This document shows positions 1 to 64,000 of a DNA stretch of 64,000 nt, one piece after another (within the stretch, counting starts at the first letter, position 1; every line of letters begins with the position of its first letter). The notes beneath the pieces were generated by a model. That model did not search any database and was not told the DNA's origin. It saw only the letters and a program-made list of their open reading frames with translations. This DNA is from Eledone cirrhosa. Taxonomy: Eukaryota. The stretch is from contig OZ024740.1 in assembly GCA_964016885.1 (NCBI GenBank), positions 15,438,001 to 15,502,000 on the forward strand. The letters are read 5' to 3'. The translations under genes were made by a program, and so were the position numbers.

Positions 1-58
1 ACAGCTAAGTATTCTATAAGTCTCTAGCTGTGTCATTCTCGATAAAAGCACTGGATAT

Positions 59-101
59 GTAGTCCTGATGATTTCTAACGAGAATGAAACGCGTAGATTA
101 C
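59..101 (+). ncRNA. Type I hammerhead ribozyme (minimal, PLE-type)
   Basis: GTAGTC-CTGATGA-t TTCT aacg AGAA t-GAAA-CGCG-TA-GATTAC; helix I GTAGTC/GATTAC, palindromic helix III. Confidence 0.85.
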
Positions 102-368
102 TTCCCTTGCTTTTATCGAGAATCTAATTGTAATACGTGACGTATTCTATTCTATAGCGATTAGGTCTTCAAAATGTTTATTATAAACATACAGAATATT
201 TTCGAATATTCTATGTCTATATTCACATATATATCGCTATTTCAGAGCATTTATTCCAATTTCTAATTTCTGCCGGACCGGCAACCGCTCTTTCAAACCA
301 GTTCCTGTACACAGCTAAGTATTCTATAAGTCTCTAGCTGTGTCATTCTCGATAAAAGCACTGGATAT

Positions 369-411
369 GTAGTCCTGATGATTTCTAACGAGAATGAAAC
401 GCGTAGATTAC
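369..411 (+). ncRNA. Type I hammerhead ribozyme, second tandem copy
   Basis: Identical to 59-101. Confidence 0.85.
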
Positions 412-1173
412 TTCCCTTGCTTTTATCGAGAATCTAATTGTAATACGTGACGTATTCTATTCTATAGCGATTAGGTCTTCAAAATGTTTATTATAAACAT
501 ACAGAATATTTTCGAATATTCTATGTCTATATTCACATATATATCGCTATTTCAGAGCATTTATTCCAGTATATATGTATGTATGTATGTAGTATATATA
601 TATATATGTATATATGTATGTATGTATGTAGTATATATATATATATGTATATATGTATGTATGTATACATCCATGGTCCTCTGCTGTAAAGAAGTGGCAG
701 TCATCATATATATATATATATGCATGTATGTATGAATGATATGAATGTATGTGTATTTTTGTATGTATATATGGATGTATATATGTATGTATATATGTAT
801 GTATATATGTATGTATATAACTGGTGGCATGTAGGGTATAGTGTATGGTGATTTTATGCAATGAGTGGTTTGCGTGTTTGCTTGTGTATAAGTGTATGTG
901 TATTCCTGTATATATGTATGTGTGTGTGTCGTGAATATACACCACTGAGAAAACAGATATGCCGGTGTTGTCGAAGTAAAATCCCTGGTAATATTAATTC
1001 CATCTGTATTATTCAGACGTTCCCCTACCCCAGCGACCATCAGACTCTGTAGTATACCAGCAGTAGATCACCGTTGGAAACCTGTAACCAACGACGTTAT
1101 TGTTCACAATATGCCATGCATAAGATTATAACAAATAAATTCAGTAATCAACGACGCTATTGTTCACAATATG

Positions 1174-1217
<44 letters not shown>

Positions 1218-1499
1218 ATATATATATATTGTTATACTTGGGGAGGGTCATATTTGCGTAATATTGCCAGAATTAATAAAAAACACACTCACTGTTTGGT
1301 TGGTTTTCGCTTCTCGCTGTCTTTTATATCTGCGATCTAACTTACTCGGTCCTCAATGTATATATATATCCATCACAACCACCCCCATATACACTACAGG
1401 CCTGTACATCGCCTTGATCTTTCTCACCAATCAAAACAACTCATTTTGTCAAACTCTTGAAACTCTGACTTTACCACATAGCATGTATTTCATTTTCTT

Positions 1500-1603
1500 A
1501 TAGCATTTGAAGAGGCTCCGTCGAGCTGCCGATTATTGAGTCGGGTAGGATCGATATAGATCGAACCTTGAGCTGATCAGTGGCGAAACGCGCGTCACCT
1601 ATC
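1500..1603 (+). ncRNA. Possible degenerate hammerhead with long stem II
   Basis: TTGAAGA ... GAAA-CGCGCG-TC; first core base mutated and helix I weak; internal AGGATCGATATAGATCGAACCT hairpin resembles the one at ~59428-59456. Confidence 0.3.
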
Positions 1604-1649
1604 AATAAATGCAATGAAGGAATGATCAATCGTCCTTTTTATCCTTTCA

Positions 1650-2400
<751 letters not shown>

Positions 2401-2664
2401 ATTGGTCCCTTCCTCATTCACTCTCATCTGGGAACAGTTTTGTATGCCGCCAGTTTGTGATTTGAACTCGGGAATTTTATATTCTCCGAGCGAGAAGAAC
2501 CTTCTAACGAGAATCCCCCTTTCAATGGTTGTCCGCCTGGATTATCCATTTATTTTGGGATTTGAAACCGCGCGGTAATGGTGCATATAGTAAGTACAGC
2601 GAACTTTTTAAAATTTATTTTAAAACTTTTTCTCTATTTGCTAAACCTTGATTTTATATATATG

Positions 2665-4700
2665 CTAGCAGAAGTACCCAGCGTTGCCCGGGTGTAAGTC
2701 GACCTTTGCTCTGTTGTTAATATGTGTGAAAGTTACTTCCCGCGCATCACAGGTGCAAAAACCTTCGAACCTCAAGGAAAAAAACAGAGGTTAGTAGACG
2801 CAGGTGTGTAATTGAGCATAAATAATGGATCAATTGTAGGTTCAGTGTATCGTTGAAATTGTTCTTTGCACGACTGACGGAAGTCAAATTCACTTGAAAT
2901 TGAATTGTCAGTTGATTTTTAAACAGGGTGAAAAAGTCGATTTTTTCACAGTTTTTTTTTTTACAATTTTCGCGCTCACATGTGCAGAAGAAGAAATAAA
3001 AGGGACTTTATCTGAACCGCGGCAACAGCCTCAACGTGTCTTCAAGTATGGTTTATTAATTTGTTGTGGAACTAAATCGACTTTCGTCAAATCGGACCGA
3101 GGAAACAATGTTTCCATTTGTCTTTCTAGCTGGTGTACCCGGTTACACTTGGGGTTATGAGAAAAAGTGTTTTCGATTCTCCATACATAAGATACCAAAA
3201 AATTGCACGCAAATAAACCGGGATTTTAAGGCACTGCCCAATTCATAGCTGAAAGGTAAGAATCAAGTGGAATAATGTTTTGCGACATTATCAAATGTAC
3301 AACCGTACAAAAGCAAAGGATATAGCCATTGAAATCTAGGTAGACCAAAGAATTTGGTGGGGTTGTATATCAGAGGATTGTTTTCCTTGTGATTCGCGTC
3401 TAGCCTACAAAGTGAAGTTAGATGATTGTAGTCGGTGTTGTATCAATAAAAAATAAGAGCATACGGAAGACTGAACACTTACGAATTAAGTGAAAATCAC
3501 GTTGATATTCCTATCGGATCAACATGTGCCGAAAAACCTGACGGACTGTTGTGTCAATATTGAAATCGTAGAAATTGCGAATCCCGACCTCTAAGATGTA
3601 ATGGATAGGCATTGGAGGTGAAGAGGAAGAATTGGTACAATTGTTTTACTGAACATGTTGACCATTAATTTAAATAGACTGACGCAGCATCATCGTGCGG
3701 TTTTGTTGTTTATGGCCTAGAATGAGGGCCGGTTAAACGCGGCAGAAAATAAGCCATGCTGATGTTGTTTAGGGGCGTCACAGGGAATAGATGCGACGTT
3801 GTGAGTCAATTGTGATGACAGTGGAAGGCACGTTGATCGCTTGAGAAGACGCGATGCTACACAGGATACTTCTCGGCCATAATTGACAGAAAGGCATGTC
3901 AGGAGAAATGAAAGAGTTGCTATTCATCCTTTGCTTAGTATGATGAACATGTAATTAAAAAGATTTACCATGGACTATCGTGCACGTTGGTATTGTGTTT
4001 AGCCTGCGAAAATCGGTGGTCAAATGGGGCAACAATAAGCCATGTTGATGACGTTTAAGCGGGTGGCAAGGAATTGATGCGGCATAGATAGACATGGGAG
4101 TTTTGAAGGGCACAGCGGTCAGGCAAAAGAAAGGGCCGAGGAGGGGATGGTGGCTGACAGTGCATGGATGCGGCATCCTGAGGCATGACGATGCAGTGGG
4201 AGGACGGCCAGCAGGCAAGGAAGAGGGCAGGGGTGGACGGTGGCAAGGATGCCGCATGGTGAGCCATGGTAGTCTTGAAGGAGCACTGCGGGCAGACCGA
4301 GGAGGGGATGGCGGCTGACAGAGCATTGATGCGGCATGGTGATGCATGACGATGCAGTGGGACGACGGCGTGCAGGGAACGGAGAGGGCAGGGGTTGACA
4401 GTGGCAGGGTGCGACTTGGTCCCTCAAGACTGCCATGCCTAGGCAGTGGAAAGGGTCGGGGAGTGGACGGCGGCTGACAAGGCAGGGATGCAACATGATG
4501 AGGCATGACGAAAGGGCAGAGTGCATGGCAGCTGACAGGGCGTGGATGCGGCATGCCAATTGAGTTGCACCTCGGGAATGTAGAGAGGTCCGGAGGGCAC
4601 GATGATTGTTTGAGAAAACCGGGTGCAAGGCAGGATGTTTATCGGCCATACATGATCGGTAGGCTTTGGAGGAAAAAAGGGATGAATTTTTGTTACATTT
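2665..4700 (-). mobile_element. Putative Helitron-like element; 3' terminus at 2665, distal boundary uncertain
   Basis: CTAG plus GC hairpin (CTAGCAGAAGTACCCAGCGTTGCCCGGGT) shared with 9739, 11770 and 23256; 3085-3118 recurs inverted near 61232-61266. Confidence 0.35.
4055..4560. repeat. Degenerate GC-rich tandem repeat
   Basis: Recurrent GGCTGACAG...GGATGCGGCAT...GCATGACGATGCAGTGGGA modules. Confidence 0.6.
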
Positions 4701-4799
4701 TGTTAAATATGGTCAAAATGAATGTAAAAAGACTTACACAGGATCGTCTTCATGTTCGGTGCTGTCTTTGGTCTGAGATAATGGGCGCTTATGTGCGGC

Positions 4800-4939
4800 G
4801 CAGGAATAAGCCATGCTGTTCTTTTATCGGAGTGTTTAAAAGAAGCGACATGTGCATAAAACCTGGTTTTAAACCTGTCCTCAGTCATGCCAACATATCG
4901 TACACTCCTGGCTGGCTGGTTGTTAATTAAAGGTGTCAC
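4800..4939 (-). pseudogene. PLE GIY-YIG endonuclease fragment
   Basis: YVGMTEDRFKTRFYAHVASFK matches the YIGSTATSFKARWYNHRHSF motif of other PLE copies in this window. Confidence 0.7.
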
Positions 4940-5028
4940 TTTGGCCTCATATACAACGGATTAACTATTAAGCTCTGTAACCTACATAGAGCACTCTTTT
5001 TCCTAGACCTTTCCGACCGAATTACTTC

Positions 5029-5076
<48 letters not shown>

Positions 5077-5082
<6 letters not shown>

Positions 5083-5748
5083 AACATATGAAACAATCAC
5101 AGGGAATAATTTGTAAAGTGTGTAAGCACACACATCTAGGTAGGTAACTAATTAAAGTTTAACTAGAACTTCAAATATAGATACCTTTTAAAATGATTAA
5201 TCTCCTCTGTATATATTTCATTAAATAAAGAAATATATTTCACCATCAATCGGTAAATCACAGTAGTCAAAATGTCGGATTTTCACCAAAGGAGAAGATT
5301 TAACTATTTGTGTTTACACAGCAAATGCAAATCTGTGAATGACTCGTAGCACGTGTTGCATTTTTTTAAAAATACACACATACCACCAGCGTCATCCCAG
5401 TGGCGTGAATAGGATTATCGACAGCTAGAAATAGCAGCCGAGTCCTTTCAACTGAGTTAGCTCTACAATTAAGGGGCCGTATATATATCCAAAATTTAAT
5501 TAAGGGTGTCATGTCTGAGAGACATGCGCCATATCCAGAATATGCTGAAAGATTCCAATGAATAGATCCGAGCATTTTATTCATATCAACTAGAAATTGA
5601 TTGACATATATATATATCTAAAATATACATATGAAACAATCACGGGGAATAATTTGTAAAAGTGTGTAAGCACACATAGCTAGGTAGGTAACTAATTAAA
5701 GTTCAACTAGAACTTCAAATATAGATGCCTTTTAAAATGATTAATCTC
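5077..5748. repeat. ~130 bp direct repeat pair (5077-5205 and 5620-5748)
   Basis: CATATGAAACAATCAC...GGTAACTAATTAAAGTT...AAATGATTAATCTC occurs twice. Confidence 0.8.
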
Positions 5749-5825
5749 CGTTGTATTATATTTCATTTTTTTTCCTTTTTTCAAATACACCTAACTGTGC
5801 CAAGGATCTCACACATTTTCCAATA

Positions 5826-5954
<129 letters not shown>

Positions 5955-6126
5955 AGATACTATTTATAGTTATATATATACTAAACTATAAACGATAAAC
6001 AAGGAAGGTCAGTAATTTATTACTACCTTATTACCAGTAAGAGAAATAGCTCAATGTAAGAACATCAGTTGTTTTAGAGAGCAGTAATATAGATTACACA
6101 AGTATCAAAGTTATGTTTAAAATATT

Positions 6127-6180
6127 TAATCGCTGACAATTGTTTCTTCCAAACTTAAGCTTGGGGTCCTCGGAGCATTA
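6127..6180 (-). ncRNA. Degenerate type I hammerhead
   Basis: Minus strand: TAATGCT-CCGAGGA-cc CCAAGC ttaa GTTTGG aa-GAAA-CAATTG-TC-AGCGATTA; one core substitution. Confidence 0.55.
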
Positions 6181-6237
6181 TTAATGTTTGTACATATAAT
6201 TATATATAATTATATATAATTACATATAATTCCTTCG

Positions 6238-6311
<74 letters not shown>

Positions 6312-6313
<2 letters not shown>

Positions 6314-9310
6314 AAGGCGGGTAAAATTCCCGAGATCCATGGACGAGTTCTCTCCAGCGGTCTCTGTCCCTCATTATCGCTGCCATGTCCTGCGTCTCCA
6401 ACAGACCAGTGTCTGTCCTTAGGGCATCAACATACGTTAACCTTGGTCTTCCTCTTCTAGTGTGTCCATGTAGGGGCTCCCAAAGGAGCACTGAGTGCAA
6501 TGTCAACTCTGGATGTCGGTGAGCATGTCCAGCTAACCTCAGTCTCCTCTGTGTCACTTTTGAGCTGACTTTTGGGATGCTCCCATACAGCTCTGAGTTT
6601 TTCATCCTCAGTGTATACTGATTAATGTTCAGAGCCATCCTCAGCACTCTCGTGTAGCACCCATCCACCATCTGAGTAAGTTTCTTGGTCAGTGTCTAAG
6701 TCTCAGACCCATACAGCAGCACATACTCCACTACAGCAATGAAGAGGCGGATTTTCAGGTCTCTACGAAGGTCCGACTTCCACACCGATCTCAAGCTGTG
6801 GCACGCCGCCCAGGCCTTGCTCTTCCTCTCAACCACATCATCTTCCGTATTCCCAATCTTTGCTCCCAAATACAGGAAGTCCTCAACCAATTCCAGCGGC
6901 TTCCCGCCTACATTAGTGATCCCCTCTGGCTTCTCAACATTCTCTACCAGATATTCTGTTTTAGTCTCATTCCTTCTCAGCCCCACACTCATCGACACAG
7001 TCTCAACCTCCCGCATCAAATCCTCTGCCTCCTTCACTGTATTTGTCACCAAAACTATGTCGTCGGCAAATTCAGCATCCGATACCTTTTTCGCCATAAC
7101 TCTCCTGCTCTGAGCCGGTGCTACAGTAAAGCCAGAGTCCTGGTGTTTCTCCAGTGCAAGGCGCATACAATAGTCCACTACGATGATAAAAAGATAGGGA
7201 GCCAATGTATCTCCCTGGAGCACTCCAGCCAGTATCTCAAAGAACTCTGTCATCCCATCAGGTGTAATGACTTGGGCTTTGGTGTTGGTGTAGAGCAGTG
7301 ATATCAGGTCCACTATCTTCTTGGGGATTCCATAAGCCTGTAAGATGTTCATCAGGCAGTAACGGTCCACAGAATCAAAGGCCTTCCTAAAGTCAATGAA
7401 AACCATGACCGCAGGAAGGCACTTTGCTCTAGCTCCCTCTAATATCCTCCTCAGCATCAGGATGTGACTGGTGGTTGATCTACCCTCTCTGAAGCCGTTC
7501 TGGTTGTCCCTGAGCTTCTTCTCCATCTCAGGCTGGATCCTGTTAAGAATCATCCTGTTGAAGGTCTTTGCCACAAGTGACGTCAGTGAGATCCCCCGGT
7601 AGTTGTTGGTGTTAGAGAGATCTCCCTTCTTTGGCACTGGGACGATGTTACTGATCCTCCACTGATTCGGGGCAACTCCTTTCTCCAGTGCCCCGTTACA
7701 GAACCCCAGGATGATATCATCAAAATCACACCTCTTCATCACCTCTGATGCCACTCCATCTTCTCCATGAGCCTTGCCCTCCTTGATCCTCTTCTTGGCT
7801 CTCCGAAGCTCCTCTCTGGTGAAGGGCTCTGTCTCAACATCCAGTTCCTCAAACAGCCGCCTTATCTCCCCAGTGCTCTGGGCTGTGGAGGGTGGCTCTC
7901 CTAGTAGGGTCCTAAAATGGTCTAGCCATTTCCTCTTCCTATCCTCGGGCCCCGTTCCCTGGATCTGACTCGAACACCTTCTGTGATCTCGTTGATGATC
8001 ATCCAGCTCTCCTTACAACCAGATCTGTCAACCGCTGTCTCCACACTTCTGATCTTCTCTATCAGTGCCTCCTCTCTGACCTCAGTGTAAGCGGTCCAGA
8101 GCTCTTCCCTCATCACCTCCACAGTCTCCATCCTCTCCTCCGTAGGATCAGCATAGAATTGGTCCCTGGCAGCTTTCAGGTGTTCTCTGGCTGCACACAC
8201 TTTTGGGTTTGCAGAGCTGACGTGCTTCCCTTTGTTCTTTTTCCTCGGCACCAGGGTTTCACTTGCTTCCGCCACTGCATTGGTGAAGTGCCCGTACCTC
8301 CTCGTCACACTCTCCTCAGTCCATCCAATCTCTCTCTCCTCTGACTCTCCACACAGAGCAATAAACCTGTTTCTCACTTCCACTGTGAACCTCTCCTGTA
8401 GCTTATCATCTTCCTTGAAAGCTCCCCAGTCATAGATTGTTCTCTGGGGCCGAGCCTTGCTCTTTCTTAAGCTCACCCGGACCTCACTCATAACAAGCCG
8501 GTGGTCACTACCCAGTGTACTGAAATAGCTGTATGGTTCCGTGTTCAGAACACTATTCCGCCACTTTTTCCTCACCAGAATGAAATCAATCTGGGACTTG
8601 GACAGGTGCATATCTGAGATGTAGGTCCACATCTTCCCCAGATTCTTCCTAAACCTTAGGTTGGTCGCCATCAAGTTCGCCTCCAGCAGGGTGTCTCTCA
8701 GTAGTCTTCCATTTCGGTTGGTGTTGTTATGGAAGTACCAGCAAGGATCTTCACTGCCCTCCTTACTCAGATGTGCATTGAAGTCCCCCAAAACAAGCAG
8801 GATATTATGTGCCTGAGTGGTGTTGACAGCTCTACACACCTCCTCATGGAACTCTTCCGCACTCACATCACTATCCCCCTCGGTTGGACTATAGGCTGAG
8901 ATGACTGTCTGTCTTGGGTTTCCATTGAAGGTCACCCTCAACACTCGCGGGGAGATAGGCATTATTTCCCTCACCAACAGATTGGTTTTTGCACTGAACA
9001 CAAAACCCACACCTCCTACTGCAGCATTTGTTGTGTTCTTCACTGCCAATGTAGTGATGAGCTGGCTCTTCTTCCCGATCATCACACTCCTCACGGGCTC
9101 ATCGTGTAGGATCCTGTGTTCTTGGATCGCAAGTATCTGTATACCACTCTCCTCGAACAGATGTCCCAACTCCTCTCTCTTCTCCAGCGTTCGAATAGTC
9201 CTCACATTCAAAGTGCCCATTTTGATGGCTCTTCTGCAGGACAAAACTGCATTCTTTATATTTGTCTCAGAGACAGCTGATCCATCATCCACTGGCCCTG
9301 GGTATGACAT
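6312..9310 (-). pseudogene. Disrupted APE endonuclease/reverse transcriptase ORF (pieces 7922-9310, 6696-7754, 6312-6671)
   Basis: EN motifs TLNVRT, IQEH, AYSPT, LGDFNA, IDFIL, SDHRL; RT motifs NYRGISL, QNGFR, FIDFRKAFDSV, LQGDTLAPYLF, FADD; C-terminal RLRLAGH...RGRP. Confidence 0.92.
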
Positions 9311-9596
9311 TAAACTACATCCAGTGGCAAGGCTCCAGTTCGGGAGTTCAGGAGATGTGGGGAATGTGGAGTTACCCCTTAGTTGTCATGACTCCCAGGT
9401 CTGCCCTGGCCCGGGGTGGTAGTACTTGTTAGGGCTCGATTTATGGGTTAAATAACTACCTTATTCGAGTGGCGCCGGTAAGGTATTGTCAGCCATTGAA
9501 AAGAAATATGGAGAGTCGATCTAACAGCACTAGGGTTAGAGCCCCTAATTACACTGTCAAGGAGCAGCCTGGTCGCTATGACTCTGCTGGCTTAGA
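6312..9596 (-). mobile_element. RTE-clade non-LTR retrotransposon, near full length, inserted in (TA)n
   Basis: Single EN-RT ORF organisation, ~290 nt 5' leader, long (TA)n on both flanks. Confidence 0.9.
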
Positions 9597-9602
9597 TATA
9601 TA

Positions 9603-9718
<116 letters not shown>

Positions 9719-9738
9719 TATATATATATAAATATATA

Positions 9739-9878
9739 CTAGCTGAGGTACCCAGCTTCGCCAAGGTTAACAAATGATAAGAGAGGACCGGCTGAAGAGA
9801 AAACGTCTGTATTGAATGCATTTAATTGTTTACAGTGTGTGTAGTGTGTGTGTGTGTGTGTGTGTTCGTGTGTGTGTG

Positions 9879-9922
<44 letters not shown>

Positions 9923-10339
9923 CGTGTGTGTGTGTATATATATATATGGGTGTGTGTGTGTGTGTGTGTGTATATGTGTTTGTGTGTGTGTGCCTGTGTG
10001 AGTGTGAGTGTGTGTGCGTGTGTGTGTGCGTGTGTGTGTGTAAACCACCGTTGGAATCGGAGACATAGGCCGCGAAACACGATCATCACTGACAACGAAC
10101 TCGCAGAGAGAATCCCTTATGGTTGATTCCCAACCTGCTAGAAATAGCAGTCACTTTGGTTAGCATACGTGGTATGTCTTTCTTTTTCTTTGGTGTTATA
10201 AAATTAGTACCAATAAACTTTCCTGGGTATACTCTTATCCCAATCCTGTACATACTTTCCGATTGTCACTTTTTGTTTTTTTCGTGTGATACGCGAAGGA
10301 ACCAACCAACAAACATCTCTCTTTTATATTATGTATAGG
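9739..10339 (-). mobile_element. Non-autonomous Helitron-like element with internal (TG)n
   Basis: CTAG plus hairpin at the left end; TTTTATATTATGTATAG at the right end resembles the 23256-23486 terminus. Confidence 0.5.
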
Positions 10340-11363
10340 TTACTATATCTCTTTTATTTGTTCATTAAAAATATTTTTCAGCTAATTCTGTCGTACAATA
10401 TACATCAGCAATCGTTATCTAATGCTTAAAACATATGAATAGCTGCGTTATATGCACCATATCTATCAAAAACGATATGAGAATTGAATACCATACTAAA
10501 GCGCCGCTAAGCTTGCTAAGAACCTGCAGATAGAAATGTTAATAAATACAACATTTGGCTTGGGTAAACTTTAAGATGTTCTTTCATTGTAGGTTTCTTT
10601 ACTCCTTCTCTCCTTCCTCTCCTCTTCCTTCTTTACCCCCCCCCCCTCTCTCTCTCTATATATATATATATATACGGCTAGGTTTACCGGCATTTTATCT
10701 TTTCAGGAATACCCCCTCCACCCCAGTGCAAAGATACTGCACGCCCTCTCAAGTCAGCGATGGGGGCGGGGGTTAACGTGCTCTGATGCTGGGTTTGAAT
10801 AGTTTTTAGGATTCCCCAGTTCAGCAGCTACTACGTTAAATAAAATTTATAGTTACAACAATAAAGGTTGAACAGAGAACACATGTTTTTAACAAACTTT
10901 ACAATAATTTGTACAATCATAATGGAAATTCCAAGTAACAGAAAATACGCAAATTACATTGTTAGAGCCTCAGAGTATACAATATTTTTTGTTCGGCCCT
11001 CGGGAGCAAAGATGAAGAGATTGTTTGGCGAACTCACCCTAGAGCATGCTACATACAATTGACCATGGTTTTCCCAGATGAAGGCCAGCCACTTTTAGGG
11101 TTTCACCCTGAGCTTTATTGATGGTAATCGCGAAGCTTAGTCTCTCTGTTGCTCTAGTAACATTTTTTCTTCTTGCGGCCAGGCTAGGACTTTTTGGGTG
11201 ACATATCGGTAGTAACAATGACGATAAGCCGTCTGTGCTTTCGTGAAATAAATGCGTTTGCTTATATTTTGTTTTTGTGTATGCAAAAATATCTGTATAC
11301 GAATATATAATTATATATATATATTTCGTTTCTGAATTTGTTTAGCACGATTCTTTATCTGAA

Positions 11364-12900
11364 ATCTATATATATATTAAAATAACAGATTAAAGTTTAA
11401 GCAAAGAATCGCTGCTTTCATCCTTAACGGGATCTTCTGAAACTAAAAAAAATCAATCTGTGAACGCAGAAGTAAATATTTCGAAAAACGTTGCAACCGA
11501 AAGAAAACAGGAAGATGATACTTTGGTTCGTGAAGATGTTAGGAATGTCGTATAACCGGAAGTGTTGACATTTGAAAAATTTAAAGAAGTGAATATTTAA
11601 ATAAACGATAAAATATCTTGAATCTTTTAACACAATTTAGTAGACGAAAATACACTCACTTTCTTACTTGGAAAAAGTTACATCTATGGTGCAAATTTGG
11701 TGCCGTTTGGTCCAGCCGTTTGGCGGAACGTTTGTTACCTACATACAGCCGTCACCTTTATAGTATAAACTAGCAGTGTATCCCGGCGTTGCACGGGTAA
11801 GAACATTGGTAATAGCACCTCCAATGAGAAACGTTTATTTGTGAGTGCCTGTTAAAAACTCGCGAAAATATACCGACAGGAAACTTGTTTTATTTGGAGA
11901 AATTAAGAAGTTGAAAGTACAGTTTAACTGTCTACGTGCATTGTTCATTGAAATGTTGTTGAGCCCCTTCTTTTCATACTCCTCTGTTTTGGCCTATTGG
12001 AGTAAATGTGAAAAAGAAAGTCACAGGTTAAGTTGGCAGAAGGTTCCAGTGTCATAGCAGTAAGGCGTAGGCTACTTACCTCAAAAGTTCATTCGCACTC
12101 TTTCCACTAAGTTACTCTTTCTCTCTAGCCCTTGCGAATTTCTCGCGAAGTCCTGGTGTAGATTTACACCCGATCCTCTTCCCGATGCACATGTCCGCTT
12201 TGCACGACTTTTGGAGGAAGGAGTTACCAGCAGTACGTTGTTCGGTATTATTACGAAAAGGTGTAGCAGAGAATCCCGCGTGAACTAACAGCTCGGGAGA
12301 AAACTGCTTACCTCGAAGATTCATTCGCCATCGTTCTTGTCAACGGTCCGTTTAGTTGGTATTTGTTGGTCTACAGTTAGATGAATGGCGCACAAAGGCT
12401 TAATGTTTATTGGCAAGAAGTGGCAACTGGGCTGGCTTGCCTCGCTTATATTATATATTAAAATAACAGATTAAAGTTTAAGCAAAGAATCGCTGCTTTC
12501 AACATTAACGGGATCTTCTGAAACTAAAAAAATCAATCTGTGAACACAGAAGTAAATATTTCGAAAAACGTTGCAACCGAAGGAAAACAGGAAGACGATA
12601 CTTTGGTTCGTGAAGACGTTCCCTGGCAATGAACGGAAAATAGACAACATAATACGTCATCAATATTTGTCATAATGTCGAAATGCAGACAGCCAGGCAT
12701 ACAGACAGATATTATAAGGGCGCGACGGAGATGGATAACCGGCGCCTAACACCCCTTTAACAACAGAAAATTGAAAAATAAAAGCTGCAGTTAATATCTG
12801 TAGACCGCAAGGAATATATAAATGCAAGTTTGAAGTCAATCGGAGTAGAAATGCGGATTTGTATAGAGTTTGCAAAAATGAGGGGACACACACACACAGA
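11364..12900. mobile_element. Cluster of non-autonomous repeats, possibly Helitron-like
   Basis: 11370-11537 recurs at ~12452-12617 and inverted at ~61691-61750; 11560-11740 is inverted at ~62350-62540; CTAG-hairpin terminus at 11770. Confidence 0.5.
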
Positions 12901-12908
12901 CAACTACA

Positions 12909-12998
<90 letters not shown>

Positions 12999-13001
<3 letters not shown>

Positions 13002-14395
13002 AGGAGGTGAGTTTTATTGTAGTACAATAAAGCAATGCAGATATCGGATAAGAAGCACTCTACAGTTTGTAGGACTGGAGTATACATAATATATAAGAAC
13101 AAAAGATGGTTAAAAGAGTTCCATGTATTTTATTATGCGCATTTCAAAAACAAATATCATCATGCAATAATATTTGTGTTTTCATCAGATAAAATAGGAA
13201 GACATGATATGAAGGTTAAAAAACACTTGTGGATAGTGCAGTTTTAAATCAACATATGAAAAGTAGTTTTAGATTGATGTGTGATATTGGGAAAAATATA
13301 TATATATATATATATATATATTTGAGAGGGGGGGTAGAAAGGATGGAAAAGAGGAGGAGATGAGAGTAAAAAGTGGAGAGGGAGGAGTATAATCAGGAAG
13401 GATGAGATAGGAGGAGAGATGGGTGATAGAGAGAGAGAGATAGCTTTTATAACTGAGAAAAATATATTGTTTTACATAGAGAGGTTGAAAACCGTTGGAA
13501 GATAATGTATAAATTAAAAGAATTTGAAAATTAACGAAGAGAAAAATAATGTAAAGTTAAGGTTTGTATATTAAAGGGTTTAATAATATGTGCGATGAAA
13601 AGAAAATGTTAATATGTATTAAGAATAATATTTAAGGGTTTAATAATATGTGCGATGGAAAGAAAAAGTTAATATGTATTAAGAATAATATTTAAGGTTT
13701 AATAATATGTACGATGGAAAGAAAATGTTGATATGTATTATTAAAAAGAACAAGTAATGTAAGTAAGGATATATTGTGAGATGAGCATGAATAAGTTAGA
13801 TGAAAGGGAGAAAAAAATAATGAATTGAGGATGAATAATCTAACGTCAAAAAATGTTTATGTTTACGAAGGATTTTTACAAGGTGATATAGAGTAAGAAT
13901 GTATTGTATTGTGTAATAATTGTTTCTATGTCAGGCAACAGTGAGAAAAGGTACAGATTAGGGGTTAGACATTAAAAGAAAAAGAGAAGAATGGGAAAAT
14001 GAAGAAAGGGAAGTGATAAATAGGAGTGATATAGAATGAGTAACAAGTATTATATAATGTATAATAAATAACTTTGAAATAAGGTAGAAAGATGGGTATA
14101 TTTTTAAAGAAGTATATATATATATATGTGCCTTTGAGAAAAAGATTCTAAATTGATAAAGTTTTGGATATTAGCTGTATACTTTGTGGAATGTTTTGTG
14201 GAATTTATGCAAGCAGAGAGAAAACAAGTCAGTGCGTCTATTTATTATAGAATCTAAATTAGATATAATGGTAAATGTTTCATTTAGACAGAGATTGCAA
14301 ATCTTGGATAGAGAACTGTTCAAGTATGGAGACGCAGAAGAAACCTTTTTCCAAAAGATGCTATATTTAATATTTTTGTCTTTCAAGGACCATAT
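12999..14395 (-). mobile_element. Inverted 5'-truncated copy of the adjacent PLE (endonuclease C-terminus, 3' UTR, hammerhead, tail)
   Basis: Reverse complement of ~16764-18060 plus 14394-14523; ORF-track peptides 14184-14462(+) and 16755-16976(-) are nearly identical. Confidence 0.92.
13126..13196 (-). ncRNA. Type I hammerhead with long stem II
   Basis: Minus strand: TATTTTAT-CTGATGA-AAACACAAATAT...ATATTTGTTTTT-GAAA-TGCGCA-TA-ATAAAATA. Confidence 0.88.
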
Positions 14396-14603
14396 ACATG
14401 GAACTCTTTTAACCATCTTTTGTTCTTATATATTATGTATACTCCAGTCCTACAAACTGTAGAGTGCTTCTTATCCGATATCTGCATTGCTTTATTGTAC
14501 TACAATAAAACTCACCTCCTACATTAACTTGCTCCTTAACGGTTGAGCGCTAACTCTCATATTGGATACCTTTTGATGGTCCTTTACTTTTTTCTTCTAC
14601 AAC

Positions 14604-16989
14604 ATGGATTATTACAACATAACCAATTCAACTAAAGACATTCCTATACCTGGTAAATCTGAATTCACCAAACTTCTAATTGAAAAAACTGACTCCTTCG
14701 TAAGAAGACTTAGATGGATAGCTTATTTCTATGACCAGCGCCTAAAAGGGAACTTCTATACCAAGAATATAACTTCCTCGATCATCTATTTAATTCTAGA
14801 AGAAATCCTCCTTCCAACAAAAATCTAGTGCAATTCGAGGAAGAGTTAACTAAAATTATAAAAATTCTTAAATTCAAGAGATACCCTTACAAAGGACAAG
14901 AGCACCTTGTAAATCTCAAGAACACAATTTCAAACCTAAATTCCTCAAAAAATATTTTAGTCCACTCTGACAAAACCAATAATTTATATGGTATTTCCAA
15001 GGATAATTATAACAACCTTATCCTAAAAAATATCGTAAAACCAACCATGATAATTTAGAATACATAAACTTTGAAGCCTCTGAGATTATGTTAATACTTG
15101 GCATCGAAAAAAAGACCGAACCATTCCTCCCAAGAACTCCGAGGATAAATCTCAAGGATCACAAAAACAATTTTCGCACTGAACTACCTGTTAGATTAAT
15201 CGCCCCCTCTAAATCAGATCTGGGGGTTGTTAGTAAAGCCATCTTGGATAGAATTATCCCACAGGTTCGTTCTAATTGCTCTTCTTTGAACTTAAATTTA
15301 TGGTTTGGTACTTCTGAAGTGATTGGCTGGTTCAACAAATTGAATAATAAAAACAAACTAAAATTTGTTCAATTTGATATTGCCAGCTACTATTCTTCTA
15401 TTTCGCCTTCACTTCTCAATAATGCTCTATCTTTCGCACTTAAATATTCTGACATCACCACAGATGAACTTCACATCATTCTCACCGCACGTAAAACCAT
15501 CCTAGAGTTCAACAATGAATATTGGACCAGAGCCGATACCTCTAACAACTTCGACATCACAATGGGAGCATCCGATTCATCCCAATTGACAGATTTAATT
15601 GGTATCTTTATTTTGACCTCTTTGAGTCGGAAAATTCCTCAACTTCGCGGTGGAATTTATCGTGACGATGGACTCTTTACTATCTTAAATTGCAACATAG
15701 TTAACCTTAATATTATTAAGAACAATATACCTAATCTCTTTAACCAACATAACCTAAAAATTGAATTTGATAACAGCATCAAACTAGCTAATTTCTTGGA
15801 TGTATCTCTTAATCTTGACACTGGCCTATATTACCCTTACCATAAAAACAATGAGAACCTAAATTATGTTAATTTTAAATCTAACCATCCTACTAATATC
15901 AAGAATGCTATAGTTAGTAATATTGGAAAAAGAATATCTAACCTATCTTCTAATAAAAACATCTTTGATGCTAACGCCAATTACTATAATAACGCGCTTT
16001 CTAAAGCCGGCTATCCTGATAAAATCAAATATAGTAAAGAAACAAATTCTAGAAGATCTTACAGTAGAATAATTAATTTTGATCATTCCAATAACTTTAA
16101 TAAAAGACCTAGATACAAAAACATAATCTGGTATAATGCTCCTTTCTCCATCTCTATTAATAATAATATTCCTAAATTATTCTTTAGTGCCTTAAATAAA
16201 TGCTTCCCTCCCTCACATATCTATATTAAAATATTTAACAAACACACTATAAAATTTTCCTATTCGACATCCTCCAACATTTCCAACATTATCTCTAAAC
16301 ACAACAATAAAATACTAAATACTAAATCTCTTCCTTCCAACACTGAATATCATAATAATAGTAATAGTACTCCCGACGTCATTGTAAACCCTAGGCTAAT
16401 TTCTGCAAACCCAAATACAACGTCAAACACAACTTCGCTAAATGTTCTTAATCCCATTCTAAATCAAGAAACTATTATTCCTATCGCAAATAACTTCTCA
16501 AATCCAATTCCTTCTATAGATAACACTAGATCACTCGTTAATAATCTCTCTAATCGCAATTGCAATTGCCCTGTTAAAAATAAATGTCCTCTCAACAACC
16601 ATTGTTTGATAAAAACTTAATTTACGAATGTAAAGTTATAACTGACACCAATTCCTTCACCTATTTTGGCTCGACTTCCACCTCCTTTAAAGCTCGTCTT
16701 TATAACCATCATTCGTCTTTTAAATACAAACTTAAAATAACCAACACGGCTCTCTCAGAACTCATATGGTCCTTGAAAGACAAAAAATATTAAATATAGC
16801 ATCTTTTGGAAAAAGGTTTCTTCTGCGTCTCCATACTTGAACAGTTCTCTATCCAAGATTTGCAATCTCTGTCTAAATGAAAAATTTACCATTATATCTA
16901 ATTTAGATTCTATAATAAATAGACGCACTGACTTGTTTTCTCTCTGCTTGCATAAATTCCACAAAACATTCCACAAAGTATACAGCTAA
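14604..16989 (+). pseudogene. PLE reverse transcriptase/GIY-YIG endonuclease, frameshifted
   Basis: N-terminal STKDIPIP..LIEKTDSFVRRLRW; RT QFDIASYYSSI, DITMG, YRDDGL, FLDV; WYNAPFS; CNC..CPL..C; LIY..YFGST; CNLC..C-H. Naiad assignment is from recalled motif pattern. Confidence 0.9.
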
Positions 16990-17424
16990 TATCCAAAACT
17001 TTATCAATTTAGAATCTTTTTCTCAAAGGCACATATATATATATATATATACTTCTTTAAAAATATACCCATCTTTCTACCTTATTTCAAAGTTATTTAT
17101 TATACATTATATAATACTTGTTACTCATTCTATATCACTCCTATTTATCACTTCCCTTTCTTCATTTTCCCATTCTTCTCTTTTTCTTTTAATGTCTAAC
17201 CCCTAATCTGTACCTTTTCTCACTGTTGCCTAACATAGAAACAATTATTACACAATACAATACTTTCTTACTCTATATCACCTTGTAAAAATCCTTCGTA
17301 AACATAAACATTTTTTGACGTTAGATTATTCATCCTCAATTCATTATTTTTTTCTCCCTTTCATCTAACTTATTCATGCTCATCTCACAATATATCCTTA
17401 CTTACATTACTTGTTGTTCTTTTT

Positions 17425-17600
17425 AATAATACATATCAACATTTTCTTTCCATCGCACATATTATTAAACCCTTAAATATTATTCTTAATACATATTAAC
17501 TTTTTCTTTCCATCGCACATATTATTAAACCCTTAAATATTATTCTTAATACATATTAACATTTTCTTTTCATCGCACATATTATTATACCCTTCAATAT
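17425..17600. repeat. 60 bp tandem repeat x3 in the PLE 3' UTR (mirrored at ~13570-13740)
   Basis: AATACATATTAAC..TTTCTTTCCATCGCACATATTATTAAACCCTT repeated. Confidence 0.85.
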
Positions 17601-17958
17601 ACAAACCTTAACTTTACATTATTTTTCTCTTCGTTAATTTTCAAATTCTTTTAAATTATACATTATCTTCCAACGGTTTTCAACCTCTCTATGTAAAATA
17701 TATTTTTCTCAGTTATAAAAGCTATCTCTCTCTCTCTCTATCACCCATCTCTCCTCCTATCTCATCCTCCCTCATTATACTCCTCCCTCTCCACTTTTTA
17801 CGCTCATCACCTCCTCTTTTTCATCCTTCCCCCCCCCCCCCCTAAAAAAAAAAATATATTTTTCCCAATATCACACATCAATCTAAAACTACTTTTCATA
17901 TGTTGATTTAAAACTGCACTATCCACAAGAGTTTTTTAACCTTCATATCATGTCTTCC

Positions 17959-18029
17959 TATTTCATCTGATGAAAACACAAATATTATTGAATGATGATA
18001 TTTGTTTTTGAAATGCGCATAATAAAATA
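17959..18029 (+). ncRNA. Type I hammerhead with long stem II
   Basis: TATTTCAT-CTGATGA(17967)-long stem-GAAA(18010)-TGCGCA-TA-ATAAAATA. Confidence 0.85.
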
Positions 18030-18060
18030 CATGGAACTCTTTTAAACATCTTTTGTTCTT

Positions 18061-20023
18061 CCTTCCAGGGTCCCAATGGCCACTCGCTCTCTGTCCAGCA
18101 TGCCTTCCGCTGCACCTCCTCCAACCTAGTCTACGGACTTCGCTGGACGGAGTGCAGCGCGACTTATGTCGGACAGACGGGACGTCGCCTGGCGGACCGA
18201 TTCACTGAGCACCTCCGGGATATTCGTCTCGGGGGTAGTTCCCCCATCGCCCGCCATTTTGGTGGCCCTGGACATTCCGCACGCCATCTCACAGTCTGTG
18301 GCCTACTCCAGTGCCACGGAACACCCGCCAATCGCCTTAGGGTCGAACAACGAACTATCTTCATCTTACAGACCCACAATCCCCCGGCCTGAACTCCCCA
18401 CCCTTATTCTTTTAGCCTTCGACCTCCTCCTCCCCCCACACTTATCCCCTACTAACACCACTAACACACCCCTCCTTTTCACCGCCCACCCCACAACTAA
18501 CAATACTAACACCTCCACTCCACCCCTCATCTGACCACCATTCCCCAACTAACATACTAACATCCCTCCCTTCTTCTCCTCCTCCCCCTCCTTATCACAC
18601 GCACACACCCACCGGCACATATATACACGCGCTCACACTAAACACACACCCTACTACCACCACTAACCCTCACCCCCACACCTCTCACCCCCACACCTCC
18701 ATCCCACCACCCCGCAACTAACCTCACTAACACCCCCTAACCCCAAGCACACGAACACACGCACCCACTTACACCACCCACCCCACACGCAACTAACATC
18801 ACTAACACCCCCAACCCCACGCACACGTACCCACACACCCTCGTACACCACCAACTCTACACACCCTACCACCACTAACCCCCCCTCACACCTGCATTCA
18901 ACCCCTTCCCACCTCCCGTATACTAACACCCACTAACACCCCTTCATCAAACTACACACACACCAGTACACCACACTCCCTCCATAGAACCACACACACC
19001 CTTCTCTCCCCGCTCCACCCACACCCTCACTCCACACTCACTCATCCCACTAACACCTCTACTAATACACACACACACACCCTCCTCACTCCAACTTTCA
19101 CACCTACCCATCCTCGCCCCTTTACCATTCCACCGACTGCTGCTATGCCCTCTGACCACCTCCCAGCACAAACAGACACACAGCACTCCCACTGCTTGAC
19201 CACTTCCTGTTGCGCGCGCACCCCACATCTCTCCTCTTCCGACCATCTCTTCATGGAATACTCGCACGCAGAAATTGACCACCACAGAATCCACTAAACA
19301 CCTTCGGATTTTACCAACTTTTCAACCATCCTCTTACGTAATCACCTATATAACTCAACCACACACACACCCCAAAAAAATGTTTTTCTCCTCCACACGC
19401 CACCTACACCCACAACACGCTTAAACCCCACACACACGTGCTTTCCACCACATATTTACACCCTCAGCCTCCTGATTCCTCTCCCCCCACCACTCTATCC
19501 ACACACGCACAGACACTCCGACCCCCCCCCCCCCACACACCTCTTCCTGAACATGCAACCCCGTTCTTCCCCCAACCCTTACTTGCACATACACACACAC
19601 ACACACACACACGTACACCTACACACACACACCACCTTCAGCCCTCCCCGCTCGGACACTCGTCTCCCTCTCCACCCGCCACCACCCCTACACACCCCAC
19701 ACCCTTCCACCACCTGTTTTACCCCCCTTTTAATTTCAGTTTATTTTGATCATGCTTTTATATTTAAATTTATTTCATTCCTTGTATTTTGATCATGCTT
19801 TATTTTTAATTTTATTTTTATTTTTTTCATTCGTTTCCTTTCGCTATATGTCTCTCCACCACTCCCCTACACACCCTTTGAACTCTGTTCCCACACACTT
19901 CTCACCCGAGGAAGGGCTTATGCCCGAAACGTCGTCCCCCACCAACACCCCACTCTCCAGAGCGTGAAATTAATAAACATTCGTTGTACTGCCTCTCTGT
20001 TTTGTCCCTGTTCAAATTTTTCC

Positions 20024-20025
<2 letters not shown>
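18061..20025 (+). mobile_element. 5'-truncated PLE of a different, Neptune-like family: GIY-YIG remnant, C/A-rich 3' region and degenerate hammerhead
   Basis: ~18106-18390 translates FRCTSSNLVYGLRWTECSATYVGQTGRRLADRFTEHLRDIR...IARHF...RLRVEQRTIFILQT; CCGAGGA-AGGGCTTATGCCC-GAAACGTCG near 19906-19934. Confidence 0.75.
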
Positions 20026-20071
<46 letters not shown>

Positions 20072-20072
20072 A

Positions 20073-20400
20073 GTGGCGACTGCATCACTTGACTTACTTG
20101 GGTTAAACTCGATTAGAAAAGCAGAAAAGCCGTCAAGCAACATTAGCAGCAGAATCTTTAACATCTCTTTTGAAAAAGGGACCATTCGAATGAACTACAA
20201 ACCAATAAGTCGCTGGAGAATTGTGGGCTTAGAGAAAACATTATGTGTTACTCATAAAACTGAACCACCCGCAGCTAAAGAAATTAAAAACCGTAACTGT
20301 AATGTAAGCTGGTTCAACCCACCACCCATATTGCCTGATTGTGAAATTTGATATTGTCAATATGATACTAAATAAGATCGGAATACATTTCCCCACAAGA
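20073..20400 (+). pseudogene. Decayed PLE RT C-terminal fragment
   Basis: NISSRIFNIS and VSWFNPP resemble NIGKRISNLS and IIWYNAP of PLE copy 1. Confidence 0.55.
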
Positions 20401-20726
20401 CAGAAATATTGATTTCCTGCACTGGTTCAAAGCCAGAAATGTGTTGGACTGAAGGAGGGAACAGACGATTATGTTGAGAGCTCAGTAGACAACTGGTCCT
20501 TTACTCATCGATATAGCTCTGAAATAATGTCTACAGTTACTTATTTTATCGCTAAACACACACACGCACACACACAGGGACACACGTACGCGTGCGCATA
20601 TGCACACGCTTATATATATATATTTACGCATTTATACGTGTACGAGTGTGAATACCTATATATGTGTGTGTGTATATATAAATATACGCATATATATGTA
20701 TCTATATGTACACACACACACACACA

Positions 20727-20828
<102 letters not shown>

Positions 20829-21199
20829 TATATATATGAATATATACTATATATAGAGAGTTATAAACTCAAACAGTCTTTTACAATTAATTAGCTCAAA
20901 AAAAGAAGTATTTCTGAGCCGTGAAGTACGAGTTAATATAAATTAATATATGATAAACACTAATATAATCATATAAGTGTTTGTATTGCAAATGACCAAG
21001 TTAGCTAGATTGAAAAATACTAATTAGATTAATACAGTTTACCTGTCTCGATTTAAAATAATAAATCAATAAAAACAAACCCATATTGGCAATAGCCGTG
21101 ATACCTGGACAAATTTAAATTTCAAAACCCAAACCTGTTCCGTAGACAAATTTAAATTTCAAAACCCATATATATAATATTGTGCATATGCATACGTAT

Positions 21200-21598
21200 A
21201 CTTAATATGAAAGAATATTGGTGGACTGTTCCAGTCAAAAGCCCAACAGAATTCAAACATAACAGACCAGATGTAAAGATATGGGACAGAGAAAAGATGA
21301 CATATACTGTAGTAGAAATAAGCTGCCCAGCAGATGTCCATATAGTATTAAAGATTAGTGAAGAGAACATTTAAGCTGAGTTAATGAGGAATCTGCAGAT
21401 ACTCCACCATGACTATACTTTAAGATATGTACCTGTGATAATTGGGGCTCTGGGATATGTTAGTAGCTACCTCAGTAGAGACCTTGAGAAGCTGGGCTTT
21501 ACAGAACTAGAAAGGTACAGGTATTCAGGAAGTTACAAGTACAGTCCATCAGTGGAACTGTAAATATAAGTAAAACATTTCAGGAATTCAACATGTAA
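21200..21598 (+). pseudogene. Restriction-like endonuclease remnant of an R4/Dong-like non-LTR element
   Basis: YWW..KHNRPDVKIWD..VVEISCPAD (PD-(D/E) motif) and downstream VPVIIGALGYV. Confidence 0.75.
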
Positions 21599-21599
21599 T

Positions 21600-22278
21600 A
21601 ACTGTATATATCAACTGTATATATCAACTGTATATATCAACTGTATATATCAACTGTATATATCAACTGTATATATCAACTGTATATATCAACTGTATAT
21701 ATCAACTGTATATATCAACTGTATATATCAACTGTATATATCAACTGTATATATCAACTGTATATATCAACTGTATATATCAACTGTATATATCAAATGT
21801 ATATATCAACTGTATATATACATGTATATAATCAACTGTATATATACATGTATATATATATCAACTGTATATATCAAATGTATATATCAACTGTATATAT
21901 ATATGTATATAATCAACTGTATATATACATGTATATATATATCAACTGTATATATCAAATGTATATATCAACTGTATATATACATGTATATAATCAACTG
22001 TATATATACATGTATATATATATCAACTGTATATATCAAATGTATATATCAACTGTATATATACATGTATATAATCAACTGTATATATACATGTATATAT
22101 ATATCAACTGTATATATCAAATGTATATATCAACTGTATATATACATGTATATAATCAACTGTATATATACATGTATATATATATCAACTGTATATATCA
22201 AATGTATATATCAACTGTATATATACATGTATATAATCAACTGTATATATACATGTATATATATCAACTGTATATATA
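21600..22278. repeat. Minisatellite: 13-mer AACTGTATATATC (~15 copies) grading into an 81 bp higher-order repeat (~6 copies)
   Basis: Direct reading; 27-aa periodicity in the ORF track. Confidence 0.9.
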
Positions 22279-22439
22279 CACATATAACTCAAAACATACA
22301 AATCTACACACATACCTTCTCTTACATACACACACACTCTCTCTCACTTACATACACACACACACACACTCTCTCCCTCTCTCACACACACACACACGAA
22401 GATATATATACGGATTTACCTAGCTGATGTCCTATGAAA

Positions 22440-23110
22440 GTGTCTTGTTTTTATGTTACAAACCGACTCTCACTATTGGTTACAATTTATAAGATGATAA
22501 AACCAGACGAACATACATACTTACAGGGAAGTCGCTCAGCAGTATCGCAGTGAATCCATGGATGAAAAACTGCATGCTTATCAACAAAAAATCATGTGTG
22601 GATATGTTGCCAGGAAGCTCCAGAGTGAGAGTAATATAGATAAACAAAGTAGTCTATCTTGGACCAACAACCGTTATATTGGCTCCCAATTTGAAGGATA
22701 CGCTTTTGCAATCCAAGAACGGGAAATCAACATAAAATACCTGATTCACAACAGAGATAGCAAAACACATAGATGTAACAACAAGTGCAGACTCTGCAGA
22801 ATTAACATCGAAGATGTCACCCATGTAATAAGCATCTCTCTCAAGAAGTTCCGACAAGTTCATGACATCCCACCTTGAAGGATATCTCTATGTTATACAG
22901 GAACAAGAAATCCCTACTAAATATCTGCTACCCAAAAGAGGAGGGCCATCAGTATACAATCAGTATAGGCTTTGTAAAACAAAGATCGAAGATGTTAGCC
23001 ACATTGTTGCCAATTGTGAAAGAATGTTGTCTCGCTACTACTACTACCCCCCCCCCCTCTATGAAACACGATGTGATAGCTAGAACCATCTGGAACGCAT
23101 ATATATATAC
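22440..23110 (+). pseudogene. Two tandem R4/Dong-like fragments (post-RT region and CCHC knuckle)
   Basis: FEGYAFAIQERE..CRLC..EDVTHVIS and LEGYLYVIQEQE..RLC..EDVSHIVANC. Confidence 0.7.
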
Positions 23111-23142
23111 CAGGGAAAAGCGGACGTAAATGATGATGATGA

Positions 23143-23202
<60 letters not shown>

Positions 23203-23255
23203 CATCTTATTTAAATGCCAACCAACATATTGGGTGATGACAGATTTAGAATATA

Positions 23256-23486
23256 CTAACAGAATGGCCCGGCGTTGCTCGGTAAGAATTATAGAGAGAG
23301 ATCGCTAAATCGCCTAATGCGGTCCCTAGGGCATTGAAAATTAAAAATATCTTTTGCTCAAAACACTCACAGGACTATAAGTATTACATGTGTAAAGTTT
23401 GAAAACAATCGGTTGGCTGGTTCTCGAGTTTTAGTGATTGGTCAGTCAGACAGACAAACAGACATTCTCTGTTTTAGTAATATAGA
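23256..23486 (-). mobile_element. 231 bp non-autonomous Helitron-like element
   Basis: Minus strand: A|TCTATATTAC ... CCCGAGCAACGCCGGG hairpin ... TTAG|T. Confidence 0.6.
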
Positions 23487-24096
23487 TTACTATATATATG
23501 TATGTATGCACGTATGCACGTATATATGTATTATGTATGTAAGTATGTGTATGTATGTATCTATGTATGTATGTTGTTTGTATATATGCATGTATGTATG
23601 TATATATGTATGCATGTATGTATGTTTGTATGTATGCATGTATGTATATATGTATTGTGTGTATATGTATGCATCTATGTATGTTTGCATGTATGCATGT
23701 ATGTATGTTTGCATTGTGTGTGTATGTATTATGTATATATGTACATATGTATGTATATATGTATGTATGAATATATTTATATATGCATGGAATAATATAA
23801 AACTTATTACAAAGTCCATACAGTAGGTATCACAATTGATATAAATTCTTAAACTAAAGAAACCACTCTGATATTTCAGCGCAAAGCTTCCTTCTTCATA
23901 GAAAGAGAGACAAGGCAGAATAACAGACACAAATTAAAATGTGACGTTTATTAATCATTTTGCCATCCAGCGTCCATCATGGCGTCTATCTTGTGTGTAT
24001 TTTACCGGATATACAATATTTCTAACAGACTCCCATTCAAGAATTCATTGGTTTTTTTTCAGTAACATTTCTCTCTCTCTCTTTTTCTCATCCCTC

Positions 24097-24158
<62 letters not shown>

Positions 24159-24525
24159 TCTCTCTCTCTTTCTCACCCTACCCCTCTCTCTTCCCTCCCT
24201 CTCTCTCGCCATGTTTGCAGTCAGTTTTGTTTTCTTTTCACTTCTTTCTGTCTCTTCAAACATGGCAGCAATAATAATAACAACAACAACAACAGCAACA
24301 ACAGTAAAAGCTACAACAACTTCAACAACAAAAATAACAATAACAGCAACAACAATAACAATGGCAACAATAATAACAACAATACTAACAGCAACAATAA
24401 TAAATAAAAAAATAACAAGAGCAACAATAACAATAATAATAATAACAACAACAGTAATAACAGCAATAATAACAACAACTATAACAACAACAACAACAGT
24501 AGAATATTAAATGTTAAGTGTTAAT

Positions 24526-24564
24526 TGAACAAGTACTTTCATGCTTTCGCAATCTTCAGGTTCA
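24526..24564 (-). ncRNA. Minimal type I hammerhead (left arm)
   Basis: Reverse complement of 24659-24697. Confidence 0.85.
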
Positions 24565-24658
24565 TATTCTGTGGTGACAGTCAAGTTTGCAATTTTCAAC
24601 GGTGAAATTTGCAATTTTCACAGTTGAAAATTGCAAACTTGACTGTCACCACACATTA

Positions 24659-24697
24659 TGAACCTGAAGATTGCGAAAGCATGAAAGTACTTGTTCA
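24659..24697 (+). ncRNA. Minimal type I hammerhead (right arm)
   Basis: TGAAC-CTGAAGA-t TGC gaaa GCA t-GAAA-GTAC-TT-GTTCA. Confidence 0.88.
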
Positions 24698-24860
24698 ATT
24701 AACACTTAACATTTAATATTCTACCATACTATTTCATTCTAATACCATTATAAATTTTAAAGGATTGTAAATAAAACGAGTAAATCAGACAAAGTTGAAA
24801 TTCCTTTTATTAATATAATCTTCTATACACAATCATACACACCCGTGTATATTTATCTAT

Positions 24861-24969
<109 letters not shown>

Positions 24970-24979
24970 CATACATACA

Positions 24980-25015
<36 letters not shown>

Positions 25016-25041
25016 CATACATACATATATATATATACAAC

Positions 25042-25122
<81 letters not shown>

Positions 25123-25123
<1 letters not shown>

Positions 25124-25307
25124 TAGGAAAATGTTTAACGCCGACGGCAGAGCTCAAGCTGTTTCGACGAGTTCAGAAATAGGCGTCGAAACGGCTTGAG
25201 CTCTGCTGTCGGGGTTAAAGATTTTCCTATTACCCACTCTACTACCCTAAGTATTGAGTGCTCTGGTGCGCTATGGTCCACCTGGTTCCTTACCACACTT
25301 CGTTCGT
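25123..25307. repeat. Short inverted-repeat insertion, related to 27544-28040 and 28255-28417
   Basis: Arms ~25123-25167 and ~25182-25230; shared CGTCGAAACGGCTTGAGCTC. Confidence 0.7.
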
Positions 25308-25321
25308 TATATATATATATG

Positions 25322-25419
<98 letters not shown>

Positions 25420-25435
25420 GAGAGAGAGAAAGAGC

Positions 25436-25514
25436 AGAGATTCTACAGGACTAGAACTGTTTCATTCGTGAGAAATCATCACGAATGAAACAGTTCTAGT
25501 CCTGTAGAATCTCT
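25436..25514. repeat. Perfect 36 bp inverted repeat with 7 nt spacer, probable PLE 3'-end remnant
   Basis: AGAGATTCTACAGGACTAGAACTGTTTCATTCGTGA and its reverse complement. Confidence 0.8.
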
Positions 25515-25623
25515 TCTATATTAAAACTTTTACACTCTGCTATGTATTGAGTACCTTACTTACTGTGGTTACTTCCGATTCAACCCGGAATAATTTACTT
25601 ATATATATATATATACGGTACAT

Positions 25624-26067
25624 GTGGTGGGCCTTAAGAAGTCATGTAATTGCAGAGACCCATCGCTATGCCCCCTTAGTAATGAATGCATGACCAAAAA
25701 CGTGGTCTACAGGTGCAAGGTCACAACCCCTAACTCGGAGCACCACTACATAGGATCCACAGCGACGAGCTTCAAAGCTCGGTGGTATAATCATCGCCAT
25801 TCCTTTAACAGAATAGATAAGAGGAAATGTACGGCCCTTTCTGAATTGATCTGGAAGCTCAAACTTGAAAAGACCCTGCACTCTCTGGTCTGGTGCGTGG
25901 TTAGAAAGGTTCCCCCAGACATAGGCGGGTCTGGTATTTGCAGCCTCTGTCTTAGTGAGACACTCGAGATTCTTCATGGCGGAACCAAGCTATTAAACAG
26001 AAGGGCCGACTTATTCGGTGCCTGCAGACACCTAAGGACGGGAACTTTCCTCAAGCTATATGGATAA
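25624..26067 (+). pseudogene. 5'-truncated PLE: uninterrupted GIY-YIG endonuclease domain (Naiad-type)
   Basis: CNCRDPSLCPLSNEC..VVY..YIGSTATSFKARWYNH..TALSELIW..CSLC..NRR..CRH. Confidence 0.88.
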
Positions 26068-26515
26068 ACCCCGGTTACAGCCTCCCACAAGACCCCCCCC
26101 CCGGTAGGTCCCCTACACCCCGTACCAATGACCAATGGACAACAACAACCACCCATGGTTTGCGGTCCCTATGGTGGATGGTCCACCGGATCCTCTACTG
26201 GTTAGGAGTCATCTAAACAATGTTTTATTGAACCTGATTTTATATATATATGTATATATGTATCATGTGTATATATATCTGTATTTTATATGTGTATGTA
26301 TGCGTATTTTATATATGTGTGCGTATCTGTATGTATATATTTTATATATATATGTGTGTATGTGTGTGTGTATTTTATATATATATATATGTATGTTTTA
26401 CGTGTGTATATATTTTGTGTGTGTGTGTGTATTCTATGTATATATATATATTTTTTATATTTTTTTATATTTTTGTATGTATATATTTTATATATATGTA
26501 TGTTCTGTGTATATA

Positions 26516-26640
<125 letters not shown>

Positions 26641-27285
26641 CTTGTGCATACATGCATGCATGCATATATATATATACACACACCTGTATGGATTTGTGTG
26701 TGTAGATGTGTGAATGTTTGAGGGGGTAGGTGTGAGTGTATGTACAAGTGAACCAGCATAAACCTTTTATTTCTATATTTTCTAAACTATCTAAGTATTG
26801 GACTCTAACCATTATATTAAGTATTACCACCCCACTTTTTGTATGTGTGGATATGTGTGTGTGTCTGTAGGGGTGGGTGTGAGTGTAGTGCAAGCCAACC
26901 TACATAAGCCTTTTTATTTGTAAACTTTCTACTCCAACCATAATTTTCAGTAGCACCACTCCACATAAATTCCTCAATTTAAGAATGACCTGTAGTATCT
27001 ATTTCATACTATTAGTCTTATTTGAAAATATATCTGACCAAGAATGCCTTTTGTCAAAATCAGTCATGTGGAACTATTGTCATCTTGCCTGATGGTTTGA
27101 ACCTCACAGAACCACCTGCCTCTTCGAGGTCACATACCAACCTACTACCATCTACAAACTGACCAATGAGAATCAAGACTATTCCTGCTGACAACATCAA
27201 AGTATTCCTAACAAGCTCATATGCCCCAGGGCTCTAATACCATCAACACTATACACACAGAGCTGGCATATCTAAGAACTGACTA

Positions 27286-27341
27286 ACTGCCTGATGAGGT
27301 CATAGCCATTCAATGGCTATCATCGAAATATATATAGCAGT
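27286..27341 (+). ncRNA. Type I hammerhead ribozyme
   Basis: ACTGC-CTGATGA-ggtc ATAGCCAT tca ATGGCTAT catc-GAAA-TATATA-TA-GCAGT. Confidence 0.85.
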
Positions 27342-27382
27342 AAATAAAGGATTATGAGTTCATGCAATTGACTTATGTTTCG

Positions 27383-27442
<60 letters not shown>

Positions 27443-27543
27443 CATATATATATATACATACATGCATATACATATATATATATATACATACATATATATA
27501 TATATATATATACATATATATATACATATATATATATACATAT

Positions 27544-28178
<635 letters not shown>

Positions 28179-28758
28179 CAAACATCAGCGCTCTATCTCA
28201 AAATTATTTTTGAAAAGCATTAGAAATGCGCAACCGGTAAAAAGTGGTGCGTTATGGTCCGAAGGAAGTGTGGTAAGGAAGCAGGTGGACCATAACGCAC
28301 CAGAATATTCGATACTTTGGGTAGTAGAGTGGGTAATAGGAAAATGTTCAGGACCCCAGAAATAGCCGTCTAAACGGCTTGAGCTCTGCCGTCATGTTCC
28401 TGAACATTTTCCCATATATATATATAAACTATATATAATTATAAAATTATAAACAGGAAAGGTTAGTATTTTTTATTTTTTACATTATTAAACATAGTTT
28501 TGATTGTTCTGTACTTTATATATATATATATATATATTATATCCTTTATATATATATATCCTTTATATATATATATATCCTTTCCTTATTATTATATTTT
28601 TTTCTTCTCTCTATATTTTTTCTTCCTCTTCCTTACCTTTTCTTTCCTCCTTCCTTTCCTTTTTACCAATATCATATATCCCTCTAATTTTATTTTTCAT
28701 ATGTTGATTTAACACTTCACTGCTCGCAAGTGTTTTTAAGCTTCATATCATGTCTCCC

Positions 28759-28826
28759 TATTTTATCTTATGAGAACGCAAATATCATCCCATGATATTT
28801 GTTTTTGAAATGCGCATAATAAAATA
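28759..28826 (+). ncRNA. Degenerate hammerhead (CTTATGA core)
   Basis: TATTTTAT-CTTATGA...GAAA-TGCGCA-TA-ATAAAATA. Confidence 0.65.
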
Positions 28827-29028
28827 CATGGAACTCTTTTAACCATCTTTTGATCTTATATTATTTATACTCCAGTCCTATAAACTGTTGAGTGCTACTT
28901 ATCCGATATTTTCATTGCTTTATTGTGCTATAATAAAACTCACCTCCTACATTAACTTGCTCCTTGACTGTTTGAGCGCTAACTCTTATATCGGATGCCT
29001 TCGATGGTCTCTAATTTTCTTCTATAAC

Positions 29029-32021
29029 ATGGATTATTACAACATCACAACTTCATTTAAAGACATTCCTATCCCTGGTAAATCTGAATTCACTAAACTT
29101 CTGATTGAAAAAACTGACTCTTTTGTGAGAAGGCTTAGATGGATCGCTTTTTTCCACGGCCAGCGCTTAAAAGGAAATGTTTATACTAAGGAACGTAACA
29201 ATATTGATTATTTATTTAACTCTAGAAGAAATCCTCCTTTCAATAAAAAATCTAGCACAGTTTGAGGAAGAACTAACTAATATTATAAGAGGACTTAAAT
29301 TCATGAGAAACCCTTATAGAGGACAGGAGCACCTTATAAATCTCAGGAATACGATTTCGGACCTTAATTCTTCTAAAAAAGTATTAGTCCATTCCGACAA
29401 AACTAATAATTTATATGGTGTATCTAAAGATAAATATAATAACCTTATCCTTAAGGAACTAAGGAAGAATTATCGCGAAACTAACCATGAGAATCTTGAA
29501 TCTATAAACTTGGAAGCTTCTGAGATTATGTCTAAACTTGGCATCGAAAAAAAGACCGAACCATTCTTCCCAAGAACTCCGAGGATAAATCTTAAAGATC
29601 ACAAAAGTAACTTTCGAATTGAACTGCCTGTTAGACTAATCGTCGCCTCTAAATCCGATCTGGGGGTTGTTAGTAAATCCATCTTGGATAGAATTATCCC
29701 ACAGGTTCGTTCTAATTACTCTATTTCTAACTTAAATTTATGGATTGGTACATCTGATGTAATTGACTGGTTCAATGACCTGAATAATAAAAACAAACAA
29801 AAATGTATTCAGTTTGACATTGCCAGTAACTATTCTTCTATTTCGCCTTCACTCCTCAACAACGCTATCTCTTTTGCATTTAAATATTCTGACATCACCA
29901 CAGATGAACTGTACATCATTCTCACCGCAAAAAAACTATCCTGGAATTCAACAACGAATATTGGACTAGAGCAGCTGATACTTCCAACAATTTTGATATC
30001 ACAATGGGTTCGTCGGATTCAGCGCAATTGACGGACTTGATTGGAATCTTTATTTTGAATTCTTTAAATCGGAAAATTCCTCAACTTTGCGGTGGAATTT
30101 ATATGACGATGCTCTTTTTACTGTCTTAAACTGTAACTTAGTTAACCTTAATATTATTAAGAATAATATACTTGATCTATTTAAGCACCATAACCTAAAA
30201 ATTGAATTTGAAAACAACGTCAAACTAGCTAACTTCCTGGATATATCCCTTAATCTTGACACCGGCCTATATTACCCTTACCATAAAGGCAATGAGAATC
30301 TAAATTATGTTAATTTTAAATCTAACCACCCTATTAACGTTAAAAATGCTATAGTCAGTAATGTTGAAAAAAGAATCTCAAATCTATCTTCTAATAAACT
30401 TATCTTTGACACTAAAGCCAATTATTATAACAATGCGCTTTCCAGAGCCGGTTATCCTGACAAAATTAAATACAGTAAAGAAACCAATCATTGAGGAACT
30501 TATAGTAATATAGTTAGTTATAAGCATTCCAATAGCAGAAAGAAAAGACCTAGATATAAAAATATTATTTGATACAACGCTCCTTTTTCTCCATCTATTA
30601 TTAATACTATTCCTAAACTATTTTTTAGGGACTGAGATAAATGCTTCCCTCCTTCACATATTTATAGTAAGATCTTTAATAAGCATACAATTAAATTCTC
30701 TTATTCCACCACTTCCAACATCTCTAACATTATCTCAAAACATAATACTAGAATATTAAATAATAAATCATATCCATCCAACACTGAGCGTCATAATAAT
30801 AACAATAGTAAGCCCGACGTCAATGTTAACTCTAGGCTAGATTCCGTAAATTTAAATACGACGTCAAACGTAACTTTGTCGAATGTTCATAATACCAATC
30901 TAATTCAGGAAACTTTAGCATCTATCGAAAGTATCTTCTCCAATTCAATTCCTTCTATAAATAATTGTTTCTACTTTAGGCACAAGGCCAGCAATTACCC
31001 AGTGCATTACTGGTACTTTATTTTATCGACCCCGTAAGGATGAAAGGCAAAGTCAACCTCGGCTGGATTTGAACTCAGATCGTAAAGGGACGTAACTATG
31101 CTGGAAAGCATGGCGTCAAACCCTCTACCGATACTGCCAATCCACCGCCCTAATAACTGTTTCTACTTTTGGCACAAGGCCAGCAATTATCTCAGTGTAT
31201 TACTGGTACTTTATTTTATCGACCCCGTAAGGATGAAAGGCAAAGTTAACCTCGGCGGGATTTGAACTCAAACCATAAAGGGCCGTAACTCTTTGCTGCA
31301 AAGCATGGCGTCCGACCCTCTACCGATACTGCCAATCTACCGCCTATTCCCTATAATTGTTTCTACTTTAGGCACAAGGCCAGCAATTACCCAGTGCATT
31401 ACTGGTACTTTATTTTATCGACCCCGTAAGGATGAAAGGCAAAGTCAACCTCGGCGGGATTTGAACTCGGATCGTAAAGGGACGTAACTATGCTAGAAAG
31501 CATGGCGTCCGACATTCCACTGATACTGCCAATCCCCCGCCCTATCTTCCTTCTATAAATAATACTGGGTCACTTGCTAATAACTCTGGTAATTACTCTA
31601 ATCGTAATTGCAATTGCCCTATTAGAACTAAATGTCCTCTTAGTAACCAATGTCTTGATAAAAATTTAGTGTATGAATGTAAGGTTATAACTGGTACTAA
31701 TTCTTTTACCTATTTTGGTTCCACTTCCACTTCCTTTAAGGCAAGATTTTATAATCACAATTCTTCTTTTAGATACCAACTTAAAAGAACTAACACAGCA
31801 CTCTCAGAACTCATATGGTCCTTAAAGGACAAAAATATTAATTACAACATTTCTTGGAGAAAGATTTGTAACGCCTCTCCTTACCTTAATTTCTCTCTAT
31901 CCAGAACATGTAATCTCTGCCTAGCGGAGAAATTTACCATTCTATAATAAATAGACGTACGGATTTATTTTCGCTCTGCTTGCATAAATCCCATAGAACT
32001 TTCCATAAAGTATACAGCTAA
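29029..32021 (+). pseudogene. PLE RT/GIY-YIG ORF with multiple frameshifts, stops and a SINE insertion
   Basis: MDYYNITTSFKDIPIPGK, QFDIAS, FLDISL, YFGSTSTSFKARFYNH, CNLC. Confidence 0.9.
30962..31542 (-). mobile_element. Head-to-tail trimer of a ~190 bp tRNA-derived SINE with a Nin/Deu-type domain
   Basis: A box TGGCAGTATCGG, B box GAGTTCAAATCC, GCCTTTCATCCTTACGGGGTCGATAAAATAAAGTACC; flanked by TTCCTTCTATAAATAAT. Confidence 0.9.
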
Positions 32022-32506
32022 TATCTTACTACCTAATTAGTTTAAAATATTTTTTCTGAAACACTTTTATATTTTTTACAAATATACCCATCTTTCTACC
32101 TTATTTCAGTATATTATACAATATTACTCATAATATGTCGTTAGCGGTCCCCTAATTTTCTTCTTTTTTAATTTCTAATCTTTAATCTGCAACTTTTACT
32201 TCTCAATTACTTCTTAATTCATCTTATAACTCACTATAACATTTTCCTTATATTCTCGGTCATACAAATTTTTATTTTTAATATATACTAAACATTTTGT
32301 AAACATATTTTTTTGACGTTATATATTTTCTCTTCCTTGAATTTTTTTCTTTCTTCTCTCCTTCCATGCTCGTATTAAATCTATTATTTACTTTTTCCTA
32401 TTACAATATATAGAAACAAACTTGGACCCTAATTAATTCCTCTAAGTTCATAATTCATTTAACCTTATGTTCATTCACTTTATCTTCTTAATATATTTTA
32501 TTTTAA

Positions 32507-32691
32507 TAATTGTTTCTACATTTGGCACAAGGCCAGCAATTACCCAGTGCATTACTCGTACTTTATTTTATCGACCCCGTAAGGATGAAAGGCAAAGTTA
32601 ACCTCGGCGGGATTTGAACTCAGATCGTAAAGGGACGTAACTCTTTGCTGCAAAGCATAGCGTCCGACTCTCTACCTATACTGCCAATCCA
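32507..32691 (-). mobile_element. SINE monomer, same family
   Basis: Near-identical to the trimer units; ATTTTAATAA on both sides. Confidence 0.9.
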
Positions 32692-33161
32692 AATACATTT
32701 TAATAAATTCCCTTTCGCACATCTTATTAAACCCTTCCATATATAAACCTTTAATAAATAGTATTCTTAATTCCTTTTTCTTTAATCATAAGCATCACCA
32801 TTCATAAACCTCATTAACTTTTAATTTCTTAATTTTTTTAAATTATGTATTATCTTACAACGGTTTTTATTTTATTTCTCTCAGTGAGACAGTGTTTCTC
32901 AGTAATAAAGGTTATCTCTCTCTCTCTCACTCAATTTCTCCTCCTCACTCATCCTTCCTTCTTATACTCCTCCTCCGTCATCCTTTCCTTATTATTATAT
33001 TTTTTTCTTCTATCTATATTTTTTCTTCCTCTTCCTTACCGTTTCTTCCCCCCTTCCTTTCCTTTTTCCAATCTCATATATCCCTCTTATTTTATTTTTC
33101 ATATGTTGATTTAACACTTCACTGCTCGCAAGTGTTTTTTAAGCTTCATATCTTGTCTCCC

Positions 33162-33232
33162 TATTTTATCCGATGAGAACGAAAATATCATCCCATGATG
33201 AAATTTGTTTTTGAAATGCGCATAATAAAATA
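33162..33232 (+). ncRNA. Degenerate hammerhead (CCGATGA core)
   Basis: TATTTTAT-CCGATGA...GAAA-TGCGCA-TA-ATAAAATA. Confidence 0.65.
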
Positions 33233-33276
33233 CATGGAACTCTTTTAACCATCTTTTGATTTTATTATATATTTTA

Positions 33277-33653
33277 GGGCGGTGGATTGGCAGTATCGGT
33301 AGAGGGTCGGACGCCATGCGTTCCAGCATAGTTACGTCCCTTTACGATCTGAGTTCAAATCCCGCCGAGGTTGACTTTGCCTTTCATCCTTACGGGGTTG
33401 ATAAAATAAAGTACCAGTAATGCACTGGGTAATTGCTGGCCTTGTGCCTAAAGTAGAAACAATTATATGGTAGATTGGCAGAATCGGTAGAGCGTCAGAC
33501 ACCATGCTTTCTAGCATAGTTACGTCCCTTTACAGTCTGAGTTCAAATCCCGCCGAGGTTAACTTTGCCTTTCATCCTTACGGGGTCGATAAAATAAAGT
33601 ACCAGTAATGTACTGGGCAATTGCTGGCCTTGTGCCTAAAGTAGAAACAATTA
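33277..33653 (+). mobile_element. SINE dimer, same family
   Basis: Two units, each ending GTAGAAACAATTAT. Confidence 0.9.
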
Positions 33654-33778
33654 TATATATAGACATGTTTTTTCATATATAGCTCTGATTATTTAATTTA
33701 TTAACTTTTCATTGAGCCACAAAGTGACCCGTTGCAAAACACGTATATGTATGTATGTATGTATATATATATGTAAAC

Positions 33779-33838
<60 letters not shown>

Positions 33839-34668
33839 CAAATTGTTAATAAATGAAAAATATTCTCATAATCAAAATATATATTTTATTATAGATATTT
33901 CAAAGGTACAATGGTGTTTAAGTACGTTTTCATCAGACAAAATATATGATTTGATATGCGACAAACCGCTACGGTTTTGATTATTCAATTCCAGTATTGG
34001 CAATACTAGAAGATGGGTGCTCACTAGTTTACATTGAAATGAAAATTCTATCTACACACCGAACAGATGCAATACTCAGGTAGATTTAGGAAGCAACACA
34101 CGTAACTGAATGAAGAACTAAACTCAATAGAAAACACGGATGGATTAACAACCCCACAACCTACACACACTGAGGGGAACATAAGAACATAGAAAAACAG
34201 ACAGGAAGACAGACAGGGTAGATGGAACAAGATCAGAACAAAGAGGGGACTTAGAGAATCAACGATAATCTTGAGAAATTCACAATTAACCCATTTGCTC
34301 TATATTAACCATTATATTTTCATGGTAAAAGTTTTACCTCACATAATTATCTCACGTAATATTGGATCTATGAGATTTTGATATTATTTATTTTGAGAAC
34401 AATACCTTAACATCAGTGTGAGTGGCCACTTTGAGCCGGTTTGAATAGAAAGAAGTAAGTGATTTCTGGCCGGATACGGCCGGTCTAACTGTTAAAGGGA
34501 GCCAAATGGTCATTAAATTAATTGATGATTACATTACTTATTCAACTAATAATAAATTGAAGTGAAATGTAATTGGTGCGTGTGCTTTATAGGCAGCATG
34601 ACACTACCAAAGTACAACAATTTAAGTTACAACACACGATTTAACATTAAGAATCTTGTAAAACAAAT

Positions 34669-34741
<73 letters not shown>

Positions 34742-34971
34742 CTTTATTTGCCACAAGGGCGCACAAGAAAAGGGGACAATACAAAGACATGCCGGGGATT
34801 TTACATACAGTCGTGTAAAAAATATAAAAAAAACAATTACAACAGTCGAAATCCCCAATAGGGAGAAAGCGCCACAAATGGGTTGTTTAATACCCCGTCG
34901 ATAGAACAACCCTCAACTCCAGGAGCGTATTGTGCAAGTGCTCCTTTGTTCCTTTTGTTCTCTTCTTTAAC

Positions 34972-37900
34972 CTACAGGCTTATAAACAGAGAAGGCCCAA
35001 TCACTCGGGCCATTTTCGCTTCATTCACCCACCTTTCAGTAAATTTACTGGGGTACAGTGCCACTCTCTCCACTCTGATTCTCCTTCTAAAGTGATACTT
35101 AAAGAAGGGAATCAATTGTTGTCCGGAGAGAAAGGCATCTGTCCTCAGTCCTCTCAATTTCGTCCAGCATATAACTTCTTTCACCATATCCACTGTACAG
35201 AGGAAAAACGCCTCTCTTTGGTTTTTGAAAGAGGCTGGCGGTTTGATCCTTACTATGGACTCGGCAGTCAACTGTATTTGTCCCATACGCGACAGCAGTT
35301 GTTCTGCATAGTTCCACAGGTCGGTTATGCCCGGGAAGTGTACAATCGCGTGCAGGACTGTTTCAATGTCCTGCGGGAATCTTGGACACGTCCTCTTGGA
35401 AGGATCCTTTGTCACGAACCGGTAGAGCTCCTCGGTAACACTGCCAGGCCAGGGACCTCTGGCAGTTGTCCATAGGTCCCGGGCGGAAAGTCCTACCAAA
35501 CAGACTAGTGAGCTCATCGTCTTCGACGCCCAGAGTCTCTCCGAGCACGTTGTCGCCCTTGTAACGTACAATCCCTCTATAGAATGTCGAAGTGCAGTCT
35601 CCACTGACTGCTGCGCCCGCTTGCCAGAGGACTGTGAGCGCCTGAGCGCATTCAATGTGCCAGGCGCCCATCGATTTCGGTCTTTTCTTCACCCAGGACT
35701 GCAGCTCCGTCAGCGAGACGAGCTGTGGGAAAGCCTGTCTCACAAACGGTGCCCACGCACGTTGGGGGTCGGTGAGGAATACCTGGAGTTGCCGCAACCT
35801 CAGCGCATGTTTGCGCACTATCAGCCACGGCATGTCCAGCCCTCCGTTGGAAGGGTGCTGACAGCAGACGGATCTCCTCACCAACGGAGCCTGCTTCTTC
35901 CACAGAAACTGGAAGAGCATGCGTTCCATCTTCATGAGGTGTTCACGGGGACAAGGCAGTAGATGACGGACGCTATGAAAGAAAGTTTTCGCCACCTTCG
36001 CTCGACCTTTTAAGGACAGTTTACACTCTGCCCACTTCTGGGTGAGCGAAAATACCTTGGCCGTGATATCGTTCCAGTTTTTCTCCATCTGGAGGTCTGG
36101 ACCGAGCCAGACCTCGAGCAATTTCACCAGTCCGTCTGTCCAGCGTCCAACGACGCTGTCGAACGTCATCTGTTTGCCTCTCCACGTACCGAGTTGCAAA
36201 CCGACAGACTTGTCCGGCTTTAGTTTTGCTCCCGTCAGCGTTTCGTATTCTTTCAGTAAGTTGCCGATCACCCCGATTTCCGAGGTGCTCGACACCATCA
36301 CCATTATGTCGTCGGCATAAGCCGATGCGCTTTGCGCAGTCCAGGTTCTAGAGGGATGCCCTGCAACAGCTCTAATTTCCGCAGTAGTGGCTCTAGAGTC
36401 AATACATATATAATGGAGGAGAGAGGGCACCCCTGTCGAATGGAACGCGTGATTGAGAACGGCCCCGATAGGTAGCCGTTCACCTTAACCCTCGAGCAGA
36501 TGCTGGTGTGCATCGCCTCGATCCAGCCTTGAAAACGGGACCGAAACTAGCCGCCTTGAGAACCGCTTCCAAGTATCGATGGTCGACCCTATCGAATGCC
36601 TTAGACTAATCCAAATTGATCAGAGCCCCACCGAAGCCGGGTTTACTACACACCATCTCTATGATGTATCGCATGAGATGGAGGTTGTCGTGTATAGACC
36701 TGGTCGGGATTGCACACATTTGCACTTTCCCTACCAGGTTCTCGACGACAAGCGCTAACCTCGTCGCTAACACCTAGGCCAAAATCTTTAACTCTGTGTT
36801 GAGTACCGTTATGGGCCAGAGAACAAGTCCGGCATACCTATGTAAAACTCATAGGGTAGACCATCTATACCGGGTGACTTGCGTTTCCCGCAGCGGCCCA
36901 GAGCGTCCCGTATCTCAGTGTCCGTGATCGGTCTTTTGCAGAACTCGGCGTCCGTGTTTGTGAGACGCGGCAGGCCATCGAGGTATGAACTAAAGTCCAT
37001 TGCCCCGTTCGGCTCACCGTCGTTCTGCTCAAACAGTCGCGCAAAGTGCCGCTGAAAGGCCGCACACATTTGCTTGGGGTCAAGTAGCACGCGTCCGTTT
37101 TGGTCTTTCAAAGACCGAATCGTGGACTTTTTGCCTCCGCCACTCGGGCCCAGCTGACAGTTTTCGCTCCTTCGTTTCCTAGAGCACGTGTTTTGCTTCT
37201 GATCACGCAGCCTTCGTGTTTCGCATCGAAGAACTGGTCCAGTGCCCTTCTCGACGCTAACACTCTAGCTGCGTTGCCACTTCTAAGTGCCTCCTCTACG
37301 TTGGCTTCTAGTTCTCTTTCTATTTTGTTTATCTCTAAGGCTAACTCTCTGTTAAACCTTATCGATTCTATTCTAGTTGCTTTCTTGAGAGAGTGCCACC
37401 ATCTATTGTTGACAATGGCTCCTGTTAACTGTTGCTTGACTAGTATACTTATCCTTTCACTGTAAACTTTACGTGCCGGCAACAACACGTTCAGCTTCCA
37501 GTATCCGGGTCCCTGTCTATGTGTTCTATCGCAGTCGACTAAGCAGACGACTAATTTGTGATCTGAATAGGCAACCATATGCATTCGTGGACAGCTTAAC
37601 ATCTCCTTGTCTCTTTCTCTAATGAAGAACCTATCTAAATACGATCTAGATGTCCCGCTGCGGTTTGCCCATGTCCACTGTGGTGCAGTCGGGACATCCA
37701 GTCGATACCTATCGGCCAGTTGGAATTGGCCGATTAAAGTTTTGAGGCTGTTGCACCCCTCTCTACTGGGACATGCTCCCACATAGTCCCATCGTGCGTC
37801 TAGGATACCATTCCAGTCCCGCACTAAAAGTAAGGAGCGAGACGTTCCCAGAAAAGATTCTAGACGCTTAAAGAAGTCTGGACGTGATTGCGATTTCCCA

Positions 37901-38242
37901 GTCTGGGCATAAACGGCCACCAGACTGAAGGCTCCACCTCCAATACTGTTCACATCTAGGACTACCAGTCTACCCTCCGGGTCCAAGTGTACTTGCTGTA
38001 TTTCGACGTCCAGGTTCTTTCTAAACATGACAGCCACTCTACCTCCACCTCCTGGCTGACAGAGATGCGTAGATCTCAAAGTCGTCGAAGATGGGGGTTA
38101 GTTGCTGCCTGTTGTGGATCCTGGACTCGGTAATGGCTATCACATCCATACCGTGTGACCTAACGTCGTTTAAAAGTTGGCCCTGTTTCCAGAGCATCCC
38201 TAGGCCAGGCACATTCACGCTTCCAACTCGTAAACTAGCCAT
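34972..38242 (-). pseudogene. Copy A ORF2 (APE-RT), disrupted, with internal deletions
   Basis: GSVNVPGL, YLDRFF, SDHKLV, KSPGIDGLPYEFY, IRQGCPLS, AYADD. Confidence 0.9.
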
Positions 38243-38283
38243 GTTGGTGAAGAAAAGTTGGAGAAAAAGGACGAAAGGTGCAC

Positions 38284-39839
38284 TTATCTTTTCGTTTCCT
38301 GGAGATCGGGTTGTTCAATCTCCATTTGGGTGCTGGATGGGGTGTTGGGTGGTGTGGGGAAACATTTTAACAGGACGCGGTTGATGGGTTTGTGGCAGGG
38401 GTTGCCTACGTCCTGTAAAAAATTATTTTTCAGGTCATTATAGGTTTCCATAGAAACCCTTATAAGTTTAAGGTGTGGAGACGATTCTGCTTTGACGAAA
38501 GTTTTTCCCTCCGTCTCCACCTTGGGGTTTTGGGAGATGACCTCCATCAAACTCTTGTTGTTTGTGTTGATGTATGCGTATTGTTGTTGGTGTTTTTGTT
38601 GTGTTGTTTTAGTTTGTTGTTCGTCCAGGAGTCTTCTTTTTATGATGGGTGCTTGTGTTTGGGGTGGTGTTGGTGTTGGTTTTGCTGGTAGGGGGATGTT
38701 TGACTGTGGTGTTGTTTGTGTTGTTGTTTTAGTCTGTGGTTGTGTGTTGGTGTTGATGATTGGAGTTTTGGGGGTTTTGTGGTGTCTCTTTTTTTGTTTT
38801 TTTAGATTTCCGCGGTTCTCCCTCTTGTTCACTTAAAGAAGGAGAAGCAGCCTCATCTGTCGTTGAATAATCATCGTCAGGAGTGTGGGGTAGGGGTATG
38901 TTGTGTGATGGTGGTGTTTCGGTGTGTGTGTTTGTGGTAGTGTCTAATGGAGTGGGTTGGGGTGGGGCTGTGTTCTTCAGGGTTGTTGTCTCTGTTTTTT
39001 CTGTTGTTTTTGGTTGAGTGGCTGTTTGTTTTGGTGTGGTTGCTCGTTTCGTCTGTTGTTGTACTTGTGGTGGTTGTGGTTGTTTTGGTGTTGGTGTTGG
39101 TAATAGTGTTTTTTTAATGATGGTGTTGTGGTGTGTTTGTGAATGATAGGAGGCTTTTAGGTGTGCTGTGCTACCACAGCGAAAGCAATGAAATTTACGC
39201 CCTTCTACCGAAATGTTTATTTTGTTGTTGTCGTCGATGACGACTTTTTCGGGTATTTTGGAGATTCTCTCCGGCCTCATTTGCATCAGAATCTCCAAAT
39301 CAGTACCCGCCCACCTTTGTCTAATAAACTTTTGTATCGAAAGAATCATATCAGTCTCTGGCTCTACGAAGGCAGCCGAAATCCACCAGATGTTAATGTT
39401 TGGTGGTATCTTTTTTTATTTTATTTTTTGTGTCCTTTTTCCCATGTATGTACGGAAAAAGGTGAATGCTTTTGACACCATTGGTGTCACAGACTGTTTT
39501 GGGGCGAGTGCCTCGCTTTTAAACAGTGCGGAAACACTTCCGTACTGTTTTCCTCGTTGGAGAAGTCAACATTTGCTAGAATTTCCTTCACGTTGGCTTC
39601 TATATCACCTTGACTAACAAATATCGGCTTTCTCGTTTTATTGGATACAGTCCTGAAGGTCACTGTCCTACGAACTGTGTCTTTTATTTCGAGGGATGAG
39701 TTAATTCTAAACCCACCCTTGTCTTCGAAAGTTACAAATTTTCTTCCTTGCTGGAGCATATCTCTTGCATTGGAGATGTCAAGATTTATAAAATCTTGTT
39801 TGTTGTTCACTGTTTCAGCGAAAGACATTTTTTGTGTGG

Positions 39840-39888
<49 letters not shown>

Positions 39889-40208
39889 ATCGTTGTTAGC
39901 CTCGGTGTTGGAAATCTCAATTCCCTGACGAGGTGAAACTTTATGTGTAGATGTATCTGTGGAGTTGTTGATGTTTTCTTTTTCATGTATATGTATATTA
40001 ATAGGTTTAATTTCTGTATGTTGTATGTTATTTTTCTCCGCTTCGACGTAGAAATTTTAAAATCTTCAAGTGGTATTTATTTCTCTTTGTTGATAGTCGT
40101 ATCCATAGCAACATCCATAGTAGCAGAAGCAGATATAACGTTAATATCTGCTTCTCTACCTCTCTCCTCTCTGTCGACGTTCTCTAGCGTTCTTTTCGAG
40201 TTATTCAT
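38284..40208 (-). pseudogene. Copy A ORF1 (gag-like), disrupted
   Basis: SFAETV, EGRKFHCFRCGSTAHL, P/T/Q-rich linker, ends EQPDLQETKR*. Confidence 0.8.
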
Positions 40209-40671
40209 GTTTTATAGTTGGCAAAATTTGATTTTTTAAAACAATTTTTTAATTAAATTTTTGCCCCTAAAGGGGCGAAAAATGGGATTACCACCCAGCT
40301 GACAATTCAGCTTGGGGGTTAATCTACAAAATGATATGTTTTTTCAAACAAATTGTTCTGGTTTTCGTATATAAATTTACAAAAAATCTTACCGGCGATG
40401 TTCCACGCGTCAGGCAGATAAAGAGATAGATAGATAATAGATAAATTTCTTTATTAGCCACAAGGGCACAAAAGAAGAGGACAAATACAAATGGGGAGTT
40501 TACATACAGGTATATGAAAATAAAACTATTAATAAAATAACAAATAACAATTGAAATCCCCAGTAGGGGGGTGGAGGCGTTATATAGGGGTTGTACACAC
40601 CCCGAAAAAATGTACAACCCTCATCTCCAGGAGCACCAAGAATGAGTACTCCCTTCCTCTTTTCCCTTAAA

Positions 40672-43600
40672 CTACAGGCTTATATAGAGAGGAGGGCTAA
40701 ATACTCGGGCCATCTTTGCCACATTCACCCACCTTTTATAAAATTTGCTGGGGTACAGCACCTCTCTCTCCATCCTGATTCTTCTTCCAAAATGATATTT
40801 GAAAAAACGAATCAGTTGCTCGCCGAAGAGAAAGGTGTCTGACCTCAGCTCTTTTAACATCGACCACCATATAACCTCTTTCACCATAGCCATAACACAT
40901 AGGAAAACCGCCTCTCCCTCGTTTTTGAAGGAGGGTGGCGGTTTGATCATGACAATAGACGCGGTGGTCAACTAGATTGGTCCCACCCGCGACAATAGTC
41001 GTTCTACATAGCCCCACAGGTCTGTAACGCCCGGGTAGTGTACAAATGTGTGCGCGGCTGTTCCTCGTCGCGCACGCATCTCGGACAGATCTTTTTCGAA
41101 AGGTCCCTGCCCGGGCGCCCGTGTCTGCAGAGCTTGTCTCAAACTGGTAGAGCTCCTCAGTAGCACTGCCAGGCCAGGGACTTTTGGAAGTTGTCCATTG
41201 GTCCCGGGCGGAAGGTCCTACCGAACAGACTGGCCAGTTCATCTTCCTCTACGCCTAGAGTTTCTCCGAGCGTGTCGTCGCACTTGCTGCGGACCAACCC
41301 TCTATAGAATGTCGAAGTGGAGTTTCCACTGATCGCCGAGTTCGTTTGCCAGAGGACTGTGAGCGCCTGAGCACATTCGATGTGCCAGTCGCCCATTTTC
41401 CTCGGTCTTTGCTTGACTCAGGACTGCAGCTCGGTCAACGAGACGAGTCGTGGGAAGGCTCGCCTCACGAACGGGGTCCACACCGGTTGTCCGGTGAGCC
41501 ATACGTGGAGGTGCCGCAGCCTGAACGCGTGTTTGCGCATCGTCAGCCACGGCATCCCCAGCCCTCCGTTTGAAGGGTGTTGGCAGCGGATGGATCTTCT
41601 CACCAAAGAAGCCCGTTTCTTCCAAAGGAATTGGAAGAGCGGTGCGCTCCATTTTGGTGAGCGTTTTGGCTGGACAAGGCACGGTGGTCAAGCGGTAGTA
41701 GATGGCGGACGCTATAAAAGTGTTCGCCACCTCCGCTCGACCTTTCATGGATAGTTTTCACTCGGCCCACTTCTGGGTGAGCGCAAACACCTTAGCCGTC
41801 ACCTCGTTCCAGTTCTTCTCCACCTGGAGGTCCGGACCAAACCAGACCCCGAGCAGTTTTACCGGTCCTTCCTTCCAGCGTCCGACGACGCCATCGGAAG
41901 GCATCGGTTTGTCTATCCACGTTCCGAGTTGCAAACCGACGAATTTGTCTCGGTTCAGCTTCGCTCCTCTGAACCTTTCGTATTCCCCAATTTGCGAGGT
42001 GCACGACACCATTACTGTCACGTCGTCGGCGTAGGCCGACGCCAGTTTTCGCAGTCCCGGTTCCAAAGGGATGCCCTGCAATAGCTCCAACCTCCGCAGT
42101 AGTGGCTCGAGAGTCAGTACGTACAGAAGGGAGGAGAGAGGGCATCCCTGTCGGATGGATCGCGTGATATGGAACGGCTCCGAAATGTAGCCGTTCACCT
42201 TGACGCTTGAGCAGATGTTGCTGCTGTGCATTGCAGCAATCTAGCCCCTGAACACGAGTCCGAAGCCTGCCGCCTCGAGCACCGCATCCAGGTAACGATG
42301 CTTAACCCTATCGAAAGCCTTAGACTGATCCAAGTTGATCAGGGCCCCACCGAAGCCGGGTTTACACCCTACTCTCTCTATGATGTATCGCATGAGGTGG
42401 AGGTTGTCGTGTATGGACCTGGTCGGGATTGCGCATGTCTGCGCTTCTCCCACCAGGTTTTTGACGACAAGCGCCAGCCTCTTTGCCAACACCTTGGCCA
42501 AAATCTGTAACTCTGTGTTGAGCAGAGTTATGGGCCGGAAGTTTCCTATGTCATCCTCCTTATTCTCGTCCTTCCTGACTAACGTGACTACGCCATTGGT
42601 CACAGGACTGGGAATTATCCCGTTCTGCTGCCAGTTGCAGTAGACCGCTCCCAGGAGACCGGAGAACAAGTCCGGCATTGCTACGTAAAATTCGTAGGGT
42701 AGACCGTCGAGACATGGAGATTTGCGTTTGCCGCATTGGCTCAGCGCGTCCTCTATCTCAGCGGCCGAAATCGGCCTTTCGCAAAACTTCGCCTCGCTGT
42801 CCGAGAGTCGCGGTAGGCCGTCGAGGTATGGACCGAAATCCATAGCTCCTCCCGGCGCGCCGCCGTGCCCGAACAGTTGAGCAAAGTGCCGCTGAAAGGC
42901 CGCGCACATCTGCTTCGGCTCACGTATCACGCATCCGTCTTGGTCATTCAAAGAACGAATCGTGGACTTGTTGCCACTTTTCGCCTCCGTCACTCGGGCC
43001 CAGCTAACGGCTTTGGCTCCCTCGTTTCCCAGAGCACGTATTTTGCTTCTGACAACGCAGCCTTCATGCTTTGCGTAGAAGAACTGGTCCAAGGCCGTTC
43101 TCGTCGCTAGCACGCTGGCTACGTTGCCACTCCTAAGTGGCTCTTCTACTTTATCTACCAGTTCCTTTTCGGTTTTAGTTCTATCTAACACTAATTCTTT
43201 ACTAAGACCTATCGAGTCTAATCTAACTGCCCTCTTGAGAGAGTACGACCATCTGTTGTTGACAATGGCCCCCGTCAAGTGCTGCTTAACTAAAGTGCTA
43301 ATCCGTCTACTGTAGGCTTTGCATGTCAGTAACGACAAGTTCAGCTTCCAGTAGCCGGGTCCCTGTCTATGGGTTTTGTCAAGGTTGACTAAGCAGGTCA
43401 CTAATTTATGATCTGAATAGGCAACCATGAACATTTGTGGACAGCTTAACATGTCCCTATCCTTCCTTCTCACTAGAACCCTATCTAGGTACGATCTAGA
43501 TGTTCCGCTGATATTAGTCCACGTCCACGGTGGCACAGTCGGAAAATTTAGTCGATATCTATCGGCCGATTAACTGTTTGAGGCTGTTACACCCCCTCTA

Positions 43601-44072
43601 TCGGGACATGCTCCCACATAGTCCCAACGTGCATCTAGGATTCCATTCCAGTCCCCCACTAACAGCAGGGAGCGGGACGTTCCCTGAAAAGTCTCTAGAC
43701 GTTTGAAGAAGTCTGGCCGCAGTGCCCCGGATGGGGTATAGCGGCCACCAGCCTGAAGGCTCCACCTTCACTACTGTCAACGTCTAGGACCACCAGTCGA
43801 CCCTCCGGGTCCAGATGTACCGTCTGTGTTACGAGGTCCAGGTGTTTCCGCAGCAAAACGGCAACCCCACCCCCACCTCCCGGCTGACAGAGAGATGCGT
43901 AGATCTCAAAGTCGTCGAAGATGGTGGCCAGTTGTCGCTCGCTGTGGATCCTGGACTCGCAAATGGCTACTACATCCATACTGTGCGACCTGAGGTCATT
44001 TAAGTGTTTGCCCTGTTTCCAGGGCATCCCCAGGCCGCGTACATTCACACATCCAACTCTTATATTGGCCAT
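40672..44072 (-). pseudogene. Copy B ORF2, disrupted
   Basis: GCVNVRGL, NFRPITLLN, LDQSKAFDRV, IRQGCPLS, AYADD. Confidence 0.9.
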
Positions 44073-44112
44073 GTTGGTGCTGAAAAGTTAAAAGAAGAGG
44101 AAAAGTAATCAC

Positions 44113-46107
44113 TCACCTCTTCGTCTCCTGGGGACCAGGCTGAACAATTTATATGGGGGTGTTGGAGGGGTTGTTTGGTGGGGTGGTGGCCTCTGGAGGG
44201 GTGGGGACAGAGATGTTTGGTGGGGAGGGGGTGTCTGGTGGGATGGGGGTGGTGGTGGGGAAACATTTTAACAGGACCCGATTGTAGGGTTTGACGTTGG
44301 GGTTACTTACGTCGTTAGGAAATTTTTCTTTTAACTGTTTATGTGTGTCCATGGAGGTCCTAATCATTTTAAGATTAGGAATTCTCCGAAGAGTGTGTAA
44401 AAGTTTTCCCTTCGTTCTCCACCGAAGGGTTTTTATATATGGTGTCTGTTAAAGTTTTATTGTTAGTATTTATGTAGGTGTAACATTTTTGTTGTGTTGG
44501 GTTGCTTTTTGTCTGTGGTTCTTGTGTGTGTTTACGTTTTGTAGTAGGTGTTTTGTTTTCAGGAGGAGTTGTTTTTGTTTGTGCTGTTTGCGTCGCTTGT
44601 GTTGGTGTTTGTGTGTTTGTTACATTTTTGTTTGTGTTATGTCTTTTCTTTTTTCTTTTTACTGGTCGGAAATGCTCTCCCTCATCGTCACTGGGTGACG
44701 ATGATGAGGCCTCATCCGTGTTGTTGGGGGAGGGGTACATTTTGGGGAGCTGTTATGTGTGTGGGTGTTTCTGGAGTTGTTTTAGGTGGGACTGTGTTTG
44801 TCGTTTGCTTTGTTGTCACTATTTTTTTTTATGTTGTTGTTGTGGTGATGGTGATTGCTGTGCTGGTGTTGCAGGTGTTGGCAGTAGTGACTTTTTTGGC
44901 TAGTTAGCCGAGGACAGGAAGCTCTCAGGTGACCCCAGCTTAAGCAGTGGTAACATGAGGGCCGCCTACCCTCGACCGAAATGTTTATGTATATAAGCCC
45001 ATCCAGCAACACACGTTCCGGGATACTAGCTATTCGTTCTGGTGTCATTTGGACCAGAACTTCCAGGCTAGTTCCGCTGAACTGGTCGCTGAAGGACTTA
45101 CCTACCGATATTATATAGTCTGTTTCGAGGTTTAAAAATCTACATAGTACCCACCAAATATCAATATTTGGTGTGATACTTTGGATTTTTATTTGCTGTG
45201 TTCTTTTCCCCATGTAAGTGGGGAAAAGGGTGAACAGCGGTGACACGATTGGCGACACAAAATATTTCTGTGCCGTCAATTGGTCTTTCATTAGAATGGA
45301 TAAACTCCCGTAGAGTCTACCCTTCTGAATAAAAGCAATGTCTTTTAAGGCATTTTTTAAAGCCAACTCAATTTCGCCTTGTGAAAGTCGGTTTTCGTGT
45401 TTTGTTTGAGATTGTCCTGAAAATCACAGTTTTCAAGGCAGCTTCTCTTCGCAAATCTGGGGGAGAGTTTATGGAGGATGATCCGGTCTCCCCAAAAGTT
45501 ACATATTGCTGGCGTTATTCAAAAGCTCATTTGCATTCGAAATATCTACCGGAGTGTAGCTTACCGTTTTCTTTACGGTTTGCGCAAACGATATTTTGTC
45601 GTTTACTTCCTTGTTGCAGTTATTGGTCTTGTTGTTGTTATTATTATTCTTATTGTTGATGTTGTTTTCGTTTTTTCCGTTGTTGGTGTTGTTGTTGTTG
45701 TTGGTTGTGGTTTTGTTGTCGTTGTTGTTCTTCTGGTTCTCGTTGTCACTGTTGTTGTTGATGGCGTTGTTTTGGTTTGTGCCATTCACAGTTTTCGTGT
45801 TGGTGGTGCTGGTGTTGTTGTCAGGGTGTGTTTTAAACATATCGAAGTGTTTCAACGAGGTGGTGCCAGCTGCTTCTTGGCTTGACAGTTTTACCATCCC
45901 TCCACCACCTCTGTCTAATTGTTGGTTGACAGATTTGATGTTGTTGTTGTTTTTGTTGCTGTTGTTGTTACTGTTGTTGTTGTTGGTGATAGCAGCAGGC
46001 AGACAGCCTTCACCTGCTACTAGTGCTGTGGAAGGTGAGATTAACAGCCCATCTCCACAATTCTCTGATGTGTTTTTCGTGAAGATGAGGTCAAAGAATT
46101 TGGCCAT
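44113..46107 (-). pseudogene. Copy B ORF1, disrupted
   Basis: SFAQTV, FPTYMGKRTQ, EGRRPSCYHCLSWGHLRASC. Confidence 0.8.
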
Positions 46108-46543
46108 TTTGGCTATATTCAAAATTCCGGTAGAAACTTTATGGGATTTCTCCGTTTTTAGCCCTGATGGGGTTATTATTTGGGGTTGCTACCACCTACA
46201 CAGTGTAGTGTGGCAGCTTATCTATAAAATGGTGTAAGAATGTAGATTCAGTTCATGCAATCCGAGATAGATAGATAGATAATTTTCTTTTTATTTGCCA
46301 CCAGGGCATCAAAAGGTGGGACAAGTACAATGGGAGGAGTTTACATAACAAGGCGTCCTCAATAAGGAGGAGGCAATAACAAAATATAAAAATAAAATAA
46401 AATATAACAAAATAAAATTTATAACAAAATCCTCAATAGAGAGGCGCCTTGGGGGGTCGCACACACCCCCGAAAAAAAGTGTGCAACCCTCCTCCTCAGG
46501 AGCACAGAGAGGGGGTGCTCCCTTGGTCTTTCATCTTCCTCAC

Positions 46544-49500
46544 CTATAGTCTGATGTAGAGTGAAGGCCCATTCACACGGGCCATTCTCGCCTCTTTCAC
46601 CCATCTTTCATAGAAACGGCTGGGGTGCAGCACCTCTCTCTCCATCCTGATCCTTCTTCCGAAATGATATCGGAAGAAACGGACCAGTTGTTGGCCAGAG
46701 AGAAATATGTCTGACCTCAGTCCTTTCAGACGCGTCCACCATACAACCTCTTTCGCCATGGCTATTACACACAGAAACACCGCCTCTCCTTCGTTTTTGA
46801 AGAGGGGAGGCGGCTTGATCGTTACAATAGACTCGGTGGTCAACCGGATCGGTCCCACCCTTGACAGCAGTTGTTCGACATAGCCCCATAGATCAGCAAT
46901 GCCCGAGCAGTGTACCAATGCGTGTGCAACGGTTTCCTCGTCGCACACGCATCTGGGACAGATCTTTTTCGAGGGGTCCCTACCCGGGCGCCCGTGTCTG
47001 TAGAGCCTTTATCGAACGGACAGAGCCCTTCTGTAGCACTGCCAGGCCAGGAACCTCTGGAAGTTATCCATGGGTCCCGGGCTCAATGTCCTACCGAACA
47101 GGTTGGCCAGTTCGTCTTCCTCCATGCCTAGGGCTTCTCCGAGGGTGTCGTCGCACCTGCTAACCACCAGCACTCTATAGAATGACGAGGTGGATTCTCC
47201 ACTGACAGCCGGGTCCGCCTGCCAGAGAGCCGTGAGCGCCTGGGCACACTCGGTGTGCCAGGCGCCCAGTTTTCTCGGTCTTTGCTTGACCCAGGATTGC
47301 AGCTCGGTGAGTGAGACGAGTCTGAGAAAGGCTCGCCTCACAAACGGGGCCCACACCGGTTGACCGGTGAGGAATACCTGGAGGTGCCTTAGCCTTAATG
47401 CGTGTTTACGTATCATTAGCCACGGCATCCCCAGCCCTCTTTTCGAAGGGTGTTGACAGCAGATGGATCTCCTCACCATAGGAGCCAGCTTCTTCCAAAG
47501 GAATTGGAAGAGTGCGCGCTCCATTTTGGCGAGCGTTTCCCTTGGGCAAGGCACAACGGTCAGGCGGTAGTAGATGACGGACGCTATATAGGTGTTCGCC
47601 ACCTCCGCCCGACCTTTCAGGGACAGTTTGCACTCGGCCCACTTCTGGGTCAGTGCAAACACCCTGTTCGTTACCTCACCCCAGTTCTTCTCCACCTGGA
47701 GGTCTGGTCCGAACCAGAACCCGAGCAACTTCACCGGGCCCTCCGTCCAGCGCCCGACGACGCCATCGGAGGGCATCGATCTGCCCCTCCACGTGCCGAG
47801 TTGCAGACCGATCGACTTGTCCCGGTTCAGCTTAGCCCCTGTAAACCTTTCGTACTCCTCCAGTAAGGTGCCGATCGCCCCGATTTCCGAGGCCGTCGAC
47901 ACCATTACTGATATGTCGTCGGCGTAGGCCGACACCGCTTTCCGCAATCCCAGTTCCAACGGGATGCCCTGCAACAACTCCAACTTCCGCAGCAGTGGCT
48001 CTAGAGTCATTACATACAGAAGGGAGGAGAGAGGGCACCCTTGTCGGATGGACCGCGCGATTTCCAACGGCTCCGAGAGGTAGCCGTTCACCTTGACCCT
48101 AGAGCAGATGCGGCTGCTGTACATGGCATTGATCCAGCCCCTGAAAACGGGTCCGAAGCCTGCCGCCGCTAACACCGCATTCAGGTAACCATGGTCGACC
48201 CTATCGAACGCCTTAGATTGATCCAAGTTGATCAGGGCCCCACCAAAGCCGGGTTCGTTCCCAACCCTCTCTATGATGTATCGCATGAGGTGGAGGTTGT
48301 CGTGGATGGATCTGGACGGGATAGCACATGTCTGCGCATCTCCCACCAGGTTGGCAACGACAAGCGCCAACCTCTTCGCTAGCACCTTGGCCAAAATCTG
48401 TAACTCTGTATTTAGCAGAGTTATGGGCCTGAAATTATTTATATCGTCCCCTTTGTTCTCGTCCTTCCTCACTAGCGTAACTACGCCCTTGGTCACAGCA
48501 CAGGGAATTCTCCCGTTCTGTTGCAAGTTGCAGTAGACCGCCTCGAGGAGTTCGGGGAACAAGTCCGGCATAGCTAGATATAGTTCGTATGGAAGACCAT
48601 CGAGACCCGGGAATTTGCGTTTGCCGCATTGGCTCAGCACGTCCTCTATCTCAGCGGCTGAAATTGGCTCCTCGCAGGACTTCGCCTCCCTGTCCGAGAG
48701 ACGCGGCAGGCCATCGAGGTATGGACCGAAGTCCATTTCCCCAACCGGCTCCCCGCCCCTTCCGAACAATCTGGGAAAGTGCTTTTGAAAAGCCTCGCAC
48801 ATCTGCTTAGGTTCAAGGATCACCCGTCCATCCTGGTCTCGCAAAGACCGGATAGTGGATCTACTCCCTCTTTTGGCTTCTGTCACGCGGGCCCAGCTAA
48901 CAGCTTTGGTTCCCTCGTTTCCCAGAGCACGTATTTTGCTTCGGACGATGCAGCCTTCGTGTTTCGCGTCGAAGAACTGGCCCAGGGCCGTTCTCGACGC
49001 TAGCACTCTGGCCACGTCGCCGCTTCTAATTGCCTCTTCTACACTATCTACCAACTCCCTTTCCTTCCTATTTCTATTTGAGGCTAACTCCTTACTAAAT
49101 TCTATAGAGACTACTCTAATCTCTCTTTTGAGAGATCCCCACCACCTGCTGTTGACGATGGCGCCCGTCAACCGCTCCTTAACTAAAGTGCTAATCCGGT
49201 CCCTGTAAGCCTTATTTGCCGGTAAGAACAAGTTGATCTTCCAGTAACCGGGTCCCTGTCTATGCGCTCTGTCAAGGTTGACCATGCAGGTCACTAACTT
49301 GTGGTCTGAATGGCCAACCATGCGCATTTTTGGACAACTCAAAAAGTCCTTATCCTTAATTCTAACTAAGAACCTATCTAGGTACGACCTAGATGATCCG
49401 CTACGATTTGCCCAGGTCCAGGTTGGCGCAGTCGGAAAATTTTGTCGATATCTATCGGCCAGGTCAAATCGACCGATTAACCCTTTGAGGCTATTACACC

Positions 49501-49981
49501 CCTCTCTATCGGGACAGGCCCCTACGTAGTCCCAGCGTGCATCTAGGATACCATTCCAGTCCCCCACTAATAGCAAGGAGCCGGACGTCCCTAGAAAAGT
49601 CTCCAGACGATGGAAGAAGTCCGGCCGCATTGACCCGAAAAGGCCGTAGGCGGCTACCAACCTAAACGTTCCGCCTTCACCACTGCCAAGGTCCAGAACC
49701 ACTAGTCGACCCTCCGGGTCCAAATGTACTATCTGTTTTGCGAGACCCAGATGTTTTTGCAGCAGAACGACAACCCCACCCCCACCTCCGGGCTGACAGA
49801 GAGATGCGTGCATTTCAAAGTCATCAAAGGTGGGGGCCAGCTGTCGCACGTTGCTGATCCGGGCCTCGCAAATAACCATCACATCTATACGTTGTGACCT
49901 GAGGTCATTTAGAAGCATTGCTTGCTTCCAAGTTGAGCCCAGGCCACGCGCATTTAGACACCCTACTCTTAGCATTGCCAT
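46544..49981 (-). pseudogene. Copy C ORF2: APE endonuclease, RT and C-terminal CCHC; single in-frame TAA at 47009-47011
   Basis: 998-aa ORF continues in the same frame into CPRCVCDEETVAHALVHC and 46544-46948. Confidence 0.93.
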
Positions 49982-50005
49982 GTTGGTGGTGAAGAGAAAA
50001 GGCAC

Positions 50006-51952
50006 TTACCCCTCTGCGTCCCGGGTATCGGGCTGCACAATTTCCATGAGGGTGGGGGATGGGTTGTTGGGTGGGTGGTGGTTTCTGGCGGGGTGGGGAC
50101 GGAGGTCTTTGGTGGAGAAGGGGTGTCTGGTGGGGTGGGGATGACTTGGGTGGAGGTGCCTGTGGTGGGGAGGCCTTTGTAGAGGACGCGGTTGATTGGT
50201 TTCACGCAGGAATTCCTCACGTCCTCTACAAATGTTTCTTTTAGGGATCTATAAGTTCCTATAGGGACCCTGATCAGTTTTAGGTTCATTTTTTTGTTTT
50301 TGTTGGAGCTATCCAAAGTTTTCCCTTCGGTTTTGACCAAAGGGTTGTTTCTGATGGTCTCCATCAGTGTTCTATTTTCTTCGTTTATGTAAGTGTATGT
50401 GTACTTTTCCTGTGTTGTGTTTGTTTTTGTTTGTGGTTCCTGCACGTGTTTTCTCTTTGTTGTGGGTGTTTTGTTTTCGGGAGGGGGAACTTTTGTTTGT
50501 GATTTTTGTGCTGTTTGTGCTGGTGTTTGTGTGTTTGTTTAGTTTTTGTTCATGCGGTTCTTTCTTTTTATTCTTTTCACGGGTTGGAAGGGTTCCTCCT
50601 CATCGCCGCTGGGTGCCGTCGATAGGGGTTCCTCATCCGTGTTGATGGGTAGGGGTATGTTTTGGGGTTCTGTAGTGTCTGTGTGTGTTTTTGTATTTGA
50701 TTTGGGTGGGGAGGAGTTGGGTGGAATATTGTTCTCTGTTGTTTTTTCTTGTTGTCGTGGTGGTGGTGGTGGTGGTGGTTGTGTTGTTATTTGTGGTGTT
50801 GGTAAAAGTGGAGTTTTTTTTGTCAATTGAGGACAGGCAGCCCTTAGGTGACCTCTGCTTGCGCAGTGGTAACATGCGGACCGCCTACCCTCAACCGAAA
50901 TGTTTATGTAGGTCTGTCCATCCAGAGGTACTCTCTGTGGGATTTTCATTATACGTTCTGGGCTCATCTGCACCAGAATTTCGATGCTAGTCCCACTAAA
51001 TATATCTCTGGAGGATTTTCCTACTGAGATCAGTGTCTTGTTCAAGGTCAATTAGGCCATAAAGTATCCACCAAATATCTACTTTGGGTCTTATACATGT
51101 AATTTTTATTTTTGCGTTCTTTTTCCCATGTATGTAGGGAAAAATGTAAAATGGGTGGACACAATGGGCGCGATGGAATATCTTTGTGCTGTTATGTTGT
51201 TTTTCATTAGCACCGAGATGCTGCCGAAAAGTTTGGCTTTCTGAATAAATAAAATGTTATCCATGTGGTTCCTTAATACTAGCTCAATCTCACTCTGAGA
51301 TAGTTGAGCTGGTTTTTTTATGCATTTAAAATTGTCCTGAAAACCACCGTGTTCAGGGCATTTTCTCTCCTTAGTTCTTGTGGTGAATTTATGCTAAATG
51401 ACCCATTGGGTCCAAAAGTCACATATTGTTTAGCATCTTCCAACTTTTGTTTCGCGTTGGTTAAATCCAAAAGTTGAAATATTTCCGTTTTTTTTACGGT
51501 ATCAGCAAAAGAAATTTTGCTGTTGTTGTCACTGTTGTTTGTATTTTCTTTGGTGTTTGTGTTGACATTTTTTTCCTTTTGATTGGTATTGTTGGATGTG
51601 TTTTCAATTTTTTCATTTTCTGTATTTTTTGGTGTCTGTTGTGGGCTGTTATTTTCATTTTTTGTTGTGTGAAATTCCCTTTCTTTACGAAAGGAAGTGT
51701 TTACTACATATGTGACGTTTGTGTTGTTGTTGTTTTTGTTGTCTTTATTGTTGCTGTTGTTGTCGTTGTTGTTGTTGTTTTCAGTTTCTTGTATAGTTGT
51801 GGCTACATCAAGTTGTCGGTCAGCGGGTGGAGAAATTCTTCCCCTGGCTGACCTCTGCCTTTGGCATCTGCTGCTGTGACAGTGGCAGGGGGAAGCTGTG
51901 AGTATGACTTCCCTTTTCTTCCTTTGAATGTTGGTGAAGATGCTTCAGCCAT
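50006..51952 (-). pseudogene. Copy C ORF1, disrupted
   Basis: EGRRSACYHCASRGHLRAAC; ends MEIVQPDTRDAEG*. Confidence 0.8.
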
Positions 51953-52420
51953 TTTTATCAAAATAGGATTTTTCGAAAGTTAAATTTTTACAACACTATT
52001 TCGCCTAAAGGCGTAGAATATTTTGAGAGACTGACCAGATCAAAATTTGACCTGGCAGTCCCTCTACAAAATGGTACGAAAATGAACGTTTACAGTTCAC
52101 AATTTCCAGATAAATTTAAACGAAACTTACCGAGCGAGCTCAGCACATGTGTCCATCGTAAACGATATAGATACATAGATAGATAGATTTCTTTATTAGC
52201 CACAGGGGCGCAACAAGAAAAGGGGACAATACAAAGACATGCCGGGGATTTTACATACAGTCGTGTAAAAAATATAAAAACAAACAATATCAACAATCGA
52301 AATCCCCAATGGGGGGAGGCGCCACAAATGGGTTGTTTAATACCCCGACAATAGAACAACCCTCAACTCCAGGAGCGTGTTGTGCAAGTGCTCCTTCTTC
52401 CTTTTGCTCTCTTCTTTAAC

Positions 52421-55400
52421 CTACAGGCTTATAAACAGAGAAGGCCCAATAACTCGGGCCATTTTCACTTCATTCATTCACCTTTCAGTAAATTTACTGG
52501 GGTGCAGTGCCTCTCTCTCCACCCTGATTCTCCTTCTAAAGTGATACTTAAAGAAGGGAATCAATTGTTGTCCGGAGAGAAAGGCATCTGTCCTCAGTCC
52601 TCTCAACCTCGTCCACCATATAACTTCTTTGACCATAGCCACCGTACAGAGGAAAACCGCCTCTCTTTCGTTTTTGAAAGAGTCTGGCGGTTTGATCCTT
52701 ACTATGGACTCGGCAGTCAACTGTATTTGTCCCATACGCGACAGCAGTTGTTCTGCATAGTTCCACAGGTCGCTTACGCCCGGGCAGTGTACAATTGCGT
52801 GTAGAACTGTTTCAATGTCCTGTGCACATCTTGGACACGTCCTCTTGGAAGGATCCCTGCCAGGGCGTCCGTGCCTGTAGATCTTGTCACGAACCGGTAG
52901 AGCTCCTCGGTAACACTGCCAAGGACCTCTGGAAGTTGTCCATAGGTCCCGGGCGGAAAGTCCTACCAAACAGACTGGTGAGCTCATCGTCTTCGACGCC
53001 CAGAGTCTCTCCGGGCACGTCGTCGCCCTTGTAACGTACAATCCCTCTATAGAATGTCGAAGTGGAGTCTCCACTGATTGCTGCGCCCGCTTGCCAGAGA
53101 ACTGTGAGCGCCTGAGCGCATTAAATGTGCTAGGCGCCCATCGTTTTCGGTCTTTTCTTCACCCAGGACTGCAGCTCCGTTAGCGAGACGAGCTGTGGAA
53201 AAGCCTGTCTCATAAACGGTGCCCACACCGGTTGGGGGTCGGTGAGGAATACCTGGAGATGCCGCAGCCTCAGTGCATGTTTGCGCATCATCACCCACGG
53301 CATTCCCAGCCCTCCGTTGGAAGGGTGCTGACGGATCTCCTCACGGATCTCCTCACCAGCGGAGCCTGCTTCTTCCACAGAAACTGGAAGAGCATGCGTT
53401 CCATCTTGGTGAGGTGTTCACGGGGACAAGGCACGGCAGTCAAGCGGTAGTAGATGACGGACGCTATGAAAGTGTTCGCCACCTCCGCTCGACCTTTCAA
53501 AGAGAGTTTGCACTCTGCCCACTTCTGAGTGAGTGCAAACACCTTGGCCGTGACCTCGTTCCAGTTTTTCTCCACCTGGAGGTCTGGACCGAACCAGACC
53601 CCGAGCAATTTCACCGGTCCATCCGTCCAGCGTCCAACGACGCTGTCGGATGTCATCGGTTTGCCTCTCCACGTACCGAGTTGCAACCCGACAGACTTGT
53701 CTGGGTTTAGTTTTGCTCCCGTCAGCGTTTCGTATTCTTTCAGTAAGTTGCCGATCACCCCGATTTCCGAGTTGTTCGACACCATTACCGTCACGTCGTC
53801 GGCATAAGCCGACGCCGCTTTGCGCAGTCCCGGTTCTAGAGGGATGCCCTGCAACAGCTCCAATTTCCGCAGTAGTGGCTCTAGAGTCAATACATACAGA
53901 ATGGAGGAGAGAAGGCACCCCTGTCGAATGGAACGCGTGATTGTGAACGGCTCCGTTAAGTAGCCGTTCACCTTGACCCTCGAGCAGATGCTGGTGTGCA
54001 TCGCCTCGATCCATCCTCTGAACACGGGACCGAAACCGGCCGCCTTGAGAACCGCTTCCAAGTATCGATGGTCGACCCTATCGAATGCCTTAGACTGATC
54101 CAAGTTGATCAGAGCCTCACCGAAGCCGGGTTTACTACCCACCCTCTCTATGATGTATCGCATGAGGTGGAGGTTGTCGTGTATGGACCTGGTCGGGATT
54201 GCACACGTTTGCACTTTCCCTACCAGGTTCTCGACGACAAGCGCCAACCTCGTCGCTAGCACCTTGGCCAAAATCTTTAACTCTGTGTTGAGCAGAGTTA
54301 TGGGCCTGAAGTTGTTAATTTCGTCCCCCTTGTTCTCGTCTTTCCTGATCAGCGTTACTACGCCCTTGCCTGCAGAACTGGGAATTCTCCCGTTCTGCTG
54401 CCAATTGCAGTAGACGGCTTCGAGGACGCCAGAGAACAAGTCCGGCATGCCTATGTGAAATTCGTAGGGTAGACCATCGAGACCGGGGGACTTGCGTTTC
54501 CCGCAGCGGCCCAGAGCGTCCCGTATCTCAGTGTCCGTGATCGGTCTTTCGCAGAACTCGGCGTCCGTGTTCGAGAGACGCGGCAGGCCGTCGAGGTATG
54601 AACTAAAGTCCATTGCCCCGTTCGGCTCACCGTCGTTCTGCTCAAACAGTCGCGCAAAGTGCCGCTGAAAGATCGCGCACATTTGCTTGGGGTCAAGTAG
54701 CACGCGTCCGTTTTGGTCTTTCAAAGACCGAATCGTGGACTTGTTGCCACTTTTTGCCTCCGCCACTTGGGCCCAGCTGACAGCTTTCACTCCTTCGTTT
54801 CCTAGAGCACGTGTTTTGCTTCTGACCACGCAGCCTTCGTGTTTCGCATCGAAGAACTGGTCCAGTGCCCTTCTCGACGCTAACACTCTAGCTGCGTTGC
54901 CACTTCTAAGTGCCTCCTCTACCTTGTCTACTAGTTCTCTTTCTATTCTGTTTTTTTCTAAGGCTAACTCTCTGCTATACCCTATCGATTCTATTCTAAT
55001 TGCTTTCTAGAGAGAGTACCACCATCTATTGTTGACGATGGCTCCCGTTAACTGTTGCTTGACTAGTCTACTTATTCGTTCACTGTAAGCTTTACGTGCC
55101 GGCAACGACACGTTCAGCTTCCAGTATCCGGGACCCTGTCTATGTGTTCTATCACGGTTGACTAAGCAGACGACTAACTTGTGATCTGAATAGGCAACCA
55201 TGTGCATTCGTGGACAGCTTAACATCTCCTTGTCCCTTTCTCTAATGAAGAACCTATCTAAATACGATCTAGATGTCCCACTGCGGTTTACCCACGTCCA
55301 CTGTGGTGCTGTCGGGAAATCCAGTCGATACCTATCGGCCAGTTGGAATTGGCCGATTAAAGTTTTGAGGCTGTTGCACCCCGCTCTACTGGGACATGCT

Positions 55401-55867
55401 CCCACATAGTCCCATCGTGCATCTAGGATACTATTCCAGTCCCCCACTAAAAGTAAGGAGCAAAACGTTCCCAGAAAAGACTCTAGACGCTTAAAGAAGT
55501 CTGGACGTGATTGCGATTGCCCGGTCGGGGCCTAAACGGCCACCAGTCTGAAGGCTCCACCTCCGATACTGTTCACGTATAGGACTACCAGTCTACCCTC
55601 CGGGTCCAAGTCTACTTGCTGTACTCCGACGTCCAGGTTCTTCCGAAACATAACAGCCACTCCACCTCCACCTCCTGGCTGACAGAGAGATGCGTAGATC
55701 TCAAAGTCGTCGAAGATGGGGGTTAGTTGCTGCCCGTTGTGGATCCTGGACTCGGTGATGGCTATCACATCCATACTGTGTGACCTAAGGTCGTTTAAAA
55801 GTTGGCCCTGTTTCCAGGGCATCCCTAGGCCACGCACATTCACGGTTCCAACTCGTAAACCAGCCAT
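52421..55867 (-). pseudogene. Copy D ORF2, disrupted
   Basis: GTVNVRGL, GDWN, KSPGLDGL, NFRPITLLN, AYADD, CPRC..H..HC. Confidence 0.9.
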
Positions 55868-55908
55868 GTTGGTGAAGAAAAGTTGGAGAAAAAGGACGAA
55901 AGGTGCAC

Positions 55909-57820
55909 TTACCTTTTCGTTTCCTGGAGATCGGGTTGTTCAATCTCCATTTGGGTGCTGGATGGGGTGTTGGGTGGTGTGGGGAAACATTTTAACAGGA
56001 CGCGGTTGACGGGTTTGTGGCAGGGGTTGCCCACGTCCTGTGAACATTTAATTTTTAGGTCTTTATAGGTTTCCATAGAAACCCTTATAAGTTTAAGGTG
56101 TGGAGACGATTCTGCCTTGACGAAAGTTTTGCCCTCCGTCTCCACCGTGGGGTTTTGGGAGATGACCTCCATCAAACTCTTGTTGTTTGTGTTGATGTAT
56201 GTGTATCGTTGTTTGTGTTTTTGTTGTGTTGTTTTAGTTTGTTGTTCGTCCGGGAGTTTTCTTTTTATGGTGGGTACTTGTGTTTGGGGTGGTGTTGGTG
56301 CTGGTTTTGCTGATAGGGGGATGTTTGACTGTGGTGTTGTTTGTGTTGTTGTTTGTGTCTGTGGTTGTGTGTTGGTGTTGGTGATTGGAGTTTTGGGGGG
56401 TTTGTGGTGTCTCTTTTTTTGTTTTTTAGATTTCCGCGGTTCTCCCTCTTCTTCACTTAAAGAAGGAGAAGCAGCTTCATCCGTCGATGAATAATCATCG
56501 TCAGATGTGTGGGGTAAGGGTATGTTGTGTGATGGTGGTGGTGTTTTGGTATGTGTGTTTGTGGTAGTGTTTGATGGAGTGCGATGGAGTGGGGATGTAT
56601 TCTTCAGGGGTGTTGTCTCTGTTTTTTCTGTTGTTGTTGGTTGAGTGTCTGTTTGTTTTGGTGTGGTTGCTCGTTTCGTCTGTCGTTGTACTTGTGGTGG
56701 TGGTGGTTGTTTTGGTGTTGGTGTTGGTAATAGCGTTTTTTTATGATGGTGTTGTTGTGTGTTTGTGGACAAGGGGCTTTTAGGTGAGCTGTGCTACCAC
56801 AGCGAAAGCAATGAAATTTTCGTCCTTCTACCGAAATGTTTATTTTGTTGTTATTATCAATAACGACTCTTTCGGGTATTTTGCAGATTCTCTCCGGTTT
56901 CATTTGCAACAGAATCTCCAAATCTGTGCCCGCCCACCTTTGTCGAGTAGATTTTCGTATCGAAAATAATTATGTCTGTTTCTGGCTCTACGAAGCCAGC
57001 CAAGATACACCAGATGTTAATGCTTGGAGGTATGTTTTTTATTTTTATTTTTGTGTCCTTTTCCCCATGTATGTAGGGAAAAAGTTGTATGCTTTTGACA
57101 CTATTGGTGTCACAGAGTTTTTGGGGGCGAGTGCCTCGCTTTTAAACAGTACGGAAACACTTCCGTACTGTTTTCCTCGCTGAAGAAAATCGACATTTGC
57201 TAGAATTTCCTTGAAAGAATCTTCTATATCTGCTTGATTAACAAATGTTGGCTTTCTTGACGAATTTGACACAGTCCTAAAAGTGACTGATCGGCGGTTT
57301 GTGTCTTCCTTTATTTCAAGGGGTGAGTTAATTCTAAACCCACCTCTTTCTTCGAAAGTTACAAATTTTCTCCCTTGCTGGAGCATATCTCTTGCGTTGG
57401 AGATATCAAGATTTATAAAATCTTGTTTCTTGTTCACTGTGTCAGCGAAAGACATTTTCTTTTTTTGTGTGGTGTTGCTGTTGATGATGTTGTTATCGTT
57501 GTTGGAAATCTCAGTTCCTTGTTGAGGTGAAACTTTATGTGTAGATGTATCTGTAGAGTTGTTGATGTCTTTTTCATGTGTATGTATGTCAATGGGTTTT
57601 TTTGCTGTGTTTTCCTGTGTGTTATTGTTATTTTTTTCCGCTTCGGCGGTAGAAATTGTAAAATTTTCAAATGTTAATATATTTTTTTCTTTTGTGACAG
57701 TTGTATCTATGGCGACGTCCATAGTAGCAGAAGCAGATATAACGTTAATATCTGCCTCTTTCTCTCTCTTTTTTCTATTAACGTTCTCCAGCGTTCTAGT
57801 GTTGCTCAAGTTATTTACTT
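55909..57820 (-). pseudogene. Copy D ORF1, disrupted
   Basis: SFADTV, FPTYMGKRTQ, CFRCGSTAHLKAPC, ends EQPDLQETKR*. Confidence 0.8.
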
Positions 57821-58026
57821 TGTAAAATCTGATATTTTAAAACAAATTTTTAAAATAAAATTTTCGCCCCTACAGGGGCGAAAAATGGGATTACCACCCT
57901 GCTGACAATTGAGCTTGGGGGTTAATCTACAAAGTGTTGTGTTTTTTCAAACAATTAGATCGGTTTTTTGCATAGAAATTAACAAAAAAGCTTACCGGCG
58001 ATGTTCCACACGTCAGACAGAAAGAG

Positions 58027-58071
<45 letters not shown>

Positions 58072-58085
58072 TGTATATGCATATG

Positions 58086-59169
<1,084 letters not shown>

Positions 59170-59237
59170 CGGTTTCAACACACGTTTTCAGATAAAGAAT
59201 CTTACTAAACAAATTCAGAAACGAAATATATATATAT

Positions 59238-59541
59238 ATATCACAGCAAAAAAGAGAATCAGTGTTGCGACGAATGGAATTTATTGGACATATTACAATC
59301 GTTTCTCTGGCGACCAGCTCGAGGCACGATCGATGTGATGATCGAACCTGACTCTGAAAATCGCAAGGTCCTCAGATACGTCTTGATTCTACGAAGCAGA
59401 TCTGAGGACCTTGCGATTTTCAGAGTCAGGTTCGATCATCACATCGATCGTGCCTCGAGCTGGTCGCCAGAGAAACGATTGTAATATGTCCAATAAATTC
59501 CATTCGTCGCAACACTGATTCTCTTTTTTTTTCTGTGATAT
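59238..59541. repeat. Inverted repeat (~130-140 bp arms, 22 nt spacer)
   Basis: 59248-59377 is the reverse complement of 59400-59529. Confidence 0.95.
59400..59490 (+). ncRNA. Hammerhead core with a ~63 nt stem II; 5' strand of helix I truncated; mirrored on the minus strand at ~59288-59377
   Basis: CTGAGGA(59402)...GAAA(59472)-CGATTG-TA. Confidence 0.6.
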
Positions 59542-59617
59542 TATACTCTGCTCTAAGAGAGCATCGAGTGCTCAAACAGCCTACCGCATACGGACGCTTT
59601 AAGCATCCAACACCAAT

Positions 59618-59733
<116 letters not shown>

Positions 59734-60436
59734 CATATATATACATATATATATACATATATATATACATACATACATTGTATACATACATACGTACACA
59801 TATATATATATATATATTTTTCTTTTTTACACACATTAAAATACACAAAATCGAATGTGTTTGAGCGATGTGTTTATGAATTTGTATATGTGGATGTATG
59901 TGTATGTGTGTTGTGTTATATTGTGTGTGTGTGTGTGTTGTGTTATGTTGTGTGTGTGTTGTGTTATGTTGTGTTATATATTGTGTGTGTGTATGTGTGT
60001 GTGTTTAGAAGCCAAAAGAAAGCAGAGGAAAAACAGTGGTGGGGGTGGGGTCAGATGTTGTGAAATATTGCTAAGTATAGTAAAGGAATGATAACAGAGC
60101 TTATCATTGCTAGAGAGAGGGGGGTAGTGGCAGACAGAGAGAGGGGTAGAGAGAGGAGGGGAGATAGAGAGTAGGGGTAATGGCAGAATGAGAGAGGGGA
60201 GGGGTTATGGCAGAAAGAAAGATAGGGGGAGGGGTTACAGGAAGAAAGAAAGGAAGAGAGAGAGAAAGAAAGAGGGAGAGGGACAGAAAGAAAGAGAGAG
60301 GAGAGAGAGGAGAGAGAGGAGAGAGGGAGAGAGAGAGAGATGGGGAATACGTAGAGAAAGAGAGAGTGGTGTAGCCGAAAGAAGGAGAGAAACGAGTATA
60401 TATCGAGTAAGACGCCGACGACTTTTACAAATACTG

Positions 60437-60482
60437 TATCACGTGACCAATTATAATGAGCAGATGATATATCACGTGACCA
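60437..60482. promoter_or_regulatory. Two tandem E-box motifs (USF/CLEAR-like TCACGTGAC)
   Basis: TATCACGTGACCA at 60437 and 60470, in non-repeat-looking sequence next to a long purine tract. Confidence 0.35.
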
Positions 60483-60599
60483 GCAGACATGACAACAATA
60501 AATTGTGATATGATAAGTCTGTTCGTCTGGTTTCTACATTGTTTGATAATATAAATATATTATGGCTACATTATTGGTCCGTTTACTGGCGTTTATATA

Positions 60600-60930
60600 T
60601 CATGTCGTCATTGTTGTAATATCACTGTTTTATATGTCGTAGTTGTAATGTCATTAGATCTGTTACTAGGGTGTTTATGATGTCATAACAGTAATGTCAT
60701 GATGCTGTTATGATGTGTCATAGTTGTAATGTCATTATATTTGTCTCTTACTGATGTAGTTATGATATGTCATAGAAGTAATGATAGCGCGTTTATCAGT
60801 TACTATGGTGTTTATGATGTCATAACAATAATGGTGGTATATATGCCTGTTACTAATGTAGTTATGATATGTCATAGATGTAATGTCATTATATTTGTCT
60901 ATTACTAATGTTTTCTAATGATATATCATA
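60600..60930. repeat. Degenerate AT-rich tandem repeat
   Basis: Recurrent TATGATGTCATA / GTTGTAATGTCATTA. Confidence 0.65.
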
Positions 60931-60994
60931 TTAATTATGTTTATCTATTACATTTCTAAAACTCGTTACAGTTGTAATGTGAAAGTGCTTGTTC

Positions 60995-61182
60995 TAGTGG
61001 TTAGAATGTTGGCTAAACTATCACAACATCGTGGGTTCGATTCCTGGACTGTTACACTCAGCTGAAAATATGTACTAGCAGTAACCTGGGATTAACTTGA
61101 CGATGCAATCGTGAGGTTTTGAGTTCGACTCCCGGGCGATGAGTTATGTCCTTGAGCAATACACTTTATTTCACGTTGCTCC
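60995..61182 (+). mobile_element. Decayed tRNA-derived SINE fragments
   Basis: TAGTGGTTAG...GGTTCGATTCC; GTTCGACTCC...GTCCTTGAGCAA. Confidence 0.55.
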
Positions 61183-61334
61183 TTCTGCCTGGATTAACGA
61201 CCGATAGATAGTATTAGCAATTGTAAAGACCAATGGAAACATTGTTTCCTCGGTCCGATTTGACGAGCTCTACCCCACTCGTTAAAGGAATGAGGCCTGG
61301 GATCTTGTGGACCGGTTGTAATTATATATATATA

Positions 61335-61377
<43 letters not shown>

Positions 61378-61608
61378 CAAATAACGAAACGAAATTAAAT
61401 TTCGTTTCGTTTGTAACTCACTTTTGTATGACTGATACATACTAGTATTTCAGTATACATATATGGATGTACATCTTTAACTTAATTGTATATATATATA
61501 TTTATATATATATATATATTATATATATATATAATATATATATATATACATACTATATATATATATATTATATATATATAATATATATATATATACATAT
61601 TATATATA

Positions 61609-61653
<45 letters not shown>

Positions 61654-61750
61654 TAGTAATAATAAATGTGAAGACTAAAATCCAAAGAAGATCCCGTTAA
61701 GGGTGAAAGCAGCGATTCTTTGCTTAAACTTTAATCTGTTATTTTAATAA

Positions 61751-61794
<44 letters not shown>

Positions 61795-62720
61795 AGACTT
61801 GTTTGCCAAGGGGCTTCAACTAGTGTGTTGAAACAGAAGCGATAACATTATGGAGGTGAGGAGGTGGTGATGTTTATGGTCATCGACAAAAATGACCCTG
61901 CTTTGTCACTCTTTATTTTGTTGCATCAAAAGTTTTGTCGAAGAGAAATTGGGGGGAATTTCATAATGTAAGACTTTTAATGGGTTAGTATCCTTCAATG
62001 GGTTCAACTTATCCATGATGGTATTTGTTTAGCACCCCCACCCCGCGAGCACTTGGGAACCTTTAGCGGAGTCCTCACAGATCCAAACCTTCCGATCAGA
62101 ACTCCGGAAGTTAATAGGTCTATCAGGAAAACCACCCTGCGGGTGGTTTTCTGCTAGCATGTGTAGTGTGCATATTGATATTATACACAAATATATATAC
62201 ATATACATATGATACATCAAATAACATCGTAATTGACAATATACACAGAAATTGAACGAAGACTGTGTTACACTGTCTCATGTAATCAGTAAAGTAATCC
62301 ATGATACATTAAAAAAAGACGATATCTATATGATAAAGCTGACGGCCGTATGTATGTAATAAACTTTTCGCCAAACGGCTGGACCAAACAGCACCAAATT
62401 TGCACCATAGATGTAACTTTTTCCAAGTAAGAAAGTGAGGGTATTTTTGTCATCTAAATTTGGTTAAAAGGTTAAAGATATTTTATTGTTTATTTAAATG
62501 TTCACTTCTTTAAAATTTGCAAATGTCAACACTTCCGGTTAGCGACCTCTCTCTTTCTCACTCTGTCTTTTTAGATGGATACATAGCTATAACGTCGCGC
62601 CCTTATAATATCTGCCTGTATGTCTGGCTGTTTGCATTACGAAAACCATTCTGTACATTGACTTCGTTATCTGTGTGCGTGTGTGTATATGTATATATAG
62701 TGTGTGTGTATATATATATA

Positions 62721-62784
<64 letters not shown>

Positions 62785-63112
62785 TTAGTATCATAAATAA
62801 GAGACAGTTTAATTTGTACATTTTATTACAACATTCCTTTATACGTATATATTCATAAACAAGTTATTTACAGTTGTATAAAAAAGAAGTATAATTCTTC
62901 TACTTTTGGCACAAGGCCAGCAATTATTCCAGTACATTGTTGGTACTTTATTATATATAATATATATAATACGACATTCCTCTCTCTTTCTCACTCTGTC
63001 TTGTTAGATAGATACATAGCTATATAACGTCGCGCCCTTATAATATATGTCTGTATGTCTGCCTGTCTGCATTGACTTCGCTTCTAACTAACTTTTAATT
63101 ATATATATATAT

Positions 63113-64000
63113 ATATGAAAGACGTAAAATAAGAAAATTTTAAAATTAACTTACTTACTAAAATTTTCACTCCAACTAATTAGTTTCTGTAAGGGAATAA
63201 ATATAGTTACGCAACGCAACCATAGAGAAATCCTTACGTCATCAGGGAGTCTATTCTCAGCTAAGTTCCCAGGCAATGCGCGGACACTAGGAACCCATAT
63301 AAAAATAATAATTCAGTGGATGGAAAAAAGCGAGCGGGGACTAGATTCCAGGGCACTGAAAACATTCACTGCCTACTTGGTCAGTGGCAAATTCTAAAGA
63401 ATCAATCACGTGACACTGAGGTTAATCAGTGAGGAGTGGAGTGGTAATAAGACAAGAGCCTAACTACTACCATGAACGATAGTAGTAATTTCGGCAAGTT
63501 TTGCTCAACAAATAATTTGGAGATAAATATAGAGAATTAGTATATCTACCAACATATGTATACAGATGTATACTAAGTAAGTTAATTTTAAAATTTTCTT
63601 ATTTTACGTCTTTCATATAATTGTTCTGCATCCCCTTGCATAGAACCACAAAGGTACTAAGACATAACATATATATTTGCTAGCATAGGTATACATCTGT
63701 ATACATATGTTGGTAGATATACTAATTCTCTATATTTATCTCCAAATTATTTGTTGAGTAAAACTTGCCGAAATTACTACTATGGTTCATGGTAGTAGTT
63801 AGGCTATTGTCTTATTACCACTCCACTCCTCACTGATTAACTTCAGTGTCACGTGATTGATTCTTTAGAATTTGCCACTGACCAAGTAAGCAGTGAATGT
63901 TTTCAGTGCCCTGGAATCTAGTCCCCGCTCGCTTTTTTCCATCCACTGAATTATTATTTTATATGGGTTCCTAGTGTCCGCGCATTGCCTGGGAACTTAG
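63113..64000. mobile_element. PLE remnant with nested inverted repeats (63261-63573 / 63689-64000 and 63113-63158 / 63574-63619); runs off the window
   Basis: Direct reverse-complement matching with few mismatches; contains a hammerhead. Confidence 0.85.
63169..63250 (-). ncRNA. Type I hammerhead with extended stem II
   Basis: Minus strand: ACTCC-CTGATGA-c GTAAGG...CCTTAC a-GAAA-CTAATTAG-TT-GGAGT. Confidence 0.85.

Follow-up and report, generated by a model that had tools for sequence, protein, structure and literature searches.

The 64,000-nt window analysed here, in which all coordinates below are positions, carries an array of four head-to-tail LINE copies of the L1/Tx1 group, elements A to D. 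They represent three subfamilies and lie, like all window features described in this work, on the minus strand. Element D (52185..58030) is near full length and its ORFs are broken by stops and frameshifts. It belongs to the same subfamily as the decayed element A (34745..40420), whose terminus is (TC)n(TA)n, the ORF2 sequences of the two being mostly 91-98% identical. Element C (46275..52170) has an ORF2 (49981-46544) that is open apart from a single in-frame stop, and element B (40435..46255) has its 5' end within an intron-like stretch of the 5'UTR. The ORF2 identity between D, C and B is 66-88% per 200 columns. A (TATC)n tract without a poly(A) tail forms the D/C junction (52170..52188), and similar tracts occur at the C-B and B-A joins and flank D. 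All five array boundaries consist of (TATC)n or (TC)n, which, at this one locus, fits the microsatellite target preference of Tx1-type elements.

The ORF2 products matched RVT_1 (4e-25) and Exo_endo_phos (4e-8) in Pfam, with zf-RVT (0.005) under the cut-off; in C the endonuclease, the RT and a weak C-terminal zinc-finger match were recognised. Among solved structures the best match was L1 ORF2p (8e-46), compared with 4e-19 for R2. With a predicted N-terminal endonuclease of the APE type, an RT and a zinc finger at the C-terminus, and with L1 ORF2p as the closest structure, the elements are assigned to the L1/Tx1 group. A feature of the Tx1 clade is a CCHC zinc knuckle in ORF1. The ORF1 of C gave a weak zinc-knuckle match, and zf-CCHC was obtained for one of seven ORF1 pieces (E 0.002, 18.6 bits, cut-off 20.8), the motif being visible in the alignments. 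The RT tree comprises unnamed elements only.

The 3'UTR of D (52190..52420), with equivalents in C, B and A, comprises two stem-loops followed by AATAAA at 52197; the window lineage has this one terminal AATAAA and no 3'UTR intron. The stem-loop arms remain paired in D, C and B, the folding z-scores (0.97, -0.91 and -1.52) are not significant alone, and the region is likely to be the one recognised by the RT. Neither the array nor six stretches of relatives gave an Rfam match at the gathering score, hence no ribozyme was recognised. In viral contigs none of 85 pattern matches was confirmed.

The stop of ORF1 is embedded in a 5' splice donor motif. In D, AAG/GTAAGT (55907..55915, cut at 55912, the slash marking the cut) fits the consensus in 9/9 positions, contains the stop TAA (55911-55909) and is followed by a 41-nt pyrimidine-rich spacer up to the ORF2 AUG at 55867. 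The corresponding GGG/GTAAGT of C (50004..50012, cut at 50009; 7/9) lies 24 nt from the ORF2 AUG at 49981, and GAG/GTGAGT of B (44111..44119, cut at 44116; 8/9), with the stop TGA, lies 40 nt from the ORF2 AUG at 44072. In A the site has decayed to AAG/ATAAGT (38282..38290, cut at 38287) by a G to A change of the first intron base. These motifs, their positions and strand had been given in an earlier note made from the sequence alone, and all were reproduced, as was their common phase: in all four copies the cut would fall between the second and third bases of the final ORF1 codon. Spliced RNA would leave the elements at 55913 (D), 50010 (C) and 44117 (B). A mini-intron within the ORF1-ORF2 spacer was also considered and rejected, as it would measure 37 nt in B and there is no AG in D, A and C.

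The same note had stressed the retention of the donor across diverged subfamilies. The sites are present, but their conservation within the window proves little: D, C and B still agree at 191 of 345 four-fold ORF2 sites (55%) and in 36 of the 60 columns preceding the donor, so the three subfamilies do not constitute independent evidence. By our arithmetic the probability that 6 of the 7 donor bases are retained is close to 0.1, even if the need for a stop is left out of account. GGTRAGT is not overrepresented in the window: 12 copies of this heptamer were counted, against an expectation of 14.6. On the sense strand the ORF1-stop site is the only GTRAGT in the 5.85 kb of D, one of two in C and one of three in B, and two aligned GTRAG sites are common to D, C and B, the second lying within the ORF2 coding sequence.

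More informative was a distant lineage whose ORF2 is 41% identical to that of the window elements, at an RT path of about 1.1 substitutions per site (clade SH-aLRT 100 in a quick tree). The ORF1 cores of the two lineages are 24% identical and the tails are unalignable (E 0.07); the window ORF1 tail had no homologue among 32 candidates, and the search with the ORF1 of the relative returned 65 proteins, mostly sharing one conserved tail. In the G001 arrays of this relative AAG/GTAAGT, again 9/9, follows 65 of 65 ORF1 ends (64 or 65, depending on de-duplication), one base past the stop and in a phase unlike that in the window, with the predicted exit point at L084:4990. Since the copies are near-identical, this counts as a single observation. 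With 5 GTRAGT sites in 6440 nt, one would fall within 15 nt of this ORF1 stop with a probability calculated at about 0.02. The top three donors of the 6.4-kb unit are located at its 5' end, at the stop of ORF1 and shortly beyond that of ORF2. The control set consisted of 27 elements from outside the clade in which the ORF2 start could be called; in the 70 nt before ORF2 none of them reached 8-9/9 and only one had any GTRAGT. A third lineage has just a 5/9 donor site at its overlapping stop-start and no 5' donor. The presence of a 9/9 donor in a distant lineage with an unalignable ORF1 tail, together with the further intron-like signals of both lineages, makes the ORF1-stop donor look selected.

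One set of these signals lies in the 5'UTR. A 69-nt intron (57927..57995; CCG/GTAAGC ... TTTGTAG/A), which precedes ORF1 and lies some 30 nt away from the 5' end, is predicted in D, as are counterparts of 67 nt in C (52064..52130; TCG/GTAAGT ... TTTTGTAG/A) and 69 nt in A (40324..40392). B retains the matching acceptor (46222..46240; TTTTATAG/A) and, as it begins inside the intron-like stretch, has lost the donor with its 5' end. The donor is thus present in three of the four window copies and the aligned acceptor in all four, and both align although the 5'UTRs are only about 50% alike. Among the relatives 14 distinct complete 5' ends were compared, and 13 of them have the donor. In one relative subfamily the 5' donor is kept and no good acceptor was seen by eye before ORF1, so donors outlast acceptors. 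The 5'UTR donor of the window lineage and the relative had been missed by the earlier note.

A second set lies in the 3'UTR of the relatives. All 61 copies have a donor 14 nt behind the ORF2 stop, the AG of its acceptor (rank 2 of 267 AGs) is intact in 60 of them, and the third lineage has the same pair, which gives two relative lineages an intact-looking 3'UTR intron. The strong acceptor lies 185-265 nt downstream of the end of ORF2 and is common to two alternative donors; donor and acceptor are followed by an internal and then by a terminal AATAAA.

The acceptor at the end of the window ORF2 is less clear. All four ORF2s do end with TAG, as claimed before (52421, 46544, 40672 and 34972), the following base in B being T, not G. 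The pyrimidine-rich stretch before the TAG is real but moderate, the stop ranking 5 of 126 aligned AGs in a crude score devised for this analysis; the purine-rich, GAA-rich stretch behind it is present but aligns poorly across copies. A second candidate, rank 9, lies 7 nt upstream. In D (52421..52445) a pyrimidine run precedes the phase-matched AG ending at 52428 and the TAG ending at 52421; the respective ends are 46551 (CAG) and 46544 in C (46538..46570), 40679 and 40672 in B (40672..40697), and 34979 and 34972 in A (34972..34996). Splicing to the stop TAG would lengthen ORF1 by 18 residues in D, 56 in B and 27 in A, and by 0 in C. The restored ORF1 C-terminus that had been pointed out for C therefore holds for that copy but is an exception; the stop TAG of C also doubles as a 7/9 donor, TAG/GTGAGG. 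With the upstream AG, each of the four copies would have an ORF1 that ends on the last codon of ORF2 and its stop, an outcome with a chance expectation of 1 in 3, and by phase this AG is more likely to be the acceptor than the stop TAG itself.

The idea of an acceptor built into the ORF2 stop fared poorly also in other respects. Four aligned internal ORF2 AGs (55679, 53047, 55447 and 53372) score higher in D, C and B than the sites at the ORF2 end. At the protein level the position of the stop is common to homologues that use different codons: 7 of 31 end in Leu, 18 residues past the last Trp. Ser/Arg is the penultimate residue in only one of these seven, and the phase-matched AG is therefore not a clade-wide feature either. 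In the relative the stop TAG has rank 62 among 267 AGs, and 6 of 61 copies carry TCG in its place; the third lineage has TAA. No conserved branch point was discerned by eye in the window element alignments. A strong acceptor-like site just before the ORF2 AUG (44080..44103), rank 1 of 371 AGs in B, occurs in B only.

A search for copies lacking ORF2, which had been proposed as a check, returned none among 65 relative ORF1 ends and the four window copies. One sequence, P0281, joins ORF1 residue 612 to ORF2 residue 969; this join is off the predicted sites and it was read as an internal deletion rather than a spliced copy. When contigs of runs X1-X4 were mapped to C and D jointly, the 15 joints listed out of 579 were all C-to-D cross-mapping, with the predicted joints absent among them; 12 of 471 joint inserts were listed, and none of the 40 variants listed out of 1410 fell at a donor. 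In X1-X3 depth declines from the 3' towards the 5' end; in X4, another sample, the ORF1 bins of D are deeper than the ORF2 bins, in both cases as contig depth, which cannot rank parts of an element.

It is proposed, with about even chances of being right, that the ORF1-stop donor of this clade is used to splice out ORF2 and to produce a copia-like ORF1-only mRNA. Both the splicing and its end point are inferred from the arrangement of motifs. ORF2 would be excised as one intron, and the unspliced RNA would serve as the ORF2 message and the template for retrotransposition. In the relatives the best partner would be the strong acceptor beyond the ORF2 stop; the window lineage lacks a strong 3'UTR acceptor, so its acceptor is probably at the ORF2 end. 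Placing the donor at the stop would leave the ORF1 protein almost unchanged and keep the exon junction close to the stop, nonsense-mediated decay tolerating junctions within roughly 50 nt. The benefit would be an excess of ORF1 protein over ORF2 protein, as retroelements need. A broader version, tentative and somewhat short of probable, is that the clade is organised like a spliced host gene: besides a 5'UTR intron and an ORF2 intron giving a decay-safe ORF1-only mRNA, the relatives would have a 3'UTR intron and an internal poly(A) site shortening spliced messages before the tail needed by the RT, so that only unspliced RNA would be copied and the introns would survive.

The main rival explanation, which is considered unlikely, is that the donors are landing sites for U1 snRNP and, without removal of ORF2, act on the full-length RNA through its transcription, the choice of its 3' end, its export or its stability. 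The donors are indeed better preserved than the acceptors, as the ORF2-stop AG is lost in 6 of 61 relative copies, the 5'UTR acceptor of one subfamily is poor and the window acceptors are mediocre. The failure to find ORF2-less copies also agrees with this explanation, as does the pairing of the donor in a hairpin, read from the sequences, in 6 of 13 relative 5' ends. Precedents are Arabidopsis EVD, in which U1 suppresses termination (PMC5580714), and the old 5'UTR donor of human L1, retained and rarely used (PMC5860796). However, the suppression of premature polyadenylation, put forward earlier as the alternative role of the donor, lacks a target: no sense AATAAA or ATTAAA occurs in ORF2 in any of six units, which leaves the ORF1-stop donor no obvious site to suppress in the following 3.3-3.5 kb. 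The remaining donors, moreover, are paired with well-formed acceptors.

Splicing from the ORF1 stop to a site inside ORF2, to the acceptor in the 5'UTR of the copy next in the array or to a downstream host exon is regarded as quite improbable. The higher scores of the internal AGs in D, C and B speak for it, and so do the 5'UTR acceptors of C and B (12.3-12.6 vs 9.7-11 at the ORF2 end) in copies lying head to tail; but internal sites would presumably give long out-of-frame 3' tails, the best acceptors of the relatives are beyond ORF2, and most genomic LINE copies are probably 5'-truncated or solitary, so the acceptor of a next copy is a poor target for selection. Still less probable is that the motifs are by-products, the donor of an inherited TAA or TGA stop with a favoured G behind it (a purine following the stop codon favours termination) and the TAG of Pro-Ser-Leu-Phe codons at a C-terminus fixed by the protein. 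The high four-fold identity (55%), the lack of GGTRAGT enrichment, the ORF2 end common to homologues and the weak ORF1-stop site of the third lineage can all be explained in this way, and for the TAG acceptor alone this may well be right. It does not fit the 9/9 donor of the relative lying outside the stop codon, the location of its top three donors or the absence of the pattern from 27 out-of-clade elements.

The ORF2 of LINEs is usually thought to be translated from a bicistronic RNA that also carries ORF1. Excision of ORF2, if true, would be a second, convergent instance of copia's answer to the ratio of structural protein to enzyme, in a LINE clade keeping its donors across saturating divergence. 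It would, in addition, point to a straightforward origin for half-L1 elements, and one would have to ask how introns persist in an element copied via RNA.

In Drosophila copia POL is wholly removed by splicing (PMC5580714): an intron of about 3 kb spans the enzyme region, the structural-protein-only mRNA has a normal 3' end and the unspliced RNA is the genome (Yoshioka et al. 1990, cited in PMC5580714). Copia, however, is an LTR element with one gag-pol ORF and demonstrated splicing, whereas the window elements are two-ORF non-LTR LINEs with a donor at an existing stop and predicted splicing; they are not members of a copia-type system, though their mode of action may resemble it. In the shGAG system of the Arabidopsis Ty1/Copia element EVD a U1 site makes a gag-only RNA possible and, in unspliced RNA, also suppresses a poly(A) site close by (PMC5580714). 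The 3'UTR of the relatives has the EVD layout, but in EVD the intron is short and the stop is created by splicing, and the window lineage differs in its 3'UTR, as described above. Human L1, likewise an L1-group LINE, gives rise to spliced RNAs (SpORF2, SpIREs) and has a conserved donor close to its 5' end, but its known splices take out the 5'UTR or ORF1, not ORF2, and the parts of these papers that were available mention no ORF1-stop donor (PMC2896524, PMC5860796); splicing is described there as harmful to L1 and its products as dead ends (PMC5860796). The teleost Tx1-clade elements Kibi and Koshi, L1-group LINEs in (TC)n or (TTC)n microsatellites, are likened to the window copies by target alone, with no tree, and splice sites are not mentioned in the accessible text (PMC4494074). 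HAL1 half-L1s, L1-derived elements with ORF1 only, form separate genomic families (PMC5753468), unlike anything found among the relative and window copies, and are nevertheless what a retrotransposed spliced RNA of the predicted kind would leave.

The four head-to-tail LINEs of the window (D, C, B and A; 34745-58030, minus strand) are joined by (TATC)n tracts, and the array ends in (TC)n(TA)n. Endonuclease and RT domains were found in their ORF2 by domain search, and structure comparison gave L1 ORF2p as the best solved relative. Assignment to the Tx1 clade fits the microsatellite target, as Tx1-clade elements with such targets are described in the accessible part of PMC4494074. Alignment of the copies placed A and D in a single subfamily and separated D, C and B from one another; all four copies are broken. 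A second broken LINE with endonuclease and RT matches, unrelated to the array, lies at 6696-9385 (minus strand). The region at 13568-17600, which may be Penelope-like, contains a 535-codon ORF (15013-16620) with no match in Pfam, flanked by two inverted arrays of a 60-nt repeat; Cys-rich ORF pieces resembling it occur at 25594, 29171-30494 and 31465.

It was proposed in the earlier note that ORF2 could be removed as one intron, from a donor at the ORF1 stop to an acceptor in the ORF2 stop, and each splice motif was found at its place in D, C, B and A. The ORF1-stop donor is real: in D no other GTRAGT occurs on the sense strand, and in C and B it ranks with the best donors. Its presence in three subfamilies was confirmed but does not prove selection, since the subfamilies are too close (191 of 345 four-fold sites identical across D, C and B), so that retention of 6 of 7 donor bases has, by our own arithmetic, a chance of about 0.1. 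Selection on the donor cannot be demonstrated from the window alone.

A scan of genome contigs for related LINEs gave 50 loci, 38 of them from a single record titled as a bacterial MAG (G001). Its small contigs carry tandem arrays of a relative whose ORF2 is approximately 41 % identical to that of the window copies, and the microsatellite-rich array flanks suggest animal host DNA. Contigs C3-C19 (L081-L116, L119, L123, L131-L165) hold long tandem arrays of intact LINEs, neighbouring units being joined by short spacers that differ from array to array. The analysis covered 37 stretches from 18 contigs, with C2, C16 in part, and C1 left out. A quick tree of RT sequences united the window copies in a single clade with the main array family and with a third lineage, on contig C13 (L163), at SH-aLRT 100; the path from window to relative amounts to about 1.1 substitutions per site. 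The ORF1 cores of these two are 24 % identical, and no alignment of the ORF1 tails was obtained.

At 65/65 ORF1 ends of the main family AAG/GTAAGT lies one base past the stop (two bases in one copy); hence the stop codon does not include the donor, and the phase differs from that in the window. These near-identical ends were counted as one observation, and by our estimate, based on the local density of the motif, a donor would fall near the relative's ORF1 stop by chance with a probability of about 0.02. Among the 27 of 92 out-of-clade loci with an intact ORF2 and a callable start, used as the control, none had an 8-9/9 donor within 70 nt before ORF2, and one had GTRAGT there. The C13 lineage is the contrary case: its ORF1-stop site scores only 5/9, and ORF1 and ORF2 are joined by an overlapping stop-start TAATG (L163 6062-6067), a type of overlap by which translation is coupled in other LINEs. 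In a very distant element family (L048, L050, L080) an 8/9 donor was seen 17 nt past the stop of a long ORF.

Acceptors were ranked by a crude pyrimidine score devised for this analysis. Of the 126 AGs that align across D, C and B, four sites within ORF2 scored above the ORF2-stop TAG, which came 5th; in the relative this TAG ranked 62nd of 267 and was replaced by TCG in 6/61 copies, and the C13 stop codon is TAA. A join to this TAG would lengthen ORF1 by 18, 0, 56 and 27 residues in D, C, B and A, respectively. The regenerated ORF1 end reported for copy C was thus reproduced but is atypical, and with such ranks and uneven tails the idea of an acceptor built into the ORF2 stop was not sustained. 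The position of the ORF2 end is fixed at the protein level: a tail could be called in 31 homologues (out of 150 matches plus the protein P0001), and in 7 of these a final Leu stands 18 residues past the last Trp, several of the 7 having no pyrimidine-rich codons. Since the stop TAG of C also reads as a donor, it may be an echo of the relatives' post-stop donor instead of an acceptor.

An AG 7 nt upstream of the ORF2 stop is present in 4/4 window copies right behind the pyrimidine run and is retained through a Ser/Arg change. It is in phase with the donor, so that ORF1 would finish on the last codon of ORF2 and its stop in all four. Such a phase match is expected by chance in one case out of three, the site ranks 9th of 126, and an AG is possible at that codon in only 1 of the 7 Leu-ending homologues; it is put forward as the preferred candidate acceptor, explicitly not as a finding. 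The acceptor half of the predicted intron is weak and unproven.

The predicted splice signals of the clade are more numerous, and their architecture broader, than in the earlier account. D, A and C carry a 5'UTR donor some 30 nt inside their 5' end, with an aligned acceptor 67-69 nt further; B begins within this intron-like stretch and still has the acceptor. In the relatives 19 distinct sequences follow the terminal AATAAA, of which 5 were dropped (3 array ends, 2 not at the full 5' end); a GTAAGT or GTAAGA donor was found in 13 of the remaining 14 despite widely differing UTRs, C13 being the single one without it. In 6/13 sequences (L157-L160, L156) this donor forms a hairpin with a fully complementary stretch lying 40-80 nt further downstream, a pairing that could control the access of U1. 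In the 3'UTR of the main family GTRAGT occurs 14 nt past the ORF2 stop (61/61 copies), with an acceptor about 250 nt beyond (AG intact in 60/61, rank 2 of 267); in C13 a 9/9 donor stands 40 nt past the ORF2 stop and is followed by an acceptor tied first of 291. Both lineages place an internal AATAAA behind the 3'UTR acceptor (internal and terminal hexamers at L084 8913 and 9155, and at approximately L163 9967 and 10259). In B only, a strong acceptor (44103-44072, minus strand; rank 1 of 371 AGs) stands just ahead of the ORF2 AUG, its AG being absent from D, A and C; joined to the 5'UTR donor it could yield an ORF2-only mRNA, by analogy with human SpORF2.

In a clade laid out with introns, actual use of the ORF1-stop donor becomes more plausible, and an even chance is given to its excising ORF2 to leave a copia-like ORF1-only mRNA. 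With the donor at the stop, splicing would alter ORF1p little, and the junction would lie near enough to the stop for escape from nonsense-mediated decay, which spares transcripts with an exon junction close to the stop. Binding of U1 to the donor without ORF2 excision, which we think unlikely, would agree with donors being kept better than acceptors; against it, none of six ORF2s contains a poly(A) hexamer (0.7-1.7 expected in each), so that simple suppression of early polyadenylation, the alternative raised in the earlier note, would have no target. Splicing of the donor to some other acceptor seems distinctly improbable. Judged from the sequences compared, the donor is probably under selection, and an origin of the motif as a by-product is given slightly less credence still.

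The excision of ORF2 might be expected to leave ORF2-less copies, and none was found among 65 ORF1 ends in the relative's arrays. This speaks only weakly against splicing, because ORF1-only RNA would need copying in trans and L1 proteins act preferentially on their own RNA, according to the accessible text of PMC5860796. In the protein P0281 an ORF1 tail runs on in frame into the final 187 residues of ORF2; its junction is away from the predicted splice sites, and it was set aside as an internal-deletion copy.

Among the entries listed in a literature search, mostly outside subscription papers, Repbase reports and supplements, no LINE was described whose ORF2 is an intron, and an earlier description of these families could exist. 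The accessible part of PMC13282606 includes L1-Tx1 families in an octopus repeat annotation and has no match to 'splic' or 'intron'. From the sections available, HAL1s are L1 derivatives with ORF1 only (PMC5753468), TART splicing occurs in antisense RNA (PMC1636488), and the Arabidopsis element EVD links U1, splicing and early termination (PMC5580714). Human L1 splicing, as covered in the available text of PMC2896524 and PMC5860796, takes out the 5'UTR or ORF1, whereas removal of ORF2 is predicted for the window LINEs. In this they would resemble Drosophila copia, which, in the part of PMC5580714 at hand, excises the whole POL as a single intron, the predicted ORF2 intron likewise leaving an mRNA of the ORF1 type only.

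Follow-up and report, generated by a model that had tools for sequence, protein, structure and literature searches.

Is the short GT-AG segment near the 5' end of the LINE copies in this stretch of Eledone cirrhosa DNA an intron that genomic copies keep? Because it is their own mRNA that is copied, LINEs are regarded as intronless; the known exception is that of the Penelope-like elements (PLEs). An earlier note had proposed such an intron here, in elements that it called Tx1. In the whole stretch of 64,000 nucleotides (the window), self-BLAST, open reading frames and junctions delimit four LINE copies of the L1 superfamily (Tx1-like), A to D, in a head-to-tail array (Table 1).

Table 1. Positions of the LINE copies, candidate 5' UTR introns, hairpins and stop-codon donor motifs in the window.
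Feature	Position	Strand	Remarks
LINE copy D	52165..58027	-	self-BLAST, ORFs, junctions; ends approximate
LINE copy C	46263..52160	-	self-BLAST, ORFs, domain search
LINE copy B	40428..46262	-	5'-truncated within candidate intron
LINE copy A	34739..40420	-	internal deletion in ORF2
Copy A, candidate 5' UTR intron	40324..40392	-	69 nt; CCG|GTAAGA...CATTTTGTAG
Copy D, candidate 5' UTR intron	57927..57995	-	69 nt; CCG|GTAAGC...CACTTTGTAG
Copy C, candidate 5' UTR intron	52064..52130	-	67 nt; TCG|GTAAGT...CATTTTGTAG
Copy B, remnant of segment	46222..46262	-	3' 41 nt, ending TTTTATAG
Copy D, hairpins 1 and 2	57861..57927	-	z -3.7; first stem begins on acceptor G
Copy C, hairpins 1 and 2	51992..52064	-	z -6.2
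Copy A, hairpins 1 and 2	40257..40324	-	z -5.3
Copy B, hairpin 1 and weak hairpin 2	46162..46217	-	z -3.2
Copy D, donor AAG|GTAAGT	55907..55912	-	overlaps ORF1 stop TAA
Copy C, donor GGG|GTAAGT	50004..50009	-	overlaps homologous ORF1 stop; frame inferred by homology
Copy B, donor GAG|GTGAGT	44111..44116	-	overlaps ORF1 stop TGA
Copy A, homologous site	38282..38287	-	+1 G altered by silent substitution; donor broken
Copy C only, TAG|GTGAGG	46538..46543	-	immediately 3' of ORF2 stop

ORF2 carries the Pfam domains Exo_endo_phos, RVT_1 and a weak zf-RVT, and its best PDB match is human LINE-1 ORF2p (residues 13-863, E 5e-46), with R2 ranking behind. Copy C encodes the APE endonuclease, RT and zf-RVT in a 998-residue open frame that then reaches a stop; its frameshifted ORF1 survives as a fragment with a zf-CCHC domain below the curated cut-off (E 0.002), which in ORF1 of the sister-family locus L086 scores above it (E 0.0003). 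Both ORFs of copy D are interrupted by frameshifts or stops. The combination of an APE/RT/C-terminal zinc finger ORF2 with a CCHC-knuckle ORF1 is that of the L1 superfamily. The APE endonuclease, L1-type RT and two ORFs, without terminal repeats, differ from the GIY-YIG endonuclease and pLTRs of PLEs. The name Tx1, taken from the earlier note, reflects a resemblance and is putative; the tree of 47 rows described below contains no labelled Tx1 reference. All five insertion junctions, at this one locus, fall within (TATC)n or (TC)n, the 5' flank of copy D being (TA)n(TATC)n and the 3' flank of copy A (TC)n(TA)n. Identity at 4-fold sites among the copies is 0.60-0.74, a moderate divergence; being mutually related, the copies are not independent trials.

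The GT-AG segments of 69, 69 and 67 nt that had been placed in copies A, D and C were recovered at the same coordinates and with the same motifs, on the minus strand. They lie near the 5' end as described, beginning about 28-32 nt downstream of the (TATC)n junction, and are AT-rich (70-78% AT). Copy B keeps CCATTTTATAG, ending at 46222, and starts inside the segment, which agrees with its reported upstream truncation. A GTRAG donor is present in A, C and D, with a constant GTAAG core and a variable +6 position (A, C, T), and a YAG acceptor is found in 4/4 copies. Contrary to the claim that the interior is not conserved between C and A/D, it is partly conserved: A matches C at 28/53 positions (11/1000 shuffles as good) and D matches C at 27/53 (85/1000 shuffles as good). 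The CTAAT of copy D is present at 57958-57954, but as a branch-point candidate, expected 18-40 nt before the AG, it occurs in none of the other window copies. The conserved length of 67-69 nt stands as an observation; as evidence it is weak, because the distance from acceptor to ATG is equally stable (111 in C, 114 in B, 115 in A). None of the four copies shows exact loss of the segment.

The loop of hairpin 2 holds a second YAG|G, absent from the earlier account, at a distance of 126 nt from the donor in A (40267), D (57870) and C (52005); the counterpart in copy B is at 46164. The pyrimidine fraction of the tract in A and D is 0.875 at the 126-nt acceptor versus 0.44-0.50 at the 69-nt acceptor; in C and B it is 0.75 at the first acceptor. 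Single-sequence folds give a hairpin pair 3' of the acceptor in all four copies. For the four window heads, aligned by sequence, the RNAalifold consensus was no more than weak (10 pairs, of which 4 show a two-sided change; -5.7 kcal/mol), so that homology of the hairpins relies on the single-sequence folds.

Logan contigs from four sequencing runs, of a kind not on record or guessed to be DNA, were mapped on the window, and among the contig joints (15 of 339) and loose ends (24 of 2645) listed none fell at candidate introns or acceptors, which is not evidence of absence. The mapping omitted 58010-58044 and 52161-52199, reducing exon 1 of copy D to about 14 nt. Contigs from two of the runs span 57941, within the copy D segment. 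A 91-nt skip at 51903-51995 was rejected as splicing, since its ends are not splice sites and it occurs in a DNA run.

Donor motifs also occur at the stop codons. By local-shuffle controls, about two strong donor motifs are expected by chance per 5.9-kb copy, so the number is ordinary and enrichment in number was rejected. However, those at the 5' UTR or the ORF1 stop make up 2/2 in D, 2/2 in C, 1/1 in A and 1/4 in B, and it is this placement that is out of the ordinary in the window copies. A G directly after the stop codon is a favoured context, which partly explains the overlap of donor and ORF1 stop in the window. Downstream of that donor, A, C and D have no AG after a pyrimidine tract, and a scan for conserved YAG turned up numerous candidates under coding constraint, as well as the ORF2 stop TAG, but nothing decisive. 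A 37-nt mini-intron that would fuse the two ORFs in frame can be drawn for B alone and was rejected as a general feature, A, C and D lacking the AG. The 3' UTR of the window family lacks an intron.

Comparative evidence came from a sister family, animal DNA inside a bacterial MAG, with about 41% ORF2 identity to the window family; the two form one clade (SH-aLRT 97, quick tree, 47 rows). GTAAG is found at 56/59 full-length sister 5' ends, from about 13 subfamily clusters, and positions -3 to -1 vary across both families (CCG, TCG, TAA, AAA) while GTAAG stays fixed. Sister group II (16 copies) has a U-rich tract (74-84% pyrimidine), a C/T-AG|G acceptor 175-197 nt beyond the donor and, as in the window, a hairpin that begins on the acceptor G. 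In one sister group an inverted repeat covers the donor. Group I (40/56) has the donor and no conserved acceptor; its CCTAG is doubtful as one, because it is paired with the region of the start codon and, in the largest subfamily, reads TGG. The more divergent C13 family (3 copies, unrelated 3' UTR) has CAG|GTAAGT, a 95% pyrimidine tract and TTAG|GT over 144 nt, and no 5' UTR donor. The conservation across families to which the earlier note had looked holds for the donor at sister 5' ends, but extends neither to an acceptor in group I nor to a 5' UTR donor in C13.

At the ORF1 stop of the sister family, 62/62 copies have a donor at stop +4, where only G|GTAAGT is fixed and the next base is variable. 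Just 3' of the ORF2 stop, donors are again present in 62/62, as GTAAGT (34) or GTGAGT (28), a switching that is apparently the degeneracy of a 5' splice site. An acceptor, (Y)nNTAG, is found in the 3' UTR of 61/62, with an AG-free run of 88-100 nt upstream in 7/8 loci (background for runs of at least 90 nt, 0.4-1.4%). In 12/13 sister units, three of the 3-4 strong donors lie at the three landmarks (binomial 6e-5 to 2e-4 each, for intervals picked after the data were seen and units that are related). Distant L1-like loci are mostly without this pattern: GTRAG occurs within 5 nt of the ORF1 stop in 1/19 and within 80 nt of the ORF2 stop in 0/11. These controls came from a metagenome scan with an alignment as query, which gave distant relatives only; ORF2 alone as query gave no matches, and viral contigs matched no relatives. 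Intron-less copies, for which the earlier note had suggested a survey, numbered 0/16 among group II 5' ends, 0/62 among 3' UTRs and 0/62 among ORF1 stops; array copies being about 99% identical, these represent few independent events.

We regard PLEs as the best functional model for the window element. Penelope (D. virilis) and Chlamys-3_cRei PLEs likewise have a short 5' exon and, within the promoter region, an intron in the 5' UTR whose size is similar (75 bp) and which genomic copies retain (PMC2377424, PMC8557442). The Penelope intron, located 46 bp downstream of the start, is spliced out for the most part, and is required for protein but not for RNA level (PMC2377424). Splicing is demonstrated there, whereas in the window element it is predicted from the sequence, and the parts of the PLE reports consulted mention no donors at both stop codons (PMC2377424, PMC8557442). 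The statement that intron retention is not typical of L1/Tx1 needs qualifying: in human L1, of the same superfamily, a 5' UTR donor is conserved, spliced copies are rare among the insertions (about 2%), and the unspliced full-length RNA propagates (PMC5860796). There, the donor is maintained as a RUNX3 site, splicing is mostly avoided, and sequestration of the donor by structure has been proposed. Human L1 splicing is, however, rare and harmful, with variable and distant acceptors (PMC5860796), whereas in the window and sister families consensus donors recur at three landmarks and relatives have full acceptor signatures. The microsatellite-targeting Tx1 elements Kibi and Koshi are also two-ORF APE/RT elements inserted in simple repeats, (TC)n/(TTC)n versus (TATC)n/(TC)n here; the part consulted of their description mentions neither introns nor splice signals (PMC4494074).

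The main rival to an intron is that GTAAG and GTGAGT are landing sites for U1 snRNP without productive splicing, the acceptors being incidental or rarely used; U1 could shield the A-rich transcript from premature cleavage and polyadenylation, raise transcription or steer nuclear retention. U1 protection is established for cellular genes. The earlier note had overlooked this explanation, as well as the hairpin pair and the ORF1-stop donor. U1 binding without splicing fits donors that are more constant than acceptors, the 40 group I copies and the window ORF1-stop donors without a clear partner, and the failure to find intron-less copies. Moreover, AATAAA/ATTAAA are numerous in ORF1 regions (D 5, C 3, B 2, A 8) with none in ORF2, and within arrays the distance from the AATAAA of the upstream copy to the 5' donor that follows is about 50-135 nt. 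Yet it makes superfluous the full acceptor signatures (tract, AG-free run, YAG|G) of group II 5' UTRs and of two unrelated 3' UTR types, and we consider it unlikely, if to be taken seriously.

Still less probable in our view is that transcription-factor sites, a YY1-like CCATTTT or hairpins serve as internal promoter or structural elements and look like splice sites only by chance. The precedent is the RUNX3 site over the human L1 donor (PMC5860796). That window C and sister group II share CTCGGTAAG (9/9) exceeds what U1 requires, and the window copies are only moderately diverged. The YY1-like motif raised earlier is present, as CCATNTT, in 4/4 window and 30/40 group I 5' UTRs but is not universal, being missing from 16/16 group II UTRs and differently located in A/D and C/B; the donors at both stops, with their A/G change at +3, and the 3' UTR acceptors are left unexplained. 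A promoter and an intron are not mutually exclusive. A 5' end that is a spliced-leader-like or Sm-bound small RNA module, the other alternative of the earlier note, has in its favour the short exon, a GGTAAG within a small stem (C fold) and a U-rich motif ahead of hairpins. However, in every copy the site departs from the Sm-site consensus, RAU3-6GR, and in D and B it does so where a 3' splice site tolerates variation. Rfam gave no spliced-leader or snRNA match to E 10 in the window, and none in the sister loci; the leader differs between subfamilies (16 of 28-30 matches, 153-172/1000 shuffles as good), and the segment continues into ORF1 with no separate short gene. We therefore give such a module hardly any credence.

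On balance, we lean towards the segment being one or more retained spliceosomal 5' UTR introns, Penelope-like in their working, inside an L1/Tx1-like LINE. Comparison has strengthened this proposal of the earlier note (invariant GTAAG, YAG with C/T change, sister donor/acceptor pairs), although splicing itself is deduced from motifs and the YAG at 126 nt may instead be the acceptor. What is directly established is the identity of the element, its motifs and hairpins, the retention of the segment by every copy examined, and the matching splice-signal layout of the sister family. Against an intron, the A/D tract is poor at the 69-nt acceptor, CTAAT is unconserved and the group I acceptor is missing; moreover, if a translated, spliced mRNA were reverse-transcribed in cis, some intron-less copies would be expected, and the copies surveyed include none. 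U1 would bind the invariant GTAAG and splice to the YAG at 67-69 nt or at 126 nt in part of the transcripts, giving an efficiently translated mRNA. Unspliced RNA would be the likely template of new insertions, because every genomic copy examined keeps the segment; the acceptor hairpins, together with the inverted repeat that covers the donor in one of the sister groups, may slow splicing enough for this RNA to persist. Spliced copies, if made, may be dead ends because the segment overlaps an internal promoter or RNA signal. The ORF1-stop donor would yield an ORF1-only mRNA, in the sister family via the 3' UTR acceptor.

Copia, Evade, Ogre and retroviruses combine an unspliced genomic RNA with a spliced gag-only mRNA, a logic that is the prediction for the ORF1-stop donor. 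They differ in packaging RNA in particles, whereas LINEs normally copy the RNA that encodes their proteins. We tentatively suggest, as a possibility short of our preferred reading, that the clade splices in a retrovirus-like manner: unspliced full-length RNA would be the genome, and RNAs spliced to remove the 5' UTR intron, ORF2 (from the ORF1-stop donor) or the 3' UTR intron would be the mRNAs. Donors within 50 nt of each stop would allow escape from nonsense-mediated decay, and stems formed by the RNA at splice sites and within introns would mark the template.

With the junction coordinates now specified, existing RNA-seq allows a direct test of the intron reading. The significance of intron retention in PLEs has been called unknown (PMC8557442). 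An L1-superfamily clade with built-in retained introns would make such retention independent of Penelope's mechanism, challenge strict cis preference and offer a simple route to ORF1:ORF2 stoichiometry. U1 binding alone, if true, would also be a design feature of a LINE, one for which we found no description in the literature searched. A retrovirus-like programme, if true, would violate the rule that a LINE has no introns and copies the RNA from which it was translated.

The window DNA is animal and microsatellite-rich, with a repeat pattern that we take to be octopus-like. Self-BLAST resolved four related minus-strand elements of 5.7-5.9 kb, arranged head to tail in the order D, C, B, A (about 58027 to 34739), each closed by AATAAA and joined to the next through (TATC)n or (TC)n. 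ORF1 carries a weak CCHC knuckle and ORF2 an APE endonuclease, an RT and a weak zf-RVT domain, with human LINE-1 ORF2p as its top solved-structure match. The element is an L1-superfamily LINE; a putative assignment to Tx1 proper fits with the repeat targeting described in PMC4494074. The window also holds a different LINE (Exo_endo_phos_2 and RVT_1), which the tree places far from those of the array, clustered SINE-like repeats and palindromes. Atlas look-alikes of the 510-aa ORF carry HTH_animal/RVT_1, and from its resemblance we assume that the surrounding unit may be a Penelope-like element with inverted pLTRs.

Positions of features in the window (a slash marks the putative splice boundary)
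Feature	Copy	Position	Strand
Candidate 5' UTR intron, 69 nt	A	40392-40324	minus
Candidate 5' UTR intron, 67 nt	C	52130-52064	minus
Candidate 5' UTR intron, 69 nt	D	57995-57927	minus
Donor AAG/GTAAGT over ORF1 stop	D	55912	minus
Donor GGG/GTAAGT over ORF1 stop	C	50009	minus
Donor GAG/GTGAGT over ORF1 stop	B	44116	minus
37-nt GT-AG stretch between ORF1 and ORF2	B	44079-44116	minus
Different LINE		6696-9310	minus
Unit with 1.3-kb inverted repeats (96%)		13095-18060	
510-aa ORF flanked by these repeats		15088-16620	
Second copy of the unit		near 28824-30964	
SINE-like repeats, ~190 bp, clustered		30956-33659	both
Near-perfect palindrome, ~740 bp		63261-64000	
Near-perfect palindrome, ~310 bp		59233-59545	
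Near-perfect palindrome, ~225 bp		24499-24724	

Three GT-AG segments in the 5' UTRs of A, C and D, and a remnant in B, lie where the earlier note had placed them. The segments have the conserved length that it reported, but this says little, because the acceptor-to-ATG spacing (111-115 nt) is just as stable. Its CTAAT is present in D and in no other copy, and the interior that it held to be unconserved is partly conserved, A and C matching at 28 of 53 positions (11 of 1000 shuffles were as good). A second YAG/G lies 57-59 nt downstream of the first acceptor; its distance from the donor is exactly 126 nt in each of A, C and D, and in A and D its pyrimidine tract is the better one. Hairpins directly follow the first AG in all four copies despite differing sequence (z -3.2 to -6.2); the consensus fold of the aligned heads is weak.

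Donors also overlap the ORF1 stop codon (TAA or TGA) in D, C and B; in A the +1 G has been lost by a silent change. In D and C (5.9 kb each), the 5' UTR and ORF1-stop sites are the only strong donor motifs, and B has three others besides its ORF1-stop donor. Since shuffled controls yield about two per copy, what is unusual is the placement, the number being ordinary. The 37-nt stretch, whose removal would bring the frames into register in B alone, falls short of the usual intron size and its AG is absent from the other copies; it was rejected as a general feature. At four-fold sites the copies are still 0.60-0.74 identical, so the window by itself would lend only modest support.

When genome contigs were scanned, relatives with 40-41% ORF2 identity turned up in arrays within a bacterial MAG that bears the title Arenicella, sampled here as 16 contigs with matches. 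Their flanks are microsatellite-rich and 35% GC, from which we infer animal host DNA, and a quick tree of 47 rows places these relatives together with the window elements (SH-aLRT 97). Array copies are about 99% identical, so that the independent units are about 13 subfamily clusters. Contigs C3-C19 of this MAG (G001; loci L124-L159 and L081-L121) comprise some 600 kb of apparent animal DNA, possibly contamination of the MAG, in which intact LINEs follow one another head to tail in long arrays, with 89 ORF2 matches. Array junctions fall 10-20 nt past AATAAA, without poly(A) or microsatellite, and self-targeting or array amplification is possible.

In this sister family, GTAAG lies within 145 nt after 56 of 67 element 3' ends; the other 11 are four array ends, three truncated next copies, one contig-end cut and three copies of the divergent C13 family, giving 56 of 59 full-length 5' ends. 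Group II (n = 16) has a donor TCG/ or TAA/GTAAGA (TCG in 15 of 16), a U-rich segment of 175-197 nt and a C/T-AG/G acceptor, with a stem beginning on the G after the acceptor AG; the donor lies within a long inverted repeat in 4/5 folds shown. Group I (n = 40) has a donor AAA/GTAAGT and no conserved acceptor. In both groups the ORF1 start codon is predicted to be paired in a hairpin (5' UTRs of L149, G001:C15 ~6590-6620, L134 and L144), which might provide translational control.

G/GTAAGT follows all 62 sister ORF1 stops found by probe, the next base being variable, and the ORF2 ends, likewise 62 of 62, have GTAAGT (34) or GTGAGT (28) after them. About 240-260 nt downstream of the latter donor, (Y)nNTAG occurs in 61 of 62 3' UTRs, preceded by an AG-free run of 88-100 nt in 7/8 loci examined. 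C13 lacks donors in the 5' UTR and at the ORF1 stop and has an unrelated-type 3' UTR, yet this holds a textbook 144-nt donor-tract-acceptor set. An 11-bp stem lies within this candidate 3' UTR intron of the sister elements in 8/8 folds of the main groups; with its long loop it is conserved in L086 (3' UTR ~3140-3215) and homologues, a candidate template-recognition signal.

Among distant L1-like loci, GTRAG occurs within 5 nt of the ORF1 stop in 1/19, within -20 to +40 in 3/19, and within 80 nt of the ORF2 stop in 0/11. Some carry strong donor motifs just upstream of the ORF1 ATG (L001:27, L007:18, L021:133; L001 and L007 belong to one clade), and donors of this kind may extend beyond the clade examined here.

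GT-R-AG is fixed and its flanks are free, with A/G at donor +3, C/T at acceptor -3 and G/A at -4, which is how spliceosomal signals vary. We infer splicing, and the segments are probably, if by no means surely, retained introns. The main rival, U1 binding without splicing, is favoured by orphan donors that lack a clear acceptor and by poly(A) signals confined to ORF1; we consider it unlikely. Promoter motifs, for which human L1 offers a precedent in a 5' UTR donor maintained as a RUNX3 site (with spliced copies, about 2%, being dead ends; PMC5860796), are more doubtful still, and a spliced-leader or Sm RNA is very improbable.

According to PMC2377424, Penelope has a 75-bp intron 46 bp past the start that is missing from most transcripts and whose deletion abolishes protein and spares RNA level. 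The 5' UTR intron would work alike, although the window element is not a PLE. Intron retention is described as highly unusual and peculiar to PLEs (PMC8557442), introns in TART are reported in antisense RNA only (PMC1636488), and L1-Tx1 is common in molluscs, introns being unmentioned there (PMC10294476), as far as the available portions of these papers go. For invertebrate Tx1/L1-like elements, neither intron retention nor donors at stop codons were found described in the literature searched; Repbase entries, supplements and subscription papers could hold a prior note.

Spliced RNA would be used for translation, as in Penelope. Unspliced RNA would be copied into new insertions, because all genomic copies examined keep the segment, as the earlier note had claimed, including B, whose 5' end falls inside it; exact intron-less copies were found at none of the three positions (5' UTR, ORF1 stop, 3' UTR) among the copies surveyed. 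Stems on acceptor and donor would hold back splicing of part of the RNA, and the 11-bp stem could mark the template. Donors less than 50 nt from each stop would allow both an ORF1-only mRNA and, by the distance rule, escape from nonsense-mediated decay. On the boldest view, somewhat less likely than not, this LINE would run a complete programme of splicing.
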